Shown here in pieces: positions 1 to 64,000 of a stretch of DNA of 64,000 nucleotides. This DNA is from a virus (lineage: Duplodnaviria > Caudoviricetes): positions 1 to 64,000 of the IMG/VR virus record IMGVR_UViG_3300001528_000259; one strand, written 5' to 3'. The position numbers and the translations under genes are program-made. Position 1 is the stretch's first letter. Every line of letters starts with the position of its first letter. The notes under the pieces are model-generated. The model saw nothing but the letters and a program-made list of their open reading frames with translations, had not been told where the DNA came from and did no database searches.

Positions 1-2
1 AG

Positions 3-500
3 AATATAGAACAGTTTCATAAGGCTCTAACTCAAGATGGAAGAGTTTATATGGGAAGAGGGGCAGACGCAGACATTGATTATGAAGATGGAGACAATTG
101 TGCCTTTATTGATGGGTGTTGTAAATGGAGTATCCGTTCTGCATTGATCGATAATGCTGTCTCAATGAGAACAGAGCCTGATATATGGTATTTTGGAGAT
201 GGCGTAAGTAGTAAAGATTTTGAGTTTATTACCTTATTTGAGGCATGTAAGAGATGGAACCTTGTAATGGAAGTGTATTCCGAAGAAAGCGGATGTTGTT
301 TCCAAGAGCACTTTATCTGTGATAAAGGCGAAGTCATTTGCAATGATTGTATCGAGTGGAACGAATATTGCATAGACGACTATGACACAAAAGAAGAAGC
401 TGAGAAAGATTTTGGTATTGTAATATTAGATAACGAATGGAATAGTGGCGATGCATTTATTAGTCGTGGTGGATTTGAAAATTGGGACTTTGAAATTTAA
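3..500 (+). CDS. Hypothetical phage protein, 5'-partial
   Basis: Frame is open from the window start to TAA at 498-500. Confidence 0.7.
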   Translation, partial: NIEQFHKALTQDGRVYMGRGADADIDYEDGDNCAFIDGCCKWSIRSALIDNAVSMRTEPDIWYFGDGVSSKDFEFITLFEACKRWNLVMEVYSEESGCCFQEHFICDKGEVICNDCIEWNEYCIDDYDTKEEAEKDFGIVILDNEWNSGDAFISRGGFENWDFEI

Positions 501-515
501 AGGAGGAATATAAAA

Positions 516-1118
516 ATGGGACAAAGATTGGTTATAACACTTGAAAAAAATAATGAGGCAATAGCGGCGATTTATTATCATTGGTCAGCGTACACTAACA
601 GTGCGCTGTATGAAACAAAAAAGGTAATTGATTGCATCTACAATCATAAAGATGAAACGCAGGCAGAAATGTTACTGCGTTTAATCAAACATCTCGAAGA
701 GAACGGAGGAGGAATCAGAGGGGGAAACGAAGAGTTTGACTATATCAAGTCTCTATATCCGAATGAACAGTTTAAAACAAAAGATTATAGTCGAAACGAT
801 GGTATTATTGCTTTGAGCAAAAATGGAATCGTCGATCTGCAAGGTTGGAGCGAAGGTAATGTGTTCATTAATCTTGATGAAGGTACAGTAGACTTCTGTG
901 TATATTCAGGATATGAAAATCTTGATGAGTACCTTGAAGAAAGAAAAGAGTGGGATGATGAATTTGACGAGGAAGAATTTAAAAACATTCCGAAACTGGA
1001 TTGCTGTCTTGGATACTTTGATGTAGACGAAATTGATTATGTAATGGCACAGCTTGACAGTGTCGGCAATTGTGGGGTTGTTCAGTGCGGTAATGAAATT
1101 TGTGAATTAATTGATTAA
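516..1118 (+). CDS. Hypothetical phage protein (MGxR...YxH family)
   Basis: AGGAGG RBS; N-terminal pattern shared with the next gene. Confidence 0.8.
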   Translation: MGQRLVITLEKNNEAIAAIYYHWSAYTNSALYETKKVIDCIYNHKDETQAEMLLRLIKHLEENGGGIRGGNEEFDYIKSLYPNEQFKTKDYSRNDGIIALSKNGIVDLQGWSEGNVFINLDEGTVDFCVYSGYENLDEYLEERKEWDDEFDEEEFKNIPKLDCCLGYFDVDEIDYVMAQLDSVGNCGVVQCGNEICELID

Positions 1119-1130
1119 AGGAGAATAATT

Positions 1131-1703
1131 ATGGGAACACGTGGACTTTATGGATTTAGAAAGAATGGGATAGACAAAACCACTTATAATCATTATGATA
1201 GCTATCCCGATTATCTCGGAGCAATGATAGTAAAGTTTTGTAAAGAAACATCTATCGAAGAGATGAATGAGATCTTCGATAGAATTGTACTGGTTGATGA
1301 AGATAGCAAGCCTACTAAACAGCAGATTGCTGAATGTATGGACTATTATGATAGTGACGTAAGCAAGCAAACGCCCGAAGATTGGTATTGTCTGCTTAGA
1401 GAAGCACAGGGAGCGCCCGACGCTTATAAAAATGGACTTAAGTATATGATTGACAATCATGATTTTATCAAAAATAGCCTGTTCTGTGAATATGCATATA
1501 TCATAGACCTCGACACAAATATACTTGAGTTTTATGTCGGATTTCAGACAGTTCCGACAATTCTTAACAGATACGGCACAGAGAAAGACGGCAATTATTA
1601 TCCTTGTAAAATGGTTTCGTTCTATCCGATTGATCCTGAATGCATGAGCAAATATTCCGTACAAGATTATGTTGATGATATGAATAAGAAAAGCGGTGAG
1701 TAA
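1131..1703 (+). CDS. Hypothetical phage protein (YNHYDSYP motif)
   Basis: AGGAG RBS, 190 aa ORF. Confidence 0.8.
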   Translation: MGTRGLYGFRKNGIDKTTYNHYDSYPDYLGAMIVKFCKETSIEEMNEIFDRIVLVDEDSKPTKQQIAECMDYYDSDVSKQTPEDWYCLLREAQGAPDAYKNGLKYMIDNHDFIKNSLFCEYAYIIDLDTNILEFYVGFQTVPTILNRYGTEKDGNYYPCKMVSFYPIDPECMSKYSVQDYVDDMNKKSGE

Positions 1704-1705
1704 AT

Positions 1706-1956
1706 ATGACAGATAAATTACTCGAAGAAATGTTCAAAATGTCAAGATAACTACATTAGTTGAGGTATTTTCAACATACAAGAAGGCTAAAGATAGGTTT
1801 GATTCTATTGTGACTGACGAAAAAGAAAACGATCATCTTTTTGAGAAAGATAACGTCGTTGTGGATGATTTTGACGATTATTTCTGTGTTTATGAAGATG
1901 ATTTTTATTGTGAAGATCATTTCATTGCAAAGATTACCGAGAAAGAGGTGCAGTAA
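1706..1956 (+). pseudogene. Broken gene: 14-codon head MTDKLLEEMFKMSR* joined out of frame to a start-less acidic ORF tail
   Basis: ATG 1706, TAA 1748-1750; -1 frame open 1717-1956 with no ATG start. Confidence 0.5.
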
Positions 1957-1957
1957 G

Positions 1958-2320
1958 ATGACAAGAAATAAACTACTTGCCATAGATATTTACGAATGGT
2001 GCAAGAAGCACGACCTGTGGGGAGATAATATTATTTATTTTGATGGCAAAGCATGGTCAAATATGAAGACGTGGGGAGGGATCGAAGGCAAGAAGATTGC
2101 TGATGATTTGTATGAATATAGCGATAAGAATCCAAGAGACTATTTCGAAGGCGGTAGTTCGTTGTGTTCGCTTTCGTTCGAAGGGTCGCTAAATCGTGTT
2201 TTGAATGGCCATGTGAGTGGATGGGTCAAACTTTCGGACCAGTTTTATAAACTCTTTGAGAAATATGGATTATATTTCGAAATGTACAACTCATGGAATG
2301 GAAATGCATATTTAATCTAA
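1958..2320 (+). CDS. Hypothetical protein
   Basis: GAGGTG RBS before ATG 1958. Confidence 0.75.
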   Translation: MTRNKLLAIDIYEWCKKHDLWGDNIIYFDGKAWSNMKTWGGIEGKKIADDLYEYSDKNPRDYFEGGSSLCSLSFEGSLNRVLNGHVSGWVKLSDQFYKLFEKYGLYFEMYNSWNGNAYLI

Positions 2321-2333
2321 GGAGGACGTTGAA

Positions 2334-3086
2334 ATGTCGAAACTGGATAATTTAACAGGACGCAAGTTTGGTTTGTTGACGGTAATTAAAAGAGTTGAGG
2401 ATTATATCAGTCCAAAAGGAGCTCATTCTACACAGTGGTTATGTGAATGCTCATGTGTTGATAAAAATAGAATTATTGCAACATCGAGCAATTTGAAAAA
2501 AGGCAACACTCAATCATGTGGGTGTCTACAAAAAGAAAGAGCAAAACAGGCGTCTCAGGAAAACCGCAAACACAACATTTACGATCTTTCAGGGGATTAT
2601 GGAATAGGATGGACGTCAAATACAAACGAAGAGTTTTATTTTGACTTAGAAGATTACGATAAGATTAAAGATTATTGTTGGTATGTGCGTATTACAAATA
2701 ACACCAAGAGCAATAGGAGGAAATATAAGTGTTTAGAAACATGGAAAAATAATAAGGCGCTCAGATTTACTGATTTAATTGGTTGTAAATGGTACGACCA
2801 TATCAACAGAAATTCATTAGACAATAGAAAAGAAAATTTGAGACCATGCGATCAAAATAGTAACACTAAAAATCATTCTTTGTATTCAACAAATACAAGC
2901 GGTGTTGCGGGGGTATGTTTTTCTCATAACAAATGGTGTTCATATATTTATGTTGATGGTAAACAAATTCGGCTTGGATGTCTTGAAGATAAAACCGAAG
3001 CTATTAAAACAAGATTAATAGCGGAAAAAGAATATTTTGGTGAATTTGCACCACAGCAACATTTATTTGAAGAATATGAAATTTAA
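2334..3086 (+). mobile_element. Free-standing HNH homing endonuclease with AP2-like C-terminus
   Basis: WLCECSC and SCGC, DHINRNSLDNRKENL HNH motif, AEKEYFGEF tail. Confidence 0.85.
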
Positions 3087-3099
3087 GGAGGGGGTTTAT

Positions 3100-3396
3100 A
3101 TGAAAAATTACACATTTGGTTGGAGACTTAAGGAGCAGGGTTGGACAGAAGTTCCAGAAGAGCGGTATACCGATAGACAAATCGATATGAAGAAGTATAT
3201 CGATGTATTGTCTGCGGCAGTTAAACAAGCCAAGTGCGGATGGGACGGTGTCAGATATGCAGTGATGAAGTATACTGATGATTCCATTGAAAAATTTATG
3301 GTGCTTTGGGTGAACGGCGGTGGAAGTCGTTGGATTCCTATTACGGGCAATAGCAAGGGCTGTTGCTTGAGCGTGCTTGGCGAAAATTTGTGGTAA
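3100..3396 (+). CDS. Hypothetical protein
   Basis: RBS plus ORF in a packed gene run. Confidence 0.7.
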   Translation: MKNYTFGWRLKEQGWTEVPEERYTDRQIDMKKYIDVLSAAVKQAKCGWDGVRYAVMKYTDDSIEKFMVLWVNGGGSRWIPITGNSKGCCLSVLGENLW

Positions 3397-3409
3397 GGAG
3401 ATTAATAAT

Positions 3410-3958
3410 ATGACAAAGCAAGAACTTGCAAAAGAAATTAAATCAGCAGTTGAATGGCTCATTAAAGAGGATTGCGGCTGTTCTACAATTAAACTTGATA
3501 ACAGACTTGCCGTCTGTGTTGGATGGTCTGATGGGTATGATGAAAACGATGAGATGGTAATTCACTCAAAAGAAAGTCCGACATTCTGTATCAATGCAGG
3601 AATTAAAGTGTGGACAAGCGACGATTTAAGAACCGACTTTGATTGGATTAACAGTCCGTATCATGAAGATGGCGAAGTATGGGATGATGATCAATCTATT
3701 TCACCAAATGAGGACTATAAAGAACTTGCAGAATTTTATCTGAAAGAGTACCAAACATTGTCCGGAATGACAATCGCAAAAGACGGAAGAATATTGCGAG
3801 AGCATCTGTGGGTGTGCGAACATTGTCTGTACGGTATTGAATCGCACGAAGGTCGTCAGGCAACGCTTGAACATGATGTTGATGAGACAGATGAGGACGA
3901 ATCAAGATGTGACTGGTGCGAAGAAACTGGATTTTGTGAATTATATGAACTGATTTAA
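3410..3958 (+). CDS. Hypothetical protein with C-terminal CxxC...CxxC
   Basis: RBS; CEHC and CDWC motifs. Confidence 0.7.
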   Translation: MTKQELAKEIKSAVEWLIKEDCGCSTIKLDNRLAVCVGWSDGYDENDEMVIHSKESPTFCINAGIKVWTSDDLRTDFDWINSPYHEDGEVWDDDQSISPNEDYKELAEFYLKEYQTLSGMTIAKDGRILREHLWVCEHCLYGIESHEGRQATLEHDVDETDEDESRCDWCEETGFCELYELI

Positions 3959-3972
3959 GGAGGAGTATTAAT

Positions 3973-4497
3973 ATGAAAAAGAACATCATTTGGAGTAACA
4001 CGAATCTCGATATCGAGGACTGGAGGGATGATTATAAAGAATATCTAGAATACAATGGTTTTGATGAGCGCCACGATAATGACGATGACTTGTATAGATG
4101 GATGGTGGAAACGAATGACGAGTATTTTAATAATGAGCAATGTAATTTAAACGTTTCAACAAGTGGAAGAATTATTGCAATTGCAGATCTTGGTTTTTGG
4201 AATGGAAGAGCCGTTGGGTATAAGCTGCTTGATCATAATGTTAACGATTGTTTGCAGTTTGAAAAAGATTGTGATTATGCGGAGTTTTTCTGTGATAGAT
4301 ATGATTTGAAGAGTAAACAGCATCATCACGATGGAAGTCACTATATTACATATCGTGAGTTTAAGCCAGAAATTACATCAGATCAAGCAGATAACTTCTG
4401 TTGGAAATTGTATAGCGGTAAGGCGACGCAGAAAGACATTACAAGATATACTCGTTCGTTGAAACCATATGTGACGGAAGTTTATGGATGGAGGTAA
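3973..4497 (+). CDS. Hypothetical phage protein
   Basis: AGGAGG RBS; DLGFWNG and HHDG motifs. Confidence 0.75.
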   Translation: MKKNIIWSNTNLDIEDWRDDYKEYLEYNGFDERHDNDDDLYRWMVETNDEYFNNEQCNLNVSTSGRIIAIADLGFWNGRAVGYKLLDHNVNDCLQFEKDCDYAEFFCDRYDLKSKQHHHDGSHYITYREFKPEITSDQADNFCWKLYSGKATQKDITRYTRSLKPYVTEVYGWR

Positions 4498-4502
4498 TTA
4501 AA

Positions 4503-4799
4503 ATGGAACGCAAACCGAATTATTTTGCAAGAATTAGAATGGTCAAAGCGATGGAGGAGATTATACGAAATCTTAATGACGAAGGAGAAATTGAACGTTG
4601 GTTGATATATGGCGTTGCTGATGGAGATATCTCCGAGAACACACCAGACGAAGATCTAATGTTTTATGTTGAGAATGATGAGAGATTCGCAGACTTGATG
4701 AATACGTTTGCAAAGATTATGAAGTCTGCATGTAAAACAGTTAAAGGCACGTTTTATTGTGACTATGTATGCAGTCACGAAGAAACAATGGAGGATTAA
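4503..4799 (+). CDS. Hypothetical protein
   Basis: GGAGGT RBS. Confidence 0.7.
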   Translation: MERKPNYFARIRMVKAMEEIIRNLNDEGEIERWLIYGVADGDISENTPDEDLMFYVENDERFADLMNTFAKIMKSACKTVKGTFYCDYVCSHEETMED

Positions 4800-4802
4800 A
4801 CA

Positions 4803-5081
4803 ATGACAAGGTCTGAATTTTTTAAGAAACTGAATGGTATCATCGCAAAACATCCGATGATTGCAAAGAGCAACCCAATATCGTTAAATGAATTCGTCTA
4901 CGTACTTCGTATGGAAGATGAAGATTATAGCATTAGTGATAACGTCGGTGGTTGCATTCCTTCCGTTAAGGAAACGTTTGTACCAACCAAATGGCTTGCA
5001 AAAAAAATTAAAGCTATTGATTGGGACGAAGATGTAAACAATGAGTCAGATACGAACGTAATCTTTATTGAGTATAAGTAA
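4803..5081 (+). CDS. Hypothetical protein
   Basis: GGAGG RBS. Confidence 0.7.
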   Translation: MTRSEFFKKLNGIIAKHPMIAKSNPISLNEFVYVLRMEDEDYSISDNVGGCIPSVKETFVPTKWLAKKIKAIDWDEDVNNESDTNVIFIEYK

Positions 5082-5127
5082 TAAAACAAAATTAAACAAT
5101 ACAAATTGATTGGAGGAGATAATTATT

Positions 5128-5526
5128 ATGACACAGAGAAACATTGACGCAATGGATATTATCGTTAGCAAGATGGCAGAGGGCGCAAAACTTTCTAAGG
5201 CGCTAAAGCTGGTATATAACAAAAGAAGTGTTAACATTCCTTATAATGATAAGAATAGCGATGTTGATTTAAGAGATTTAAAGATGACAAGTAGAACTAC
5301 GAACGCTTTACTAAGAGCTGGACTGCGAACAATTGAAGACGTTATTCAGTTCTGCTGTGAAAACGAGATTACAAAGATTAAAAACCTTGGTATTTCTTCA
5401 GGCGTAGAGACGTTCGAAACAATTCTTGATTATTGTTGGGAATACATGAACGAAGACGAGAAAACGAGGTTCTTAATTGATACTGTTGAAAGAAATAGCG
5501 AGAATATTCGCGAAGAAATTATGTAA
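5128..5526 (+). CDS. RNA polymerase alpha C-terminal-domain-like protein
   Basis: LRDLKMTSRTTNALLRAGLRTIEDV...KIKNLGISS matches the alpha-CTD signature. Confidence 0.75.
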   Translation: MTQRNIDAMDIIVSKMAEGAKLSKALKLVYNKRSVNIPYNDKNSDVDLRDLKMTSRTTNALLRAGLRTIEDVIQFCCENEITKIKNLGISSGVETFETILDYCWEYMNEDEKTRFLIDTVERNSENIREEIM

Positions 5527-5531
5527 GAACA

Positions 5532-5759
5532 ATGGCGATAATAACAAACTGCAACGCATATATCGGCGGTAAATATTCTGTTTATTGCAGAACAAAAAGC
5601 GGCAAAGGCTTTTACACCGTATGCGACACGGAACAAGAAGCCCGCAGTTTTGGGAATGAACAATGGAAAAAGCCGTATATCGTTAGCGTTCGCATAATAA
5701 AAATGAGGTTTTATAAAAAACGCAGAAATTCACTTCTTATAGCCGAAGCGAGTAAATAA
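5532..5759 (+). CDS. Hypothetical protein
   Basis: ORF in a packed run. Confidence 0.55.
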   Translation: MAIITNCNAYIGGKYSVYCRTKSGKGFYTVCDTEQEARSFGNEQWKKPYIVSVRIIKMRFYKKRRNSLLIAEASK

Positions 5760-5813
5760 AACAAACGCCGAGCGGGGGCGGCAAATCCCCCGCAGAAAGT
5801 TGAGGTATGAATC

Positions 5814-6317
5814 ATGAATACTTATGTAGAAAGTAAAAAAGCATTGGACAAAATCAGAGCAGACTTCGGTTGCAAGGGTGATGTTATCTTCCGTACTGCA
5901 ATTCAGGAAGTTATTAGTCGTGGGCAGACAACATTTTTGGATGATGGCGTTTATGAAGATATGTTGAATGATATTGACGCGAATCACGATTACGCAGAAG
6001 CAAAAGGCAAAATATTATTTGTGACAAGAGATTTTGAAAAAGCAATTGTTGAATGTGCACGAGAGCTTGCGGCAATTAATATTTATGACTTAATTATTTA
6101 TATGCAAAAAGAAGTGTATTGGTCAGACGAAGGAGGAATTGATTATGGAAGGCTCTATCAGATCGCAGGAGATGTTATGGAATGGATAGTAAGTGGTAGC
6201 TCCGATTCAGGCGAAGATTATAAGATATTTAGTGAATATTGTAATATTAATGACGACGAGCTTGAGGAACTTGGGTTTGGTTATATGGTTTCAGAGGAGG
6301 ACAAGGAAAATGACTAA
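5814..6317 (+). CDS. Hypothetical protein
   Basis: GAGGT RBS. Confidence 0.7.
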   Translation: MNTYVESKKALDKIRADFGCKGDVIFRTAIQEVISRGQTTFLDDGVYEDMLNDIDANHDYAEAKGKILFVTRDFEKAIVECARELAAINIYDLIIYMQKEVYWSDEGGIDYGRLYQIAGDVMEWIVSGSSDSGEDYKIFSEYCNINDDELEELGFGYMVSEEDKEND

Positions 6318-6528
6318 AACAGAACTTAAGAAAATTATGGATCAACATTGTATTTTAGAGTGTGAACTCGAAGATGTATTTGAATTTGTATCTGATCTTT
6401 TGTATGCATGCAGAAAAGAACTTAAGAAGAATGAACCGTATGCGACTAAAACAATTGATAGATTAGAAAATGCAGAACATGAGGTCTGGGATTTAATTGA
6501 TTATGTAAATGAATTGGAGGAAGAATAA
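6310..6528 (+). CDS. Hypothetical protein
   Basis: RBS, overlaps the upstream stop. Confidence 0.65.
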   Translation: MTKTELKKIMDQHCILECELEDVFEFVSDLLYACRKELKKNEPYATKTIDRLENAEHEVWDLIDYVNELEEE

Positions 6529-6875
6529 TGTATCAAATGATGACGGCAAAAGAAGCTATTGATTTATTATTTACAATTAAAAGAGAAAATACATTGGATT
6601 TTACATTCGACGATCTTGATAAAGATCCAGATTGTGATCCGAGTGGATGGTATGGAATGAAATTGACAAAAATATTTGACGAAGATGACTATGTGTTTGC
6701 CGTTGGATATTATGGCGGAGGTTCTACTGAGGTATATGATATTTACGGAATGGTTGACAATTCTGATAACGAAGAGTACGTTAAGGAATTTTGCACGAAT
6801 AAGATTCAGGAGTTCATGAATACATGGAGTGGTTCGTTTAAACCATGCAAAAAGATATGCGTAGAAGTTCAATAA
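6528..6875 (+). CDS. Hypothetical protein
   Basis: TAATG translational coupling. Confidence 0.7.
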   Translation: MYQMMTAKEAIDLLFTIKRENTLDFTFDDLDKDPDCDPSGWYGMKLTKIFDEDDYVFAVGYYGGGSTEVYDIYGMVDNSDNEEYVKEFCTNKIQEFMNTWSGSFKPCKKICVEVQ

Positions 6876-6892
6876 TTAATGGAGAAAAAATA

Positions 6893-7123
6893 ATGCATAA
6901 AACAGTATATGATTTAACGAAAGACGAGTTAAGCGAATTGAAAGAAAGTTATTTTTATCAGTTGTTAGATAATGATGATGAAGTGCTTTGGGCTTTAAAC
7001 AATCCTAATTTACAGGATATTGAAAACGTTATGTCTCCAGAACAAATTCCAGATAGTGTTATTTTTGAGCATTACACAGGAATTTCTTTTGTTGATGATG
7101 ATTTTTTCTGTAATCAGCAATAA
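6893..7123 (+). CDS. Hypothetical protein
   Basis: GGAG RBS. Confidence 0.65.
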   Translation: MHKTVYDLTKDELSELKESYFYQLLDNDDEVLWALNNPNLQDIENVMSPEQIPDSVIFEHYTGISFVDDDFFCNQQ

Positions 7124-7175
7124 CATTAACAATACAAAATGATTAAAATATGATATAATGAAGGAGAAAAGTAAA

Positions 7176-7862
7176 ATGGGAAAGAGAACGAATTATACAT
7201 TTACAAAAGAAGAGAAAATAGCAAAAATTGAGGATTTTGCGTTACGCAGTAATGAAATTTGTGCAAATAATAATAATAGAAAACTTGGTAAGGCATGTAT
7301 TTCTATTCCGTTTCCTGTAACTGTTTGTAATCCCAACGCGCCATGTTTTAAAAAATGTTATGCACAGCATGGTTGTCAGAGTTTTGCAAATGTACAGGGA
7401 GCTTATTATAGAAATCTGAGACTGTATAACAACAGCGCAGATGATTTCTTTGAGCAGTTGTATTATAAGATTAAATTTAGTGGGCTTCCGATGGTAAGAT
7501 TTTTTGACAGCGGCGATTTTGTTGACATGGAGTTTGTAAAGAGAAGTGTTGATCTTGCAAAGAAGTTTCCGAATGTTAAGTTTATGGCTTATACAAAGAA
7601 ATATGATTTAATTAACGAATACATGGATAATGGTGGTGAGTTTCCTGATAATTACAACATCTTTTTCTCTGCATGGGATAGACTTTGGGAGGTGCCGAAT
7701 AAATATTCTCTTCCTGTTGCGTATGTAAAATTCAAAGAAGAAAGAATGACCCCTGACATTCCCAAAAACGCATTTCATTGCCCAGGAAGAGAAAGTAATT
7801 GTTCTGCTTGTGGGGCTTGTTGGAATAAGAAGATCAAGGCGGTGTATTTTGATGAACATTAA
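7176..7862 (+). CDS. Cys-rich phage protein, Gp88-like (radical-SAM-like fold possible)
   Basis: CNPNAPCFKKCYA, RFFDSGDF, AYTK, C-terminal CP...CSACGAC. Confidence 0.55.
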   Translation: MGKRTNYTFTKEEKIAKIEDFALRSNEICANNNNRKLGKACISIPFPVTVCNPNAPCFKKCYAQHGCQSFANVQGAYYRNLRLYNNSADDFFEQLYYKIKFSGLPMVRFFDSGDFVDMEFVKRSVDLAKKFPNVKFMAYTKKYDLINEYMDNGGEFPDNYNIFFSAWDRLWEVPNKYSLPVAYVKFKEERMTPDIPKNAFHCPGRESNCSACGACWNKKIKAVYFDEH

Positions 7863-7940
7863 AAAAAGAAACAAGAAATCTTAATAATACCCACTAAACA
7901 ACATTAAACAAATCAAAATGATTGAGGGGAGAAAAGTAAA

Positions 7941-8189
7941 ATGAAAATAATTAGAGACGGAAAAGAATTTGAATTAACAGAACAGGAGCTTTTTGATGCG
8001 TATCGTGAAATGGAATATAGATACGATATGGAAGATCTCGAAAATGTTTGCGAAGTGAACGAGTACAATTTGACGGACAGCGAAAAGGAAGTGATCGTTG
8101 AAAGATATCGCGACAAATTTGAGTCTGAAGATTGGTTTGGTCAGCTTGCATATTGGTGTGAAAAAATTATTAGGGAAAGGAAGTGCTAA
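7941..8189 (+). CDS. Hypothetical protein
   Basis: RBS plus ORF. Confidence 0.65.
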   Translation: MKIIRDGKEFELTEQELFDAYREMEYRYDMEDLENVCEVNEYNLTDSEKEVIVERYRDKFESEDWFGQLAYWCEKIIRERKC

Positions 8190-8192
8190 AAG

Positions 8193-8495
8193 ATGAGTAA
8201 AGTATATGGATATTGTAGATTGGCGTTAGCCGATAATAATGAGATTGCGGAACAGATGAGATTGGTTGAAAAGTATTGTGAAAATAATAATCTTAAGCTG
8301 GATGGTTATTTTTGTGATAACGGATGCAACGGGTTCAAAACAGGAGAAGAGTTTACGAATCTACTTGGAGAGTTAAAGCGAGGCGATACAGTAATTATTA
8401 GAGATATTTCAAGATTGTCAAGAGACGTTTATAAATGTATGAATCTTATGGACACATTTGAGAATATGGGCGTTACATTAGAAATGATTAATTAG
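8193..8495 (+). CDS. Stand-alone serine recombinase catalytic-domain protein, catalytic Ser absent
   Basis: VYGYCRLA, FCDNG, GDTVIIRDISRLSR; 100 aa. Confidence 0.75.
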   Translation: MSKVYGYCRLALADNNEIAEQMRLVEKYCENNNLKLDGYFCDNGCNGFKTGEEFTNLLGELKRGDTVIIRDISRLSRDVYKCMNLMDTFENMGVTLEMIN

Positions 8496-8515
8496 GAAAA
8501 TGAAGGAAGAATGCT

Positions 8516-9076
8516 ATGGAGGCACAGATAATAAATAGAGATACAACCACAGGGAGATTTGTATCGCAACAAAATGTATATGATCTTAGTGGGGAATATG
8601 GAATAGGGTATACATTAAAAGGAGACCCTTTTTGGTTTGATTTGGAAGATTATGATTTAATAAAAGATTACTGTTGGCATTATACACAAAAGGGATACTT
8701 AGAGGCAACAAATACAGAAACAAAGAAAAGGATAAAGTTGCACAGATTAGTTATGGGGGTTACAGATCCAAAAGTTCAAGTAGACCATAAAAAACATCCA
8801 ACTATTTATGAACACAAAGTTGATAATAGAAAGTCTAATTTAGAAATAGTAAATCAATCACAAAATAGCATGAATCGTTCTTTGGCTAAAAATAATAGTA
8901 GTGGTGTAGTGGGTGTTTCGTGGAATAAATTAGAACAAAAATGGAAGGTTTATATTAAAATAAATCAACAAATGATTAATCTTGGAACATTTAGTGACAA
9001 AGAAGATGCTATTATAGCAAGAAAAAATGCAGAACTTAAATATTTTGGTGAATATAGATACGATGCAAATAATTAA
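8516..9076 (+). mobile_element. HNH/AP2 homing endonuclease
   Basis: LHRLVMG...VDH...DNRKSNL; AELKYFGEY tail. Confidence 0.85.
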
Positions 9077-9101
9077 TAATTTAAATTAGGAGGAATTTTA
9101 T

Positions 9102-9617
9102 ATGAAAATTATGACTGGATACAAACTTTTCGAGATGAGAGACGACAACAAATTATTTCCCTTGTTTATAGGTAAAACAAAAGAAACTCCAATGAATGAA
9201 TGGGTTAAGGCAGAAAGAATTCCTACCAAGGGGTTTGCGCCCCGTTGTGGTTGGCATATTGGAAAAGATTTGCCATCTGCCGTACATCTTATGAGTCATG
9301 ATGGAACATATAAATCTCAGCGAGGAAAGAGATTTAGAAGAGTATGGTGTGAGGTTGAATATGTAGCAGATGTTGATTATACAGATATTGTAGGACAGCT
9401 TCCAAAGAAATGTTTTACAGATAGATTGCCTGATGATGGATTCTATAATTTTAAAGAGAGTGGCGACCGACTGTGGGTGATTGCTGATCGTATTAAAATT
9501 ACAAGAATTATCAGCGAGGAAGAAAGAATGGAGATTTTAAATAAGATGAATTATGATGAACAAGAAGCATTTGAGCCTTATAAAAAAGCAATGGCTAAAC
9601 GAATGAAAACTGCATAA
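9102..9617 (+). CDS. Hypothetical phage protein
   Basis: AGGAGG RBS, 171 aa. Confidence 0.8.
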   Translation: MKIMTGYKLFEMRDDNKLFPLFIGKTKETPMNEWVKAERIPTKGFAPRCGWHIGKDLPSAVHLMSHDGTYKSQRGKRFRRVWCEVEYVADVDYTDIVGQLPKKCFTDRLPDDGFYNFKESGDRLWVIADRIKITRIISEEERMEILNKMNYDEQEAFEPYKKAMAKRMKTA

Positions 9618-9635
9618 TAAAGGGGGGTATTGGTT

Positions 9636-9890
9636 ATGAATAAAATTGATTGGTTTATAGAAATTGCGAATAGATTAAGAGACTATTCGGAAGGAGATGT
9701 TTGGAGTACAGGAGATGAGATCCTGTGTAAGACAGAAAGTGCCGCAGATGCTTTGGCTGATATGTTTGAAACTCTGTATAAAGTGCAAGGAGAAGATGTC
9801 CTTGTCAACACAGGATATTATGACCCAGTTGAAGATGAAAGAAATGGGGAAGTTGATAGATATACCGGTTGGTGGTATGTAAATATTTAA
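9636..9890 (+). CDS. Hypothetical protein
   Basis: RBS plus ORF. Confidence 0.7.
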   Translation: MNKIDWFIEIANRLRDYSEGDVWSTGDEILCKTESAADALADMFETLYKVQGEDVLVNTGYYDPVEDERNGEVDRYTGWWYVNI

Positions 9891-9906
9891 TAAAGGAGAT
9901 GATAAT

Positions 9907-10170
9907 ATGGTAGATTTGCTTGGTAGATGGCACGAAGAAGAAGATTATTCCACATATCCAAAAGAAAAATGGTGCGATTATGATTATATGGCAGATTGGA
10001 TTCGAAGAAACAATTATACTCCACAGACCACAATGGAAAATTTAATAGATATGATTTTCTTAAATTATGAAGGAGAATGTGAAGACCAAAATAAAGAGTT
10101 TGATATAAAAGATTGTATGGAATTTGTAATGGCAAGTGGCGGAATTAAAATGTTTGATTATGAAGTATGA
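9907..10170 (+). CDS. Hypothetical protein
   Basis: AGGAG RBS. Confidence 0.7.
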   Translation: MVDLLGRWHEEEDYSTYPKEKWCDYDYMADWIRRNNYTPQTTMENLIDMIFLNYEGECEDQNKEFDIKDCMEFVMASGGIKMFDYEV

Positions 10171-10180
10171 GGAGGTTATT

Positions 10181-10598
10181 ATGAAGTTGTTTAAACGTAA
10201 ACATCAGATTGAAGAACAAGAAAATTATGAATACTGGAAAGATCCACGCCTTGATGATGAGGGTACTTATGACTACCTTGCAGAAGAACTTCCAAGCGAT
10301 TCCGTAGAATGGGAATGGTATTATTGTAAGTGTGAGTCTTGTGGCAAAGTATCATTATTTAAACCTGCACAGCACTCATTCCTTTTATTGTTGGTCTGGT
10401 TGGGACTCAATGACATATGTGGAATGCTGGAAATGTAGATTGAAAGATAAGATTCATGCCATTAAAGCAAAATTTAAAAGAAAGCTTAAGGCAAGAAAAG
10501 CATATCATAATTGGGTGAAACAATGTAAAGCATGTGGCGTTAAGATTACGGCGGATGTTAAACAGGCAGCAAGAAAATTTGCCAATGGGGAGGATTAA
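10181..10598 (+). pseudogene. Frameshifted Zn-finger-type hypothetical gene
   Basis: CESCGK in one frame continues as YHYL...CWKC in the +1 frame at GGCAAAGTAT (~10343-10352). Confidence 0.6.
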
Positions 10599-10599
10599 T

Positions 10600-10809
10600 A
10601 TGAAACTTAAAGAATTTGTAGCGAATAGAAACTTTGATGTAAATGCCGAGTATGATATATATTATGGCACGTGGAATGACGATGGAGAACTCATCTGGAG
10701 TTCTGTTGAAGATGGGCGAATCTCCGAAGATGACGATATTGCACAGTATAACATCACTTATATAACAGTGGATGCTAATACGCGAAAAATAATTATTGAG
10801 GTTGCCTAA
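10600..10809 (+). CDS. Hypothetical protein
   Basis: GGAGG RBS. Confidence 0.65.
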   Translation: MKLKEFVANRNFDVNAEYDIYYGTWNDDGELIWSSVEDGRISEDDDIAQYNITYITVDANTRKIIIEVA

Positions 10810-10882
10810 TAGAACAATAAAATAATATAGTATATTTGTAGAAAATAGTATATAATATTGTTTACAAAGAGAGAGGTGAATT

Positions 10883-11284
10883 ATGTGTAAATCAAATAAT
10901 CTTTGTCAGATACAATTTAATACAATGACTGGCGGTAAGAAATATTCACATACAGTCATTTATAATAAAACACAAATCGCTGAGGATGAAGTGTATAATA
11001 CAATCATTCGCAGAACGTGGTATAATGATAAAAGAATTGTTGAAGTTGATCCAGGACAACTTGAATATTTATTAGATAAAGAAGAGGAGAATGAAATGGA
11101 AAAGAAAATTATTGAATTAACTCAAAGTGAAGAAGGAATGCATTGTTTAATGTGCGGGTCAGAAGAAGGACATATTAAGGTTAAAATTCAACGTATCAAT
11201 CCAGTTGATTGTGTGACATCATTCCATGTTTGCAATAAATGTTTGGTTCAGATGCAAAATGACATTCAAAAGGTCTGCGAATAA
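10883..11284 (+). CDS. Hypothetical protein with C-terminal CxxC pairs
   Basis: GAGGTG RBS; internal RBS and ATG near 11096. Confidence 0.6.
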   Translation: MCKSNNLCQIQFNTMTGGKKYSHTVIYNKTQIAEDEVYNTIIRRTWYNDKRIVEVDPGQLEYLLDKEEENEMEKKIIELTQSEEGMHCLMCGSEEGHIKVKIQRINPVDCVTSFHVCNKCLVQMQNDIQKVCE

Positions 11285-11314
11285 GCGGATCTTTTATTTT
11301 AAGGAGGAATTAAA

Positions 11315-11542
11315 ATGAAAAATTGGTTGAAATGTTCGAGTATTGATTTTAACTACTATGATCTCCCAGAAGATATTAATAGTGGTGATTGGCACTATCT
11401 ATTTAATGATTTAAAAGAAGATTATGCTGCATATTGTGGATGGGACGAAGATGAATATTGGGATGAAGATGATGATAAACTTTACGAGGCAGAGTGTGAG
11501 GCGTATGAAGTGATTGGCGAATTGAGAGAAAAGTATAACTAA
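11315..11542 (+). CDS. Small acidic hypothetical protein
   Basis: AGGAGG RBS. Confidence 0.7.
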   Translation: MKNWLKCSSIDFNYYDLPEDINSGDWHYLFNDLKEDYAAYCGWDEDEYWDEDDDKLYEAECEAYEVIGELREKYN

Positions 11543-11552
11543 GAAATGATGA

Positions 11553-11615
11553 TTGCAAATAAATTGTAAATTACAAAACAAAGTGATTGACATAACCTAA
11601 ATTATAATGTACAAT
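11553..11615 (+). promoter_or_regulatory. SigA-type promoter with upstream TTGTAAA tandem box; repeated element overlaps the -35
   Basis: TTGACA 11587, 17 nt spacer, TACAAT 11610; box at 11553. Confidence 0.7.
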
Positions 11616-11646
11616 TAAAATACAAATTAAAAGGAGAGATTTTATT

Positions 11647-11913
11647 ATGAATAAGAACAGACGCAAGGAACTTAGAGACTGGGTTAAGATGGCGGAAGAT
11701 TGGGTAGCAAACGGAGAGGAGATTAAGAGTACGCTTGAAAATATCTGTTCTGACGAGGAAGATTATTTCAACAACATTCCTGAGAATCTACAAAGCACCC
11801 AAAGAGCTTCTGATGCAGAAGAAGCAATCGATGCTTTGAATGAAGCAATCGATGCACTGAGTAGTGCGATTGATTCTGTGGAAGAAGCAATCAGTTGTGT
11901 TGAAGAAATTTAA
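11647..11913 (+). CDS. Acidic helical hypothetical protein
   Basis: RBS; EAIDAL repeats. Confidence 0.75.
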   Translation: MNKNRRKELRDWVKMAEDWVANGEEIKSTLENICSDEEDYFNNIPENLQSTQRASDAEEAIDALNEAIDALSSAIDSVEEAISCVEEI

Positions 11914-11948
11914 AAACGAATCGAAATGATTGAAGGAGGTAGATAAAT

Positions 11949-12203
11949 ATGGAAGAGAATGTAATGGAATTAGTGCCTGGGCTGTATGGATCAATGGTAA
12001 GTAAGAATAAGACCGTGGGGTGGTGTAGCTACCACCGCACTGCAATGACTGTAAAGACAATGAAGGGACATGGATGCCTTTGTAAACATGGAAAGCAGTG
12101 TGATGCGTTTCAGAAATGTGAAGAACATGATTTTTGGAGGCAGCACGAGCAAAAGAAAGAGCTCCGCAAAGCAAAAAAGCAATCTGTTGCGATTATTATG
12201 TAA
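11949..12203 (+). CDS. Cys/His-rich hypothetical protein
   Basis: AGGAGGT RBS. Confidence 0.7.
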   Translation: MEENVMELVPGLYGSMVSKNKTVGWCSYHRTAMTVKTMKGHGCLCKHGKQCDAFQKCEEHDFWRQHEQKKELRKAKKQSVAIIM

Positions 12204-12219
12204 TAAGGAGGGGGAGACG

Positions 12220-12573
12220 ATGATTAGAACTTGGCCTGGACAGACCAAAGAGGAATGGTTGGTAGAGTATCGTAGAGATAAAGCTTTAACAGAAGAAGAA
12301 AAAGACAGAGAGATGGATGAATATCTGAAATCTATAGATGATAAATGGAAGAAAGTCCACGAGAAGAATGAGTGTAAAATTCAACAGAAACAGAGCACAT
12401 CAGAAATATTTGCCAATTATGATCATCCGAATAGTTTAGATAACAGTGAAGCTACAGTATTGTGGATTATTGTTATGGCAATTGCCACAATTTTCAAGGG
12501 AAACTGGATTATTTGGATAATTGCTACAATTATTTGGCGCAAGTATATGACAAGACATAAAATAAAGAATTAA
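12220..12573 (+). CDS. Hypothetical membrane protein
   Basis: RBS; hydrophobic C-terminal hairpin. Confidence 0.7.
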   Translation: MIRTWPGQTKEEWLVEYRRDKALTEEEKDREMDEYLKSIDDKWKKVHEKNECKIQQKQSTSEIFANYDHPNSLDNSEATVLWIIVMAIATIFKGNWIIWIIATIIWRKYMTRHKIKN

Positions 12574-12585
12574 TAGGAGGTTATT

Positions 12586-13575
12586 ATGAATAACGTAGCT
12601 GGAAGGTTAGAGAAAGAAACCAATTTTTATGAAAAAATGAATGATAAATTAAAAGGAATGCCTAAGATTATCTCTGAATATTATACATCTATGAGAGCGA
12701 ACAGAAAGTCATATAGTACAATTGGAGTTTATGTCAATAACGTGCTGCATTTTGCTCGATTTGTGACAGGAGATAATTTGACAGAAGATTTCTATAAAAA
12801 CATTACACCGTCAGATGTTGAAAATTATATGATTTCTTTGGAGACCAGAAGTACTTCGAATGGAATTAAAAGAACTGGCGATGATATTCTGCAAAGCCGT
12901 TGGAGCTCGTTGAATACGTTTTTTGAGTGGTGTATGAAGAGAGGATATATTGGAAATAATCCAATTGCTGTTGTGAGTAGACCAAAGAATAATACGGAGC
13001 ACAAAGTAACATATTTGACAAAGGCAGAGATTAATAAGTTATTTAAGGCAGTAGATAAGAATCCAAACTATATTATTTCCATGAGGGATAAGGCGTTGTT
13101 TAGTTTAGCACTTGCAACTGGTATGAGAGCAAGTGCTTTGGTTAATATTAATAAAGAGGACATCAATTGGGAAGGAGGTTTTATTCAAGTTATTGAAAAA
13201 AGACAGAAAGTTAGAGAAATTCCGATTGGACAAAATACAATTAATATATTAAAAGAGTGGATTGATGTTCGAGACAAAGAGTTTGGATGCTTGAATACGA
13301 CTGCAATGTTTGTTTCTCAGAAGAATGGAAGATTGTCTCCCGATGCGGCGAACGATGCATTAAAGAAGTATTGTGCAGAAGCAGGGATTCAGAAGAAGAT
13401 CACACTCCATAAAATGCGTTCGAGCGCTGCGACAAATTTAGCCGCAGCAAAGGTTGACATTCAAACTATTGGAAATATTTTGGGTCATAAATCAACAGCC
13501 ACAACTTTGAAATATGTAGCCGTATTGGATGAAAACAAAAAGAATGCAATTGGTATTTTGGATAATTTGTTCTAA
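12586..13575 (+). CDS. Tyrosine recombinase (XerC/D-like)
   Basis: TGMRASAL, HKMR, LGH and TLKY catalytic residues. Confidence 0.9.
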   Translation: MNNVAGRLEKETNFYEKMNDKLKGMPKIISEYYTSMRANRKSYSTIGVYVNNVLHFARFVTGDNLTEDFYKNITPSDVENYMISLETRSTSNGIKRTGDDILQSRWSSLNTFFEWCMKRGYIGNNPIAVVSRPKNNTEHKVTYLTKAEINKLFKAVDKNPNYIISMRDKALFSLALATGMRASALVNINKEDINWEGGFIQVIEKRQKVREIPIGQNTINILKEWIDVRDKEFGCLNTTAMFVSQKNGRLSPDAANDALKKYCAEAGIQKKITLHKMRSSAATNLAAAKVDIQTIGNILGHKSTATTLKYVAVLDENKKNAIGILDNLF

Positions 13576-13582
13576 AAAATAA

Positions 13583-13612
13583 TTGCAATACATCATTTTG
13601 TAGTGTTATAAT
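13583..13612 (+). promoter_or_regulatory. Promoter of the MrpR-like gene, containing an inverted copy of the repeated element
   Basis: TTGCAA-18-TATAAT; ATCATTTTGTAGTGTT at 13592-13607. Confidence 0.65.
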
Positions 13613-13643
13613 AAAAACGATAAAAGAGTGAGGAGAGATATAT

Positions 13644-14588
13644 GTGTATACTAACGAACAGGAAGTGGAAGGCTTCTTAAAGGAGTATAAAAGGAGCAGG
13701 GTAATCATAGAAACTACGGTTAGAGCAACTTTGAATAGAGCCATAGAGTTCGAGACAAAGTTTGGCAAACCATTTTATCAATTCACAGCAGAGGAAGCAC
13801 TTGAAATGTATAAAAGCGTTCACGCAATATCCGTTGTATCCTTGCAAAACAATAATTTAGTATTAAAGCATGCGGCGCGATGGTTCGCTTTCAAGTACAA
13901 CAAGACTGCTAATAACACATATGAAGAAATCACAAAAGAAATGTTAAATGAAGCTGTGGATGTTGAGAAACAAAGAAGCCTAATTTTAAGTAGGGAAGAT
14001 GTTAGAGATGTTATAGACCAGCTATTGAATTGGACGGATAAGTGCATAATATTTTTATTGTTCAATAATGCTTGTGGTAAACTACTAAAAGAATTAACAT
14101 TTCTACAATGGAATCAAGTGAGTCGTACTGATATGAAGGTATATTTTAAGAATGGAACATCTGTGGATATAACAGAGAAGGATTATGAGATGTTAAAACA
14201 GGGGTTTGAAGAGGATGAACTTATCTCATTCGGGCAGACTAATAGGATCGCAAAAGTAAGAAGTCTTGGGTTGTATAAAGCTAGATGCAATAGTTTATCG
14301 GATAATGATAATTCAGAAGATCTTAACGATCAAAGTCGTAGGTATCGCTGGGTCCAAAGAAGGCTATTGTTAATATCATCTGATCTTGGGATTAGGTTGA
14401 CGTCTGGTGGACTTAGTGATTCTGGATTTCTATGGTATATTCAGCAAGGAATGTCGAGTACAAAAATGGACTTCAAAGATTTTATCAAAAGTAAAGAGTG
14501 CGAAAAATTAGCAAAGAAATTTGGGGTTTATTCAGATTTGTATGCTCAAATTATAAAAGATAAATTTGAAGTATATTTTGCAGAATGA
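13644..14588 (+). CDS. MrpR/YopR-like master repressor (inactive tyrosine-recombinase fold)
   Basis: MYxN...FL...FE...F N-terminus, NxxDKCIIFLLF...GKxxxEL, L...LSDSG; lacks the R-HxxR-Y set; adjacent to a Tyr recombinase as in SPbeta. Confidence 0.65.
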   Translation: MYTNEQEVEGFLKEYKRSRVIIETTVRATLNRAIEFETKFGKPFYQFTAEEALEMYKSVHAISVVSLQNNNLVLKHAARWFAFKYNKTANNTYEEITKEMLNEAVDVEKQRSLILSREDVRDVIDQLLNWTDKCIIFLLFNNACGKLLKELTFLQWNQVSRTDMKVYFKNGTSVDITEKDYEMLKQGFEEDELISFGQTNRIAKVRSLGLYKARCNSLSDNDNSEDLNDQSRRYRWVQRRLLLISSDLGIRLTSGGLSDSGFLWYIQQGMSSTKMDFKDFIKSKECEKLAKKFGVYSDLYAQIIKDKFEVYFAE

Positions 14589-14593
14589 GACGA

Positions 14594-14656
14594 TTATAAA
14601 CGAATTGTAAATTATCATGTTTTTGCGTTGGTAGTTTGGTTTGCTGGATATAAAAT
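14594..14656 (+). promoter_or_regulatory. Promoter with upstream tandem box
   Basis: TTATAAA-N4-TTGTAAA at 14594; TTGGTA-17-TAAAAT. Confidence 0.5.
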
Positions 14657-14796
14657 ATATCGAACAGAGAGAAGCGTGCTTCTCTCATTAACCAAATACG
14701 ATACAAAATGATTGAAGCTTAAATCCAATCTTGGTAAATTATACACATATAAGTAAGAACAGTTAGATTATTCATAAATTTTCCAATATTTGTGCA

Positions 14797-14825
14797 TTGC
14801 ACCAAACTGGTGTTTGGTATATAAT
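14797..14825 (+). promoter_or_regulatory. SigA promoter with palindromic spacer
   Basis: TTGCAC-17-TATAAT; ACCAAAC-TGGT-GTTTGGT. Confidence 0.55.
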
Positions 14826-14869
14826 AATAACTGGGAGATATATCTATAACGAAAGGGCTGGACAAACTA

Positions 14870-15127
14870 ATGAGAATGTTTGAGGAATGGAACAAACTAC
14901 AAAATACAAATTGTAAAGTAATAATTAATCACACAATATTCGATAATCAATCATACGATTGTGATATGCTACAGATCATAAATGACGAGCATAGAATTGG
15001 TGTCGTGATAAAAGGACAGGAGAAATTTTTGGACAAAAATAATGTTGCCGATTTTTGGACCGATGGATTTGTGTATTGTATTAAGGACGATCTTATGTCT
15101 ATTCATGTGATTGTAAATAAAATGTAA
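14870..15127 (+). CDS. Hypothetical protein
   Basis: ORF downstream of a promoter. Confidence 0.6.
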   Translation: MRMFEEWNKLQNTNCKVIINHTIFDNQSYDCDMLQIINDEHRIGVVIKGQEKFLDKNNVADFWTDGFVYCIKDDLMSIHVIVNKM

Positions 15128-15201
15128 ATTACAACGATATGATATTGACAAACCGTTCCCCCTATGCTATAATCATAACAGAATCAGAAAACAAAATGAT
15201 T
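15111..15201 (+). promoter_or_regulatory. Promoter: tandem box, TTGACA-17-TATAAT, downstream repeated element
   Basis: Box 15111, -35 15145, -10 15168, CAAAATGATT 15192. Confidence 0.8.
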
Positions 15202-15220
15202 ATAGGAAGGGGGACGGCTT

Positions 15221-15430
15221 ATGGATGAGAAACACAAAGCTCAATATCAATGTATGTGTTGTGGAGAAGTCTATTGGATAGAAGATCCACCTGATATAGA
15301 TAAAGACGAACTCTATGTGAAGATGAAATGTAAGTGTTGTGGTAAGACAGAGAATCATCTTTGGGTAGGTGAACGTGAGGAAGATAAATATTTATATTAT
15401 GATTGTACAATAGATTCACGCTATTATTAA
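15221..15430 (+). CDS. Small Zn-ribbon protein
   Basis: CMCC and CKCC motifs. Confidence 0.65.
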   Translation: MDEKHKAQYQCMCCGEVYWIEDPPDIDKDELYVKMKCKCCGKTENHLWVGEREEDKYLYYDCTIDSRYY

Positions 15431-15490
15431 TACAATACAAAATGATTGAATTAAAATTTATTTATATTAAAAGGAGTTAAAAGAGAAAAC

Positions 15491-16591
15491 ATGGCGAATC
15501 AATTTACTTTTATCGGAAAGCTCAGAAAGCTTAAGGAAAATGGTTATACAGAGCAGGAGTTCGCGGGTGGACTTCTGAAGAAGAGAGCTCAGTGCCAGAT
15601 TGTTTGTGGTGACAATGTTCAGTGGCTGGACGTGTCGGCTCTGGTCTGGAAGGATGAGAAGAAAAACAAAATCTACACTATCAAGCATGTAGAAAATGGA
15701 CAGGATGAAAAAATGGAAGTAAAGTGGCAGGATAGATTCAACGAAGATGTTGTAAATTCTGTTGCAAGTTACAAGAAATTCATCGTTGATACCGACACCT
15801 ACGCGCACAGGCAAGAGCTTGAGAAAGATGGGCAGGACGAAGAACTTGAAAAGAGTAAGAAAAAGAGAAAGACGTTTATTCACGCGGCAGATTTCGTAGA
15901 TTATCTTGTGAAGGTTCTTGATAGTGAAAAAGCAAAGGAAATGGTCTTTAAAGTAACTGGTAATATTGAGTTTTCATATTCGGAAAAAAATGGTACTTAT
16001 TATAGAACGTTTGTACCGCAGAAAGTTACTCGTGTGCCAGATACTACGACTCAAATTTGCGAAGGAACTATGAAGGTATATTTCTCGGAGAACGCTGTTG
16101 ACGATACTATGGCAGATGAAACTGGTGATATAGTGTTTAATGGATATGTTCAGAATTATTTCTCAACTATTAAAGGAAATGCGTTTGTTCCTATGTCTTT
16201 TACTGTTAACAAGGACTCTGAGATGGCTGAGGGATTTAAGTTTGTGTTTGGAGATGTCGAAGATGAGAAAGTCATGGAATATGGAGTAGTTGCCAATTTC
16301 ATCAATGGGGCCCAGCAAATCAGCATTACAGAGGATATGCTTTCAGATAAGCAGAAGAAGATGATTGCTCTCAAGATGACTACGCTGGAGAAGATCGCTG
16401 AAGAGCTTGGTGGTACCGTTAGGGGAAATAGGGTTACTAAGACGGAGCTGAAGGATACAATGAGAGGCTATTCGGGCGGAGCAGTTGAAGCTGCGTTTGA
16501 GCCGATGGATCTTCTTAAGAAACCCGTAAAGGTTGAAGAACCGAAGGAAGAGGAAGTCGCAGATATTTTCTCGGACGATGATGAAATCTGA
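15491..16591 (+). CDS. Putative single-stranded DNA-binding protein
   Basis: NQFTFIG start, acidic FSDDDEI tail, position upstream of the AAA ATPase. Confidence 0.55.
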   Translation: MANQFTFIGKLRKLKENGYTEQEFAGGLLKKRAQCQIVCGDNVQWLDVSALVWKDEKKNKIYTIKHVENGQDEKMEVKWQDRFNEDVVNSVASYKKFIVDTDTYAHRQELEKDGQDEELEKSKKKRKTFIHAADFVDYLVKVLDSEKAKEMVFKVTGNIEFSYSEKNGTYYRTFVPQKVTRVPDTTTQICEGTMKVYFSENAVDDTMADETGDIVFNGYVQNYFSTIKGNAFVPMSFTVNKDSEMAEGFKFVFGDVEDEKVMEYGVVANFINGAQQISITEDMLSDKQKKMIALKMTTLEKIAEELGGTVRGNRVTKTELKDTMRGYSGGAVEAAFEPMDLLKKPVKVEEPKEEEVADIFSDDDEI

Positions 16592-16603
16592 TGATAACAC
16601 TAT

Positions 16604-16627
16604 GTGGGTGGTGTAATAGCCACCCAC
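16604..16627 (+). terminator. GC hairpin without a U-tract (terminator or processing signal)
   Basis: GTGGGTGG-N8-CCACCCAC. Confidence 0.4.
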
Positions 16628-16697
16628 GAACGAATGATGAAAGGTAATGTAGGAGATTAAAAGAATTGTTTAGAAGAACTCTTATTATGTAAGGGTT

Positions 16698-17819
16698 ATG
16701 GAAACTAAAATTAAAGAATACATTCATTGTTGTGTGTATATCCATATTAATAAAGTCAATGGTAAAGTTTATATTGGATATACTATTCATGGTAGAAACC
16801 CAAACGAACGTTGGAAAAACGGAAATGGGTACAAAAAGAATGAACCATACTTCTGGAAAGCTATTGAAAAATATGGATGGGATAATTTTGAACATCAAAT
16901 ATTATTTAATGATTTAACATTAGAGGAAGCTCTTGAAAAAGAAAAAGAAATGATTCTATTGTATGACGCAACAAATAAAGACAGGGGTTATAATCTAAGT
17001 AGTGGCGGTAAGTCCGGGTTTGCAGGGATGCACCATACAGAAGAGTCTAAGGAAAAAATAGGAAGCTCGATGAGGGGCGAAAAGCATCCAAATTATAATA
17101 AGCCACTTCCAGAATGGCAAAAAGAAATATTGCGAAAAACTCAGACGGGTCGTACACATATCGTATCCGATAAAGCCAAAGAGAATATGAGTAAAAATCA
17201 TTCCAACAATAGAAGGGTAATTCAACTTACGTTGGATGGTATATTTATTGCAGAATACTATAATCTGAGTAGTGCGGCAAAACAAACTGGAGCACATCCA
17301 ACTGCTATTAAAGATTGTTGTATGGGACGTATACATACAGCTAATGGATTTATATGGGTATACAAAGAAGAGTACGACTCAAACAAACAATATCGAGCAA
17401 TGTATAAATTTGATGTCAATAAAATTCCTGTGGTTCAGTTGAATAAATTTGGACAATTCATTGCGGAATATTCAAGCGCTTCAAATGCAGGTAAAGCTAT
17501 TGGGTGTACGCCGAATCAAATTACGGCTTGTTGTAAACAAAAGGTATATGAAAGCGGCGGATATGTATGGATGTATAAAAGTGATTATGAATTATACGGA
17601 CCAATTATAAGAAAACAACCGAGATTAAAACAGGTCGTACAATTAAGTTTAGATGGGTGTTATATTGCAATTTTTGAAAGTACGAGAGATGCTGAAAGAC
17701 AAACTGGCACGAATCACTCCTCTATTACGAGATGCTGTAAGGATGAACAGGGTGCTGCCAATGGATTTAAGTGGATGTATTTAGAAGATTATAAAAATTT
17801 AACAGAACAAAATAATTAA
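16698..17819 (+). mobile_element. GIY-YIG homing endonuclease with NUMOD3 and repeated NUMOD1-like domains
   Basis: CVYIH...KVYIG, GYN, HTEESKEKI, three VxQL...SA...I..CC repeats. Confidence 0.85.
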
Positions 17820-17851
17820 AAATATTTAAGAATACAAGGAGAATAACTGAT

Positions 17852-19033
17852 ATGGCAGAGAGAAAATTCGGCAAAATTAACAAAATGAGTACGAAATTTG
17901 AAGACTATTCGTACATAATTAACGGAGTTGGTGGAATCGGTAAAACCACTCTTGTTTATGAAATTGGTAAGATCATTACAGGTAGCGATGAGGGAACATT
18001 CATTATTACCTGTGGAGGGGAAAATAAACCCAAGCATATTCCTGGAGCATTCGGAGATGTTGCGCCTGATTTTAAGACTTTTATGGCAATTGTCAAAGAG
18101 TTGTGCGACAATAAGGAAGCGTATCCAGATACTCGTTTTGTGGCAATCGATTCACTTGATGAATACGCGCGTATTGTTGAGAACGCAGTTGTCGCCGAGT
18201 GGAACGCACAATGTGATATCAACGAAAGAGTTAAGAGTATCGCCCAAGCCTATAAGGGCTTTCAAAAAGGAGAGTCTAGGGCATGTGATCTTATGATTCA
18301 GCAGGTAATGAAGTTACAGGCAGCAGGATATTCGATACTTGAAATTGGCCATACAAAAATTAAGACAAAAGAAGACGTTTTAACGAAAGTTCAATTTGAA
18401 CAACTTACATGTAATCTCGACAACAAGTACTATAATGCTTTAAAGGATAAAGTAAACTTGGTAGCGATGTGCTATTGGGAAAATATTGTTGAAAATATCG
18501 AAGAAAAAAAGAACGCATTTACAAAGAAGATGGATAAAGTCGGAGAACTGACTGATCGTAAGAGAGTGATGGTTTTTGCTGACGATGATAATGTAATTGA
18601 TACAAAGACACATTTTGAATATATCACAAGTAAGATTGATTTGTCGGCAGAAGGATTTATTAAAGCGGTCGAAGATGCTATTGCTCTTAAGTTGTCTAAG
18701 ACATCAGATGGTGCTTCCGCTTCCAAGAAATCTGCCAAGTCTAAAACTCCCTCACCTACCCCCGTTCCTGCCGTTAACCCCTCCGACGACGACATCTCCG
18801 ACCTCGTAGATGATACCGAGCCTGAAATCGCCGAGCCTGAAGTCGAAGATCCTATCGTGACGCTTGACGCAGATAGACTTACAGCTATCAGAAACGCTTT
18901 CCGTAGTAGCGATGCTGCAACAAAGGCGAAGGTTAAGGAACATCTTGTTGATTACGGCTCAAAACTCGTAAAGGATATGCATCTTAGCGACGTCGAAGCT
19001 ATTGAAGCAATCCTTGGACTTGGAGAACTATAA
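17852..19033 (+). CDS. AAA_24/Sak4-like P-loop ATPase
   Basis: GVGGIGKTT Walker A, VAIDS Walker B, IGH. Confidence 0.75.
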   Translation: MAERKFGKINKMSTKFEDYSYIINGVGGIGKTTLVYEIGKIITGSDEGTFIITCGGENKPKHIPGAFGDVAPDFKTFMAIVKELCDNKEAYPDTRFVAIDSLDEYARIVENAVVAEWNAQCDINERVKSIAQAYKGFQKGESRACDLMIQQVMKLQAAGYSILEIGHTKIKTKEDVLTKVQFEQLTCNLDNKYYNALKDKVNLVAMCYWENIVENIEEKKNAFTKKMDKVGELTDRKRVMVFADDDNVIDTKTHFEYITSKIDLSAEGFIKAVEDAIALKLSKTSDGASASKKSAKSKTPSPTPVPAVNPSDDDISDLVDDTEPEIAEPEVEDPIVTLDADRLTAIRNAFRSSDAATKAKVKEHLVDYGSKLVKDMHLSDVEAIEAILGLGEL

Positions 19034-19051
19034 TACAAACTAATAACCCAC

Positions 19052-19087
19052 AGGCGGTGCGGAGCAATCTGCCATCGCCTATTTTTG
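19052..19087 (+). terminator. Intrinsic terminator
   Basis: AGGCGGTG...CATCGCCT followed by ATTTTTG. Confidence 0.65.
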
Positions 19088-19158
19088 TAAACAATTTGTT
19101 AAGTCTATTGACAAAACAAAAAAGTAGATGTATAATGCAAATACAAAACAAAATGATT
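19085..19158 (+). promoter_or_regulatory. Promoter: box, TTGACA-17-TATAAT, repeated element
   Basis: -35 19108, -10 19131, element 19149. Confidence 0.8.
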
Positions 19159-19181
19159 GGAGAAAAGAAGGTAGTAAAGAT

Positions 19182-19620
19182 ATGAGTGAAAATTATATTG
19201 TTATTAATGGTAAAAGGAGTAAAGTCAGAGAATCCCTTTGCAAAAGATACAGATAACTATATATACATCATAACTGAGCTTGGTGGCACTGATTTAGTTC
19301 TGAATGCGCCTTCATTTAAACGGACGGCTCTCGCATTTAATAATAGAGATTTTGCGGCACAGGTTGCGCTTCATCAGTTGCTTTATAGGAAGTTGCTTAA
19401 ATATGCTTATGATAGCGGTACAATCGATTGTGCTGAATGGAACGGTAATAATAGACATTATTGTGTAGTTGGAAGTTCTAAAGGAAATTATTATGTGCGA
19501 GCATGGCTCACTGAAACAACTATGAACAATGTTTATTTTGATTCAGAGAGAGCTGTTCGTAATGCGATTGAGAACGTAATTTTACCTTTTGAAAAAGAAC
19601 ATCCAGAGTTTATCTGGTGA
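19182..19620 (+). pseudogene. Frameshifted hypothetical gene, paralog-like to 22265..22786
   Basis: MSENYIVINGKR head (ATG 19182 with RBS) is out of frame with the body GVKSENPF...; could instead be translated from GTG 19186. Confidence 0.45.
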
Positions 19621-19632
19621 AAGGAGACTTCC

Positions 19633-19872
19633 ATGACTTGGGAAGATGCATTCAACGTAGCTAAAAGTGGTTGTAGTATTAACTATCAAGAGAAATGTCT
19701 GCAAGCTCTATCACGACAAGTTCCATCAGTTCCTTATCGTCGTTCAAAAAAAGAACCTTTAATTTGTCCAGTTTGTCAAAGAGTAGAAGGACTTGGTGAT
19801 GAAAGACCTTTTGCTAAGAACAACTATTGCGGCATTTGTGGTCAGAGACTGGATTGGGGAAGAGTGAGATGA
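19633..19872 (+). CDS. Zn-ribbon protein
   Basis: CPVC...YCGICGQRLDW. Confidence 0.75.
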   Translation: MTWEDAFNVAKSGCSINYQEKCLQALSRQVPSVPYRRSKKEPLICPVCQRVEGLGDERPFAKNNYCGICGQRLDWGRVR

Positions 19873-20087
19873 TTAAGAACATAGAGAAATACGAGCTGAG
19901 AGAAAGCATAGGGATAAGTTGCTCAGTTGAAGAAGCAATTATAAGACAAATACCTAAGCAGGTATTAAAGACAGAGGATCCTGATATTTACGAATGTCCT
20001 GTTTGTACAAATAAACTGGTAAGGTGCCCTGTTTATTTTTATTGTTCATGGTGCGGTCAGAAATTAGATTGGAGTGAAGTAAGATGA
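19869..20087 (+). CDS. Zn-ribbon protein (tandem paralog)
   Basis: CPVC...YCSWCGQKLDW. Confidence 0.75.
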   Translation: MIKNIEKYELRESIGISCSVEEAIIRQIPKQVLKTEDPDIYECPVCTNKLVRCPVYFYCSWCGQKLDWSEVR

Positions 20088-20443
20088 GATTGGGTAAAGA
20101 ATATATTTTTCGTGGTAAGGATAAGAAAACTGGTGAATGGGTTTATGGTTCTCTTCTTGAATTCCATGGTTTTCAAATATTTGATCTTACATTAAAGGCT
20201 TGGATTCCTGTTAATGGTGATACTATTTGTCAGTATACTGGAGTTTGCGATGATAATGGAAAAATGATCTTTGAGTACGACTGGGTAAAAGATCCGAAGA
20301 ATATAGATAAAACAGGTATAGTTGTTTTTCTTGATGGAAGTTATCAAATTAAACTCAATGAAAAAGATTTCTTCCCTATTAGATTTGTTCATGGTGTGTG
20401 GAGTGGAATAGTTGTCTGTGACTACTCAATTTATGAAAATTAA
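20084..20443 (+). CDS. YopX family protein
   Basis: FRGK...EWVYG...TICQYTG..D.NGK.IFE.D. Confidence 0.85.
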   Translation: MRLGKEYIFRGKDKKTGEWVYGSLLEFHGFQIFDLTLKAWIPVNGDTICQYTGVCDDNGKMIFEYDWVKDPKNIDKTGIVVFLDGSYQIKLNEKDFFPIRFVHGVWSGIVVCDYSIYEN

Positions 20444-20473
20444 TCTATAACAAAAGAAAGGAGCATCTGAAAT

Positions 20474-20794
20474 ATGGATAATAACTTAATTGGTCAGGCG
20501 ATGTTTATAGTATTTTCAGAATTCGGTGTGATTTTTGATAAGATAGATAATACTGATGCAGGAGTTATAATGCGATTTACAGTACCCAAAAGTTCTTATT
20601 GCAAAGATGCTCATGATTTTGAAATGTCTGGAAAGCATTTAGCTTCTGTTGTAAAGCACAAACTGGAAGATATGAAAATTATATTTTCGGATATCAGATA
20701 TCATATTCGAGAAGAAGATTGGACGAGAGAAAAGGCTAATATTGCAAGAAGAAATGCTTATAAAGAACTTGGTTATAAAAATTGGCAGATATAA
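20474..20794 (+). CDS. Hypothetical protein
   Basis: AGGAG RBS. Confidence 0.7.
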   Translation: MDNNLIGQAMFIVFSEFGVIFDKIDNTDAGVIMRFTVPKSSYCKDAHDFEMSGKHLASVVKHKLEDMKIIFSDIRYHIREEDWTREKANIARRNAYKELGYKNWQI

Positions 20795-20813
20795 AAAAGA
20801 AGGAGATTAAATT

Positions 20814-21353
20814 ATGACTAAAGAAGAAAATAAAGCCCTCATAGAACGTATGCCCTATCTAATGCCGCGAAATGTGTTCACTGATAAGGTTGACGACAAT
20901 TATGACTATAAGTATATAAGGGGAGAATATGAACTTCCTGATGGTTGGTTTCGTCTTTTCCTTCAAATGTGTGAAGATATAAGAGAACCGCTCATAAAAG
21001 CAGATCACCTTGACTCTTTTCGTTTTAGTCAGATAAAAGAGAAATGGGGTCTGATGGAATGCTATAACTTTGGCGCTCCTAAGGTGGTTCATGACATTAT
21101 TGATGATTATCGTTATGTGAGTCAGTTTATCTGTTGTTGCTGTGGAAAACCAGCGACTATAAAAACAACCGGTTGGGTAGAAAGTTATTGTGACAAGTGC
21201 TTTAAAGGTTCTACGCAGGATAACTATAAAAAACTTGAATTTAACCCGACTCATGTTTTTACTTCTTATCCGCGTGAAAATGACTATAAGCCTGTAACTG
21301 TTGAACGCGATTGTTCCGATATCTGGAGGAGGTATCTTGAAAGTGTTAATTAA
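20814..21353 (+). CDS. Hypothetical phage protein (QIKEKWG motif, Zn finger)
   Basis: GW..L, QIKEKWG, CxxCG. Confidence 0.75.
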   Translation: MTKEENKALIERMPYLMPRNVFTDKVDDNYDYKYIRGEYELPDGWFRLFLQMCEDIREPLIKADHLDSFRFSQIKEKWGLMECYNFGAPKVVHDIIDDYRYVSQFICCCCGKPATIKTTGWVESYCDKCFKGSTQDNYKKLEFNPTHVFTSYPRENDYKPVTVERDCSDIWRRYLESVN

Positions 21354-21513
21354 GTTTAAAATTTTTAGTGGTAATTTTACAGATGATGATAATCAAGCAG
21401 ATACTAAAGTTAATAAATGGTTAGAAGAACATCCTGGTGTAAGAGTTATTGACTGGAAGTATGCTATGACTGACTATAATGGTGATATTTGTATATCTTA
21501 TGTAGAGGATTAG
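21343..21513 (+). CDS. Small hypothetical protein
   Basis: GGAGGAGG RBS. Confidence 0.55.
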   Translation: MLIKFKIFSGNFTDDDNQADTKVNKWLEEHPGVRVIDWKYAMTDYNGDICISYVED

Positions 21514-21515
21514 TT

Positions 21516-21686
21516 ATGGAATTTACATTAACTTCTTTATTCGAATGGCTTTTGGACGTTTTAAAATCTGCAGTACCAATTATTGTAGGTGTTGTTATAG
21601 CAGGCAGAATAAACAAATTTATTGATTTTTGTGATAACCATTGTAGTGAATTTGATAACTGGGATGGAGAGGATAAAAATGACTAA
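21516..21686 (+). CDS. Small membrane protein
   Basis: Hydrophobic segment. Confidence 0.5.
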   Translation: MEFTLTSLFEWLLDVLKSAVPIIVGVVIAGRINKFIDFCDNHCSEFDNWDGEDKND

Positions 21687-21879
21687 CGAAGAAATTTATA
21701 TAGCTGGTGCAAAATACAAGAATATTAATTCAGTAAGTAATGCTCACCCTTGTCAAAAATGTAGTTTTGCTTCAGATGTAACTTTATTTTCTTATCCTGA
21801 AAGAATTTATTGTAATAAAACTATGTGTTATCATTATTTATATGATACTTGTCCTTTATGGAAAGAAAAAGAAAATTGA
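21679..21879 (+). CDS. Small Cys-rich protein
   Basis: RBS plus ORF. Confidence 0.55.
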   Translation: MTNEEIYIAGAKYKNINSVSNAHPCQKCSFASDVTLFSYPERIYCNKTMCYHYLYDTCPLWKEKEN

Positions 21880-21922
21880 TTTTATATAAGTAAATTAACT
21901 AAACAAACGAGGATTTTTCGTT

Positions 21923-22264
21923 ATGTATAAAACAGAACAAGAAGAAGCCATATACAAACAGAATGCACAGATGTCTTATGTAATAGACAATGAAATAAAT
22001 AATATTGTCAGAAAACAAACCATTACAGAAAATAGTATAAAAACAACTCAGGAAAAACTTCATGATGTTGAAATGAAAGCAAAATCAGCATATTATACTA
22101 TCTATCCTTGTGATGATTATATTAAGAGTATGAAAACAAAAATAGAATTTTGTGGTTTTACTTTCTATAGTGAATATAAATTTGGTTGGTTTAGAAAATT
22201 CATTCTAAAGCATATTTTTAGAGCAAAGGTTGAAAGTCTTGAAAATGGAAAGGTGGTTTTATAA
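21923..22264 (+). CDS. Hypothetical protein
   Basis: ORF in a packed run. Confidence 0.6.
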   Translation: MYKTEQEEAIYKQNAQMSYVIDNEINNIVRKQTITENSIKTTQEKLHDVEMKAKSAYYTIYPCDDYIKSMKTKIEFCGFTFYSEYKFGWFRKFILKHIFRAKVESLENGKVVL

Positions 22265-22786
22265 ATGCTTGACGAAATTACAATAAATGGTATTAAGTAC
22301 AGAAAGGTTGAAGAGGAGAAAGAAGCAGAAAGACCTGTAAATTTTAACCCTTTTGAAATACCTGAAAAAAGTGAAATTTGGCTTCTTCCTAATGGCATTG
22401 TCGGGGCGGGTTCAACTGCTTGGTATTATACAAATGAAGAGCGAAAGAAAGAACTTGTTGATGATGCTTTAGTTGTTAATGATGAACAGGTAGGGCTTAG
22501 TCTTGATTTCCGTTGTAATATTATGAGAAAACTCCTTAAATACGGTTATGAACATAACTGTCTCTGGAATGGAAAAGGAAAGGCATATACAGTAGGGTAT
22601 ACAACGATAGGCTCTGATGGCATACAGTTCATGCCGATAACTTGGACGGATACAAGTGACGTGTGTACTATTGCTTTTAATTCACTGGATGAATGTAATG
22701 ACGCGATTAATTGTGTCGTAAGAGTTGAATATATTAAAGCTCAGAAGGAAAATAAGAAGTTGTATAAGAAAGGTGAGTGGGAATGA
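22265..22786 (+). CDS. Hypothetical protein
   Basis: ORF in a packed run. Confidence 0.7.
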   Translation: MLDEITINGIKYRKVEEEKEAERPVNFNPFEIPEKSEIWLLPNGIVGAGSTAWYYTNEERKKELVDDALVVNDEQVGLSLDFRCNIMRKLLKYGYEHNCLWNGKGKAYTVGYTTIGSDGIQFMPITWTDTSDVCTIAFNSLDECNDAINCVVRVEYIKAQKENKKLYKKGEWE

Positions 22787-23484
22787 ACTCAGTCTACATA
22801 AAAGCTAGCGTGCTAATATTGATATTATCAGCATTTATATTAGTTAGCAATTTCTCTGCGCTCATGGTCATTTCGGATAAGAAACAAGAATCAAAGAAGC
22901 CGATAGTCATAGAAGAAATTGAGGAGACCGAACCATTTGAGCCTACTTTCATTGTTATTTCAGACAAGCCTTCTGTTATAAAAGATAGTCTTAGAGGCAC
23001 TGTAGAGAGAGTTAAGTTTGAAGCCTTTAACTATTCTGAAGAAGAAATCGAAGAACCTGATCTTGTCATAGATCCGGAGTATATTCGTCAGAAGTATCCT
23101 AAAGCAATAAAATACATAGCTAAAACCCTCTACGGCGAATGTAGGGGTTCTATAAAGCAAGATCAGGCTGCGGTAGTATGGTGTATCCTCAACCGAGTGG
23201 ATTCATTCAATGGCGAAGGAGAAGCTGCTATAATAGGCACTATAATTGCTAAAAATCAGTTCACCGGATATCGCAAAAATAATCCTGTTTTGCCTAAACT
23301 TGAGGAAATGGCTATAGACGTGTTAGGACGATGGGAGCTTGAGAAACTTGGTGAGACTGATGTTGGAAGGGTGCTACCCAAAGAGTATCGTTGGTTCCTT
23401 GGATATAACGGCAGAAATCATTTTAGAGATTCTTATCGAAACGGAAAGATTTGGGATTGGAGTTTAGAAAGCCCTTATGAATGA
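22783..23484 (+). CDS. Membrane-anchored SleB-like cell wall hydrolase (Hydrolase_2)
   Basis: N-terminal TM; IAKTLYGECRG...AVVWCILNRV...NQF. Confidence 0.75.
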   Translation: MNSVYIKASVLILILSAFILVSNFSALMVISDKKQESKKPIVIEEIEETEPFEPTFIVISDKPSVIKDSLRGTVERVKFEAFNYSEEEIEEPDLVIDPEYIRQKYPKAIKYIAKTLYGECRGSIKQDQAAVVWCILNRVDSFNGEGEAAIIGTIIAKNQFTGYRKNNPVLPKLEEMAIDVLGRWELEKLGETDVGRVLPKEYRWFLGYNGRNHFRDSYRNGKIWDWSLESPYE

Positions 23485-23545
23485 AGATGAGATAGCTGAA
23501 CTGATATTACGAAGAAGACGAATGAAGATATTGATAGGATGGTAG
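23477..23545 (+). pseudogene. Truncated gene head MNEDEIAELILRRRR...
   Basis: 22-codon ORF overlapping the upstream stop; resembles the start of small phage DNA-ligase-N-terminal-like proteins. Confidence 0.35.
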
Positions 23546-23550
23546 TTACG

Positions 23551-24102
23551 ATGAATATTGATTTTACAAGTACGCATCTTGAAACACTTTGTGATTTGAA
23601 AGCAATTGCAGAGAAGCATAACTGTAGGATCTCTTTTGGTGTTGATTCATTTCACGAATATAGTTTTGATGAAGATATTTTAAAACAGATAGGTTTTACA
23701 GATGAAGATATTAAATTTATAGAAAATAATACAGAAATTGATACGCAAGATAGTACTCATAATAGAGTATGGTTTGAATTGGTTGAAAAAGATACAGGTA
23801 AAGTAAATTCTCTAATTTATAGTGAGGGAAGTACACTATTAATTATTAATAAAGACGATTATATTTACAGAGACGAAGATATAAGTGAAGAATTAATGAA
23901 TAAATTAGAAGAACATGATCAATGTTGGGACTATGATTCTTACAGTATATCAGAAAGTTATAATCCGACAATTATTTATGGCTTTGGAAATAAGGGAAGA
24001 GTCGAAGATTATAGAGTGTACCGAAGTGGTATGGCATTAAAGTTCTTTGGAGACCTGGTTTGTGATTATCTCGGCGAACCAAGAATTGATAGGGTATATT
24101 GA
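23551..24102 (+). CDS. Hypothetical protein
   Basis: ORF in a packed run. Confidence 0.7.
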   Translation: MNIDFTSTHLETLCDLKAIAEKHNCRISFGVDSFHEYSFDEDILKQIGFTDEDIKFIENNTEIDTQDSTHNRVWFELVEKDTGKVNSLIYSEGSTLLIINKDDYIYRDEDISEELMNKLEEHDQCWDYDSYSISESYNPTIIYGFGNKGRVEDYRVYRSGMALKFFGDLVCDYLGEPRIDRVY

Positions 24103-24122
24103 AAGTTTGGTGACAATACAAA

Positions 24123-24374
24123 ATGATTAATTATAAAATTTGTCCTATTTGCAAGTACAAGCAAGGTTACTGTCAGTGCTTATTTGGAGGAAGTGCGCAT
24201 CCAGATAGGAGTAAAAGACTGGATGTGGTTCTGGAGCATTTATATCTACTAACGCCGGAGCAGGTTCAACATGTTATTGAGTTAGAAAAGCATTGGCAGA
24301 TTTCATATGACGATGAAGAAAAGAATAAAATTGTAAGAGAATTGGAGACATTAAACGATGATTACAAATCTTAA
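24123..24374 (+). CDS. Hypothetical protein
   Basis: ATG lies within the repeated element. Confidence 0.6.
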   Translation: MINYKICPICKYKQGYCQCLFGGSAHPDRSKRLDVVLEHLYLLTPEQVQHVIELEKHWQISYDDEEKNKIVRELETLNDDYKS

Positions 24375-24654
24375 ATTTTTTGATGATGTAGACGATCTTG
24401 GAACGCTTACGGGTTTAAATCACAACCAATTGTGGGACGCAGGATTTAATCTTGATGATATGGATTGGGGATTTGTTTCGGATAAAGAGTATACATTCAA
24501 CAAAACGGATGAATATGGATACGAGTATAGTGAGATTAAGTATAACATTCCTCAGTTTGCGGAGCAGATTCTACGGATGATGGAAAATTACTGTATGGGA
24601 TTTTACCATGTGGAGTATGGGGAAAAACATTATTATACGTTACATCATGCGTGA
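24358..24654 (+). CDS. Hypothetical protein
   Basis: GGAG RBS. Confidence 0.7.
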   Translation: MITNLKFFDDVDDLGTLTGLNHNQLWDAGFNLDDMDWGFVSDKEYTFNKTDEYGYEYSEIKYNIPQFAEQILRMMENYCMGFYHVEYGEKHYYTLHHA

Positions 24655-24666
24655 GGAGGAAGAATA

Positions 24667-25293
24667 GTGGGATACAGAACCTATATTGCTATTATAGATA
24701 AAAAGCAGCTTAACTCATTAAGAAAATGCAACACTTTGGAGGACGTTGCCAAGGTGTTTGAAAAGTATGGATGGGAGTATGAGAAAGACGAAGAGGGTTA
24801 CTACTGCCCTGTTTACAACGTAGGTTATACGGCAGTTCACGAGTTCGGAAAATACTATGAAAACAATTATGACGAATTCAATAAAAAGCAGAAGCGTATT
24901 TTTAAAAATAAAGAGCTCGATGCTGAATATGAAGAGTATGATTTTCAATATGGCGGACAAGAACTGCTGGAATTTGCGATTCAAGATTACCATTCAAGAA
25001 TCAAGAGGTGGTTTGAAAATCTATCCTCACCCAAGACCTGCTTGCCGGAATATGAGACATGGAATAAAACGGAAGACGAGCTCAAAGAAATGCACTATCA
25101 GAAACTTGTAAATGAGTGCAAAGCAAAAACATACGAATGGAACAAATCGTTCGGCTTATCACCATATAACATGAACAAGAAAACTCAGTGTTGCGTTTCG
25201 TCTTGGCTCTATGAGTATGAAATTTTTGATTTAGTTAGAATGTATAAGTTATTTGATTCAAAGAAACATTATGTTGTATATTATGGGTGGTAA
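24667..25293 (+). CDS. Hypothetical protein
   Basis: GAGGAGG RBS, GTG start. Confidence 0.75.
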   Translation: MGYRTYIAIIDKKQLNSLRKCNTLEDVAKVFEKYGWEYEKDEEGYYCPVYNVGYTAVHEFGKYYENNYDEFNKKQKRIFKNKELDAEYEEYDFQYGGQELLEFAIQDYHSRIKRWFENLSSPKTCLPEYETWNKTEDELKEMHYQKLVNECKAKTYEWNKSFGLSPYNMNKKTQCCVSSWLYEYEIFDLVRMYKLFDSKKHYVVYYGW

Positions 25294-25367
25294 AAATTAA
25301 TAGATCAAGTGTTGGGAGAACAAGATATGAAAACTAATGACATGAGCTGACAGAGGAGAGTTAAATT

Positions 25368-25781
25368 ATGAAGAAAGTAATTAAATATAAGTGTGACCAT
25401 TGTGGTGATTTGTTCGACTCAGAAGAAACATGTCTTGAACATGAAGATAGACACGAAAGAATTTATAAAGCTAATCGAATGCTTCGAGCTGGTTGTACAC
25501 TAAAAGAAATTCAAGATGAGTGCAATATATGGTATAGAGTCCCAGATTATTTAGAGAACGTCACTACGGATAATTGTTTTGTGGTAAGGCATTGGCAGTG
25601 TTGTGATAAACCAGCCTACAAGATTGATACTATTTATATGGATGGAAGAGTTAGATTATGGGGCTGTGGTTCTTGGAACGGATATTATGGTGATGCGGTA
25701 AGTTTGGGATTCTCGTGTCTTAGAGACCCTAGACCAAAAGAAGAATTATTTGTAGATAAAAGATATGGTGGTAGATGGTAA
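25368..25781 (+). CDS. Hypothetical protein with N-terminal C2H-type finger
   Basis: YKCDHC..F....C..HE. Confidence 0.7.
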   Translation: MKKVIKYKCDHCGDLFDSEETCLEHEDRHERIYKANRMLRAGCTLKEIQDECNIWYRVPDYLENVTTDNCFVVRHWQCCDKPAYKIDTIYMDGRVRLWGCGSWNGYYGDAVSLGFSCLRDPRPKEELFVDKRYGGRW

Positions 25782-25811
25782 TAAAATGAAGTTTTAATGG
25801 GGGATTCAATT

Positions 25812-26099
25812 ATGAAGAAGCAAGAGTTATTTTCATATGTGCAGAAATTTAATGGGGTTTGCGAAGCCGAATTGATTCGTATTCCGAATATTAGTTATTA
25901 TTGTCATAATTATTATCAAACTGATGATGATCATTTACTTTACGCACATAGCGATGATGACAACTATACGTCGTGGTATTTGTGCGACAAAGATTGCAAC
26001 CAACTGGTTTGTTTTGGAGAAAGTTTCACTTCTGATGAGGATATTATAGAGGTATTTGATGATATCCGATATATGGATTTTTATGGAGTAGGAGATTGA
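25812..26099 (+). CDS. Hypothetical protein
   Basis: RBS plus ORF. Confidence 0.65.
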   Translation: MKKQELFSYVQKFNGVCEAELIRIPNISYYCHNYYQTDDDHLLYAHSDDDNYTSWYLCDKDCNQLVCFGESFTSDEDIIEVFDDIRYMDFYGVGD

Positions 26100-26139
26100 A
26101 TTATAAATAAAACAATATATGTTGGAGTAGGGAGGTAGT

Positions 26140-26676
26140 TTGATGGCACGTTGTAAATGCAAATGGGATAAAGCGCCGTTGGATACAAAGGAAGCGTTCA
26201 AAGTCGTAGAGGACGGCAAGAATGTTTATTTTTGTGCCGAAGAGTGCTATAAGAAGTATATTAATGAAAAGGAAATAAAGGAAAAGGAAGCTGCCGATAA
26301 GAACAGGGCATATAGAGTTATGTGTGATATTCTGGATCAGCAACAGATTATTAATACAGCTATTTGGACTGAGTATAACACATGGCGCAAGGTTGCTACG
26401 AGTAAGCAGGTTGCAGACTATTTGGAGGAGAACAGAGATTTCCTGAGACAGAGTATATCGAGAATTAGTGGACCACTGTACAATAAGATTCGGTATATGA
26501 GCGCGATTGTGTGTAATAAGATTGCGGACTATGTGGAGAAGGCGAAGGTTAGAGAGAGAAACGAAGAAAAGATGATGTCAAGCGTAACAACAGATATGGA
26601 CCAGACAATGTATGAAATTAAAAATGTTAATACAAATAAACGTAGAAGCTTGGATGAGATGGAGGATATGTTTTAA
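26140..26676 (+). CDS. Putative replication accessory protein or helicase loader
   Basis: Cys-containing N-terminus; translationally coupled to the helicase. Confidence 0.5.
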   Translation: MMARCKCKWDKAPLDTKEAFKVVEDGKNVYFCAEECYKKYINEKEIKEKEAADKNRAYRVMCDILDQQQIINTAIWTEYNTWRKVATSKQVADYLEENRDFLRQSISRISGPLYNKIRYMSAIVCNKIADYVEKAKVRERNEEKMMSSVTTDMDQTMYEIKNVNTNKRRSLDEMEDMF

Positions 26677-28259
26677 TGGATAAAGATATGTTTATAAGTG
26701 GAGTAACTGAAAGATATGACACAAGGTTGTTGGAAGACTCTTTGACAACCGAGGGGAATGTTTGTGGAGTGCTTCTCTCTGATTTAACTTTATTCGATGA
26801 TTGTGGGCTTGATACGAAAGATTTTGTAACTAAGCATGGACGTATGTTATTTTCTATTGGTCAAGATTTAAGATCGAAAGGTTTATCTAATTTTGATGAG
26901 ATAACATTTATTTCAAATGCAAATGAAGACTTAAAGAATAAAGTCTACAATGAGTTCGGAGGATTTCGTGGGATCCAGAATGTCATTGATGTGGTATCTA
27001 TAAAAAATATGGACGCTTTTATCGATAAACTAAACAAGCGAAATATTCTGATGACATTGTCACAAAAGAATTTTAATATATTTGAAGAAATGACTCTTGA
27101 TAGTGGCAAAAAAGTAATACCGTTTAATCTTTTCAAAAAGCTGAATTCATCGGAAATTTTGGATTGGTATGAGGCGCAGGTCACTACATTAACTAAGAAA
27201 ATTAATAACTCAAAAATAGTAGAAGAGGGTTGGGTTGATTTTGACGACGGTTTTCTCGAATCACTTATTCAACAAGAAGAGTTAGGTGTTGATTTTGGCT
27301 CGGCTGGAAAAAACATAAAAGGTGAGACAATCCGTACTTTTGAATTCCTCAGTAGGCAGTTAATGGGTTTAAAGCATGGCACGTTAAATGCATTTGCTGC
27401 GGCGAGTGGAGTTGGTAAATCTACTTGGCTCGTTGGATTGTTGATGTCGTTAATCGCAGACGGAAAACACAAGGTTTGTTTAGTAAGCAATGAGAGTCAG
27501 GTTAAGGATATTAAAATACAATTTCTTGCTTGGTTCTGTGCAAGATATCTTGACGAATGGAAGATAACAAAGACGAAATTGATTTCTGGTAATCTAACCG
27601 ATGAAGAAAAAGAAATTATTAAAAAGGCAAAACAGTGCTATAGAGAAAAATTTGGTAAGGCAATTAAAATTGTAACTCTTGCAGACGCCGATTCCCGTCT
27701 TACTTGTCAGATATTAAAGAACTCAGTCTTAAGGGATGGTGTGGATATTGTATGTGTGGACACGTTCAAACTTTCGATGGACAATAACGCCGATAACTTT
27801 TGGCTGAGTCTTGTTGCTGACACGAGAGCTCTTGCGGAACTTTGTTTAAAGTATAATGTTATTGGTCTAATGACCATTCAGCTTGCAATTAATAGTCAAA
27901 ACAGAAGCTGGCTCTCTGCAGATTGTCTTTCAACCAGCAAAGCAGTAAAAGAAGTGCTCTCTAACCTCGTTCTCATCAGGCAGGCTGTACCGCAGTTAGA
28001 ATTTGATAAAAATAGTCCATATTATATACATCCATTTAGGTCTAAGCTCAATTCTAATGGAGATTGGATACAGGAAGATTATGAGCCAGATCCATTGAAG
28101 ACGTGGAGAGTAATTTTTGTCAATAAGGCACGACGTGGAATTACAAGCGATGATAATGGTGTGTGTTATTTGAGTAGGTTCGACCCTGAACATGCAAGTT
28201 TTTTTGAAACTGCACGTTGTAAACCCACACATAAGATTTTTAATACAGATAGTAAATAA
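26676..28259 (+). CDS. dnaB: Replicative DNA helicase, DnaB-like
   Basis: AASGVGKST Walker A, SNE, VDTFK, IQL, NKAR motifs. Confidence 0.85.
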   Translation: MDKDMFISGVTERYDTRLLEDSLTTEGNVCGVLLSDLTLFDDCGLDTKDFVTKHGRMLFSIGQDLRSKGLSNFDEITFISNANEDLKNKVYNEFGGFRGIQNVIDVVSIKNMDAFIDKLNKRNILMTLSQKNFNIFEEMTLDSGKKVIPFNLFKKLNSSEILDWYEAQVTTLTKKINNSKIVEEGWVDFDDGFLESLIQQEELGVDFGSAGKNIKGETIRTFEFLSRQLMGLKHGTLNAFAAASGVGKSTWLVGLLMSLIADGKHKVCLVSNESQVKDIKIQFLAWFCARYLDEWKITKTKLISGNLTDEEKEIIKKAKQCYREKFGKAIKIVTLADADSRLTCQILKNSVLRDGVDIVCVDTFKLSMDNNADNFWLSLVADTRALAELCLKYNVIGLMTIQLAINSQNRSWLSADCLSTSKAVKEVLSNLVLIRQAVPQLEFDKNSPYYIHPFRSKLNSNGDWIQEDYEPDPLKTWRVIFVNKARRGITSDDNGVCYLSRFDPEHASFFETARCKPTHKIFNTDSK

Positions 28260-28327
28260 GAAAGGAGATATATGATGAATACTTAAAAGAATTAACTAAA
28301 AGAAAAATTCACATATGATAAAGTAAT

Positions 28328-29173
28328 ATGGAGAATATAACTTATAATGAATTTATACAAAATATATTAAATACACGTGGTAGATTTGGATGTGGTGACG
28401 AATATTGTGAACGACATCATATTATACCGAGGTGTTTAGGCGGGATAGATGAAGAAAAAAATTTAATAGACTTGTTTGCAAAGGAACATTTTATTGCACA
28501 TAGATTATTGGCTAATGAAAACCCAGATAATGATAAACTAATATATGCATGGTGGATGATGGCACGTGTCGAAAGACCTGGGCAAAGTCGTTATATTTTA
28601 ACACCAGAAGAGTACGAGGAGGCTAAAATTGCATTTTGTCAAACTCATAAAAGCGCAATGCTTGGCGAAAATAATCCAACTAAACGAGAAGATGTGCGAG
28701 CTAAAATAAGTCAATCATTAATGGGACATCCAGTATCTGATGAGGTAAGGGAGAAATTAAGACTAAAATTTACAGGAATGAAGCTATCTACGGAAAGAAT
28801 TCAACAAATAAAACAATGGATGCAAGACCCAAGCCACTGTTCAAATTATGGAAAACATTTAAGTGAAGATACAAAATCTAAACTAGGTAAACAAATCTAT
28901 CAATGCGATATTAATGGGAGATATATAAGTGTATGGCCTTATGTAACACCAGCATCAAACCATACAGGAGTCGATAAATCTTCAATTATTAAATGTTGTA
29001 GGGGAAAATTAAAAACAGCAGGTAATTTCAAGTGGTATTATTTATATGATCAGATTACTAAAGACGGCTCTATAATACAGGGAGCCATTTCACTTAACTT
29101 AATCACCGAAGTTGAAGCACTTGCCCAACTTCAAGCCCAACTAAATGAATTAAAAGAAGATGATGAAATCTAA
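28328..29173 (+). mobile_element. HNH homing endonuclease with NUMOD3/NUMOD1 domains
   Basis: ERHHIIPRCLGG...NL...EHFIAHRLL. Confidence 0.85.
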
Positions 29174-29175
29174 CT

Positions 29176-29259
29176 TTGTAAATAAACTGTAAACTATATT
29201 ACAACCCACTTGACAAAAGTCAAATTTTAAATATAATAAAAGTACAGTACAAAATGATT
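29176..29259 (+). promoter_or_regulatory. Promoter: tandem box, TTGACA-16-TATAAT, repeated element
   Basis: Box 29176, -35 29210, -10 29232, element 29250. Confidence 0.75.
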
Positions 29260-29303
29260 GTATTGTAAAAAAATAATAACAAAAAAACAAAAGGAGAAAA
29301 GCT

Positions 29304-29903
29304 ATGTTTAACGAAGTATTTAATGGTATGTTTGGTAAGGTTGGCAACGGTATGTGCCGTCTGTCAATGAACGGTGGTATCGCGGTTAAGACATCTAATG
29401 GTTACAAAACTTATAATGTTAAGACTGGGAATCTGGTTAACTGTTCTAATTTCGTGTTCCCTGTTGGTGAAGAATTTTTCTTCTGCATCCCAACAAACAA
29501 AGTAGAAATCGGCGATATCATCCTTATTGGAGGTAAGCCAAAGTGTGTTATTAAGTCCGATAAGTCCACAATTACTGTCATCAATTACGAAGACAGTACC
29601 GTTGATACTGTTCTTCCGGAACGGCATATGTTTATGGGAAATACATACTTCTATGGTAAGATTGTTTCTATGTTTGGTAATGATATTTGTGGCAAAGATA
29701 AGAGTGGTATGAACAAGATTATGAAGTATATGATGATGTCTGAAATGTTTAAGAGTAACGGCGGATCTGCGAATAATTCCTTTGGAAACATGTTACCTTT
29801 TATGATGATGAGCAATGGCGGGGCTAGCATGTTTGATAATATGTTCGATGGAATTTTTGATATTGAAGAAGGCAATGATGACACAAAGGAGGACGAAGAG
29901 TAA
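29304..29903 (+). CDS. Hypothetical protein with Met/Gly-rich C-terminus
   Basis: First gene of the vWA/PurA-like operon. Confidence 0.8.
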   Translation: MFNEVFNGMFGKVGNGMCRLSMNGGIAVKTSNGYKTYNVKTGNLVNCSNFVFPVGEEFFFCIPTNKVEIGDIILIGGKPKCVIKSDKSTITVINYEDSTVDTVLPERHMFMGNTYFYGKIVSMFGNDICGKDKSGMNKIMKYMMMSEMFKSNGGSANNSFGNMLPFMMMSNGGASMFDNMFDGIFDIEEGNDDTKEDEE

Positions 29904-30781
29904 TGGGTGGTGGAGCATGGACAAAAGACTCATATAGGAATTATGTGACAACAGCGTATAGTGTAAGCATGAAAGATTTGAGTTTGGATGGTTCTATTTC
30001 ATCTACTTGCACTCTTTCTAATCAGGATATTTTCAAGTCAAAGAGAATGGTTGACGCGCTTAATCCTAAAAACGTTATCCGTGAATGCCTTGATTCTGAG
30101 GAACACCCTAATACAATTCCAGTAATTTTAGCTCTTGATGTAACGGGATCTATGGGTCAGGCGGCGGTTGAGACAGCAAAGAAACTTAATACCATTATGA
30201 CTAACGTTTACTCAAAGGTACCGGATGTGGAGTTTATGATTATGGGCATTGGTGATTTGGCTTATGATAATTATCCTATTCAGGCATCTCAGTTCGAGTC
30301 AGATATTCGTATTGCAGAACAGCTAGATAAGGTATATTTTGAATTTGGTGGTGGCGGAAATAATTTTGAAAGTTATACTGCTGCATGGTATTTTGGATTG
30401 TATCACACAAAACTTGATTGTTATGATAAACGTGGTAAGAAGGGAATTATTATTACAATGGGAGATGAACGTATAAATCCATATCTCCCCCATAATGCTA
30501 TAAATCGTTGTCTTGGTGATACCACACAGGCAGAAATTGAAACCAAAGATTTGTATGCAGAAACCTCAAAGAAATTTGATATTTATCATATTGATGTTGA
30601 ACATGGACATCGTTGGGATGATGGGATTGTTGATTCTTGGAATATTCTTGGCAATAATTTTAAGTCTGCTAATATGAATGATATTTCGGATGTGATTACA
30701 TCAATAATTATGGAGAACACACATACTGAATCTTGCGAAACCAAAACAACAACAAATGAAAATGGAGAAATTGTTTGGTAA
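29903..30781 (+). CDS. von Willebrand factor A domain protein
   Basis: VILALDVTGSMG MIDAS motif, GGGG..ESY, TMGDE. Confidence 0.85.
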   Translation: MGGGAWTKDSYRNYVTTAYSVSMKDLSLDGSISSTCTLSNQDIFKSKRMVDALNPKNVIRECLDSEEHPNTIPVILALDVTGSMGQAAVETAKKLNTIMTNVYSKVPDVEFMIMGIGDLAYDNYPIQASQFESDIRIAEQLDKVYFEFGGGGNNFESYTAAWYFGLYHTKLDCYDKRGKKGIIITMGDERINPYLPHNAINRCLGDTTQAEIETKDLYAETSKKFDIYHIDVEHGHRWDDGIVDSWNILGNNFKSANMNDISDVITSIIMENTHTESCETKTTTNENGEIVW

Positions 30782-30783
30782 AT

Positions 30784-31539
30784 ATGAGTGTTTTAATTGA
30801 TATAACAGGTAACAAATACGGACATTTAACAGTATTGGAGCGCTATATTGATGAGAATAGTAAAGACACGAAATGGAAGTGTATTTGTGATTGCGGAAAC
30901 CCCAATCCTGTTATTGTTTTCGGATATAACTTAAAAAATGGCAATACTACTTCGTGCGGGTGTGTTCATTTGAAGAATGGGCAAAAAACTGGTTCTATTT
31001 ATGGTCCAATTCAAGGTAAGAAAAATAAAAAATATAACAAATATGATTTGACAGGAGAATATGGAATTGGATATACATTAGATGGTAAAGAATTTTATTT
31101 TGACATCGAAGATTACGATATAATCAAAGATTATTGTTGGCATATTAATAAGAATGGGTATGTTGTTAATAAAACAAACAAAAAACCTATCTTGATGCAT
31201 AGATTAGTGATGGGGGTAGATAATATTTCATCAGAATTAGAAGTTGATCATATTCATCATAAAACAAATGATAATCGTAAAAGTGAACTGAGAATTGTAA
31301 CTTCATCTCAAAATAAAATGAATAAGGATAAGCAAGTTAATAATACATCTGGGGTAAGGGGTATATGGTTCAATAAAAATCTTAATCGTTGGGTGGCCGA
31401 TATTGGCGTCGATCATAAAACAATTCATCTTGGTACATATTATACAATTGATGAAGCAGCAAAAGCAAGAAAAGATGCTGAAATAAAATACTTTGGAGAA
31501 TACAGATATCAAGAAGGTGGTGATGAAGCCTATGACTGA
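30784..31539 (+). mobile_element. HNH/AP2 homing endonuclease inserted in the vWA-purA operon
   Basis: WKCICDCG, SCGC, MHRLVM...VDHI...DNRKSEL. Confidence 0.85.
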
Positions 31540-32704
31540 TATTAAAATCGTTATAGGAGCCTAGGTTGGCTTTGGAGACGAGGGAAAGGGCCTGATGGCG
31601 GATTATTTCTGCCACCAGGCAATTCAAAACAATAAAAAATGTTTAAATATTCTTTCCAATGGTGGCTCACAGCGTGGGCATACGGTAACGATGCCAGATG
31701 GTATAAGTCACGTTTTCCACCACTTTGGCAGTGGGACTTTTGCAAATGCAAGCACTTATTTCTCAAAATATTTTATTCTAAATCCAATGAATTTCGTTAG
31801 AGAATGGAACGAACTGAATGAATTAGGATATAATCCTGTTTCGTATTGCAGTCTCTTATGTAAATGGTCTACCCCTTATGATATGTTGGTGAATCAGATT
31901 GTAGAAACGCACCGGGGCGATAAGCGTCATGGGAGCTGTGGTGTTGGAATCTGGGAAACTGAATATCGTTATTCCGTAAAGCCGATGTTACATGATATCT
32001 ATTCATTTAATAATTTTGACACAGAGAAGAAAGTTGATATTCTCGAAGGACTTCGTGACGGATATTATACTGATCGTTTAGAACAACTTGGCGTAAATAA
32101 CATTCCTGATGAATACAGCGAGGTTTTTTATTCTAATGATTTGATTTATCATTTCTTGGCAGATGTGAATTTTATGTGTCGTCATATGATTCCAATATTT
32201 AACGAAAAATGTCTTAATGAATATTTTGATACTGTTGTGTTTGAAAATGGACAGGGATTGCTTCTGGACCAGTCACTTGAATCGTTTTACGGAGATAATC
32301 TTACGCCGAGCAACACTGGATCGATAAACGCTTATAATATGATCTCTAATGTATTTCCGAAAGCAAACGTTGAGTTGTGCTATGTAAGTAGGACATACAT
32401 GACTCGTCATGGTGCTGGTAGATTTGTCACAGAATGTGATAAGTCTAATATCAATAAAGATATGATTGACCAGCATAATGTGACCAATGAATTTCAGGGA
32501 AGTTTAAGATATGGTGAGTTAATAGTTCCACAATTAATTTCTCGCGTCTCTAATGATGCTCAGAAATTTAAAGATGCTAAAGTTTCTATTGCAATGACGC
32601 ATACGAATGAATTTAACAATATTGATTACGATAAACTTTCAAAATTTAATATCTACGCATCGGACGATAGGACAAGAGACAGCATAAAGAGTATCAAGTT
32701 GTAA
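31532..32704 (+). CDS. purA: Adenylosuccinate-synthetase-like protein with an in-frame TAG at codon 11
   Basis: MTDIKIVIGA*VGFGDEGKG, GGSQRGHTV, HGSCGVG, FENGQGLLLD, RTYMTRHGAG. Confidence 0.8.
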
Positions 32705-32783
32705 ATTAATTGTAAACTCCATCATAAGTATCTTGACAAACTAAAGTCTTCGCACTATAATTATGGTACAATACAAAATGATT
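32699..32783 (+). promoter_or_regulatory. Promoter: tandem box, TTGACA-17-TATAAT, repeated element
   Basis: Box 32699, -35 32733, -10 32756, element 32774. Confidence 0.8.
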
Positions 32784-32798
32784 AAGGAGAAAAAAGAA

Positions 32799-33428
32799 AT
32801 GAGTTATTGGACGCATATTACAGGCACGATTATTGTATGCCCTATGGGACGCACACAATCAGAAAAAAGATATATCCTTGAAACTGTATTAGATCATTTG
32901 CCATTAGTTACGGGCTCCGAGGAAGATATGAACGTTCATATTATTCAAAGAGCAGGATATAATTGTTCTTGCTCTTGTGATGAGTTTGGTATGCAAACTA
33001 ATAAGTTGAAAGATAGTTATGGAAACCGTAACCAAAGATGTGGTTGGTTAGACACACAAGATGAATATATTATAGTTGTTGAGGGAGATTTAAGGGACAG
33101 ATTTCTTAGTGACACATACAAAGAATTTGTCAATTGGTTATGTAGGTTGGCCAAGAGGGTTCTTGTACATAATGTATTGGTAAACATTAACAGTAGTGAT
33201 AATGGTAATCGTATTATTTATGAAGATGGGTATTATAATCCTTATGCAGAGATGTTTGAAGAGCCTTCATGGATAAACGACGGCAATAAGCCTAATTGGT
33301 GTGAGTATCTACTCTGGGATAGAGCTAAAGATAGTGATATGCCAATGATGTTGATGTATAAATATATTGAAGATAAAGAAAACGACGAAGAGGTAAAACG
33401 CAGACTACGTTATGAAGAGGGAGAGTAA
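32799..33428 (+). CDS. Hypothetical phage protein
   Basis: AGGAG RBS; TGSE and GDLRDR motifs. Confidence 0.75.
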   Translation: MSYWTHITGTIIVCPMGRTQSEKRYILETVLDHLPLVTGSEEDMNVHIIQRAGYNCSCSCDEFGMQTNKLKDSYGNRNQRCGWLDTQDEYIIVVEGDLRDRFLSDTYKEFVNWLCRLAKRVLVHNVLVNINSSDNGNRIIYEDGYYNPYAEMFEEPSWINDGNKPNWCEYLLWDRAKDSDMPMMLMYKYIEDKENDEEVKRRLRYEEGE

Positions 33429-34330
33429 TGATGAAAGATACACAAGGAAAACTCACTTATGACGAATTTATCAATAGCATTCTTAAAACTCGCGGACGTT
33501 TTGCTTGTGGCGAGGAATACCACGAAAGACATCATATTAAGCCTAAGTGTATTGGTGGCTTAGACGAAGAAGATAACTTGATTGATCTGTTTGCAAGGGA
33601 ACATTTTGAAGCGCATCGATTGTTAGCGTTGGAGAATCCAGATAACACGAAATTAGTGTATGCCTGGTATGTTATTACACATTGTAAAAACCAATATCAA
33701 GAAAGATATATGGCCAGTGCAGAAGAATATGACGAAGCAAAGGAAGCGTGGAGCAAACAATACAGCGAATCAATACGTGGTGAAAAACATTGGGATTGTT
33801 CTGGTGCAAATAATCCTAATTATGGGAAGCCAAGATCCGAAGAAACTAAGAAAAAAATTAGTCGGGCTAACACTGGCAAACCAAGCGCAATGAAAGGAAA
33901 ACATCATTCAGAAAATACACGCAAAAATATTAGTATAAAAGCCAAAGAAAGATTAAAAAACAAAGAAAATCATCCGTGGTTTGGTAGAAATCATTCAGAA
34001 GAATCAAAAAAACTACTAAGTGAATTACAAAAAGAAAGATTAAAAAATCCAGAAAACCATCCGATGTATGGCAAACATCTTGCGGAGGAAACAAGGAATA
34101 AATTGCGTGAAAAAGCTAAAGAACGATATAAAGATCCTGCAAATCATCCAAACGCTCGTCGTGTTGTTCGTTTGTCTGATTTGAAAATTTATGGTTATTT
34201 AATGCAAGCGGCACAAGATAATAATATTAGTAGATATACCATGAGAAGATACTGCAAACAACATAAAGATTTTATGTATTATGATGAGTATTTGATTCAA
34301 CAAAATGATTTAAAGGAGGGTGATCAATGA
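33428..34330 (+). mobile_element. HNH homing endonuclease with NUMOD3 repeats
   Basis: ERHHIKPKCIGG...EHFEAHRLL; HSEE..K repeats; paralog of 28328..29173. Confidence 0.85.
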
Positions 34331-34695
34331 TGTCATATTCTATCGAATTTCGCGTTCCTGTAAAAGGGCTCGAAGATTACTATATTGATGTAGGGAATTG
34401 CTATGCCAATATTACTTGGAATCTACGCGAGATGATTATGCAGTCTACGGGGCTTGAGTGGAAAAACGAAAAGAACAACGGCTTGTGCAAAGATGTTATT
34501 CCACATATTGCACATGGCTATGCAGAACTTGTACAGAATCCAGAAAAGTATAAGCAGTATGAGGCTGAAAATGGTTGGGGAACGATACAAGGTTGTCGTA
34601 ATTTCTTCCGTCAAATACTGGATGATTGGGATGCGTTCTGTAACGATTATGAGACGAGGGATTTGGTTGATGTAACATATTTTTGGATTTGTTAG
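34327..34695 (+). CDS. Hypothetical phage protein (NITWN...NGWG)
   Basis: RBS plus ORF. Confidence 0.7.
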   Translation: MMSYSIEFRVPVKGLEDYYIDVGNCYANITWNLREMIMQSTGLEWKNEKNNGLCKDVIPHIAHGYAELVQNPEKYKQYEAENGWGTIQGCRNFFRQILDDWDAFCNDYETRDLVDVTYFWIC

Positions 34696-34728
34696 TTAAC
34701 AATACGAAATGATTAAGGAGAGAAGGAT

Positions 34729-34965
34729 ATGAGTACATTAGGAAAACCAAAATTTACATATAACGATGTGGTTAACTTTGAACTGGAGCACAACGACAAG
34801 ACATACACTTGTGTAGGTAAGGTATATATTGTTGATAAGTGGGGTTGTTGTGGGATTGATGATGAACCTTGTTACGATGTTATGGTTGAGGACTTTTTAG
34901 GCGACGGACAACCATGTTTAGTCAAGCATATCAGAGAGTCAGATGTGAGGACAATTGTTGAGTAA
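34729..34965 (+). CDS. Hypothetical protein
   Basis: RBS plus ORF. Confidence 0.7.
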   Translation: MSTLGKPKFTYNDVVNFELEHNDKTYTCVGKVYIVDKWGCCGIDDEPCYDVMVEDFLGDGQPCLVKHIRESDVRTIVE

Positions 34966-35044
34966 CATTATGATTAATGTTTACTATTATAGACGAATGA
35001 TATAGTTTGTTTATATATAAAGACATAGAGGGGGTGGTGAGGAT

Positions 35045-36082
35045 GTGTTCGAAGAAGTAAAAGAAAAACTATTAGAGCAACCAGAGTCGATAGAGCATAT
35101 CCTCGATGCCTTTGGATTTAGCGGAATCCGTAGCAACTATAAGGAAATCAGGTGCGCATTTGAAGAGGGTATGAATCCAACTGCGGTTGTGATTAGACTA
35201 CAAGATAATGATAATCTTTTTGTAAAGGATTGGGAGAGGAATGTCTCACTTGATCTTATAAATTATCTTGTGAAAGTAAAGAGTATTCCATTTAAAGATG
35301 TAATGAATGCTATTAAGCAGGAGCTACATCTTGAGTCTTTATATAACTATAAACGAAGAGTTGGTTTGTTTAATGGTCTTTATGATAATATCAGCCGAAA
35401 TAACAGCGAAACATCGCTAACTACTTACCCAGAAGAGATACTTAAACAATATGGCAATACACCTAATACCCTTTGGCTTAAGGATGGAATTTCATTAAGT
35501 ACTCAGCGAAAATGGAACGTAGGATATGACGTTCTCAGCCAAAGAATCACTTTTCCTATAAGAACTTCCACAGGCGAGATTATGGCAATCAAAGGCAGGC
35601 TTAATGGTATCCCAGAAGAGTTTGAGCCTAAGTATCTATATCTTGTTAATGGTCCGATGAGCCAAACGCTTTTCGGATATTCGGAAAATTATAGTTCGTT
35701 ATATGAGAATGATATTCTTGTGGTTGAATCTGAAAAAAGTGTGCTTAAAATGAGTTCTTGGCAATATAACAATGTAGTTGCTCTCGGCAGCAACTCATTA
35801 AGTACAACTCAGGCAAAATTGCTATTGTCTTTGAACCCTAAGAGTGTAACATTTCTACTTGATAAAACACTTCCATTAGAAAATACAAAGCGTAATGTAG
35901 ATTTGCTTAAAACATTTTGCGCAATGAGATCGCTGAAAGTTTTTTACTGGGACTGGCAAGACAATATAACATTGGATGATAAATCAGCACCTTGCGATGA
36001 TACAAAAGAAGAATTTGAGTATATTTTAAAAGAAGAAGTTAAACCAATAGAAAATCTAACAGAAGAAGAGGATGAAATATGA
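35045..36082 (+). CDS. dnaG: DNA primase (Toprim), Zn-binding domain degenerate
   Basis: RITFPIR, KGR, PKYLY, LVVESEKS, VALG. Confidence 0.8.
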   Translation: MFEEVKEKLLEQPESIEHILDAFGFSGIRSNYKEIRCAFEEGMNPTAVVIRLQDNDNLFVKDWERNVSLDLINYLVKVKSIPFKDVMNAIKQELHLESLYNYKRRVGLFNGLYDNISRNNSETSLTTYPEEILKQYGNTPNTLWLKDGISLSTQRKWNVGYDVLSQRITFPIRTSTGEIMAIKGRLNGIPEEFEPKYLYLVNGPMSQTLFGYSENYSSLYENDILVVESEKSVLKMSSWQYNNVVALGSNSLSTTQAKLLLSLNPKSVTFLLDKTLPLENTKRNVDLLKTFCAMRSLKVFYWDWQDNITLDDKSAPCDDTKEEFEYILKEEVKPIENLTEEEDEI

Positions 36083-36483
36083 AAGAATTTATGAAACCAA
36101 TGATTTATACTGCGGAAAGAAAACAGCCCGAGCAAATAGCAGCTGGTACATATAAGGGGCTTGATTATTATGTACTGAGTTTGGGCACACATCCATGTGG
36201 CTATGTGAACGTTGTAGGCACTAAGTTATATGGTAAAGATTATGATGACATAGATATTGAATGTCATGGCGGACTTACTTATGCAAATAAAAGCCTTAGA
36301 ACCGTTAATGACACTGGCTGGTTTATTGGATTCGATTATGCGCATTACGGAGATTATATGGGGTACGATTCTCTGTATTCGTTCGATTTAACATCCGACG
36401 ACAAACGTTGGACCACCGAAGAAATTGTAGAAGAATGCAAGAATGTAATCGAACAGATTATACGATTGGAGAATGAAATATGA
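36079..36483 (+). CDS. Hypothetical phage protein (CGYV...HGGLTY...GFDYAH)
   Basis: Motif-rich ORF. Confidence 0.75.
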   Translation: MKEFMKPMIYTAERKQPEQIAAGTYKGLDYYVLSLGTHPCGYVNVVGTKLYGKDYDDIDIECHGGLTYANKSLRTVNDTGWFIGFDYAHYGDYMGYDSLYSFDLTSDDKRWTTEEIVEECKNVIEQIIRLENEI

Positions 36484-36812
36484 TTATTTACCAACTACAC
36501 GAGACATCAGGTGAGTACGAAGACTACATGGATCGAATCGTAGGTTCTTATATCCGTCTCGAACGAGCCAAGGAAAAAAAGATGAGATATGAAAAAGAAT
36601 CTGCTGAAAGAATTTTAAATTTTAGGCATTGCATGGGTTGCCCATATATCAATGAAGATTTAGAAAATGAAGAGATGATAAAGCATATGAATACATATTG
36701 TGATCATAGCAAAATCTGTTGTGATGAAAACGGTGAGCCGTTATGTGCTAATTATACTGGTTGGCTTGATGAATGCAATTATTATCTTATAACTGTGGAG
36801 GTAATGGAATGA
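36480..36812 (+). CDS. Hypothetical protein
   Basis: ATGA overlap with the upstream gene. Confidence 0.65.
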   Translation: MIIYQLHETSGEYEDYMDRIVGSYIRLERAKEKKMRYEKESAERILNFRHCMGCPYINEDLENEEMIKHMNTYCDHSKICCDENGEPLCANYTGWLDECNYYLITVEVME

Positions 36813-36976
36813 CTAAACGAGAATTTTTCGAGAAAATTGCAGACTTGTTTGGTAGGAAAAACTGGATTGATTTTTCTACTGAAGAGAGAATTAAACTTTC
36901 TGATGTATACGATGATATTAGAATAGATGGTTATAACATTGGTTATGACGATGGTTACAACGATGGAGGAAATTAA
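36809..36976 (+). CDS. Small hypothetical protein
   Basis: GGAGG RBS. Confidence 0.55.
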   Translation: MTKREFFEKIADLFGRKNWIDFSTEERIKLSDVYDDIRIDGYNIGYDDGYNDGGN

Positions 36977-37297
36977 ATGACGGAACAAGAATACAATTCG
37001 CCCGTTACGATGGGAATACTAATGACGGTTTTCCAAGAGCAGATTAAAGCATTATATCCTCAAATTGATTCACTCAGCACTGCGATTCAACAGCGATGTG
37101 AATCTTATGATAGGATTCTTCATAAAATGGAAGATATTTTTGACAGTCTAATTAATAACTTTGAGGTTCTTCGTGCTTTTGTGATTGCCGCTTATGCTGA
37201 ATCGAAGGGTACTTCGACAGATAAAGCAGCCAAGATATATAATGAATATGCGAAAATGTTCAATAAAACGGGAGAGAAAAATGACTATTTGCGGTAA
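36977..37297 (+). CDS. Hypothetical protein
   Basis: GGAGG RBS. Confidence 0.7.
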   Translation: MTEQEYNSPVTMGILMTVFQEQIKALYPQIDSLSTAIQQRCESYDRILHKMEDIFDSLINNFEVLRAFVIAAYAESKGTSTDKAAKIYNEYAKMFNKTGEKNDYLR

Positions 37298-37712
37298 AAC
37301 AGATTGTGAAGGTTGCATTGTCAAATATGCAAATGATATTAATTTTTGTAAGACAGAAAGAAGGAAGAAGAATATGAACACTAATTTTCTTGAACTTATA
37401 AAACAGCATCCGGACTATCCCATTATTCCACGAGTAAATGCAGATATTATTTATGATGATATGTATGGATGGTATTATGGCGAATTCGGATACGCTTGTC
37501 TCGGCGAATTTCTTGACTATTCCGACGTGAACGAAAAGTGTTATGACGATCGTGATGATTTTATTGAAGATTGGATGGAAGATCGTTGTGATGATATTGA
37601 GTTGCGAGATATGAATGAACAGGAATTCGAGGATTGCGCGATCAAGGTTTGTGATGAGCAGAAGTGGCAGAAGGTGATTTTTGTGAATATCAATCCGTTT
37701 GAAGGAGTTTGA
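37281..37712 (+). CDS. Hypothetical protein
   Basis: Start uncertain (37281 or 37374). Confidence 0.6.
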   Translation: MTICGKTDCEGCIVKYANDINFCKTERRKKNMNTNFLELIKQHPDYPIIPRVNADIIYDDMYGWYYGEFGYACLGEFLDYSDVNEKCYDDRDDFIEDWMEDRCDDIELRDMNEQEFEDCAIKVCDEQKWQKVIFVNINPFEGV

Positions 37713-37713
37713 G

Positions 37714-37950
37714 ATGGGTAAATTTATCATTAAGTTTAATTATCCAGGCACATATTTTGCATTTGTTGGTAATGGTGGAAGTTACATTCATCAGGGTGAA
37801 AAATATGTTGTTCTTGTTGAAGATTATGTCCAGGCAAAAAAGTATAAAACATGTGGAACTGCAAAAGCGGCTGTTAACAAGTTTACAAAAACTTGCGTTA
37901 ATTCGTCGTTTGATTATGAAATTATTGAGGTAGAAGACGATGAGCAATAA
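37714..37950 (+). CDS. Hypothetical protein
   Basis: AGGAG RBS. Confidence 0.65.
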   Translation: MGKFIIKFNYPGTYFAFVGNGGSYIHQGEKYVVLVEDYVQAKKYKTCGTAKAAVNKFTKTCVNSSFDYEIIEVEDDEQ

Positions 37951-38284
37951 ACTTACAACAATGGCAAGACAGCTTCTGCAAATCGAAGAAGATCTGCCTT
38001 TCCGTTTCGATTACACAAAAGAAAGAGCAACCGTAGATGACTTCACTATTTATTCTTTCGAGCAAGTATGGGGCGATACATCTTGCGGATTTGGTGGAAT
38101 TGCAGGGCAAGCAATAACGAAAGAAACAACCTATGTCTTTGTGCCGTGTGGTGTCAATCAAAAATGCTTTGTATATTTTGGTGGGAGGTTTGCTTATGCG
38201 GCTGATCCAATAGAAGAATTTTGGAATGACCTTAATTGTGAAAATATGGCTCCTGTTTATAAGAAGGGCAGGTATGCGCAATGA
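37940..38284 (+). CDS. Hypothetical phage protein
   Basis: FEQVWGDTSCGFGG motif. Confidence 0.7.
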   Translation: MSNKLTTMARQLLQIEEDLPFRFDYTKERATVDDFTIYSFEQVWGDTSCGFGGIAGQAITKETTYVFVPCGVNQKCFVYFGGRFAYAADPIEEFWNDLNCENMAPVYKKGRYAQ

Positions 38285-38386
38285 ACGAAGATATTAAAAC
38301 ATTGAATTTACTGTCGATGGACGATGCATCCACAATACGTGTTCCTGCGGTAAAGCCGTTTAGTATTTTAAAAGGAGAAAAACCTG

Positions 38387-38872
38387 ATGAAAAAATGTGA
38401 TTGTTATCACGAGCAAGCCGAACGTCATTATTTTACTGATTACGAACGTGGATTTGCAGCAGCACGAGGGGAAAGGCTTGCCAAATATGAAACCCGCACA
38501 TATGGTGTTTGTTGGGGCACAAAAGAATCAGATCGGTGTCAGTGCGGTGGCGATAAGATGAAGTGTGATTTCTATGCGGATGTTCGTAAAAAGGCAAAAG
38601 AAGAATTACGGAAAGAAAAAGAGAAGATTGCCATTTCTGTAGCGCCAAAGGCATTCGATGAAATTAAGGATTTGATTTATGGATTTTGGGGATCTGAGCC
38701 AATTTATTATGTTGGTAAAGATGATAGTGATGAAACCCGATTTGCAAAGTTATGTTGTTGTATTTTGGAAGTTATTGCTAATGTGGAAGATAGAAGTGAA
38801 ACTACCGTGTTTCAAGATATTAAAACTGGCTTAAAACAGGCGATTGCATATGAAAGGAAAGAGTATGAGTAA
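38387..38872 (+). CDS. Hypothetical protein
   Basis: AGGAG RBS. Confidence 0.65.
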   Translation: MKKCDCYHEQAERHYFTDYERGFAAARGERLAKYETRTYGVCWGTKESDRCQCGGDKMKCDFYADVRKKAKEELRKEKEKIAISVAPKAFDEIKDLIYGFWGSEPIYYVGKDDSDETRFAKLCCCILEVIANVEDRSETTVFQDIKTGLKQAIAYERKEYE

Positions 38873-39440
38873 AATATTTTATATTTCTGATGCACACATT
38901 TCACATTTTAACATACTTAGGTTTGACAACAGACCATTTGCAACCATAGAAGAAAATGATAGGGTTATTATGGAAAATTGGAACGCAGTCGTAGACAAAA
39001 ATGACATAGTATATACTTTAGGCGACATGCATTGGGGCAAAGCCGAAGAAGTGTATGAGTATGTAAGGCAACTAAGTGGTCGGAAGGTTTGCATTAGAGG
39101 TAATCATACGTTAAAGCAATTTCCTGCAAAGTTGCGAAATCTATTTGAAGATGTGTGTGATTATAAAGAAATTACTGATAATGGTAGGCACGTAATTATG
39201 TGCCATTATCCAATTCTATGTTATAAAGGTTCCTATGACTCCAAAACTTATATGTTACATGGGCATACACATCAAACAAGAGAGCAACAGTTTGTTGAAA
39301 AATGGACAAAAGAATTAAAAGATAGCAAAAGAGAAAATAGCGATAGTTGTGGGAACATAATCAACGTCGGAGTAATGATGCCATATATGAATTATATGCC
39401 AAGAACATTAGACGAGATTTTGGAGGGGAACAATGACTAA
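38865..39440 (+). CDS. Calcineurin-like metallophosphoesterase
   Basis: SDAH, LGD, GNH, HGHTH motifs. Confidence 0.85.
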   Translation: MSKIFYISDAHISHFNILRFDNRPFATIEENDRVIMENWNAVVDKNDIVYTLGDMHWGKAEEVYEYVRQLSGRKVCIRGNHTLKQFPAKLRNLFEDVCDYKEITDNGRHVIMCHYPILCYKGSYDSKTYMLHGHTHQTREQQFVEKWTKELKDSKRENSDSCGNIINVGVMMPYMNYMPRTLDEILEGNND

Positions 39441-39720
39441 TTTGGAGAGACTAAGGTCGATAAATATAGATGATTTAGCAGAATGGTTGGACGAATATGG
39501 GGCATTTGATGGCAGCTTGTGGATTCAATGGTGGGATAATAAATACTGTAAGAATTGTGAGTCAATTATGGTTAAATGGCCAGATTCTATAGATCCAGAA
39601 ACGTTACATGAATGTGCATATTGTGAAATTGAAGGAAATTGTAGATTCTTCCCTGAAATAACAGAAGTGCCTGATAATAAAAATATTATTAAACTCTGGT
39701 TAGAAAGCGAGATCGAATAA
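39433..39720 (+). CDS. Hypothetical protein
   Basis: RBS plus ORF. Confidence 0.7.
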   Translation: MTNLERLRSINIDDLAEWLDEYGAFDGSLWIQWWDNKYCKNCESIMVKWPDSIDPETLHECAYCEIEGNCRFFPEITEVPDNKNIIKLWLESEIE

Positions 39721-39941
39721 TGATAAAATACTTTTGTGATTTATGCGGGAAAGAATTAAATCCTAAACCGTATTGTAATAATGATGATCCAGATAATTAT
39801 ACTTATGGCACAATAAATATAGATTTTAATTTTATAGAATTTAAAATTAAAGATGTTTGCAAAGGTTGTGCAGATAAATTTAACAAGATTACAGAAGATG
39901 ATATGATGGAGTTTATTAAGAGCAAGATGCGTGGAGGATGA
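39720..39941 (+). CDS. Small Zn-finger protein
   Basis: CDLCG...CKGC. Confidence 0.65.
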   Translation: MIKYFCDLCGKELNPKPYCNNDDPDNYTYGTINIDFNFIEFKIKDVCKGCADKFNKITEDDMMEFIKSKMRGG

Positions 39942-39947
39942 TGAAGA

Positions 39948-41585
39948 TTGATAAAACAACTTGGTGCCAAGATAAATGGCAGAGGGATGGAGAATGACTT
40001 AGAAATAATTGATGCGATATTAGAGAATAGAGATATAGATAACATTGCTGATTTTTTACATCCCACAGAAGAAGCTATGATACCGTTTGACGAAATGTTG
40101 GGGTTACAAGAAGCATATCAGTTAGTTGATGACGCGATTACGATGGATGAAAAAATCGTAATCCATGCAGATATTGATGCAGATGGTATCAGCGCAGGAA
40201 CTATTTTGTTTAAGTATTTACAAGCAAAGGGTACAGATGTTAAATGCATTATAAACAAAGGTAAAAAACATGGAGTCGCAGAGCTTGATTTAGGTTTATT
40301 GGATGATGCAGATGTTTTAATTATAGCAGACTCAATTGATAACGATCCTGAGGTTTATAAAAGGATAGTCGCAACTGGTGTTAGGCTTTGTGTAATGGAT
40401 CACCACATCCCATCAAGAAAATTGTTGGAGTCTGATGTGCCATTTATTTTAGTGAGCTCTGCAAACTACTACTCAAATAAGGAGCTTTCGGGTGCAGGTG
40501 TCTGCCTAAAGTTTGCGCTATTTTGTGACTATATGAACTGCGAAAGTCTTGTGGACGATTTGGGACTATGGGCATATGCGGCAATTGGTATGGTCGCGGA
40601 TGTAGTTTCGATGAGATCACCAGAGAATCGTTATATTGTTTATAAAGGGCTGCAATATTATGATAATCCAATGATTAAAAAGTTGATTGGGAATTATATG
40701 TTTGACAGCACCGCAATAAGCTTTAGTATAGCTCCTGCGGTAAATGCTGCAATGAGAACAAACAATAACGAAACGGCAATGAAGTTATTTTTATCGAATA
40801 ATATTAATGAAATTGAGGAACTTGCCAACCAAACAAATGAATTTAAGGCACTTCAAAATCAAGTCGTAGATGAACTTATGGAAGATGTGTTGGTGCAAGC
40901 AGAAACTCAGGCAGATAGAAAATGCATGATATTTATTTTACCAACCGATATTGATGCCGAAGTTTCGGGCTTAATCGCCAATAAAATCATGTCAATAGTT
41001 CAACGACCTGTGCTAGTTTTAAGAAATGTTATTGAAACAGATGAGAAGACTGGCGAAGTTACTAAACATGAACTATCGGGGAGCATGAGAGCTTGTGGTG
41101 TGGATTCGTTCAAAGAATACATAGAAAATACTGGTTACGGATGGGTAGCGGGGCACGAAAATGCAGCAGGTGTAGGATTTACAATAGACGAGTTTGAAAA
41201 TTTTAAGGTAGCAATTGAAGAAGCATTAAAAGATGTTGAATTTTCTACAAAGGTAGAAGCGGACATAGAATTGGCTCCAAGTCAAATTAATGAGAACTTA
41301 GTAAAACAATTAAGCGCGTTAAGTCGTGTGAGTGGGAAAGATTTTCCTGCAATAAGAGTTTTGGTGAGAACGGATAACTATGAAGTTAGTACGTTTTCCA
41401 CAAAGAAGCATTTAAAGATCATAGATGAGAGTGGGCTGTTAATAGTGAAATGGAATTGCTCTGACTGGCAGACAATGAAGAATGATAAAGAGTTGGTTGC
41501 TGTGGGAACATTGAGTAATCCGAGATATGGGAGAACGCAATATTTACAGCTTACTATTGATGAATTTACGCAACAAAATGATTAA
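39948..41585 (+). CDS. recJ: RecJ-like DHH ssDNA exonuclease
   Basis: DIDADG, DHH, GSMR, GHENAAG motifs. Confidence 0.9.
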   Translation: MIKQLGAKINGRGMENDLEIIDAILENRDIDNIADFLHPTEEAMIPFDEMLGLQEAYQLVDDAITMDEKIVIHADIDADGISAGTILFKYLQAKGTDVKCIINKGKKHGVAELDLGLLDDADVLIIADSIDNDPEVYKRIVATGVRLCVMDHHIPSRKLLESDVPFILVSSANYYSNKELSGAGVCLKFALFCDYMNCESLVDDLGLWAYAAIGMVADVVSMRSPENRYIVYKGLQYYDNPMIKKLIGNYMFDSTAISFSIAPAVNAAMRTNNNETAMKLFLSNNINEIEELANQTNEFKALQNQVVDELMEDVLVQAETQADRKCMIFILPTDIDAEVSGLIANKIMSIVQRPVLVLRNVIETDEKTGEVTKHELSGSMRACGVDSFKEYIENTGYGWVAGHENAAGVGFTIDEFENFKVAIEEALKDVEFSTKVEADIELAPSQINENLVKQLSALSRVSGKDFPAIRVLVRTDNYEVSTFSTKKHLKIIDESGLLIVKWNCSDWQTMKNDKELVAVGTLSNPRYGRTQYLQLTIDEFTQQND

Positions 41586-41597
41586 GGAGACGTACTT

Positions 41598-42509
41598 ATG
41601 AACGTTTTAAGTTTATGTGATGGTATTTCATGTGGGCAAATCGCGCTTAGAGAACTTGGTGTTAAAGTTAACAAATATTATGCAAGCGAGATTGATAGGA
41701 TTGCTATTAAGATTACTCAGGATAATTTTCCAGATACAATGCAACTTGGAGATGTTATTGCGCTGTCTGATGATGAAGAATGTCTCCGGCGATTGCCTAA
41801 GATTGATTTAGTTTGTTTTGGTTTTCCGTGCAGAAGTCTTTCTAACGCTACTGCAGGAAGAAGCGAGTATAACAATGGGCTTAGGGGCGTAAGTGGAATT
41901 TTCTATTATTGTTTAAAGATATTAAACTGGATTCGGACCAATAATAACTCAAATGTATTCTTTTTGACAGAAAACGTAAACTCAAATCAAAAGGTTGATG
42001 TTGATATTATATCTAATTTACTTAGTGTAAATCCAATACTGATTAACAGCAATTTATTTTCTGCTCAGGACAGAGAAAGATTATATTGGACCAATATTCC
42101 AGTTGGTGTATTACCAGAATCGTGCGACTTGGTACTTAATGATATTCTAGACGAAGAAGTGGACGATAAGTATTTTTATCATCAATCATTTGATTTTTAC
42201 GGAGAAGATAACAAAGTTTGTGCGACGCTTCACATCAATGGGCATGATATTTTGAAGCGGGTCAATAGCAAGTATTTCAAGTGTCCAACCGTAACGGCAT
42301 GTAGAGGTGGTAATCATCAAAAAAAAGTTTATGATAGCGGTCGTTGCAGAAAACTTACGCCAAACGAATATCGTAAATTACAGACTATCCCAGAATGGTA
42401 TGTTATGAATGTTGCTGACAGTCACATATATAATACATGTGGAGATGGATGGACTGTTAAGGTAATTGAATTTATTTTTAGTGAATTAAAGACACAACAA
42501 AATGATTAA
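41598..42509 (+). CDS. DNA cytosine-5 methyltransferase
   Basis: LSLCDGI, GFPC, ENV, QDRER, GDGW motifs. Confidence 0.9.
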   Translation: MNVLSLCDGISCGQIALRELGVKVNKYYASEIDRIAIKITQDNFPDTMQLGDVIALSDDEECLRRLPKIDLVCFGFPCRSLSNATAGRSEYNNGLRGVSGIFYYCLKILNWIRTNNNSNVFFLTENVNSNQKVDVDIISNLLSVNPILINSNLFSAQDRERLYWTNIPVGVLPESCDLVLNDILDEEVDDKYFYHQSFDFYGEDNKVCATLHINGHDILKRVNSKYFKCPTVTACRGGNHQKKVYDSGRCRKLTPNEYRKLQTIPEWYVMNVADSHIYNTCGDGWTVKVIEFIFSELKTQQND

Positions 42510-42522
42510 AAGAGGTGAAGGT

Positions 42523-43128
42523 ATGGCGACGAATTACAGACAGATATTTGCGATAAGAAAAGCTAATGAAGAAAAAATAAAGAAGCTATGCCCAGAGGCA
42601 AGGCAAGATAGTGGAATATATTGTTTCTATCGAATCGATGAAAACAATTTTCGTTTTGCATATATAGGGCAGGCATCGAAAGATAATCTATTGTCGAGGT
42701 GTGCGAGCCATCTTGAGGGGTATAAGCAACACATAGATCTATCGATACGTAAGTATGGGTTGTATGATGAAGAGAAGAATCCTTATGGATATAGGCTCAA
42801 GGTCGTTTGTTATTGTCTCACTGATGAATGTGATGAAATGGAACAGTTTTATATAAAGCAATATGCAGAAGATGGATGGCAATTAAAGAATGTTGAGATT
42901 GGTGGCAAGAGTGACAAGACAGATCTGAATGAACGCAAAGCAGGTAAGGGATATCATGATGGCTTAGAGCAAGGCTACAAAAATGCACAACGAGATGTGA
43001 AAAAGCTTTTTGAGAAGAATCTAACATATGAAATTAACGGTAAACCTACGAAAAATAAAGAAAAAGCGTATCAAAAGTTTACTGATTTTCTTAATGAAAA
43101 TAAAGAAGAGGAGACAGATGAGATATGA
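42523..43128 (+). CDS. GIY-YIG nuclease
   Basis: SGIYCF...AYIGQ...R. Confidence 0.7.
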   Translation: MATNYRQIFAIRKANEEKIKKLCPEARQDSGIYCFYRIDENNFRFAYIGQASKDNLLSRCASHLEGYKQHIDLSIRKYGLYDEEKNPYGYRLKVVCYCLTDECDEMEQFYIKQYAEDGWQLKNVEIGGKSDKTDLNERKAGKGYHDGLEQGYKNAQRDVKKLFEKNLTYEINGKPTKNKEKAYQKFTDFLNENKEEETDEI

Positions 43129-43403
43129 TCGATATTGAATTACAAAATGGACAGTCAGGATACGATATAGTGGGCGAATATATCCGAAGATATTGGAGTC
43201 ATAACATCATAGATACTGTCATTGTTTCTATTGGCACATCTTATGATGGACATACTTATGACCTACTCAAAGAAATTGCCAGCCCAATGGGTTTCGACGA
43301 TATTGAATTCTTATGGGACTGGTGGGAAGGCGAGAAGTATATAAAGATTTTCGGAATCAAAGCAATTAACGAAATTGAGATTTCGGGCGGTCTATATAAA
43401 TAA
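43125..43403 (+). CDS. Hypothetical protein
   Basis: DWWEGE motif; ATGA overlap. Confidence 0.65.
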   Translation: MIDIELQNGQSGYDIVGEYIRRYWSHNIIDTVIVSIGTSYDGHTYDLLKEIASPMGFDDIEFLWDWWEGEKYIKIFGIKAINEIEISGGLYK

Positions 43404-43424
43404 CTAATAAAATATTATTTTGAA

Positions 43425-43505
43425 TTGTAAATAAATTGTAAACAAGCTCCGAAGTGCCTTGACAAACCAGCGTTTCGGAGCTATTATATACACGACAAAA
43501 TGATT
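43425..43505 (+). promoter_or_regulatory. Promoter: tandem box, TTGACA-17-TATTAT, repeated element
   Basis: Box 43425, -35 43459, -10 43482, element 43496. Confidence 0.75.
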
Positions 43506-43520
43506 ATATAAGGAGTAAGC

Positions 43521-44297
43521 ATGCTTGAATTGAACAAAATTTATAATTGCGATTGTCTCGATGGATTTAAAATGCTTGATGATAATAGCATTGATTTAAC
43601 CGTTACAAGTCCACCATATGACAATTTGAGAAAATATAAAGGATACAATTGGGACTTTGAAATAACCGCTAAAGAATTATATAGAGTAACTAAACATGGT
43701 GGAGTTGTTGTTTGGATTGTCGGAGATGCGACTATTAATGGTAGCGAAACGGGAACTTCATTTAAGGAAGCATTGTATTTTAAAAAATGTGGTTTCAATT
43801 TGCATGATACAATGATTTATCATAAAATCAATCCTATTCCTCAGAAATCTAATAGATATCAGCCGAGCTTTGAATATATGTTTGTTTTTTCTAAAGGAAA
43901 ACCGATAACGTTTCATCCAATTATGATAGAAAAGAAGTATATGGAAAATAGGAAGAGCAAACAATACAACAAGAAAAAAGATGGAGAACAAATTGTCAGA
44001 GAGTACAAAGCAATATCTACTATGAAAGTTATTGATAATGTGTGGGAATATTCTGTTGGGCTTAATAATAGCACATCTGATAAAATTGCTTTTTCACATC
44101 CAGCAATATTTCCAGAAAAATTAGCAGAAGATCATATAATTTCGTGGAGCAATCCTGGGGATGTTGTGCTTGATCCTTTTATAGGAAGTGGTACAACGGC
44201 AAAAATGGCATTATTGAATAACAGAAATTTTATTGGTTTCGAGGTATCAAAAGAGTATTGCGATATAGCAAACGAAAGAATTAACAATGCAAAATGA
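43521..44297 (+). CDS. Beta-class N4-C/N6-A DNA methyltransferase
   Basis: TSPPY precedes DPFIGSGTT. Confidence 0.9.
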   Translation: MLELNKIYNCDCLDGFKMLDDNSIDLTVTSPPYDNLRKYKGYNWDFEITAKELYRVTKHGGVVVWIVGDATINGSETGTSFKEALYFKKCGFNLHDTMIYHKINPIPQKSNRYQPSFEYMFVFSKGKPITFHPIMIEKKYMENRKSKQYNKKKDGEQIVREYKAISTMKVIDNVWEYSVGLNNSTSDKIAFSHPAIFPEKLAEDHIISWSNPGDVVLDPFIGSGTTAKMALLNNRNFIGFEVSKEYCDIANERINNAK

Positions 44298-44311
44298 TTG
44301 GAGAGAACGAT

Positions 44312-44536
44312 ATGAAATTATGCAAGAAACAAGGTTGTGGAGTATGTTTGAATTGTAGTCATATGCCATCTGTTGAATATGGAGATATTTGTAGGTATGA
44401 AGCGGAAGATTTGCTTGATTTGCTTATGGATTTGCTAAAAACAAAATTTAGTGATGAGCAAATGGATATCTATAGAGATTATTATGGTGAACTAAAAGAA
44501 GAAGGGGATAAGATGTATGATGATCTCAGATGTTAA
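44312..44536 (+). CDS. Small hypothetical protein
   Basis: RBS plus ORF. Confidence 0.6.
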   Translation: MKLCKKQGCGVCLNCSHMPSVEYGDICRYEAEDLLDLLMDLLKTKFSDEQMDIYRDYYGELKEEGDKMYDDLRC

Positions 44537-44693
44537 ACTTGGTGAAAAATTGGTGTGCACCGTGTGCGGAAAAGAATTTACAGTAACGGAAGATACTAAA
44601 TACATTGCAAAAGGTGGCTATGTGTGTAATTGGAAGTGCTTCTTAGCGAGAGTTAAAGAGGTTGAGTTGGAGAAGAATAATAAGACAAAGTGA
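44517..44693 (+). CDS. Small Zn-finger protein (not in the ORF track)
   Basis: CTVCGKEF...CNWKC, 58 aa. Confidence 0.6.
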   Translation: MMISDVKLGEKLVCTVCGKEFTVTEDTKYIAKGGYVCNWKCFLARVKEVELEKNNKTK

Positions 44694-44707
44694 TTGGAGG
44701 AGATATA

Positions 44708-47700
44708 ATGCAAAATTATCACAGGCATACGTGTTACAGTATTGGAGACAGTGCAGAAATGCCAGAAGCATATGCCAAAAGAGCAGTTGAGTTAGGACAT
44801 AAAGTTATAAGCAGTGTAGAACATGGATGGCAAGGATATTATCATCAAACTTTTGAGTTAGCCAAAAAGTATAACTTAAAGTTTGTATTTGGAACGGAAG
44901 CTTATTGGGTAAAAGATAGATTTGAAAAAGATCGAACTAATAACCATATAATTATTCTTGCGAAGAATGAGAACGGAAGACGTGCCATCAATAGAATTCT
45001 TTCTGATGCAAATGAAACGGGATATTTTTACAAACCAAGAATTGATTTAGATTTAATTTTTTCTCTTCCAGCAAATGATGTTTTTATTACAAGTGCATGT
45101 ATTGGATTTTGGGGATACGAAGACTCTGATGAAATTATTGTTAAACTTCATGATTATTTTAAAGATAATTTTATGTTAGAAATTCAAAGCCATAATACAG
45201 ATAGGCAAAGGCAATTACATCATAGAATTAAACAATTATCGGAAAAATATAATATTCAGTTAATTGTCGGATTGGATAGTCATTATATATATCCAGAACA
45301 ATCAGTTGAAAGAGATGATATTCTTGCTGGTAGAAATATAGCCTTTGATGATAATGAAATAGGGTGGTATATGGACTATCCAGATGATGAAACAGTTCGT
45401 CAACGCTTTAAAGAACAGGGGGTTTTTGACCCCGAGACGGTTCAAAGAGCTATGGATAATACAGATATCTTGCTTACATTTGGGGATTATGATGATGTTC
45501 CAGTTTTTACAAGTGATATTAAATTACCAACGCTATATCCAGATAAAACGCAGGCAGAAAGAAATAAAATTTATAGCACATTAATTAGTAAACTCTTTAA
45601 AGATTATATGAAAAATGTACCCAAAGAACGTTATAAGGAATATTTTGATGGTGTCAAACAAGAGGTATCTGTATATAAAGAAACAGGAATGGTTGATTAT
45701 CCATTGCTTGACTACGAAATTATTAAAAGAGGAGTAGAAAAAGGCGGACTAATTACTACAACAGGAAGAGGATCGGCGGTTGGATATTTTACTAATACAT
45801 TATGTGGATTTAGTAAAGTAGATAGATTTAATTCACCAATTAAGTTATATCCCGAAAGATTCATTTCAAAAACTCGTATTCTTGAGACGAAATCACTACC
45901 AGATCTAGATATGAATCTCGGTACTGTGGAAATTTTTGCAGAAGCACAAGAAGAAGTAATGGGGAAAGATCATGCTTATCCTATGATTGCTTTTGGAACT
46001 CTAAAGAAGAAGTCTGCATTTAAACTGTACGCTCGTGCTAATAATCTTAATTTTGAAATTGCCAATGAAATTTCAAAACAGATAGAAAAATACGATGAAG
46101 CAGTTAAGTATGCCGAAGACGATGAAAAAGATGAAATTAATATTTATGATTATGTAGATAGTCAATATAGAGATTATATTGAGAAAAGCGAAAAATATTG
46201 GGGGGTAATTAGTGATAAAAAGAAAGCCCCATGCGCTTATTTACTTTATCAAGGCAGTATACGAGAAGAAATAGGTTTAATAAAATGCAAAAGCGAGAGT
46301 ACAAAAAAAGAATATATGACAGCAGTGATAGATGGGGCAGTGGCAGAAAAATACAAAATGCTTAAAAATGACCTGTTAAAAGTCGATGTAGTCTTATTGA
46401 TTGATATGATTTATAAAAGAATTGGTATTCCGGTGCATACTGCAAATGAAATTATCTCGCTTGTTGATGGAGATCAAAAAGTTTGGGATATATATGCAAA
46501 TGGATATACTATTGGCGTCAATCAGTGTGAAAAAGAAAGCGCTATGAAAAAATTGCGTAAGTACCAACCAAAGAACATTTCAGAGCTCTGTGCTTGGATT
46601 GCAGCTATTAGACCGGCATTCAAGTCAATGTATTCGAAATTTGAATCAAGAGAATCTTTCGAATATGGTATTCCTGCTTTTGATAAAATTCTTCAAACAC
46701 CACAATTTCCATACTCGTATATACTATATCAAGAGCAGACTATGAATACGCTCAACTATGCAGGATTTCCTCTCGATGAATGTTATGGTATTATAAAAGC
46801 CATCGCAAAAAAGCATCCAGAAAAAGTCAAACCATTAAAGGAAAGATTTATTGAAGGATTTAAAAATAAAATCATGCAAGATGATCACATCGATGCAGAA
46901 AAGGCAGAAGAAATGAGTATAAGAGTTTGGCAAATTATTGACGACTCTTGCGGATACGGTTTCAATTCTGCTCATGCTTATTGTATGGCAATAGATAGTC
47001 TTTATTGTGCATACTTGAAAGCGCATCATACATATGAATTTTATGAAGTATTATTACAAGTTTTTTCAGATAAAGGGAAGAAGGATAAAGTACAAGCTCT
47101 GAAACAAGAAATGAAAGAAGCATTTGGTATTATTGAAGGTCCATATAAATTTGGACATGACAATAGACGTTTTGTAGCAGATGAAGAACATAAAATGATA
47201 CATCCATCATTGTTGTCAATTAAGGGGTTTAGTCAGTCTTGCGCTAATGATTTGTATGAACTGTCACAAACAGAACATTTTGATACATTCTACGATCTAC
47301 TAAAGAGATTACAGTCTATTTCATCTGTCGATAAATCAAGGTTGGATACTCTAATTAGAATTGGATATTTTGATTGTTTTGGACCGACATTGACATTGTT
47401 AAATACTGTTGAGCTGTTTGATAAATATTATGGTAAAAAGCAAATTAAGAAAGATAAAAATGATATACCATTAAATATTCTTTCTAAGTATTCAACTGAA
47501 ACAAAAGCTATGTTTAAAATTACAGATAATGATGCTCTTATGGAAGAATTATGTTCAATGATTCCATCAAAAGAATTACCACTGGAAGCGAGACTAAAAG
47601 CACAGTTTGATGCTTATGGCTATATAAGTTATATCGATCCATCTCGTCCAAACACCGCCGTAGTTATGGATCTCAACACCAAATACTCCACCTTCCGCGC

Positions 47701-47899
47701 TCAGCTCTACCGTATCTACGATGGTCAAACAATCACCGTAAAGCTCAAAAAAACTGCCTACGAACAGATGCCAATAGCTGTTGGAATGGTAATTAATTAT
47801 CGAGTAGAAAAGAAAAACAAGTGGAAAAAAGAAAATGATCAATGGATTCAAATCGATGAATATGAAGATTGGTTAAGTTTGTATAATGTAATAACATAG
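44708..47899 (+). CDS. dnaE: DNA polymerase III alpha subunit
   Basis: PHP HRH, GRGSA, PERF, PDLD, YQEQ, GFNSAHA. Confidence 0.95.
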   Translation: MQNYHRHTCYSIGDSAEMPEAYAKRAVELGHKVISSVEHGWQGYYHQTFELAKKYNLKFVFGTEAYWVKDRFEKDRTNNHIIILAKNENGRRAINRILSDANETGYFYKPRIDLDLIFSLPANDVFITSACIGFWGYEDSDEIIVKLHDYFKDNFMLEIQSHNTDRQRQLHHRIKQLSEKYNIQLIVGLDSHYIYPEQSVERDDILAGRNIAFDDNEIGWYMDYPDDETVRQRFKEQGVFDPETVQRAMDNTDILLTFGDYDDVPVFTSDIKLPTLYPDKTQAERNKIYSTLISKLFKDYMKNVPKERYKEYFDGVKQEVSVYKETGMVDYPLLDYEIIKRGVEKGGLITTTGRGSAVGYFTNTLCGFSKVDRFNSPIKLYPERFISKTRILETKSLPDLDMNLGTVEIFAEAQEEVMGKDHAYPMIAFGTLKKKSAFKLYARANNLNFEIANEISKQIEKYDEAVKYAEDDEKDEINIYDYVDSQYRDYIEKSEKYWGVISDKKKAPCAYLLYQGSIREEIGLIKCKSESTKKEYMTAVIDGAVAEKYKMLKNDLLKVDVVLLIDMIYKRIGIPVHTANEIISLVDGDQKVWDIYANGYTIGVNQCEKESAMKKLRKYQPKNISELCAWIAAIRPAFKSMYSKFESRESFEYGIPAFDKILQTPQFPYSYILYQEQTMNTLNYAGFPLDECYGIIKAIAKKHPEKVKPLKERFIEGFKNKIMQDDHIDAEKAEEMSIRVWQIIDDSCGYGFNSAHAYCMAIDSLYCAYLKAHHTYEFYEVLLQVFSDKGKKDKVQALKQEMKEAFGIIEGPYKFGHDNRRFVADEEHKMIHPSLLSIKGFSQSCANDLYELSQTEHFDTFYDLLKRLQSISSVDKSRLDTLIRIGYFDCFGPTLTLLNTVELFDKYYGKKQIKKDKNDIPLNILSKYSTETKAMFKITDNDALMEELCSMIPSKELPLEARLKAQFDAYGYISYIDPSRPNTAVVMDLNTKYSTFRAQLYRIYDGQTITVKLKKTAYEQMPIAVGMVINYRVEKKNKWKKENDQWIQIDEYEDWLSLYNVIT

Positions 47900-47910
47900 A
47901 GGTAAATAAT

Positions 47911-48720
47911 ATGGTAAAGGTAAGAAAAGATATTACTGGATGGATAATGTCGGAACGCGGAGTTCCAGATTCGCGATTAACAGTGATTCGACAGGTAGAA
48001 GATTATATAACTCCAGCAGGCAATCATTATGCAAGATGGCTATGCGAGTGTTCGTGTTTGGAGCATAACAAAATTATTGCAGACGGCTATTCAATAACAA
48101 GTGGAGCCACTAAATCTTGTGGTTGCCTCAAAAGAGAAGTAACGGCAAACTTTAACAAGAAAATTAAAAAGAAACAAAACGAATATAGCGATTTGATGCA
48201 CGATGAGCACGGAGATTATTATATAGGATATGCGAGCAATACGCACAATCCGTTTTATTTTGATGCCGACGACATAGAAAAGGTAAAGTCTATTTGTTGG
48301 TGGGAAAGAACTGACAGGACAACCCATTATTTAAGCGGCTGGAACCCAGACTCGGAAAAATGTGTATCTATGCATTCGTATTTGGGGTTCAGCAACCACG
48401 ATCACATAGACGGAAACGAGTTAAACAATCGAAAATATAATCTAAGACCAGCAACTAAAGCTGAAAATAACTTTAATAGAAGAAATCTAAAACCAAGAAC
48501 ATTAAGTTATGTTGGCATTTATAGAACAAGCAACGGAAAATATAATGCTACATTGCGCTATCAAGATAAATGTTATTATGGAAAATATAGAGAAACAGAG
48601 GAAGAAGCTTTTATTGATAGGTTGCGACTTGAAGCAAAGTATTTTGGTAAATTTGCTTCACACATAGATTTATTCGAACAATATGGGATAAATATAAACG
48701 ACTATCAATCTATTGATTGA
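47911..48720 (+). mobile_element. HNH/AP2 homing endonuclease
   Basis: WLCECSC, SCGC, DHIDGNELNNRKYNL, EAKYFG. Confidence 0.85.
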
Positions 48721-48771
48721 CTTTCGTCACAATTTCTATATACTTTTTACGACCATAATTACACCCTATCG

Positions 48772-48838
48772 GTTACAATTATAGCCCATTATACCCAAAC
48801 TACACCAGTAAGGGTATAATGGTGGCTATAATTGTAAC
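48772..48838. repeat. Long near-perfect inverted repeat
   Basis: GTTACAATTATAGCC-CATTATACCC / GGGTATAATG-GT-GGCTATAATTGTAAC. Confidence 0.85.
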
Positions 48839-48911
48839 TAAACTGTAAACGATACCAAAAACGTATTGACAACGCATAAAAATAGTACTATAATAACAGA
48901 GCAAAATGATT
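48832..48911 (+). promoter_or_regulatory. Promoter: tandem box, TTGACA-17-TATAAT, repeated element
   Basis: Box 48832, -35 48866, -10 48889, element 48902. Confidence 0.8.
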
Positions 48912-48922
48912 GGAGGGTTCAT

Positions 48923-49318
48923 ATGAACACACATAACTGTAAATATTACGATTCCGAAAACGGTTGGTGCAAAAAACTTTCTGATTGGCATAATGACATG
49001 CCCGACATTGAATATTGTATTGATGGTCCATGTCCATACGAAGAACCAAAGATAAACAAGTTTGTTGTTAATGCCAAATACAACATTGGAGACAATGTTT
49101 GGCATTATGAATACTTTGACGGCATCTGTTATCCTTCTAAAGATATTGGAAAGATATATAAGATTAACATAGAAATCACAAAAAGAGATTTGCACATTTA
49201 TTATCATGTCGCTACAGAATATAATGGTGTGAAGTCATATGATACTTATCTAGAGTCCAATATCTTTAAATCATATGAGGAATGTGAAAAATGGTGCAAC
49301 GAATGTGTATCAAAATGA
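48923..49318 (+). CDS. Hypothetical protein
   Basis: GGAGG RBS. Confidence 0.7.
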   Translation: MNTHNCKYYDSENGWCKKLSDWHNDMPDIEYCIDGPCPYEEPKINKFVVNAKYNIGDNVWHYEYFDGICYPSKDIGKIYKINIEITKRDLHIYYHVATEYNGVKSYDTYLESNIFKSYEECEKWCNECVSK

Positions 49319-49347
49319 TTCACAATTGTTAACGAAAGGTGTTTATA

Positions 49348-49632
49348 ATGGTACAAGATGAAATTTTAGAGTTCATTCACCGCCGTTGGATGAAAGATGC
49401 CGATTGGACCTGTGGTAATTGCTATTGGTTTGCGAAGATTTTATGTGAAAGATTTGCTAACTTACAGATGTGGTATTGTCCAATCTTGGGGCATTTCATT
49501 GCGGGACGCGATGGTAAATTTTACGATTGGAACGGGATATATATACCCCAGGAACAACCCATATTGTTTGAAGATATTCACAGAAGCGATCCTTTGTGGT
49601 ATGAGCGTCTGATACAAAATTGTGCGATGTAA
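49348..49632 (+). CDS. Hypothetical protein (GNCYWFA...GHF...YDW; papain-like triad possible)
   Basis: Cys/His/Asp motif pattern. Confidence 0.6.
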   Translation: MVQDEILEFIHRRWMKDADWTCGNCYWFAKILCERFANLQMWYCPILGHFIAGRDGKFYDWNGIYIPQEQPILFEDIHRSDPLWYERLIQNCAM

Positions 49633-49634
49633 TA

Positions 49635-49718
49635 AAAGATGATGCAATTTGTGTTTGTCTACAATTAGAAAAAGAATATTTCGGAGAATTTGTTTCACAA
49701 AAAACATTCAAATTATAA
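49635..49718 (+). pseudogene. Relic 3' end of an HNH/AP2 endonuclease
   Basis: KDDAICVCLQLEKEYFGEFVSQ resembles KTEAIKTRLIAEKEYFGEFAPQ of 2334..3086. Confidence 0.7.
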
Positions 49719-49752
49719 TTATTAATAAAATGTAAATGATTACAAAAGCATA

Positions 49753-49781
49753 TTGACAAATCAAAATGATTGATGTATAAT
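49753..49781 (+). promoter_or_regulatory. SigA promoter with the repeated element inside its spacer
   Basis: TTGACA-aatCAAAATGATTgatg-TATAAT. Confidence 0.75.
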
Positions 49782-50003
49782 GTATTCACAATAATGATCG
49801 GTGCAACTTCAACATAGTTGTTAAATGAACAGTAAGGAAAACTTTGCGAATGAACTCATAAAAATGTGATAGTAAGATATGCATAGGAAAGAGTTAACAG
49901 CCGAAAACAAAAAGAATAAAAGAAATTCACAAATCTTTGGGCGATATTCATTGAGCTTGATGAATAATTGTTATGAATATAAACATAGAAAAGAAGAACT
50001 GAA

Positions 50004-50408
50004 ATGACTAAAACAGAAAAGGCAATGTTTACTGTTGCAAAGAGCGTGTCGGAGTTTTCCGACCACCCGCAGCACAAAATTGGTTGTGTGATAACAGATA
50101 AACACAGGATTATTTCAAGTGGATATAATTCGTCTACAAAGACCAATCCAATCCAAAAACGCATTGACGAAAAAAGATTTAAATGCGAATGCAGAGGAGT
50201 AGTTCACTCCGAGACGAATGCATTGATACCGCTTATCAAGCGCGGATATGATTTGTCTAGAGCATCAATTTTCGTTTACCGTGAACATAAGGATGGCACT
50301 CTTGCGATGGCTCGCCCATGCCCAGGGTGTGAAAGTTTGATTAGAGCTTGTGGTATACGCAAGGTTTATTATACAACTGAAGGATCATATCGAACAGAAA
50401 AATGGTAA
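50004..50408 (+). CDS. Cytidine/dCMP deaminase-fold protein
   Basis: HSE and PCPGC Zn motifs. Confidence 0.85.
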   Translation: MTKTEKAMFTVAKSVSEFSDHPQHKIGCVITDKHRIISSGYNSSTKTNPIQKRIDEKRFKCECRGVVHSETNALIPLIKRGYDLSRASIFVYREHKDGTLAMARPCPGCESLIRACGIRKVYYTTEGSYRTEKW

Positions 50409-50492
50409 TTGTAAACAAGTTGTAAACGCTAACAAAAAGTACTTGACAAAGAAAATTTATATGATATAATAATGTTACAATACAGAATGATT
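50409..50492 (+). promoter_or_regulatory. tRNA operon promoter: tandem box, TTGACA-16-TATAAT, element variant
   Basis: Box 50409, -35 50443, -10 50465, CAGAATGATT 50483. Confidence 0.75.
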
Positions 50493-50559
50493 GAAGTGTG
50501 ATGACATCTGACTGTGGAAAGACACTGGCGACTCGGAAATAGACGAGCAATAAATATAT

Positions 50560-50648
50560 GCCGCTGTGGTGGAATTGGCAGACACCTGGGACTTAAAATC
50601 CCATGTTCAGAGATGAGCGTACCGGTTCGATCCCGGTCAGCGGCACCA
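50560..50648 (+). tRNA. tRNA-Leu(TAA)
   Basis: Cloverleaf with long variable arm and encoded CCA. Confidence 0.9.
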
Positions 50649-50702
50649 TCTGTGGAAATCAAGCGTGTCCACCATCGGGCGCCCCGTAAAAGCCGGATAT
50701 AC

Positions 50703-50792
50703 GGAGAGTTAAGCATAGTTGGTACTGCGGCGGATTGCCAATTCGTTCCTCGTTCATTCGAGGCAGAGGTTCGACCCCTTTCACCTATGCCA
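50703..50792 (+). tRNA. Atypical or pseudo tRNA: Tyr-like class II body, GCC anticodon, mispaired acceptor stem
   Basis: GCGGA-TTGCCAA-TTCGT arm, CCTCG/CGAGG variable arm, TTCGA loop, CCA end. Confidence 0.55.
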
Positions 50793-50799
50793 AATGCCC

Positions 50800-51110
50800 A
50801 GTTGAGATAACATACTACGGCTGTGAGTGACGGTCGGGATCCAAGGTGCAGATAAGTTCTGTGGGCGTAAAAGAAATAAGAGGTTAGATTGCATTACACA
50901 ATCGAAGTTAGCCTTGAAACAGGCAGGACATAGCCTCAAATAAATCCTTGGTGAGCTAAGATGGGAAACACTAATCCCCCTACTATTATAAAAGCTGAAA
51001 AGACCACGATAAACCATACGAAAGGTTTGTCCTCGTAGATGGAATTGTGATTGAATAGCAATCTTGCGTAAAGGCAAAGGGTGAGGCTGATAGTGGAGTC
51101 ACTTATGTAA
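50800..51110 (+). ncRNA. Candidate large structured ncRNA
   Basis: Long-range helices and several hairpins between tRNAs; no credible ORF. Confidence 0.55.
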
Positions 51111-51117
51111 TATTTAT

Positions 51118-51193
51118 GCGGATGTAGCTCAGTTGGTAGAGCACACGATTTTTAATCGTGGAGTCTGGAGTTCAAACCTCCACATCCGCACCA
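51118..51193 (+). tRNA. tRNA-Lys(TTT)
   Basis: Canonical cloverleaf, CCA. Confidence 0.92.
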
Positions 51194-51200
51194 TCTATAT

Positions 51201-51276
51201 TGCCTGTTAGCCAAGAGGTAAGGCACCAGACTTTGACTCTGGTATTACGGTAGTTCGAATCTACCACAGGCAGCCA
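51201..51276 (+). tRNA. tRNA-Gln(TTG)
   Basis: Canonical cloverleaf, CCA. Confidence 0.92.
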
Positions 51277-51277
51277 T

Positions 51278-51439
51278 TGCACAGGAAATATGTATAGCTT
51301 CGTGACAAACTTATACGAGAATACGCCGTTCAGAGTATAGCTCCTCTGCTGAAACGAGAAAGAATTAGTCCCGCTGAAGGTAGTATATAGCAAAGCGCGA
51401 ATGTGGGTGTTATACATCACCCGGTTTTCTGTGCATCCA
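51278..51439 (+). ncRNA. Candidate 162-nt ncRNA with an acceptor-like stem ending in NCCA
   Basis: TGCACAGGAAA/TTTTCTGTGCA followed by TCCA. Confidence 0.5.
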
Positions 51440-51444
51440 AATAT

Positions 51445-51521
51445 GCGCACGTAGCCCAGAGGCAGGAGGCAGATGACTCAAAATCATCACAGGGAATGTT
51501 CGAATCATTTCGTGCGTACCA
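51445..51521 (+). tRNA. tRNA-Leu(CAA) with short variable loop
   Basis: GATGA-CTCAAAA-TCATC arm, TTCGAAT loop, ACCA end. Confidence 0.8.
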
Positions 51522-51857
51522 GGTCTGTTCCCAGACCACATAAAGGGAAGTGTTTGTATGTTTTCACAGAAAACAACAAAAAGCACAGGCAACTAAGTAC
51601 TTTGTAAAGAAAATTTGGTTTGTGGTTCTCAGCAAGACAGCATAAACATAAGCAGGTTGGAAGACATGCGGTAAACTGATACTTCCATTGTTGGCACTAC
51701 TGCTATTAAATTTACGTTCGATTCGTAAAGCCAAAATTTTTGAGTTTCTCTCAAAAGTAGTCGCGAATGCTAAGAGATGAAGTTGTCAAACCTCTATGAG
51801 AGGTGGGTCTCCATTAACCTGTGGTGAAAGACCACAAAGAGATGAACTTTAGAGAGT

Positions 51858-51963
51858 GTCTTATCACATATGCCACTTCCGATGAAGCATTACATGAGAT
51901 GATGCTTGCGGTGAATTTGGTTCAAGTCCAGGCTTCGGGAATGGTGCTACAAAGTGATAAGGC
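51858..51963 (+). ncRNA. Candidate tRNA-mimic (Y RNA/YrlA-like) ncRNA
   Basis: Long end-to-end stem, one hairpin and a TTCAAGT T-arm. Confidence 0.4.
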
Positions 51964-51980
51964 GAACCGCAATAAAAATA

Positions 51981-52034
51981 TTGACACATAACACACTTCT
52001 TGATATAATAAGTTTGTAACAATACAAAATGATT
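51981..52034 (+). promoter_or_regulatory. SigA promoter plus repeated element
   Basis: TTGACA 51981, 17 nt spacer, TATAAT 52004; element 52025. Confidence 0.8.
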
Positions 52035-52051
52035 AAGGAGTGTGTTTTTCA

Positions 52052-52834
52052 ATGAAAAATATTATTACAGCGTATGCTACAAAAAACGATTGTTATATCG
52101 CTCAACAACAAATGAAGCCTATTGGCATCGTACTGCACAGCACAGGTGTGAATAATCCAAATCTAAAAAGATATGTTGATTGCCCGTCTGAGTGCGGAAG
52201 AAATTGGTATAATAATCATTGGAACAATCCATCAAGCAAAATAGGTGAGCAATGCGTGCATAGTTTTATAGGTTATGATAAATACGGAGAGGTGAGAGTA
52301 GCGAATATTCTGCCGTATGATTATGCTTGTTGGGGTTGTGGTAGCGGAAAGTACGGAAGTTATAATTACGATCCAAATGGACACATTCAAATAGAGCTAT
52401 GCGAAGATGGATTATTCGATGAGGAATACTTCAATGAAGTATATAGAGTTGCGGCAGAATATTGCGCTATGCTTTGCAAGAAATTCAATTTGCAACCGGC
52501 TACGATAGTTAGCCATGCAGAAGCGTATAAAAAAGGCTATGCGTCTAATCATGCAGATTGCGACCACTGGTTTAAAATACATGGTAAGACAATGGATGAT
52601 TTTAGAGCGTTAGTTGAGTCTATGCTTGGAATGAGCACAAGATATTTAGTCAGAGTTATAGTGGATGTTCTAAATGTCAGAAAGGGAGCGGGTACTAATT
52701 ATCCGATAGTTACTACCGTAAAAAGAAATGAGGTATATACTATAGTGGGAGAAAAAGTAGTTGGAAATGATGTTTGGGGTGTTCTTAAAAGTGGCGCTGG
52801 GTTCATTTGTCTAACATATACCGCTAAAATATAG
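52052..52834 (+). CDS. N-acetylmuramoyl-L-alanine amidase with SH3b domain
   Basis: IVLHSTG, IELCED, SHAE...NHAD; LNVRKGAGTNY. Confidence 0.9.
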   Translation: MKNIITAYATKNDCYIAQQQMKPIGIVLHSTGVNNPNLKRYVDCPSECGRNWYNNHWNNPSSKIGEQCVHSFIGYDKYGEVRVANILPYDYACWGCGSGKYGSYNYDPNGHIQIELCEDGLFDEEYFNEVYRVAAEYCAMLCKKFNLQPATIVSHAEAYKKGYASNHADCDHWFKIHGKTMDDFRALVESMLGMSTRYLVRVIVDVLNVRKGAGTNYPIVTTVKRNEVYTIVGEKVVGNDVWGVLKSGAGFICLTYTAKI

Positions 52835-52846
52835 AGGCATAATTAT

Positions 52847-52929
52847 TTGTAAACAAATTGTAAATACCCCCATAAGTGCATTGACAATTAAGTAGTTATG
52901 CTATATAATGTATACACAACAAAATGATT
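52847..52929 (+). promoter_or_regulatory. Promoter: tandem box, TTGACA-17-TATAAT, repeated element
   Basis: Box 52847, -35 52881, -10 52904, element 52920. Confidence 0.8.
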
Positions 52930-52943
52930 AAGGGGGTCTTCAA

Positions 52944-53381
52944 ATGGAAAATCGTTGTATGTACTGTGGGGAAGTAATACCAGAAGGAAGGCAAATTTGC
53001 CCATCTTGTGAGAAGTCTATCATCAAGAAAAGTATGATCCTACAAAGTTATCAAACAACAAATAAAAAAATATTAGAAAAAAAGGAAATACGTATGGAAG
53101 AAAAAACAACGTCAGAAGCAATCTCTGAAATTAAAGGCGCTACCGAAGAAGAGTTACGAAAAGTAATTGAAAAGTGGTTTGAGAGTGTTAGAAATTCAGG
53201 GATGAAGATTGGGGCAAGCTACATAGCCGCAGCAGTTTATGGGATAATCGAAAAGGATCTTAAGAAAGAGCCAAAACCCAGTCTTAGAGATTATCAAAGA
53301 ACAATTAAGAAAATTATTAAAATCGTGTCTGTGCAGTTAAAGCAAGAAGAAACACAACAAAATGATTTATTCGAGGCGTGA
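52944..53381 (+). CDS. Hypothetical protein with N-terminal Zn ribbon
   Basis: CMYCG..IPEGRQICPSC. Confidence 0.7.
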   Translation: MENRCMYCGEVIPEGRQICPSCEKSIIKKSMILQSYQTTNKKILEKKEIRMEEKTTSEAISEIKGATEEELRKVIEKWFESVRNSGMKIGASYIAAAVYGIIEKDLKKEPKPSLRDYQRTIKKIIKIVSVQLKQEETQQNDLFEA

Positions 53382-53388
53382 AAAACAA

Positions 53389-53697
53389 ATGAGTGCAGAT
53401 AATGGTGTGTATATTTTAAAAACAGGAAGACAATATAGAGTCGCTCACCAACAGGCTATAGACAATCTATATTGGAATGAGAATTTGCGTAAAATGTGCG
53501 ATACAATGCAACCTATATCAATTATCGATATGTTTGGTGATTGCAAGTATACGACTAATTTAAATACAGCATTTAATATTGCAAGAAGAATTTTACAAAC
53601 ATTACCCATATGCGAATATGGTATTGTTCTACTTGATGCAAAGATGAGCTGGTACAAAATTTTACATTATGAAGGGATGAAAGTTAATGATTTTTAA
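53389..53697 (+). CDS. Hypothetical protein (MSADNG...EYGI)
   Basis: RBS plus ORF. Confidence 0.7.
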   Translation: MSADNGVYILKTGRQYRVAHQQAIDNLYWNENLRKMCDTMQPISIIDMFGDCKYTTNLNTAFNIARRILQTLPICEYGIVLLDAKMSWYKILHYEGMKVNDF

Positions 53698-54034
53698 TGT
53701 AGTGGCATGGTGCGATAATTTTGATGATAATTATTCTAATACACCATTTACAGAAGAGAGAAAAAGAGCCTTGGTAGACAGAGTAAGACAGCGCAAATAC
53801 AATATGTCTTATCAGATGTTATCGATGAATCCGTATAGTACGCCAGTATATCAAGATGGATGTAGATGTTTGTTAACTAGTGAGCAATGGGAAGATGTAC
53901 TCGTAGATGTATATGCAGACAATAAGCGCCCTCCGAGATTTAGTCCTATGGATATTTTAACATTTAAGGCGAATGGAGCGCTGTGGGAGAAAGAAAGATT
54001 TTATAATGAAATGGTAGGTGGACATAATGGATGA
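53687..54034 (+). CDS. Hypothetical protein
   Basis: Overlapping ORF in a packed run. Confidence 0.65.
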   Translation: MIFNVVAWCDNFDDNYSNTPFTEERKRALVDRVRQRKYNMSYQMLSMNPYSTPVYQDGCRCLLTSEQWEDVLVDVYADNKRPPRFSPMDILTFKANGALWEKERFYNEMVGGHNG

Positions 54035-54185
54035 AAATGAAGTCAGAAAACTTGGTGAATGCGAGTGCTGCGGTAATGAAATTACAGATGAACAGGAAGA
54101 ATATTATATCACAGAAGATGGTAGGGTGTTTTGTTGTATTGAATGTATTTTAGCAAGTTTTGAGATCGAAAAAATTGAGGTATAA
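54027..54185 (+). CDS. Small Zn-finger protein (not in the ORF track)
   Basis: CECCG...FCCIEC, 52 aa. Confidence 0.6.
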   Translation: MDENEVRKLGECECCGNEITDEQEEYYITEDGRVFCCIECILASFEIEKIEV

Positions 54186-54187
54186 AA

Positions 54188-54742
54188 ATGCAAGATTTTA
54201 ATGTTGAAATGATAAAAAGTCCGTCTGATCAAGATTGGATGTGGGCAAAAACTTGTACATTGAATACAGTTGGTAAAAAATCTACCAAGCTACCAACAGA
54301 CGAGTGGAAAAAGAAGCTTATTGAAGCAGAACACAGTCCAATGAGAGAATTATGGTTTGGATTTAGACTTGAGATCCCATATTGGGTTTCGGTGCATATT
54401 GTCAGGCACCATATTGGTTGTAATCATTATGTTCAAACACAGCGCAATGACAGACAAGAAAAATATGACAGGAACGAAATGCCCCAAAGCCAAATCATAA
54501 GCCATATACTTTCAATCAATGCTCAAGAGCTCGTATTTATGGCTCACAAGAGATTATGTGGGCAGGCATCACCAGAGACAAGAGACGTTGTAAGAAAGAT
54601 GTGCGACCTTGTAATTGAGAAATACCCCGAATTTAAAGGCGTGCTAGTTCCTCTTTGTGCGTATAGAAATGGGGTATGTACAGAGTTTAACCCTTGTGGC
54701 TTGAATAAGAAGTATCAAGGTGGTGAAACAAATGGCAAATAA
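54188..54742 (+). CDS. thyX: FAD-dependent thymidylate synthase
   Basis: EHSPMR, HIVRH...QTQR, KRLC..AS.ETR. Confidence 0.85.
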   Translation: MQDFNVEMIKSPSDQDWMWAKTCTLNTVGKKSTKLPTDEWKKKLIEAEHSPMRELWFGFRLEIPYWVSVHIVRHHIGCNHYVQTQRNDRQEKYDRNEMPQSQIISHILSINAQELVFMAHKRLCGQASPETRDVVRKMCDLVIEKYPEFKGVLVPLCAYRNGVCTEFNPCGLNKKYQGGETNGK

Positions 54743-55316
54743 CAAAGAGCATGTGGTATTGCTACTAATCGGGCGCACTTGCGCAGGAAAGAGCACTCTT
54801 GCTAAAATGCTTAGCGATAGAACTGGGCTTCGTCAGCTTGTATCATATACAACACGTGTAAAACGTAATGATAACGACACGGATCATATATTTGTCGATG
54901 TTTCAGACTATGAACGAGCAAAAGCAAATGGTGAGATTGTGGCAGAGACACAGATTGCTGGAAATTTTTATTACTCTACAATTGACCAGTTATACGAATC
55001 GGATATCTATACAGTAGATCCAACAGGTAAAGATATGTTGCTTTCTATGAGCATTCCCAACATTCGTTTTATAACAGTGTATATTACTTGTCCAGATGAT
55101 GAACGTAGTATTAGATCCAAAAAACGCGGAGACGACAAGGCAAAATATCGAGTACGAGATTTTTCTGAACGCAGTCAATTCAGGACATTTATTGCGGATG
55201 AAGAATGGGATTATTCGATAAAGAATCTTGAACTACCAAAAGCTTATTCAGTTCTTCGTTGGATTTCTCAGGTAGAAAAGGTATGGCAAAATCACATTGA
55301 GGAGGATGAAGCCTAA
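54732..55316 (+). CDS. gmk: Guanylate kinase-like protein
   Basis: GRTCAGKST, SYTTR..R, VDPTG. Confidence 0.85.
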   Translation: MANNKEHVVLLLIGRTCAGKSTLAKMLSDRTGLRQLVSYTTRVKRNDNDTDHIFVDVSDYERAKANGEIVAETQIAGNFYYSTIDQLYESDIYTVDPTGKDMLLSMSIPNIRFITVYITCPDDERSIRSKKRGDDKAKYRVRDFSERSQFRTFIADEEWDYSIKNLELPKAYSVLRWISQVEKVWQNHIEEDEA

Positions 55317-55885
55317 TGTTCCGCATTGCTATAGATATTGACGAGGTTTGCAATAATCTTATGGAGTCGGTTTTGACAATATATAACAAACGACATGGCA
55401 CAAATTATATATTAGATGATTGCCAAAACTTTGATTTACATAAAAATTTTGAACCGGATGCAGCGAACGAAATGTACGAGTTATTTGGAGCAGAGGATGT
55501 TCAAGCCATTTTAAGACCTATAGACGATGCGCAATGGGGCATTGAAACTTTGATGAATATGGGTTATCAAGTGTATTTTGCAACAGCAACTACGCCTCAG
55601 AATTTCGGTTGGAAAGCGAACTGGTTATTAAAAAATTTTCCATTCATTAATTCACATCAAATCATTGATATATATAATAAGGGGATACTCAATGTTGATG
55701 TTTTGATTGATGATCATATTGATAATTTAATATCAGGGTTTTATGATAGAGTATGTCTCGACAGACCTTGGAATAGAAATATAAGAGATGATTTATTTGA
55801 AATCTATCGCTGCTTATCATGGCGTGAGATTATAAAAATTATTGAAAAACTAGAAAGGAAGAATAAAGAATGGGAGAAAGAGTAA
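55316..55885 (+). CDS. 5'(3')-deoxyribonucleotidase, HAD family
   Basis: DIDEV, K, LIDD, PWN. Confidence 0.85.
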   Translation: MFRIAIDIDEVCNNLMESVLTIYNKRHGTNYILDDCQNFDLHKNFEPDAANEMYELFGAEDVQAILRPIDDAQWGIETLMNMGYQVYFATATTPQNFGWKANWLLKNFPFINSHQIIDIYNKGILNVDVLIDDHIDNLISGFYDRVCLDRPWNRNIRDDLFEIYRCLSWREIIKIIEKLERKNKEWEKE

Positions 55886-56076
55886 TTTTATATTCAACAC
55901 ACTGTCCTCGTTGTAAAGTTTTAACTAAAAAACTACAGGATGCCGGTGTTCAATATGAAGAAATTAATGACATTGAAATTATGAAAGCAAGGGGTTTTAA
56001 TGAAGCACCAAAACTTGAAATAGACGGTGTTGTTTATGGATTTAAAGAAGCTGTAAATTGGATTAAGGAGCAGTAA
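55870..56076 (+). CDS. Glutaredoxin/NrdH-like redoxin
   Basis: YSTHCPRC, AP.L.IDG. Confidence 0.8.
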   Translation: MGERVILYSTHCPRCKVLTKKLQDAGVQYEEINDIEIMKARGFNEAPKLEIDGVVYGFKEAVNWIKEQ

Positions 56077-56080
56077 TAGC

Positions 56081-57904
56081 ATGGGGAAATATAGTAGTTA
56101 CGAAAAGTATGTTAATTTTATTAACAAATACAAGAAGGCAATCAATGCCTCAAGCGGAAGCGAAGTTGATGCTAATGCAAATGTTGAAAACAAAAATATT
56201 GCCACGCTGCAAGGAGAACTTAGCAAAAGAGACATTATAGGAACAAATAGATTATTGATGGTTAATAAACTTACAGAGATGTATGGCATTGATATGGCAG
56301 ATGAGTATATCAGACAACTTGATTCTCATGAGATTTATAAGCATGATGAAACTAGCGTTATGCCGTATTGCGTTTCCATCACAATGTATCCATTCTTATT
56401 TGAAGGTTTGAAGTCTATTGGTGGATTGTCAGAGCCTCCGCAAAACCTCGATTCTTTTTGTGGAGCATTTATTAATCTCGTTTTTGCTATTGCATCTCAA
56501 TTCGCAGGGGCAGTATCGACTCCCGAATTTTTAACATATTTAGACTATTTTATCAGAAGAGAATACGGCGACGATTATTATTTAAATTCCGATAAGACAG
56601 TTACAACAGGGAATAGACCAAAAACAATAGATAAAGTTATCACAGATAAGTTTAGCCAAGTTGTTTATTCATTGAACCAGCCTGCGGCGGCAAGAAACTT
56701 CCAAAGCGTGTTTTGGAATATAGCTTATTTTGATAAGAATTATTTTGATGGCATTTTTCATGACTTTATTTTTCCTGATGACACAGAACCAACTTGGGAC
56801 AGTGTAAAATGGTTACAAAAAAGATTCATGAAGTGGTTCAACGCAGAAAGACTCAAGAAGCCTCTCACATTTCCGGTTGAAACGGTAAATCTACTTGATA
56901 ATGGAATTGATTATGTGGATAAAGAGTGGTTTGATTTTGTAGCAGAGATGTATGCAGAAGGACATTCATTCTTCACGTATAGAAGTAATAGTGTAGATTC
57001 GTTGGCTTCATGCTGTAGACTTCGTAATGGTATACAAAATAATACATTCTCTTTTACTCTTGGAGCGGGAGGCGTATCAACGGGATCTAAGGGTGTTATA
57101 ACAATTAATATTAATAGACTTGTTCAAAATGCAACAAAAGAAGGAAAGGATATTTCCAACGCTGTCTCAGAGCAGGTCAAAAAAGTACATTGCTACTTGA
57201 AGGCATTTAATGAAATTATGAGAGATAACTTCAATGCAAAGCTTCTTCCTGTGTACGATGCGGGTTATATCTCATTAGATAAGCAATATCTTACACTTGG
57301 AATCAATGGATTTGTTGAAGGAGCTGAGTTTCTTGGTATTCAAATTTCTCCCAACGAAGAATATTTTAAGTATGGCGAAAAAATCCTAAAGCCTATCTAT
57401 GAGTTAAATAAAGCAGAAAGAACAGATGAATTAATGTTTAACACAGAATTCGTACCTGCGGAGAATTTAGGTGTCAAAAACGCAAAGTGGGACAAAGAAG
57501 ATGGATACTTTGTACCACGTGAATGCTATAATAGTTATTTCTATATTGTAGAGGACGATAGCACCAACACTGTGGATAAGTTTATTCTTCATGGCGACAA
57601 ACTTACAAAGTATCTGGATGGAGGAAGTGCACTTCACGCAAATCTAAACGAGCATCTAACAAAAGAACAATATAAGGTATTAATGCTCGACGCCATTAAA
57701 ACGGGATGCTCGTATTTCACGTTTAATATTCCAAACACGATTTGTAATGATTGCGGACATATTAGCAAGCATAGAATGGATCACTGCGAGGCTTGTGGGA
57801 GCAAAAATATCGATTATCTTACACGTGTTATTGGGTATCTTAAGAGAGTGTCTGCATTCTCAGAAGCTCGCCAGAAAGAAGCAGCAAAAAGATATTATGA
57901 ATAA
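56081..57904 (+). CDS. nrdD: Anaerobic ribonucleoside-triphosphate reductase, no ATP cone
   Basis: PYC, ASCCRL, VPAE, TRVIGYL glycyl-radical loop. Confidence 0.95.
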   Translation: MGKYSSYEKYVNFINKYKKAINASSGSEVDANANVENKNIATLQGELSKRDIIGTNRLLMVNKLTEMYGIDMADEYIRQLDSHEIYKHDETSVMPYCVSITMYPFLFEGLKSIGGLSEPPQNLDSFCGAFINLVFAIASQFAGAVSTPEFLTYLDYFIRREYGDDYYLNSDKTVTTGNRPKTIDKVITDKFSQVVYSLNQPAAARNFQSVFWNIAYFDKNYFDGIFHDFIFPDDTEPTWDSVKWLQKRFMKWFNAERLKKPLTFPVETVNLLDNGIDYVDKEWFDFVAEMYAEGHSFFTYRSNSVDSLASCCRLRNGIQNNTFSFTLGAGGVSTGSKGVITININRLVQNATKEGKDISNAVSEQVKKVHCYLKAFNEIMRDNFNAKLLPVYDAGYISLDKQYLTLGINGFVEGAEFLGIQISPNEEYFKYGEKILKPIYELNKAERTDELMFNTEFVPAENLGVKNAKWDKEDGYFVPRECYNSYFYIVEDDSTNTVDKFILHGDKLTKYLDGGSALHANLNEHLTKEQYKVLMLDAIKTGCSYFTFNIPNTICNDCGHISKHRMDHCEACGSKNIDYLTRVIGYLKRVSAFSEARQKEAAKRYYE

Positions 57905-58379
57905 TAAACTGAAATATCTTGGATATAGTATTGTGTTTCAAGAAGTTCCGAACGAAGTAACACTTGCAATTAACATTAGTGGTTGCCCTCACCGTTGTGA
58001 GGGTTGCCACAGTAAGTATTTATGGGAATATAATGGCAATTATATATCTGATGATTTAGTAGGGCTCATCGAAAAATACAAGGAACTCATTACTTGTGTG
58101 TGTTTCATGGGTGGAGATCAAAACTTGAATGAATTGTATAAATTAATGAAAATTGTACAATTATCAAATTTAAAAGTGGCACTATATACTGGAGCCTCAG
58201 ATCCACATACTATCGGATACGCGATGTCTTTACCTGTAGATTATCTTAAATATGGTCCATATATTAAAGAATATGGTGCTCTTAATAGCAAAACAACCAA
58301 TCAGATAATGCTACAAAGGAATGGCGATAAGTGGGATAATATAACTTATAAATTTCAGAAAGGATGTCTTAATGATTAA
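57897..58379 (+). CDS. nrdG: Anaerobic RNR activating protein (radical SAM)
   Basis: GCPHRCEGCH. Confidence 0.9.
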   Translation: MNNKLKYLGYSIVFQEVPNEVTLAINISGCPHRCEGCHSKYLWEYNGNYISDDLVGLIEKYKELITCVCFMGGDQNLNELYKLMKIVQLSNLKVALYTGASDPHTIGYAMSLPVDYLKYGPYIKEYGALNSKTTNQIMLQRNGDKWDNITYKFQKGCLND

Positions 58380-58587
58380 AATTAAACAAACAGAAGACAA
58401 AGAACTTCTTGAAGAAATTCTAAGACAACTTAAAGAACACAACGGGCACTGCCCATGTCAGTTCGATGATGAATTACAAGATACATTATGTATTTGTGCT
58501 TCATTTAAGAAAGAAATTGACAAAACAAATTCAGGCATAATTGAATGTCCATGTGGCAGATATATTGCAACTATTACACAAGATTAA
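58372..58587 (+). CDS. Ferredoxin:thioredoxin reductase catalytic-subunit-like protein
   Basis: GHCPC...CIC...CPCGRY. Confidence 0.7.
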   Translation: MIKIKQTEDKELLEEILRQLKEHNGHCPCQFDDELQDTLCICASFKKEIDKTNSGIIECPCGRYIATITQD

Positions 58588-58621
58588 AACAATACAAAAT
58601 GATTAAAAGGAGAACAAAATT

Positions 58622-58921
58622 ATGAAAGATGAACTCAAGAGAGAACTTACTGTTGCAGAGCTGGAGGAACAGTACAAGAAAGCAGAAGAAAGTCAGAAAG
58701 CACTTAGAGAACAGATCGAAAAGAAAAAGAAAGAAGAAAAAGAATTCAAGGAGACAAAACTGAAGGCAGAAAAAGAAGCTCGTAAAAAAGAATTGGATGA
58801 CGCTGTTGAGTGTTGTAGGAAACTTCTGAGAAATTACATCAATGATTATGGAGCATATTCAATTATGTCAGATGACATGAATGATATTTTTAATTCTAAG
58901 TTTTGGAATTGGATTTGGTAA
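58622..58921 (+). CDS. Coiled-coil hypothetical protein
   Basis: AGGAG RBS. Confidence 0.7.
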   Translation: MKDELKRELTVAELEEQYKKAEESQKALREQIEKKKKEEKEFKETKLKAEKEARKKELDDAVECCRKLLRNYINDYGAYSIMSDDMNDIFNSKFWNWIW

Positions 58922-58934
58922 TTAAGGTGATTGT

Positions 58935-59384
58935 ATGAGAAAATTTGAAATTGTTAAAGCCGAATTTAGAAAGAATCCCAATGTGAAAATTAAACTTCCA
59001 AAAAGAGCAACCAAACATAGTGTAGCATATGATTTTTATAGTCCTGTTAATGTAGTTATTCAGCCAGGACAAAAAGCTTTCATATGGACTGACATCAAAG
59101 CTAATATGTATTACGACAACGCTCTGCTTATTAATGTAAGAAGTTCTATGGGGAAACAGCCAATTATGATTGCTAATACGCAGGGATGGATTGAGAGCGA
59201 TTATGCAAATAATCCTGACAATGATGGGAATATTGGTTTTAACCTCCTTAATCTCGGTGATACGCCTTATGAAATTAAAGAAGGAGATCGTATTGGGCAG
59301 GGCATGTTTGTAAAATATCTTGTTACCAATGATGACAATGCTGATGGCGAACGCAAAGGCGGGTTTGGATCCAGCGGAGCATAA
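58935..59384 (+). CDS. dut: Trimeric dUTPase
   Basis: AYD, RSS, GWIESDY, GDRIGQG, RKGGFGSSG. Confidence 0.95.
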   Translation: MRKFEIVKAEFRKNPNVKIKLPKRATKHSVAYDFYSPVNVVIQPGQKAFIWTDIKANMYYDNALLINVRSSMGKQPIMIANTQGWIESDYANNPDNDGNIGFNLLNLGDTPYEIKEGDRIGQGMFVKYLVTNDDNADGERKGGFGSSGA

Positions 59385-59493
59385 ACAAGCTTCAATGGCA
59401 TGCTAAATTGTTATATTTATTATAGAAACAAATATTTAGAAAATTTGGACAACAGATAAAATTTATAAGATAAACAATAAACTAAAATTTCAT

Positions 59494-59527
59494 AGAGGCG
59501 GATTAATTTTCGCCTCTTTTCTTTTTA
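59494..59527 (+). terminator. Intrinsic terminator
   Basis: AGAGGCGGA-loop-TTCGCCTCT followed by a T tract. Confidence 0.8.
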
Positions 59528-59538
59528 AGGAGGGCAAA

Positions 59539-60099
59539 ATGGAAGAACAAAAATATTTCTATAATTCAATAATAGTAAAATTGGTTTGCGTAATTATATT
59601 TCTCATAATAATCATAATCGCAATTCCAAAGAAACCAGAAACGATTGAGACTATCAAAGAAATTGAAAAAGAAGTTATAGTTGAGGTTCAAAAAGAGCCA
59701 ACCTATGCATACAATATAACATCCGCAGAGCGTGAAATGCTTGCAAGATTAGTATATCGTGAAGCAAACACAGAAAGTCTTGAATGTCAAATGGCAGTTG
59801 TGTCGGTCGTAATCAACAGATGGCAAGATCAAAGATGGGGAGGCACTATAGAAGAAGTTATATATTCGCCTTATCAATTTACGCCTGCAAATTTACTATA
59901 TCAAACAACACCAACAGAATTAAACTACACAGCAGTAGATTTAGTACTGCAAAATGGTTCAATCTTGCCACCATATTGTTTATATTTTCGAGCCGATAAG
60001 CACTTCGACTGGATAGATTATGAACCATATACACAAATAGACTACACTTGTTTCGGTTATGTTCAAGAGGATGTGGAAAAATGCAAAAAAGATCTATAA
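59539..60099 (+). CDS. Membrane-anchored SleB-like cell wall hydrolase (Hydrolase_2)
   Basis: TM helix; LARLVYREA...AVVSVVINR...QF...LYF. Confidence 0.85.
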   Translation: MEEQKYFYNSIIVKLVCVIIFLIIIIIAIPKKPETIETIKEIEKEVIVEVQKEPTYAYNITSAEREMLARLVYREANTESLECQMAVVSVVINRWQDQRWGGTIEEVIYSPYQFTPANLLYQTTPTELNYTAVDLVLQNGSILPPYCLYFRADKHFDWIDYEPYTQIDYTCFGYVQEDVEKCKKDL

Positions 60100-60266
60100 C
60101 TATTTCGGTTCCACCGACTACAACTTCAGAAGAAATTGCAAAAATCAGAGAACAATTCAAACAGGACGAAACTATGAAAGACTGCCGACTGAATATATTA
60201 ATTAGCGGCAACGAAAAATTTCAAGAAAATTTATATAATTTTGTAAAGACTATGGTAAATCCATAG
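60081..60266 (+). CDS. Small hypothetical protein upstream of the integrase
   Basis: GAGGA RBS. Confidence 0.6.
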   Translation: MQKRSITISVPPTTTSEEIAKIREQFKQDETMKDCRLNILISGNEKFQENLYNFVKTMVNP

Positions 60267-60271
60267 TCTTT
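60245..60271. promoter_or_regulatory. Palindrome next to the putative integrase promoter
   Basis: AAAGACTATGG-TAAAT-CCATAGTCTTT followed by TGCTACAAT. Confidence 0.5.
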
Positions 60272-60327
60272 TATGCTACAATAATGTTATAAGAAAAAAC
60301 AATAATGTTAAAAAAGGAGAACGCATT

Positions 60328-62352
60328 ATGATAGAAAATAAAATTGTTGTAGCATACCTAAGACTATCCGTTGATGACGGAGATGATAAAGAAAGTTCAA
60401 GTATTAGTAATCAAAGAAAGATTATTGAACAATATGCTAAAGAAAATGGACTAATTATATCTAAATTTTATATAGATGACGGGTATAGTGGATATAAAAT
60501 GGAAAGACCTGCCTTTGACCAATTAAGATATGATTTAAATCATGATAAAGTAGATGTAATAATTGTAAAAGATTTATCAAGACTTGGAAGACATAGCGCC
60601 AAAGTGCAATTATTCTTAGAAAATATATATAATGTAGGAAAAAGAATTATTACTATTGGAGATAATTACGATACAGATAAAGAAGAAACTCATTCAATGG
60701 CGGGTATTTACGCTTGGGTAAATGAAATGCAAGTTAAAAACACGTCAAGAAAAGTTAGAGATAGTTTGCACGCATTACAAAGAGAAGGTAAATTACTTTG
60801 TAATGTTCCTTACGGATATTATAAAGATGATAAAGATAAAACAAAGTGTCACGTCGATTATACTATCGCTCCATATGTACAACAAATCTTTGATATGTAT
60901 GCTAATGGAATGGGCGTTAAAGAAATAGCTAGAGTGTTATCTGAAAGCAACATACCAACGCCAACTATGGTTAAAAAACAAAGACAAGAGACAGAAGGTC
61001 AAATAAGTAAAATAAAAGTAAGTGGCATTTGGGACACTAGTGTTATTATCAAGATATTAAAAAATGAATTCTACCTTGGGACATTGGTGCTTAACAAAAC
61101 AAAAACAAGGTCAATTAGAGGGAAAAAAGTTAACACAGATCCCGAAGAACATTTAAAATTCGAGGATCATCATGAAGCAATTATAGATGCACAAACGTTT
61201 AAGTTGGTACAAGATCTTAGAACAAGTCGAAGATGCAATCATTTCAGAGGAAAGAAAAGTAAGGTAAGGAAAAACTTATTCGCAGGAATAATCTATTGTG
61301 CAGATTGTGGAGCACTTTTGACTACATCGGGAGCAACAGCGAATACGAGATACATATGCAAAACATATAATGTTTTTGGCACAAGCAAATGTACTAATCA
61401 CGCTATTATGGAAAACGACATATTAGAAGTTCTGTTTGACTTGCTGAAAGATTGTAGAGACAACTTGCAAGATGTCTTAGTCGATATAAATAATATCATT
61501 CATGCAGAACTTAAAGCAAGGGGTAAGAAAGAAAACAATGAGCTTGACCTTGTTAAAATGTTAGACAATAGTAAAAAAGCATTAGAAGTTCTGATCGAGA
61601 TGAAAATGAAAGAAATTGTAAAGAACCCGACAATGGCAGATATTATCGATAAAACGTACAATGAAATGCAAAACGAAAAGTATAAAGAAATTAGAATGCT
61701 GGAACAACAAATTGCAGATCAACAAGATATAGACATAGACGAAAAGCAATTAAAGGATGATGTTAATGCAGCCCTGACTATCATCAATAAAGTATTAACA
61801 AGTGGAGAGATTACGAAAAAGCAAATATTAATGTTAGTAGATAGATTAGTTGTGTATGAAGACAGTGGAATTGATATATACTTAAAAGGAAACTTACACG
61901 AATTAAGCCAAAATTATTTCAAAGTTAATGAAACAGCAATGAATAAAACGAAAATGTATTTATATGAATATATAGCAAATCATCAAAACAAGTTCACTAA
62001 AGACGAATGTACATTATATGTAAAAGATAAAGGGGTTAAGACTAATTATAAGATTATATCTCGTATAATCAATGAAGAACTTGGTAATATGGTTGAATTA
62101 AGAGAAATGAGGCATGGATATAGGCTAACCGCACCATTACAAGACGTTGAGCGTGTACTGCTTGGTAACATTGTCGTAGGTGCAGAGAAATGTCTGTACT
62201 CCAATAATGTTAAATATGGAAAGCGTATGGAATCTATCGACAATATCGTTAGTAGAAAGAAGAGATTGCCACTCAACAATGTTACATTTGCATTACTTAC
62301 AAAAATCAGCGATTGGACACAAGGATTACAACCACAAAACAACAGATTTTAA
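60328..62352 (+). CDS. Large serine recombinase (integrase)
   Basis: YLRLS, DDGYSG, KDLSRLGR, PYGY, CADCG Zn ribbon, coiled coil. Confidence 0.95.
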   Translation: MIENKIVVAYLRLSVDDGDDKESSSISNQRKIIEQYAKENGLIISKFYIDDGYSGYKMERPAFDQLRYDLNHDKVDVIIVKDLSRLGRHSAKVQLFLENIYNVGKRIITIGDNYDTDKEETHSMAGIYAWVNEMQVKNTSRKVRDSLHALQREGKLLCNVPYGYYKDDKDKTKCHVDYTIAPYVQQIFDMYANGMGVKEIARVLSESNIPTPTMVKKQRQETEGQISKIKVSGIWDTSVIIKILKNEFYLGTLVLNKTKTRSIRGKKVNTDPEEHLKFEDHHEAIIDAQTFKLVQDLRTSRRCNHFRGKKSKVRKNLFAGIIYCADCGALLTTSGATANTRYICKTYNVFGTSKCTNHAIMENDILEVLFDLLKDCRDNLQDVLVDINNIIHAELKARGKKENNELDLVKMLDNSKKALEVLIEMKMKEIVKNPTMADIIDKTYNEMQNEKYKEIRMLEQQIADQQDIDIDEKQLKDDVNAALTIINKVLTSGEITKKQILMLVDRLVVYEDSGIDIYLKGNLHELSQNYFKVNETAMNKTKMYLYEYIANHQNKFTKDECTLYVKDKGVKTNYKIISRIINEELGNMVELREMRHGYRLTAPLQDVERVLLGNIVVGAEKCLYSNNVKYGKRMESIDNIVSRKKRLPLNNVTFALLTKISDWTQGLQPQNNRF

Positions 62353-62355
62353 ACG

Positions 62356-62417
62356 GAGCCGCAAGGCTCTTTTCTTTTTGTGCAAAAAAATAAGAGCCAC
62401 CATATTTGGTGACTCTT
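62356..62417. terminator. Back-to-back terminators between convergent units
   Basis: GAGCC-GCAA-GGCTC plus T tract (+); A tract plus AAGAGCCACC/GGTGACTCTT (-). Confidence 0.75.
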
Positions 62418-62421
62418 ACTA

Positions 62422-62520
62422 TTACCCATTTAATAACCCCATCAGCAAGTCCCTTGGGTTTGTAGGGGCAACTTGCTCTCTCGTAAACGAAAGCCCTTTT
62501 AGTGGCTCTAATGGTGTCAT
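62422..62520 (-). other. Orphan TubZ-C-terminus-like mini ORF or relic
   Basis: ...PTNPRDLLMGLLNG versus TubZ ...PVTSSRDLLMQFMK. Confidence 0.5.
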
Positions 62521-62611
62521 ATCTTGAATGAAGTTGCCGCTATTTATATTCTTGACAGTTTGCCAGAAAATTATTCTCGAATGATATAATTTTTGGAATA
62601 ATGAAAAACAC

Positions 62612-62639
62612 AAAAAAATAGAACACCAAGTGGTGTTCT
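62612..62639 (-). terminator. tubZ terminator
   Basis: AGAACACC/GGTGTTCT with an A tract on the + strand. Confidence 0.7.
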
Positions 62640-63666
62640 ATTTCATAAATTGCATCAACAAGTCTCTGCTACTTGTTACGGGCGTTTGAGTGTTTGTTGC
62701 TTGCGTAGGCATAATTGTGTTTAATGCATTAAATGTAATTGAATTCTTAGTTAACAAATTTTCTTTAACAATCTTAGACATACTATTAACTTTATCTTCG
62801 AACCTTTTGATACGTTGAGCTGGCAATTGCAGTCCTGTCAGAATAGCCACCGTAGTTGCCTCAGAATAGCCGATAAAAGTGTCATATGGCACACCAAATT
62901 CTTTCTCTAAGGAAGTAGTTAGGAAAGATTTGTTTGAGGTGGAAATGCCCAAGTACATTAAAGTTTTGGACTCTATATCGGCATATATTCCGTTTCTAAG
63001 ACCACTTATAACATCAGTAACCGTACTCTTGTTTTTGCTTTGCTTGGATAGCACAGCGACTCCTGGAGTAGATAAAAGCGTCTTAATTTCACTCTTATCC
63101 AAATTTCCCATTTGACTGCAGTTATTAATATTTATAAACGCATCCATATCTCTAACAAATTTGTTGTTGATACTGAACTTATCTTCATATTTAGAATTAT
63201 CTAATAGAAACGTTGCACCAAGTCCTTGGATGTTGTTTAACTCAGCAAACGCATTGTAGGCGTTCTCGCAGCTTCGTATGGACTCTTTTGTGTCATCCGG
63301 CATAACTAATGCCATAATAACATTTCGTCCATTCTGAGCCAAGTATGAGGCTATAAAAGTACTTAACCCAGAGCCCGTACCGCCACCCAATGACGAACAT
63401 ATCAAAATATATTTTTCTTTAAGAATAGAAGTGATGTTTTCTATAATTTCATCAATAGATTGTGCGGCAAGTCGTAATATTGCCTGCCTGTCTTTCGATG
63501 CCCCTTCACCGTTTCTAATATGGATGCGATGCTTTGCATTTTTAATTGAATTGAGATCTTCGATAGAACTATTAACATATGCCACATTATATCCAAGTTC
63601 CTCAAATCCATGCGCTATGTTAGAGCCTGCCGCTCCAAGTCCTAAAACTGATATCTGTTCTTTCAT
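62638..63666 (-). CDS. tubZ: Tubulin/FtsZ-family GTPase, TubZ-like
   Basis: GLGAAGSNI, GGGTGSG signature. Confidence 0.85.
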   Translation of the reverse strand: MKEQISVLGLGAAGSNIAHGFEELGYNVAYVNSSIEDLNSIKNAKHRIHIRNGEGASKDRQAILRLAAQSIDEIIENITSILKEKYILICSSLGGGTGSGLSTFIASYLAQNGRNVIMALVMPDDTKESIRSCENAYNAFAELNNIQGLGATFLLDNSKYEDKFSINNKFVRDMDAFININNCSQMGNLDKSEIKTLLSTPGVAVLSKQSKNKSTVTDVISGLRNGIYADIESKTLMYLGISTSNKSFLTTSLEKEFGVPYDTFIGYSEATTVAILTGLQLPAQRIKRFEDKVNSMSKIVKENLLTKNSITFNALNTIMPTQATNTQTPVTSSRDLLMQFMK

Positions 63667-63667
63667 A

Positions 63668-63919
63668 TTATTGTACCTCCTTCAAAAGCGCAATCCCTAA
63701 TTGTGTGATATAGTGAGTGTTGAATTTGCCATCTTTAATACCTTGTGCAATATAACCGCCGTGGTTTAAAAAACTAATCGCTCTATGCAGAGTAGCATAG
63801 CTTTTCCCAAGCGGACAAAAACGCTCAATTTCCTCATTTGTAATTGCGGTAGCAATTGATGTCGCCTGTGACTTTCCTAAAATTGACAATAAAATCAAAT
63901 GTGTTCTGTTAAGTTCCAT
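63668..63919 (-). CDS. Winged-helix protein, TubR-like
   Basis: Small wHTH-like ORF (YITQLG) coupled upstream of tubZ. Confidence 0.6.
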   Translation of the reverse strand: MELNRTHLILLSILGKSQATSIATAITNEEIERFCPLGKSYATLHRAISFLNHGGYIAQGIKDGKFNTHYITQLGIALLKEVQ

Positions 63920-63973
63920 TATATTCTCTCCCCTTCTTTCAATTGTAATCAATTGTGTTCAAAATCTATCCTA

Positions 63974-64000
63974 ATCATACTATTACATATATTAATTGTC
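63974..64000 (-). promoter_or_regulatory. tubRZ promoter (-35 cut by the window edge)
   Basis: Minus strand GACA-17-TATGAT. Confidence 0.5.

Follow-up and report, generated by a model that had tools for sequence, protein, structure and literature searches.

The 138,724-bp genome of an uncultured phage was found to carry a dispersed, asymmetric 16-letter word, ACAAWACAAAATGATT(R), which probably serves as the binding box of the MrpR/SroF-type repressor that the phage itself encodes (13644-14588), with the promoter and junction roles proposed below. The array is most likely an SPBRE-type operator array, a denser version of the SPbeta switch. The original prediction of an SPBRE- or stoperator-like operator array is supported by the homology of the protein, the orientation switch between genome arms, the enrichment of the word, its occurrence at perfect promoters, a conserved inverted pair and an SPBRE-like 5' half. 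We infer that the 13644-14588 protein would bind the box and repress transcription and, most conjecturally of all, that it would act as a roadblock.

The window (the whole stretch of 64 kb that was analyzed) is the left arm of the genome. It contains 21 exact copies of the CAAAATGATT core, every one on the plus strand, against an expectation of 1.04 (sd 1.02, largest 4) in dinucleotide shuffles, none of 100 of which reached at least 21. The right arm is transcribed in the opposite direction, and all 13 further exact cores there lie on the minus strand; thus, the array passed the test of an orientation switch in minus-strand operons on which the original prediction had staked itself. None of the 34 exact cores in the whole genome runs against transcription. 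An 18-nt weight matrix, with a threshold of 16 bits for strong sites, detected 45 sites genome-wide, 44 of them co-oriented with transcription, where about 0.8 were expected (first-order Markov simulation, mean 0.77, largest 3). Base composition, which the prediction had also named as a possible undoing, thus does not explain the frequency. At the lower threshold of 11 bits, 33 of 58 sites fell entirely between genes; our own gene caller marks 91% of the genome as coding.

All 21 exact-core starts claimed previously were recovered, as were all seven one-mismatch starts (5102, 11579, 11922, 17808, 34705, 44686, and 50483). In the matrix, 19 of the 21 exact cores in the window scored at least 16 bits, the other two being 34301 (14.0 bits) and 49311 (below 11 bits). 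Six more one-mismatch cores were found on the plus strand (17881, 37061, 46354, 48069, 59950, and 61909). The claim that all copies lie on the plus strand held for the exact cores but not for the one-mismatch cores, 12 of which are on the minus strand in the window; 11 of these 12 fall below the 11-bit threshold, and the remaining one, at 13591, is a genuine, conserved reversed site. The described ACA-NN-A prefix was borne out by base counts over the 34 exact genome copies (A 32/34, C 28/34, and A 25/34, with A immediately before the core in 27/34). The boxes are as follows.

5095-5112, plus strand: box at a gene junction (20.9 bits), 16 nt from the next start codon; no promoter found
7128-7145, plus strand: box covering the -35/spacer region of a promoter with an extended -10 (TGATATAAT; 25.0 bits), an arrangement also present in L004, L006, L015, and L018
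7907-7924, plus strand: box at a gene junction (22.5 bits)
11572-11615, plus strand: box variant with core CAAAGTGATT, the 3' end of which is the -35 of the operon promoter TTGACA-17-TACAAT (matrix and promoter reading)
11915-11932, plus strand: box at a gene junction within the repressor operon (17.5 bits), also in L004 and L006
13590-13607, minus strand: the sole strong box against transcription (19.3 bits), inside the repressor gene promoter
14697-14714, plus strand: box downstream of the hairpin located 3' of the repressor gene (23.0 bits)
15185-15202, plus strand: box starting 12 nt downstream of the -10 in the perfect promoter at 15145 (promoter scan)
15431-15448, plus strand: box before gene 15491-16591 (25.2 bits)
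17801-17818, plus strand: box overlapping the 3' end of a GIY-YIG endonuclease gene, whose protein ends in TEQNN* (matrix and gene ends)
19142-19159, plus strand: box starting 6 nt downstream of the -10 in the perfect promoter at 19108 (promoter scan)
24112-24129, plus strand: box overlapping a weaker promoter, GTGACA-18-TAAAAT (matrix and promoter scan)
29243-29260, plus strand: box starting 6 nt downstream of the -10 in the perfect promoter at 29210 (promoter scan)
32767-32784, plus strand: box starting 6 nt downstream of the -10 in the perfect promoter at 32733 (promoter scan)
34294-34311, plus strand: exact core inside the 3' end of a NUMOD3 protein gene, adjoining the Shine-Dalgarno sequence of the next gene (14.0 bits)
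34698-34715, plus strand: box at a gene junction (22.1 bits)
41567-41584, plus strand: box forming the last codons and stop of a RecJ-like gene (EFTQQND*; translation)
42491-42508, plus strand: box forming the last codons and stop of a C5 methylase gene (LKTQQND*; translation)
43489-43506, plus strand: box 2 nt after the -10 of TTGACA-17-TATTAT (promoter scan)
44283-44300, plus strand: box at the junction 3' of an N6/N4 methylase gene (matrix and gene context)
44679-44696, plus strand: weaker box before the Pol III alpha gene (16.4 bits)
48895-48912, plus strand: box starting 1 nt downstream of the -10 in the perfect promoter at 48866 (promoter scan)
49755-49772, plus strand: box that takes up the spacer in the perfect promoter at 49753 (promoter scan)
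50476-50493, plus strand: box starting 6 nt downstream of the -10 in the perfect promoter at 50443, ahead of four tRNA genes (promoter scan)
52018-52035, plus strand: box starting 9 nt downstream of the -10 in the perfect promoter at 51981, ahead of an endolysin-like gene (promoter scan)
52913-52930, plus strand: box starting 4 nt downstream of the -10 in the perfect promoter at 52881 (promoter scan)
53351-53368, plus strand: box inside the 3' end of gene 52944-53381 (22.0 bits)
58588-58605, plus strand: box at a gene junction (25.0 bits)

Twelve of the 13 perfect TTGACA-16/17-TATAAT promoters carry the word, either at +1 or in the spacer, and the lone promoter without a box drives a small HTH protein (66 aa). 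Classified by position, the co-oriented strong sites comprise 13 located after a -10, 10 overlapping a promoter under loose criteria and 21 without a promoter; about 21-26 sites are gene junctions without a recognisable promoter. The prediction that copies sit just after -10 boxes proved correct for many of them, with the box starting 1-12 nt downstream of the -10 and, at three promoters, only 1-2 nt after it. In five or six cases, the box precedes the transcription start, occupying a promoter spacer or covering a -35 hexamer. Among these, the copy at 49762 does occupy the spacer of TTGACA-17-TATAAT, and the core at 11579 does supply, with its 3' end, the TTG of TTGACA-17-TACAAT, both as proposed.

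The candidate reader of the word and its surroundings are these:

11647-13575, plus strand: upstream operon genes, namely three small ORFs (88, 84, and 117 aa) and a true tyrosine recombinase (12586-13575; Pfam Phage_integrase, 4.1e-38)
13583-13612, plus strand: the repressor gene's own promoter, TTGCAA-18-TATAAT with TG, with a reversed box in the spacer (promoter reading)
13644-14588, plus strand: MrpR/YopR/SroF-family repressor gene, 314 aa, GTG start (homology)

As a single sequence, the repressor matched PDB 8bj6/8a0a in its N-terminal half only (phmmer, E 2.7e-7) and scored 23.7 bits against Pfam MrpR_N_CB, under the cut-off of 27. A family profile (A2; 601 homologues were found) matched PDB YopR with an E value of 1.8e-37 over profile positions 1-294, spanning the full length, and 9rd5 with 2e-40; hhalign of the family against YopR/MrpR gave a probability of 99.7% (E 1.1e-25, 262 columns). 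The earlier designation of this protein as MrpR-like was thereby upheld, and these profiles mark the product as a genuine homologue of MrpR/YopR/SroF across both the CB and the CAT domain. It would have an integrase-like fold and clamp DNA as a monomer. Identity to YopR is about 21%, at which the alignment is unsure: Q302 aligns with YopR Y304, and the K169 column lies beside a gap. No match to PF00589 was obtained for the repressor at E<=0.001, whereas the neighbouring recombinase matched strongly. Residue 142, the position of the heat-sensitive SPbeta c2 mutation, is N in this repressor and G in seven of seven aligned relatives, and the N142 protein may be weakened.

The repressor gene is the last of five genes (11647-14588) behind the operon promoter at 11587. 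A YopP-like tyrosine recombinase (12586-13575) belongs to this operon, and no YopQ-like gene is present between it and the repressor. The block is syntenic in relatives: genes of the stretch 11647-15430 were matched in four to seven of seven relatives, five of the seven genes in all seven. In contrast to this block, the region upstream of the operon is highly mosaic among relatives. The GATTGACA arrangement recurs about 2 kb upstream of mrpR in L004, L006, L012, L018, and L020. The promoter of the repressor gene, P(mrpR), has the same order in 11 printed relatives' loci aligned by eye (box, 10-12 nt, reversed box, TATAAT). All seven relatives with listed sites have a single reversed site in this same place, and a box about 965 nt after the mrpR start.

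The exact core is present in four near-complete relatives in 43, 47, 22, and 29 copies arranged in strand blocks, the reversed-word control giving 0-3. G005 has only three exact cores and 25 copies of ACAAAATAATT, and two more lineages use CAAAGTGATT or ACAAAATGAA. These variant words differ by one or two bases, the three lineages fall on separate branches of the repressor tree, and a repressor residue pattern, based on these three lineages, has one exception (L042). Any phage-encoded factor would be expected to show such sorting by repressor clade, since relatives have everything in common. The word co-varies with the whole phage lineage and not provably with a single gene, which would also suit an operator array read by another DNA-binding protein of the phage, such as a small operon protein or the 66-aa HTH protein, the one perfect promoter without a box being that of a small HTH protein. 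We consider such a reader unlikely: small HTH proteins are usually dimers on symmetric sites, while the word is asymmetric and 16-18 bp long, as for a monomer of the MrpR fold; in the 11 printed loci, the inverted pair falls precisely within the MrpR-like gene's promoter; and the 5' half of the word resembles SPBRE.

At gene junctions, the word extends even into the last codons of upstream genes. The QQND tails that it was said to impose on unrelated proteins were confirmed for the RecJ-like protein and the C5 methylase, but the third case, described as an HNH protein, is not terminal: this NUMOD3 endonuclease-like protein ends in ...DLKEGDQ*, with QQND eight residues before the stop (hand translation). 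About half of the strong sites are promoter-less and abut the Shine-Dalgarno sequence of the next gene, a placement that would equally suit an RNA-level signal. T4 RegA/RegB provides the model for such a signal, in which the word would be a shared 5' leader or pre-Shine-Dalgarno element recognised by an RNA-binding protein or nuclease of the phage that adjusts translation or the processing of mRNA. Strict co-orientation with transcription is in keeping with this, as is the position of the promoter-less copies, which end 11-21 nt before the start codon, against the Shine-Dalgarno sequence, at 12 of the 19 sites whose distance was measured. However, where room exists, at promoter sites, the distance to the start codon is unfixed (44, 88, and 154 nt), and the boxes in spacers or over -35 hexamers precede the start of any transcript. 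Where the box begins 1-2 nt after the -10, the transcript would lack the 5' part of the box. Furthermore, the reversed copy conserved in P(mrpR) would be meaningless at the RNA level, no Rfam family matched at the box sites, and the homologous SPBRE is bound as DNA according to excerpts of PMC10516654. An RNA element is thus decidedly unlikely.

The phage also encodes a two-barrel YonO-like RNA polymerase (genome 128355-131189, minus strand; Pfam RdRP, 8.8e-16), and promoters of phage polymerases are likewise asymmetric, dispersed, co-oriented words just before genes. That the word is the promoter of this enzyme is nevertheless highly improbable. Its frequency is the same in the early (replication) arm and the late arm, and the region weighed against this reading holds no full SPBRE. 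The word also sits on top of nearly all perfect host-type promoters at variable offsets, as suits a blocker rather than a second promoter. Least credible of all is a role in gene-cassette exchange between related phages, with the junction copies serving mainly as identical short stretches at boundaries or as half-sites for a recombinase, as the mosaic region upstream of the operon, the adjoining true recombinase and the resemblance of the P(mrpR) pair to a recombinase core site might suggest, since the mosaic comparison is too sparse to tie breakpoints to boxes, no known tyrosine recombinase uses lone half-sites that lack a partner, and promoter association accounts for nearly half of the sites.

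Under the preferred reading, an array of boxes for the MrpR-like repressor, the protein, probably a dead tyrosine-recombinase fold, would clamp as a monomer around a single asymmetric box. The transcription start is covered at 13 strong host-type promoters, where the box begins 1-12 nt downstream of the -10 and bound repressor would block initiation; at about five promoters, the box overlies the -35 or spacer. Two facing boxes in the repressor gene's own promoter would provide autoregulation. At the approximately 21-26 promoter-less junctions, bound monomers may act as polar roadblocks that silence read-through, like the stoperators of cluster A mycobacteriophages.

Core sites of tyrosine recombinases of the loxP or dif type consist of two inverted binding arms around a short central region. 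The P(mrpR) element likewise has two inverted arms flanking a short centre, but its arm spacing varies by 2 nt among relatives, and the repressor has Q opposite the YopR tyrosine 304 in an uncertain alignment.

In cluster A mycobacteriophages (L5 gp71, TipsytheTRex repressor), as described in excerpts of PMC9283540, a monomeric repressor binds an asymmetric site present more than 20 times per genome, in promoters and short intergenic spaces and oriented with transcription. The present phage shares the many asymmetric, transcription-oriented sites in promoters and intergenic spaces, and its repressor would likewise be a monomer. The cluster A word is 13 bp, compared with 16-18 bp here, the host phylum differs, and the orientation-dependent stop of elongation demonstrated there is for this phage a proposed role. 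The repressor folds are unrelated (HTH plus 'stoperator' domain versus a predicted recombinase fold). A repressor of the gp71 type was ruled out, as the candidate belongs to the MrpR family by profile.

The closest comparison is with the SPBRE and Phi3TRE boxes of the Bacillus phages SPbeta and phi3T, whose master repressor is MrpR (YopR, SroF). Excerpts of PMC10516654 describe MrpR as a monomer that binds SPBRE in ChAP-seq and EMSA and gave no recombination in vitro; those of bioRxiv 10.1101/2025.11.27.690993 describe SroF of phi3T as a monomer encircling a 26-bp asymmetric box. The strongly conserved word here, 16-18 bp, is shorter than the 24-26 bp for SroF. We rebuilt SPBRE from ten ChAP-seq promoters as approximately ACAAATACAAAWAATATGTATA, with 11 sites in SPbeta, all 11 co-oriented. 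The present phage differs in having about 45 strong sites, about half of them promoter-less and some within gene ends, whereas 11 of 11 SPBRE are promoter-associated (by eye). It also differs in the 3' half of the word, in the inverted pair in the repressor gene's own promoter and in an operon of five genes rather than six. A LexA-type box (GAAC-N4-GTTC) is absent from the whole genome, a weak test for an SOS-controlled Sar antirepressor, and no arbitrium receptor was recognised, the 366-aa neighbour having no PDB sequence match (also a weak test). Both systems have in common the 5' half ACAA(A)TACAAA, a homologous repressor with integrase-like CB and CAT architecture by profile, a repressor operon adjoining a true tyrosine recombinase, and an asymmetric box that is dispersed over the phage's own genome, co-oriented with genes and found in the same placements (after the -10, in the spacer, and at the -35).

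The window contains 21 exact copies of the core CAAAATGATT, all on the plus strand, against 1.04 expected, and none of 100 shuffles of the window attained 21 copies. The whole virus record is a single 138,724-bp sequence, the window being its first 64 kb, and it carries 34 exact copies: 21 on the plus strand (7.1–58.6 kb) and 13 on the minus strand (65.5–136.3 kb). Genes lie on the plus strand up to ~62.4 kb and on the minus strand from ~62.6 to 137 kb (181 genes, 91% coding, by our own crude gene caller over the whole genome), and the GC skew reverses where the gene direction does. Therefore, the word is oriented along transcription in each arm. A switch of orientation in minus-strand operons was the test that the original prediction had named for itself, and it is borne out by every exact copy of that arm.

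The prefix common to the 34 exact copies extends the word to ACAAWACAAAATGATT followed by A or G. Using an 18-nt weight matrix over the whole genome, we found 45 sites scoring 16 bits or more, of which 44 run in the direction of transcription, whereas a first-order Markov simulation gave a mean of 0.77 sites. At a threshold of at least 11 bits, 56 co-oriented and two reversed sites were found, with 11.6 expected on both strands together; low-scoring sites within genes are thus probably due to chance. The seven one-mismatch copies previously counted by eye are all present. Further one-mismatch cores exist on both strands, and all but one of those on the minus strand of the window fall under the matrix threshold. 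We rejected a polar signal of the Chi or KOPS kind, since words of that type are free to occur within genes, whereas 33 of the 58 sites are fully intergenic.

In gene content the phage is SPbeta-like, with these main features (window coordinates unless stated):

12586–13575, tyrosine recombinase
13644–14588, plus strand, MrpR-like gene
left arm, RecJ-like, C5-methylase and N6/N4-methylase genes
left arm, Pol III alpha and NrdD genes
60328–62352, large serine recombinase
genome 128355–131189, other arm, YonO-like two-barrel RNA polymerase

No close relative was found among GenBank phages by megablast of 12000–20000 or tblastn of the repressor, and no prophage copy was confirmed in 185,579 species genomes. 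Rfam returned four tRNAs alone (48–72 bits; window 50560–51518, downstream of the box-guarded perfect promoter 50443) and no family at the boxes. Homing-endonuclease-like genes of the GIY-YIG+NUMOD1/3, NUMOD3, DUF4379+NUMOD1 and HNH_3 types were seen at window 16698–17819 and 33428–34330 and at genome 64249–65460 and 131219–131887, some with a box at the gene end or a box-guarded promoter ahead.

The placement of the boxes was then related to promoters and genes. Besides the 33 fully intergenic sites scoring at least 11 bits, eight are partly intergenic and 17 lie in genes, seven of these at the extreme 3' end. Perfect TTGACA-16/17-TATAAT promoters number 13 in the genome, all along the gene direction, with ~0.3 expected from base composition (hand estimate). 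The word is present on 12 of the 13: in 11 it begins 1–12 nt past the -10, and in one (49753) it occupies the spacer. The sole boxless perfect sigma-A promoter drives a 66-aa HTH protein (genome 137327–137617, minus strand; L024:13327–13617 in the labelling of genome pieces beyond the window; Pfam HTH_23 1.8e-9, HTH_7 9.7e-7), which may be a regulator independent of the repressor, at the divergence point of the two arms.

The 44 co-oriented strong sites divide into 13 that follow a -10, 10 that overlap a promoter under loose criteria and 21 without any promoter of up to three mismatches. Five or six of the 10 overlaps were judged convincing (7128, 11572, 24112, 49755, 79507 and perhaps 44679). 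The last of these regions but one belongs to a cluster of three boxes in 240 nt (genome 79271–79507, minus strand; L021:15271–15507), in the gap between genes for 1,542 and 303 aa, where one box lies in the spacer of TTGGCA-17-TATAAT. The promoter-less sites end mostly 11–21 nt ahead of the next start codon, abutting the Shine-Dalgarno sequence, and in several cases the box itself spells the final codons and stop of the gene before it (EFTQQND*, LKTQQND*, NLTQQND*, FITHQND*, NLTEQNN*). As the distance from box to start codon is variable where space permits, the tight fit at junctions may reflect short intergenic spaces.

The product of 13644–14588 was compared with YopR/MrpR. The single sequence gave a weak match (E 2.7e-7), with Pfam MrpR_N_CB under the cut-off. 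Homologues of the repressor number 601 (441 representatives at 50% clustering), and a profile of 60 sequences matched YopR/MrpR over the full length (E 1.8e-37) and PDB 9rd5, labelled merely as a CB-domain protein, with E 2e-40. hhalign of the repressor family against YopR/MrpR gave 99.7% probability. The full-length profile match and the hhalign result together settle the homology at the level of sequence. At residue 142 (codons 141–143, window 14064–14072) this repressor has N, where 7/7 aligned relatives have G; the column corresponds to YopR residue 136 and reads E in SPBc2. According to the available text of PMC10516654, a G136E change gives the heat-inducible SPbeta c2. The repressor of this phage may be weakened or temperature-sensitive. 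The LexA-type GAAC-N4-GTTC is absent from all 138.7 kb, with one intergenic one-mismatch match, so an SOS-controlled antirepressor as in phi3T, if used, would need another signal or another host LexA box. For the 366-aa gene after the repressor, a search for AimR found no PDB sequence match, which is a weak test.

The sole strong site opposing transcription lies at 13590–13607, in the spacer of TTGCAA-18-TATAAT directly before the MrpR-like gene, that is, in P(mrpR). In an alignment by eye of 11 loci from relatives, the order at this place is a forward box, 10–12 nt between CAAAATG cores, a reversed box and TATAAT; here the forward partner is degenerate. The forward box supplies the -35 of P(mrpR) with its 3' end, and this GATTGACA arrangement recurs at the operon promoter ~2 kb upstream (11587 here, and in five relatives). 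The face-to-face boxes (window 13560–13612; in loci L004–L020, ~40–85 nt before the mrpR start) resemble a tyrosine-recombinase core site.

Scans of IMG/VR by single proteins (the window protein, P0126 and P0136) returned no relatives; searches with alignments of homologues (A1, A4) recovered 17, then 29 loci. In 14 of the first 17, whose repressors are 46–71% identical, the same 10-mer was top or tied for top among gene-strand 10-mers, with 0–1 copies on the opposite strand. Four near-complete relatives (163–175 kb) carry 43, 47, 22 and 29 exact cores in strand blocks, against 0–3 copies of the reversed-word control. The relative with 22 (G003, locus L010; 175 kb) has fewer exact cores; one-letter variants, ACAGAATGATT and ACAAAGTGATT among them, are numerous, and its box set looks more relaxed.

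Three lineages have a changed word: genome G005 (locus L020) carries 25 copies of ACAAAATAATT and three of the standard core, the variant occurring once each in relatives G001 and G002; loci L025–L032 carry 5–8 copies of CAAAGTGATT each; and locus L047 carries eight of ACAAAATGAA. On a quick tree of 27 repressors (20 different), the four word types need four changes, where the minimum is three and one of the four is an artefact of how the short locus L009 was labelled. As relatives share everything, this tracking does not single out the repressor. The column aligned with YopR Y304 (Q302 here) reads Q in 9/10 standard-word sequences (V in L042) and in the CAAAGTGATT lineage, which differs in the CB helix and the ERRYRW helix, and A or S in the two lineages with a change in the 3' half of the word. 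That this residue tracks the 3' half (three lineages, one exception) is a lead rather than a result, its link to DNA reading being made through the alignment with Y304 and similar residue numbers.

In the mechanism that we consider most likely, monomers of the MrpR-like repressor would clamp on each box, hindering initiation at promoters, and the facing pair in P(mrpR) would provide autoregulation. At the 21–26 promoter-less junction boxes we infer, by analogy with stoperators, that the bound repressor may stop elongation; these boxes could also have other roles, such as a repressor reservoir or help in spreading silence. A promoter function for the YonO-like polymerase is unlikely: its SPbeta counterpart uses a single start for the entire late operon (PMC5467207), no full SPBRE (the MrpR box of SPbeta) lies in that region, and in this phage the word is frequent in the early arm and sits on host-type promoters. 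An RNA element cannot explain boxes upstream of or cut by the transcription start, nor the conserved reversed box. The idea that the boxes mark boundaries of exchanged gene cassettes was dropped, as tblastn of single genes against seven relatives gave sparse matches. A further-reaching version of the repressor mechanism, which we consider possible but somewhat doubtful as a whole, is that the integrase-fold repressor of this 140–175-kb uncultured SPbeta-like clade is a true stoperator protein, whose monomers on ~25 promoter-less junctions stop RNA polymerase one-way as a second independent invention on an unrelated fold, with the P(mrpR) pair a fossil recombination core site and one-base box changes plus Q302-helix changes defining immunity groups.

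The repressor–box system is already known, as is the stoperator idea, and this is not a new kind of system. To our knowledge, the MrpR/SroF repressor has been characterised only in 2023–2025 and only in SPbeta and phi3T. In the literature outside the supplements, which may list more SPbeta and phi3T sites, we found neither a dense, junction-located, strictly polar array for this family nor a stoperator-like role of its boxes, and the available text of the SroF preprint (bioRxiv 10.1101/2025.11.27.690993) contains none of the terms roadblock, elongation and intergenic. Should the junction sites stop elongation, stoperators would have arisen twice, on unrelated folds. Natural one-base variants of the box, with their diverged repressors, offer ready pairs for studying DNA recognition by this fold and the origin of immunity groups.

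PMC10516654 describes MrpR as a monomer with the fold of a tyrosine recombinase but no recombinase activity; it shifts DNA carrying the SPBRE, PaimR and PyosX are repressed by it, and its ten ChAP-seq peaks all lie at SPBRE-bearing promoters. SroF of phi3T, in the available preprint text (bioRxiv 10.1101/2025.11.27.690993), acts as a monomer: it wraps almost all the way round the DNA at an asymmetric box of 26 bp and reads bases through a CB helix, helix 13 and helix 18. We rebuilt SPBRE from the ten named SPbeta promoters (NC_001884) as about ACAAATACAAAWAATATGTATA, the 5' half of which resembles the word of this phage. SPbeta has 11 full SPBRE, all co-oriented with the following gene and, read by eye, all in a spacer, beside a -35 or just past a -10. 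Whereas about ten promoter boxes are known in SPbeta and phi3T, this phage and its relatives have a much denser form of what is probably the same switch, with promoter-less junction sites and strict polarity. For those 21–26 sites, cluster A mycobacteriophages offer the nearest working model with their stoperators: according to the available text of PMC9283540, elongation is stopped there by a monomeric repressor bound to asymmetric sites that point with transcription, and a site that is reversed loses the effect.

Follow-up and report, generated by a model that had tools for sequence, protein, structure and literature searches.

Known cases of programmed bypassing

Gene 60 of bacteriophage T4 has long been the main well-studied case of programmed bypassing, and to our knowledge its homologues, all in topoisomerase genes, carry one and the same 50-nt element. 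In the +1 programmed frameshift of prfB (RF2), a Shine-Dalgarno-like element lies a short way upstream of the P-site codon while a stop codon occupies the A site. MobA and the gene 60 gap make up one mobile cassette, in which the gap guards against nicking, begins with a conserved stop codon and is accompanied by a 5' stem-loop that acts as a driver of bypassing (10.1101/2022.08.31.505936; 10.1101/2024.12.09.627546). The mobA/gene 60 cassette is treated by Bonocora et al. 2011 (cited in PMC5009743) and by Manning and Atkins (10.1101/2022.08.31.505936).

Much shorter events have been obtained synthetically. Weiss et al. 1987, as outlined in a 2016 review (PMC5009743), obtained stop-hops and +5/+6 shifts in E. 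coli: with the stop in the A site, the peptidyl-tRNA quits its codon and re-pairs a few nucleotides downstream, and nine nucleotides are read as one residue. These constructs were engineered, used matched codons and worked at low efficiency, and according to the same review no natural in-frame stop-hop was known (PMC5009743). Many short mobile bypassed inserts, termed byp, interrupt essential genes in the mitochondria of Magnusiomyces capitatus (10.1101/2022.08.31.505936). They differ from the gaps described below in being 27-55 nt long and mitochondrial, in having spread like GC clusters and in having no linked endonuclease gene. In the papers searched, no report of this gap family in PurA-like genes was found.

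Here we describe an interrupted PurA-like gene in a 64,000-nt stretch of phage DNA (hereafter the window), part of a 138.7-kb contig that is 83% complete. The interruption has the look of a recoding site linked to the neighbouring HNH gene and not of a random lesion. We judge it fairly probable that endonuclease and gap form one mobile cassette comparable to T4 mobA/gene 60, with ribosomes making a short hop over the gap. As in T4, the HNH gene lies directly 5' of the interrupted gene and is mobile relative to its kin, the non-coding insert sits tens of nucleotides downstream in a highly conserved coding stretch, and the insert is seen only in endonuclease-bearing alleles. As in gene 60, a stop codon directly follows the take-off codon, both in the window and in its sisters, and there is a 5' hairpin, here of 7 bp and seen in gap alleles only. 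Unlike gene 60, the gaps span 4-6 nt instead of 50 nt, the host gene is PurA-like instead of a topoisomerase gene, and matched take-off and landing codons are lacking in the window and found in a single sister, L156. Nor is the gene here divided between two ORFs, and homology to the mobA element was not observed. Gap protection and bypass, known for T4, are predicted for the present cassette.

An interrupted PurA-like gene behind an HNH endonuclease gene

From ATG 31532 the PurA-like frame reads MTDIKIVIGA, meets TAG at 31562-31564 followed by GTT, resumes with GFGDEGKG and then stays open up to the stop ending at 32704 (Table 1). This reading, put forward in a preliminary description of the locus, was confirmed on the sequence, as was its statement that a start at the next in-frame ATG (31595), which lies 3' of the P-loop, would forfeit that loop. 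The protein matches the adenylosuccinate synthetase superfamily profile, and in alignment with E. coli PurA both the GDEGKG loop and the GHT histidine are kept. All 12 PDB matches are deposited as adenylosuccinate synthetase (best E ~1e-9) and none is named PurZ; the sole pointer to PurZ is the PHROG label of phrog_1211. The contig has no second PurA-like copy.

Table 1. Features of the interrupted PurA-like locus, in window coordinates
Feature	Position	Strand	Remarks
phrog_2971 gene, 292 aa	29903..30781	+	upstream of HNH gene
HNH-AP2 homing endonuclease gene, free-standing, ~750-nt	30784..31539	+	PHROG HNH families 1e-41; Pfam AP2, HNH_3
Purine-rich RBS of PurA-like start	31513..31522	+	inside block conserved among sister cassettes
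Conserved 7-bp hairpin, 5' arm	31529..31535	+	contains start codon 31532-31534
Leader MTDIKIVIGA, ten codons	31532..31561	+	last codon GCC 31559-31561, proposed take-off
Conserved 7-bp hairpin, 3' arm	31551..31557	+	ends 1 nt short of last codon read
Shine-Dalgarno-like AGGAG	31555..31559	+	abuts take-off codon, 5 nt before GTT
TAGGTT-loop hairpin	31556..31573	+	window-specific; 6-bp stem 31556-31561/31568-31573, loop 31562-31567
Coding gap TAG+GTT, six bases	31562..31567	+	absent from all homologues; sister gaps at same codon
Resumed PurA-like ORF (GFGDEGKG...)	31568..32704	+	PF00709 1.5e-22, phrog_1211; no further stops or frameshifts

The spacing in the motif G-x-x-x-GD[EC]GKG is invariant in the 167 homologues fetched, in 80 IMG/VR loci and in the bacterial PurA proteins of the PDB. 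The window has two codons more than this before GDEGKG, and removing the six bases restores the family spacing, as had been claimed; the position of a conserved Asn is then occupied by Gly. The exact TAGGTT allele is known from this contig only, in a gene 91% identical to its endonuclease-free relatives. Searches for it returned unrelated chance matches in viral contigs and nothing in metagenome contigs, the endonuclease/PurA junction pattern had no match in either set, and an ectopic donor search for the source of TAGGTT gave chance k-mers only.

Mapping against the relatives L010-L012 shows the HNH gene to be inserted precisely at the junction of the 292-aa and PurA-like genes, with its stop 5 nt inside the PurA-like ORF. 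The gene is missing from the nearest relatives and skipped in relatives from sequencing runs; in endonuclease-free relatives, the stop of the 292-aa gene overlaps the PurA-like start codon. Homologues about 60% identical to the HNH gene of the window are found at the same junction in other phage contigs (L140-L145 and L147-L159; 50-68% identical across lineages), and in IMG/VR no locus whose HNH homologue falls below 47% identity adjoins a PurA-like gene. HNH genes can be 100% identical between backgrounds in which the PurA-like protein differs by 8-15%, and L143 and L144 are identical over a 1.1-kb tract set in diverged flanks, which points to recent and frequent homing. Extra local divergence was considered as a mark of a co-conversion tract in the window and set aside, as it does not stand out from the gene-wide synonymous divergence (pS 0.39).

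A series of stop-first gaps in sister cassettes

The sister PurA-like genes behind HNH homologues carry gaps of 4, 5 or 6 nt after the same codon. Every gap begins with TGA, TAG or TAA, and excising any of them restores the fixed spacing of the family before GDEGKG. The 4-nt gaps are TGA+R (12 alleles) and TAG+C (L158/L159), the 5-nt gaps TAG+CC (L156, with matched GCU -> GCC) and TAG+CT (L157), and the 6-nt gaps TAA+CGC (L142) and TAG+GTT in the window. Gaps are present in 6 of the 7 HNH-bearing lineages vs none of 42 distinct HNH-free alleles (Fisher 5e-7). The gapless HNH-bearing alleles L140 and L141 read GSGF, close to the GAGF that a hop would produce in the window. Among aligned homologues, stop-first gaps recur at the codon identified in the preliminary description, although the exact TAGGTT does not, and its alternative of a scar linked to the HNH gene is in keeping with the occurrence of such gaps only behind HNH homologues at this junction. 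Their recurrence behind the same nuclease gene, together with the hairpin described below, makes it probable that ribosomes pass over the gap. Only in the sisters with 4-nt gaps is the downstream ORF in the +1 frame. This commonest sister type has no matched landing triplet and could be read by a +1 frameshift, so the series may not share a single mechanism.

RNA structure around the gap

A 7-bp hairpin joining the start-codon region to codons 7-9 is the structure that these cassettes share. All 70 of 70 aligned cells are paired, one pair occurring as UA, CG and GC (compensatory variants), and the fold scores z -4.2 in the window (range -3.0 to -5.6). Full 7/7 pairing is found in 10 of 10 gap alleles vs 0 of 31 gapless alleles. 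Its role as a driver is conjectural, because the 3' arm lies inside the ribosome at take-off. By sequestering the start codon, the hairpin could instead control initiation there.

The preliminary description had drawn attention to another stem, with TAGGTT as its loop. This hairpin does fold in isolation (-7.3 kcal/mol; z -1.35 over 27 nt and -2.38 over 61 nt), but its significance is weak, and similar hairpins form at this spot in intact relatives. When 86 nt are folded together, the minimum-energy structure replaces it with the upstream hairpin, which takes two bases of its stem (31556-31557). Compensatory changes are seen in the upstream hairpin; the TAG-loop stem is not common to the sisters. 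Among sister gaps no conserved downstream or take-off structure was found.

The Shine-Dalgarno-like AGGAG recalls prfB, since in the window, too, such an element precedes the P-site codon closely while the A site holds a stop. The sisters with 4-nt gaps could be read in the prfB manner. Unlike prfB, the gap in the window is 6 nt long and the ORF continues in frame 0. The role of AGGAG is uncertain because it overlaps the hairpin arm. GGA is the Gly codon used at this place by 7 of 7 lineages with the endonuclease vs 16 of 42 others.

A possible route past the stop

The cassette that we propose would join the HNH gene (30784-31539) to the opening ~35 nt of the PurA-like gene, TAGGTT included. 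The gap would disrupt the endonuclease target in the highly conserved DNA coding for the P-loop and so protect the genome that carries it. A ribosome holding a ten-residue peptidyl-tRNA-Ala on GCC would meet UAG in the A site and, with termination slow, could shift 6 nt forward to bring GUU into the P site. Decoding would restart at GGC, giving ...VIGAGFGDEGKG... with normal family spacing. The forward push may come from the hairpin re-forming behind the ribosome, from AGGAG beside the P codon, or from both. The efficiency of the hop may be low, and short peptidyl-tRNAs are prone to drop-off. With a leader of only ten codons, a nascent-peptide signal acting in the tunnel, as in gene 60, is not possible. 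The hop and the HNH-linked scar, which the preliminary description had listed as alternatives, appear by analogy with T4 mobA/gene 60 to be two sides of one thing.

The take-off and landing codons in this scheme are those of the preliminary description. The sister L156 (GCU, UAG, GCC) fits the stop-hop scheme of Weiss et al. 1987 exactly, but the GUU of the window is near-cognate at best, forming one Watson-Crick and two G-U pairs with the Ala tRNA. Whether the series as a whole represents a natural family of 4-6 nt hops over a stop codon, housed in an HNH cassette that shields its own target and driven or tuned by the hairpin, is in our judgement evenly balanced. Within such a family, the TAG+GTT of the window would be a natural in-frame stop-hop.

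If the short-hop reading is correct, the cassette would be a second, independent endonuclease-plus-gap system besides T4 gene 60. It would offer a graded natural series of 4, 5 and 6 nt in which all three stop codons occur and landing triplets are matched in some cases and unmatched in others, in effect a ready-made mutational analysis of what ribosomes need for a short forward slide, and a natural in-frame stop-hop would become directly testable.

Other routes were considered for the window and rejected. Frameshifts of +1 and -1 at GCC-TAG run into early stops; for the 6-nt gap, which is in frame, a +1 shift meets a stop after ten codons. Downstream, the sole codon cognate for the Ala tRNA is GCU 31569, which lies 10 nt away and in another frame. 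Hopping from GGA 31556 to GGA 31574 would keep the frame, but deletes four conserved residues, and no stop follows that take-off codon.

Selection on the interrupted genes and alternative explanations

The selfish null allele is the first alternative: the gap would be an immunity scar that kills the PurA-like gene, homing would outrun the fitness cost, and the intact downstream ORFs would be recent conversions from functional genes. Repeated homing into fresh intact genes could indeed make these ORFs look healthy. The identical HNH genes in diverged backgrounds and the tract shared by L143 and L144 agree with this view, as do the status of the window allele as a singleton close to endonuclease-free relatives and its want of a matched landing codon.

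Several observations are nevertheless not predicted by a null allele. All six gap variants place a stop first, for which we estimate a ~7% chance per random insert from base composition; excising each gap restores the family consensus; and a conserved hairpin is specific to gap alleles. Nor does the gene look like a decaying pseudogene. The resumed ORF in the window has dN/dS 0.09 vs L010, so that selection downstream of the stop, which the preliminary description had named as a check, is not relaxed; derived amino-acid changes are symmetric (20 in the window, 17 in the relative), and its 379 codons hold no other stop or frameshift. Each of the 17 complete gap alleles has an intact ORF (352-378 aa, counted to the stop from a Phe/Trp codon or the resume codon) and none has a secondary lesion. 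Five sublineages with 4-nt gaps, with HNH proteins 70-87% identical and PurA-like proteins 57-78% identical, show saturated dS and dN/dS of 0.07-0.18.

The P-loop codons close to the gap also speak against the null allele. Nucleotide conservation among the sister cassettes peaks from -15 to +33. Counted by codon position, variable sites number 1, 1 and 9 in the nine codons after the gap and 2, 0 and 1 in the ten codons before it (contrast Fisher 1e-4). P-loop codons no more than 27 nt from the gap, which conversion tracts of ~285 nt would take with them, vary at third positions only among sublineages with HNH proteins 13-30% diverged. We regard the null allele as unlikely, though less so than the other alternatives.

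Readthrough of UAG by a near-cognate or suppressor tRNA would yield the full-length protein with two additional residues (GA-x-V-GF). Since the gap in the window is in frame, sequence by itself cannot tell this from a hop. The phage encodes tRNA-Gln(UUG), tRNA-Lys(UUU) and tRNA-Leu(CAA, UAA), each one mismatch from UAG, TAG is its rarest stop (7 of 126 long ORFs), and the sisters with 4-nt gaps, if they use a +1 frameshift, would likewise gain one residue here. Yet the extra residues would fall where spacing is constant in every homologue, locus and PurA structure compared, and the 4- and 5-nt sister gaps would not be rescued. TAG still terminates genes in the contig. Neither ARAGORN over the contig, which covers 83% of the genome, nor Rfam over its tRNA cluster detected a tRNA with a CUA anticodon, and the odd tRNA-like stretches 50712-50781 and 51278-51439 show none. 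We consider readthrough quite improbable. Genome-wide reassignment of TAG was rejected, as translation table 11 fits all other genes; no other gene in the window requires TAG to be sense, and reading it as Gln alters none of them convincingly.

A truncated product is a still weaker candidate. Translation would end at TAG, or at the TGA (31593-31595) of a short +1-frame ORF beginning at TTG 31566, and restart at ATG 31595 to give a protein of 369 aa, without strand 1 or the P-loop, that serves some other role. The overlap of TGA and ATG is an arrangement suited to coupling, and gene callers pick comparable starts in sister contigs. The overlap is probably incidental, however, because intact relatives have it too, and the product would lose the catalytic Asp and the Lys of GDEGKG. 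Untranslated P-loop codons should moreover drift, yet protein-level conservation of these codons holds for all gap alleles, which makes this reading very doubtful. Gene callers shorten the gap-bearing PurA-like genes by ~30-55 codons in every contig examined, and for this reason their database proteins lack the P-loop.

An artefact of assembly or sequencing, or a minor defective variant that entered the metagenome consensus, is barely credible. The contig was assembled from a metagenome, and the runs located were four of DNA and none of RNA, with just the endonuclease-free relatives at ~90% identity in them. However, 3-5 nt are replaced by 9-11 nt of new sequence, unlike a typical read error, and analogous gaps sit at the same codon in independent assemblies from several samples.

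Palindromes were noted at two of the gaps: CCTAGG at that of the window, the sole such site of the contig, and GTTAAC in L142.

The interrupted PurA-like gene

On sequence comparison, the interruption in the window's PurA-like gene is best placed in a so far undescribed family of micro-gaps linked to endonucleases. As the preliminary description stated, an in-frame stop lies within an otherwise open reading frame: ATG 31532 and nine further sense codons precede TAG (31562-31564) and GTT, after which the frame is open up to a stop ending at 32704. The product matches the Pfam adenylosuccinate synthetase family (1.5e-22) and phrog_1211, and the closest solved structures are those of bacterial PurA proteins, with which it has the catalytic loop and histidine in common. 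The G-x-x-x-GD[EC]GKG spacing is uniform across 167/167 homologues, fetched from a collection of 5.8 billion proteins, and across 80 related IMG/VR loci, bearing out the earlier proposal that removal of six bases restores the usual PurA spacing. About 99% of these sequences have Asn where the window has its stop, and the two closest proteins (91% and 90% identical) are each exactly two residues shorter than the window gene read through. At the DNA level, the Asn codon and adjoining bases have been swapped for new sequence, net six bases longer. Relative to L010, one of the nearest relatives, the window gene has a dN/dS of 0.09 and a symmetric count of derived amino-acid changes (20 in the window versus 17), values compatible with a recent lesion or with continued function alike. 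A large PurA-like subgroup (L101, L105, L107, L108, and many other IMG/VR loci) carries GDCGKG instead of GDEGKG in the P-loop.

Sister cassettes and the endonuclease junction

In the nearest relatives, L010-L012, the upstream 292-aa gene ends in a stop that overlaps the first codon of the PurA-like gene; the window has a free-standing HNH-AP2 endonuclease gene of about 750 nt exactly at this junction, and contigs from public runs of a relative about 90% identical skip it. Searching with the HNH protein returned homologues about 60% identical, and all those placed with enough flank, except L146, lie between a 292-aa homologue and a PurA-like gene. The junction is a hot spot, because five other loci (L124, L126, L134, L135, L137) hold an unrelated endonuclease-like gene there; in these the P-loop region is intact and gapless. 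Two further homing-endonuclease genes occur less than 3 kb from the window's PurA-like gene (phrog_655; the second with NUMOD3 motifs).

Six of the seven HNH-bearing lineages have the PurA-like gene interrupted right after one and the same codon by a short stop-first gap. The seventh (L140/L141) is gapless and has GSGF where GANF is usual. Excision of each gap regains the family spacing and, for every gap except the window's, the consensus residues; the excised window gene reads GAGF, which resembles the gapless L140 allele. L156 has GCU before the stop and GCC as the last three gap bases, both Ala codons, on its sequence a classic matched stop-hop arrangement. Automatic PurA-like calls on every gap-bearing contig (L142-L159) begin at a Met past the P-loop (271-358 aa), leaving the proteins in the databases without their catalytic loop. 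Some HNH homologues (L146; L158, 2001-2753; L159, 518-1270) give the database protein only with TAG read as Gln, indicating that those contigs come from TAG-recoded phages; the gap of L158/L159 opens with TAG, which may be no stop late in an infection of this kind.

Features of the window and of related loci
Feature	Location	Details
292-aa gene	window, 29903-30781 (+)	phrog_2971
HNH gene	window, 30784-31539 (+)	HNH-AP2
Further homing-endonuclease genes	window, 28328-29173; 33428-34330	
Conserved 7-bp hairpin arms	window, 31529-31535 / 31551-31557	
Unrelated endonuclease-like gene	about 1415-2488 in each of the five loci	357 aa; DUF4379 treble-clef domain; phrog_9084, phrog_7140
tRNA-like/structured stretches in tRNA cluster	window, 50712-50781 and 51278-51439	
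~85-nt repeated element	window, 32699-32789; 29176-29259; 43425-43506; 52847-52933; 52008-52040; 58589-58618; 34699-34724	
Gap +4	L143-145, L147-148, L149-152, L153-155 (twelve alleles, five sublineages)	TGA plus A or G
Gap +4	L158/L159	TAG plus C
Gap +5	L156	TAG plus CC
Gap +5	L157	TAG plus CT
Gap +6	L142	TAA plus CGC
Gap +6	window, 31562-31567	TAG plus GTT

A conserved hairpin specific to gap alleles

In every gap allele, a 7-nt segment with the start codon at its centre pairs with a second 7-nt segment that ends 1 nt before the last codon read. Across an alignment of ten distinct sequences, standard pairs fill 70/70 cells, one pair occurring as U-A, C-G, and G-C, while slid controls are only 31-61% paired. 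Every gap allele has this hairpin as its minimum-energy fold (z −3.0 to −5.6), and seven-of-seven pairing was found in none of 31 distinct gapless alleles (Fisher 9e-10). A different hairpin, with the TAG in its loop, had been put forward as the hop element; it folds in isolation only marginally better than shuffled sequence, drops out of the minimum-energy fold when upstream bases are included, and has comparable counterparts at the equivalent place in intact relatives.

Selection, homing, and co-conversion

The ORF is uninterrupted in each of the 17 complete alleles with a gap (352-378 aa, counting from the Phe/Trp or resume codon as far as the natural stop). Among the five sublineages with TGA-first +4 gaps, HNH proteins are 70-87% and PurA-like proteins 57-78% identical, with synonymous sites saturated and dN/dS of 0.07-0.18. 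In the nine codons just after the gap, P-loop included, 9/9 third positions vary and only two other positions do; the ten codons before it vary at only one third position (Fisher 1e-4). Nucleotide conservation, numbered relative to the start codon, peaks between −15 and +33 (pairwise identity 0.91-0.96; flanks 0.5-0.7).

Members of one sublineage have identical HNH genes in backgrounds whose PurA-like proteins differ by as much as 15%. In L143 and L144, a 1.1-kb tract without differences spans the HNH gene, the gap, and roughly 285 nt past it, between diverged flanks: locus coordinates 2456-3581 hold no differences and 3582-3882 hold 85 in 300 nt, followed by near identity, a sharp recombination mosaic. 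Such identity in diverged backgrounds is the signature of homing with co-conversion and means that endonuclease and gap move together as a unit. This weakens the selection argument, because healthy genes that had only just been converted would likewise appear intact; on the other side, the P-loop codons, at most 27 nt from the gap and normally co-converted by tracts of such length, still diverge purely synonymously.

Possible mechanism

The closest precedent is T4 mobA with gene 60, where a single mobile cassette unites an HNH endonuclease with a stop-first insert that keeps its carrier from being nicked, and pairing of mRNA on leaving the ribosome has been proposed as a forward push (10.1101/2022.08.31.505936; 10.1101/2024.12.09.627546). 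By analogy, the gap would break an endonuclease target in conserved DNA coding Ala-Asn-Phe-Gly. A ribosome stalled with UAG in the A site would slide forward 6 nt and restart decoding at GGC, with the conserved hairpin and an AGGAG beside the P codon as candidate drivers. The GCC-to-GUU hop suggested earlier is plausible, with comparative support from the sister gaps that its original hairpin does not provide. Its weak points are that GUU is only near-cognate for the Ala tRNA, that the nascent chain has just ten residues, and that the hairpin 3' arm would still be within the ribosome at take-off. The conserved hairpin could instead control initiation, and the +4 gaps could use a +1 frameshift; for the window's in-frame variant, readthrough leaving two extra residues in the product is possible. 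A 2016 review (PMC5009743) describes in-frame stop-hopping with synthetic constructs only and no natural case, and we found no description of a PurA-like endonuclease-linked gap system in the literature searched.

Contig and genetic code

The 138.7-kb contig (83% complete by CheckV, 36% G+C), whose first 64 kb make up the window, has a plus strand densely filled with genes that table 11 reads well. Reading TAG as Gln convincingly altered no other gene; 126 long ORFs end in TAA (81), TGA (38), or TAG (7), and none of the six tRNAs encoded by the contig has a CUA anticodon. The tRNA cluster (window 50560-51521) encodes Leu-UAA, Lys-UUU, Gln-UUG, and Leu-CAA. An Rfam scan there added nothing beyond one degenerate tRNA-like stretch (25 bits, under the Rfam threshold), and neither it nor a 160-nt structured stretch ending in CCA carries a CUA anticodon. 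Across the whole contig, CTAG is strongly depleted (80 seen, about 458 expected from base composition), and the single CCTAGG lies at the gap. An element of about 85 nt recurs between genes at 73-92% identity, perhaps as a promoter or terminator module that these genes have in common.
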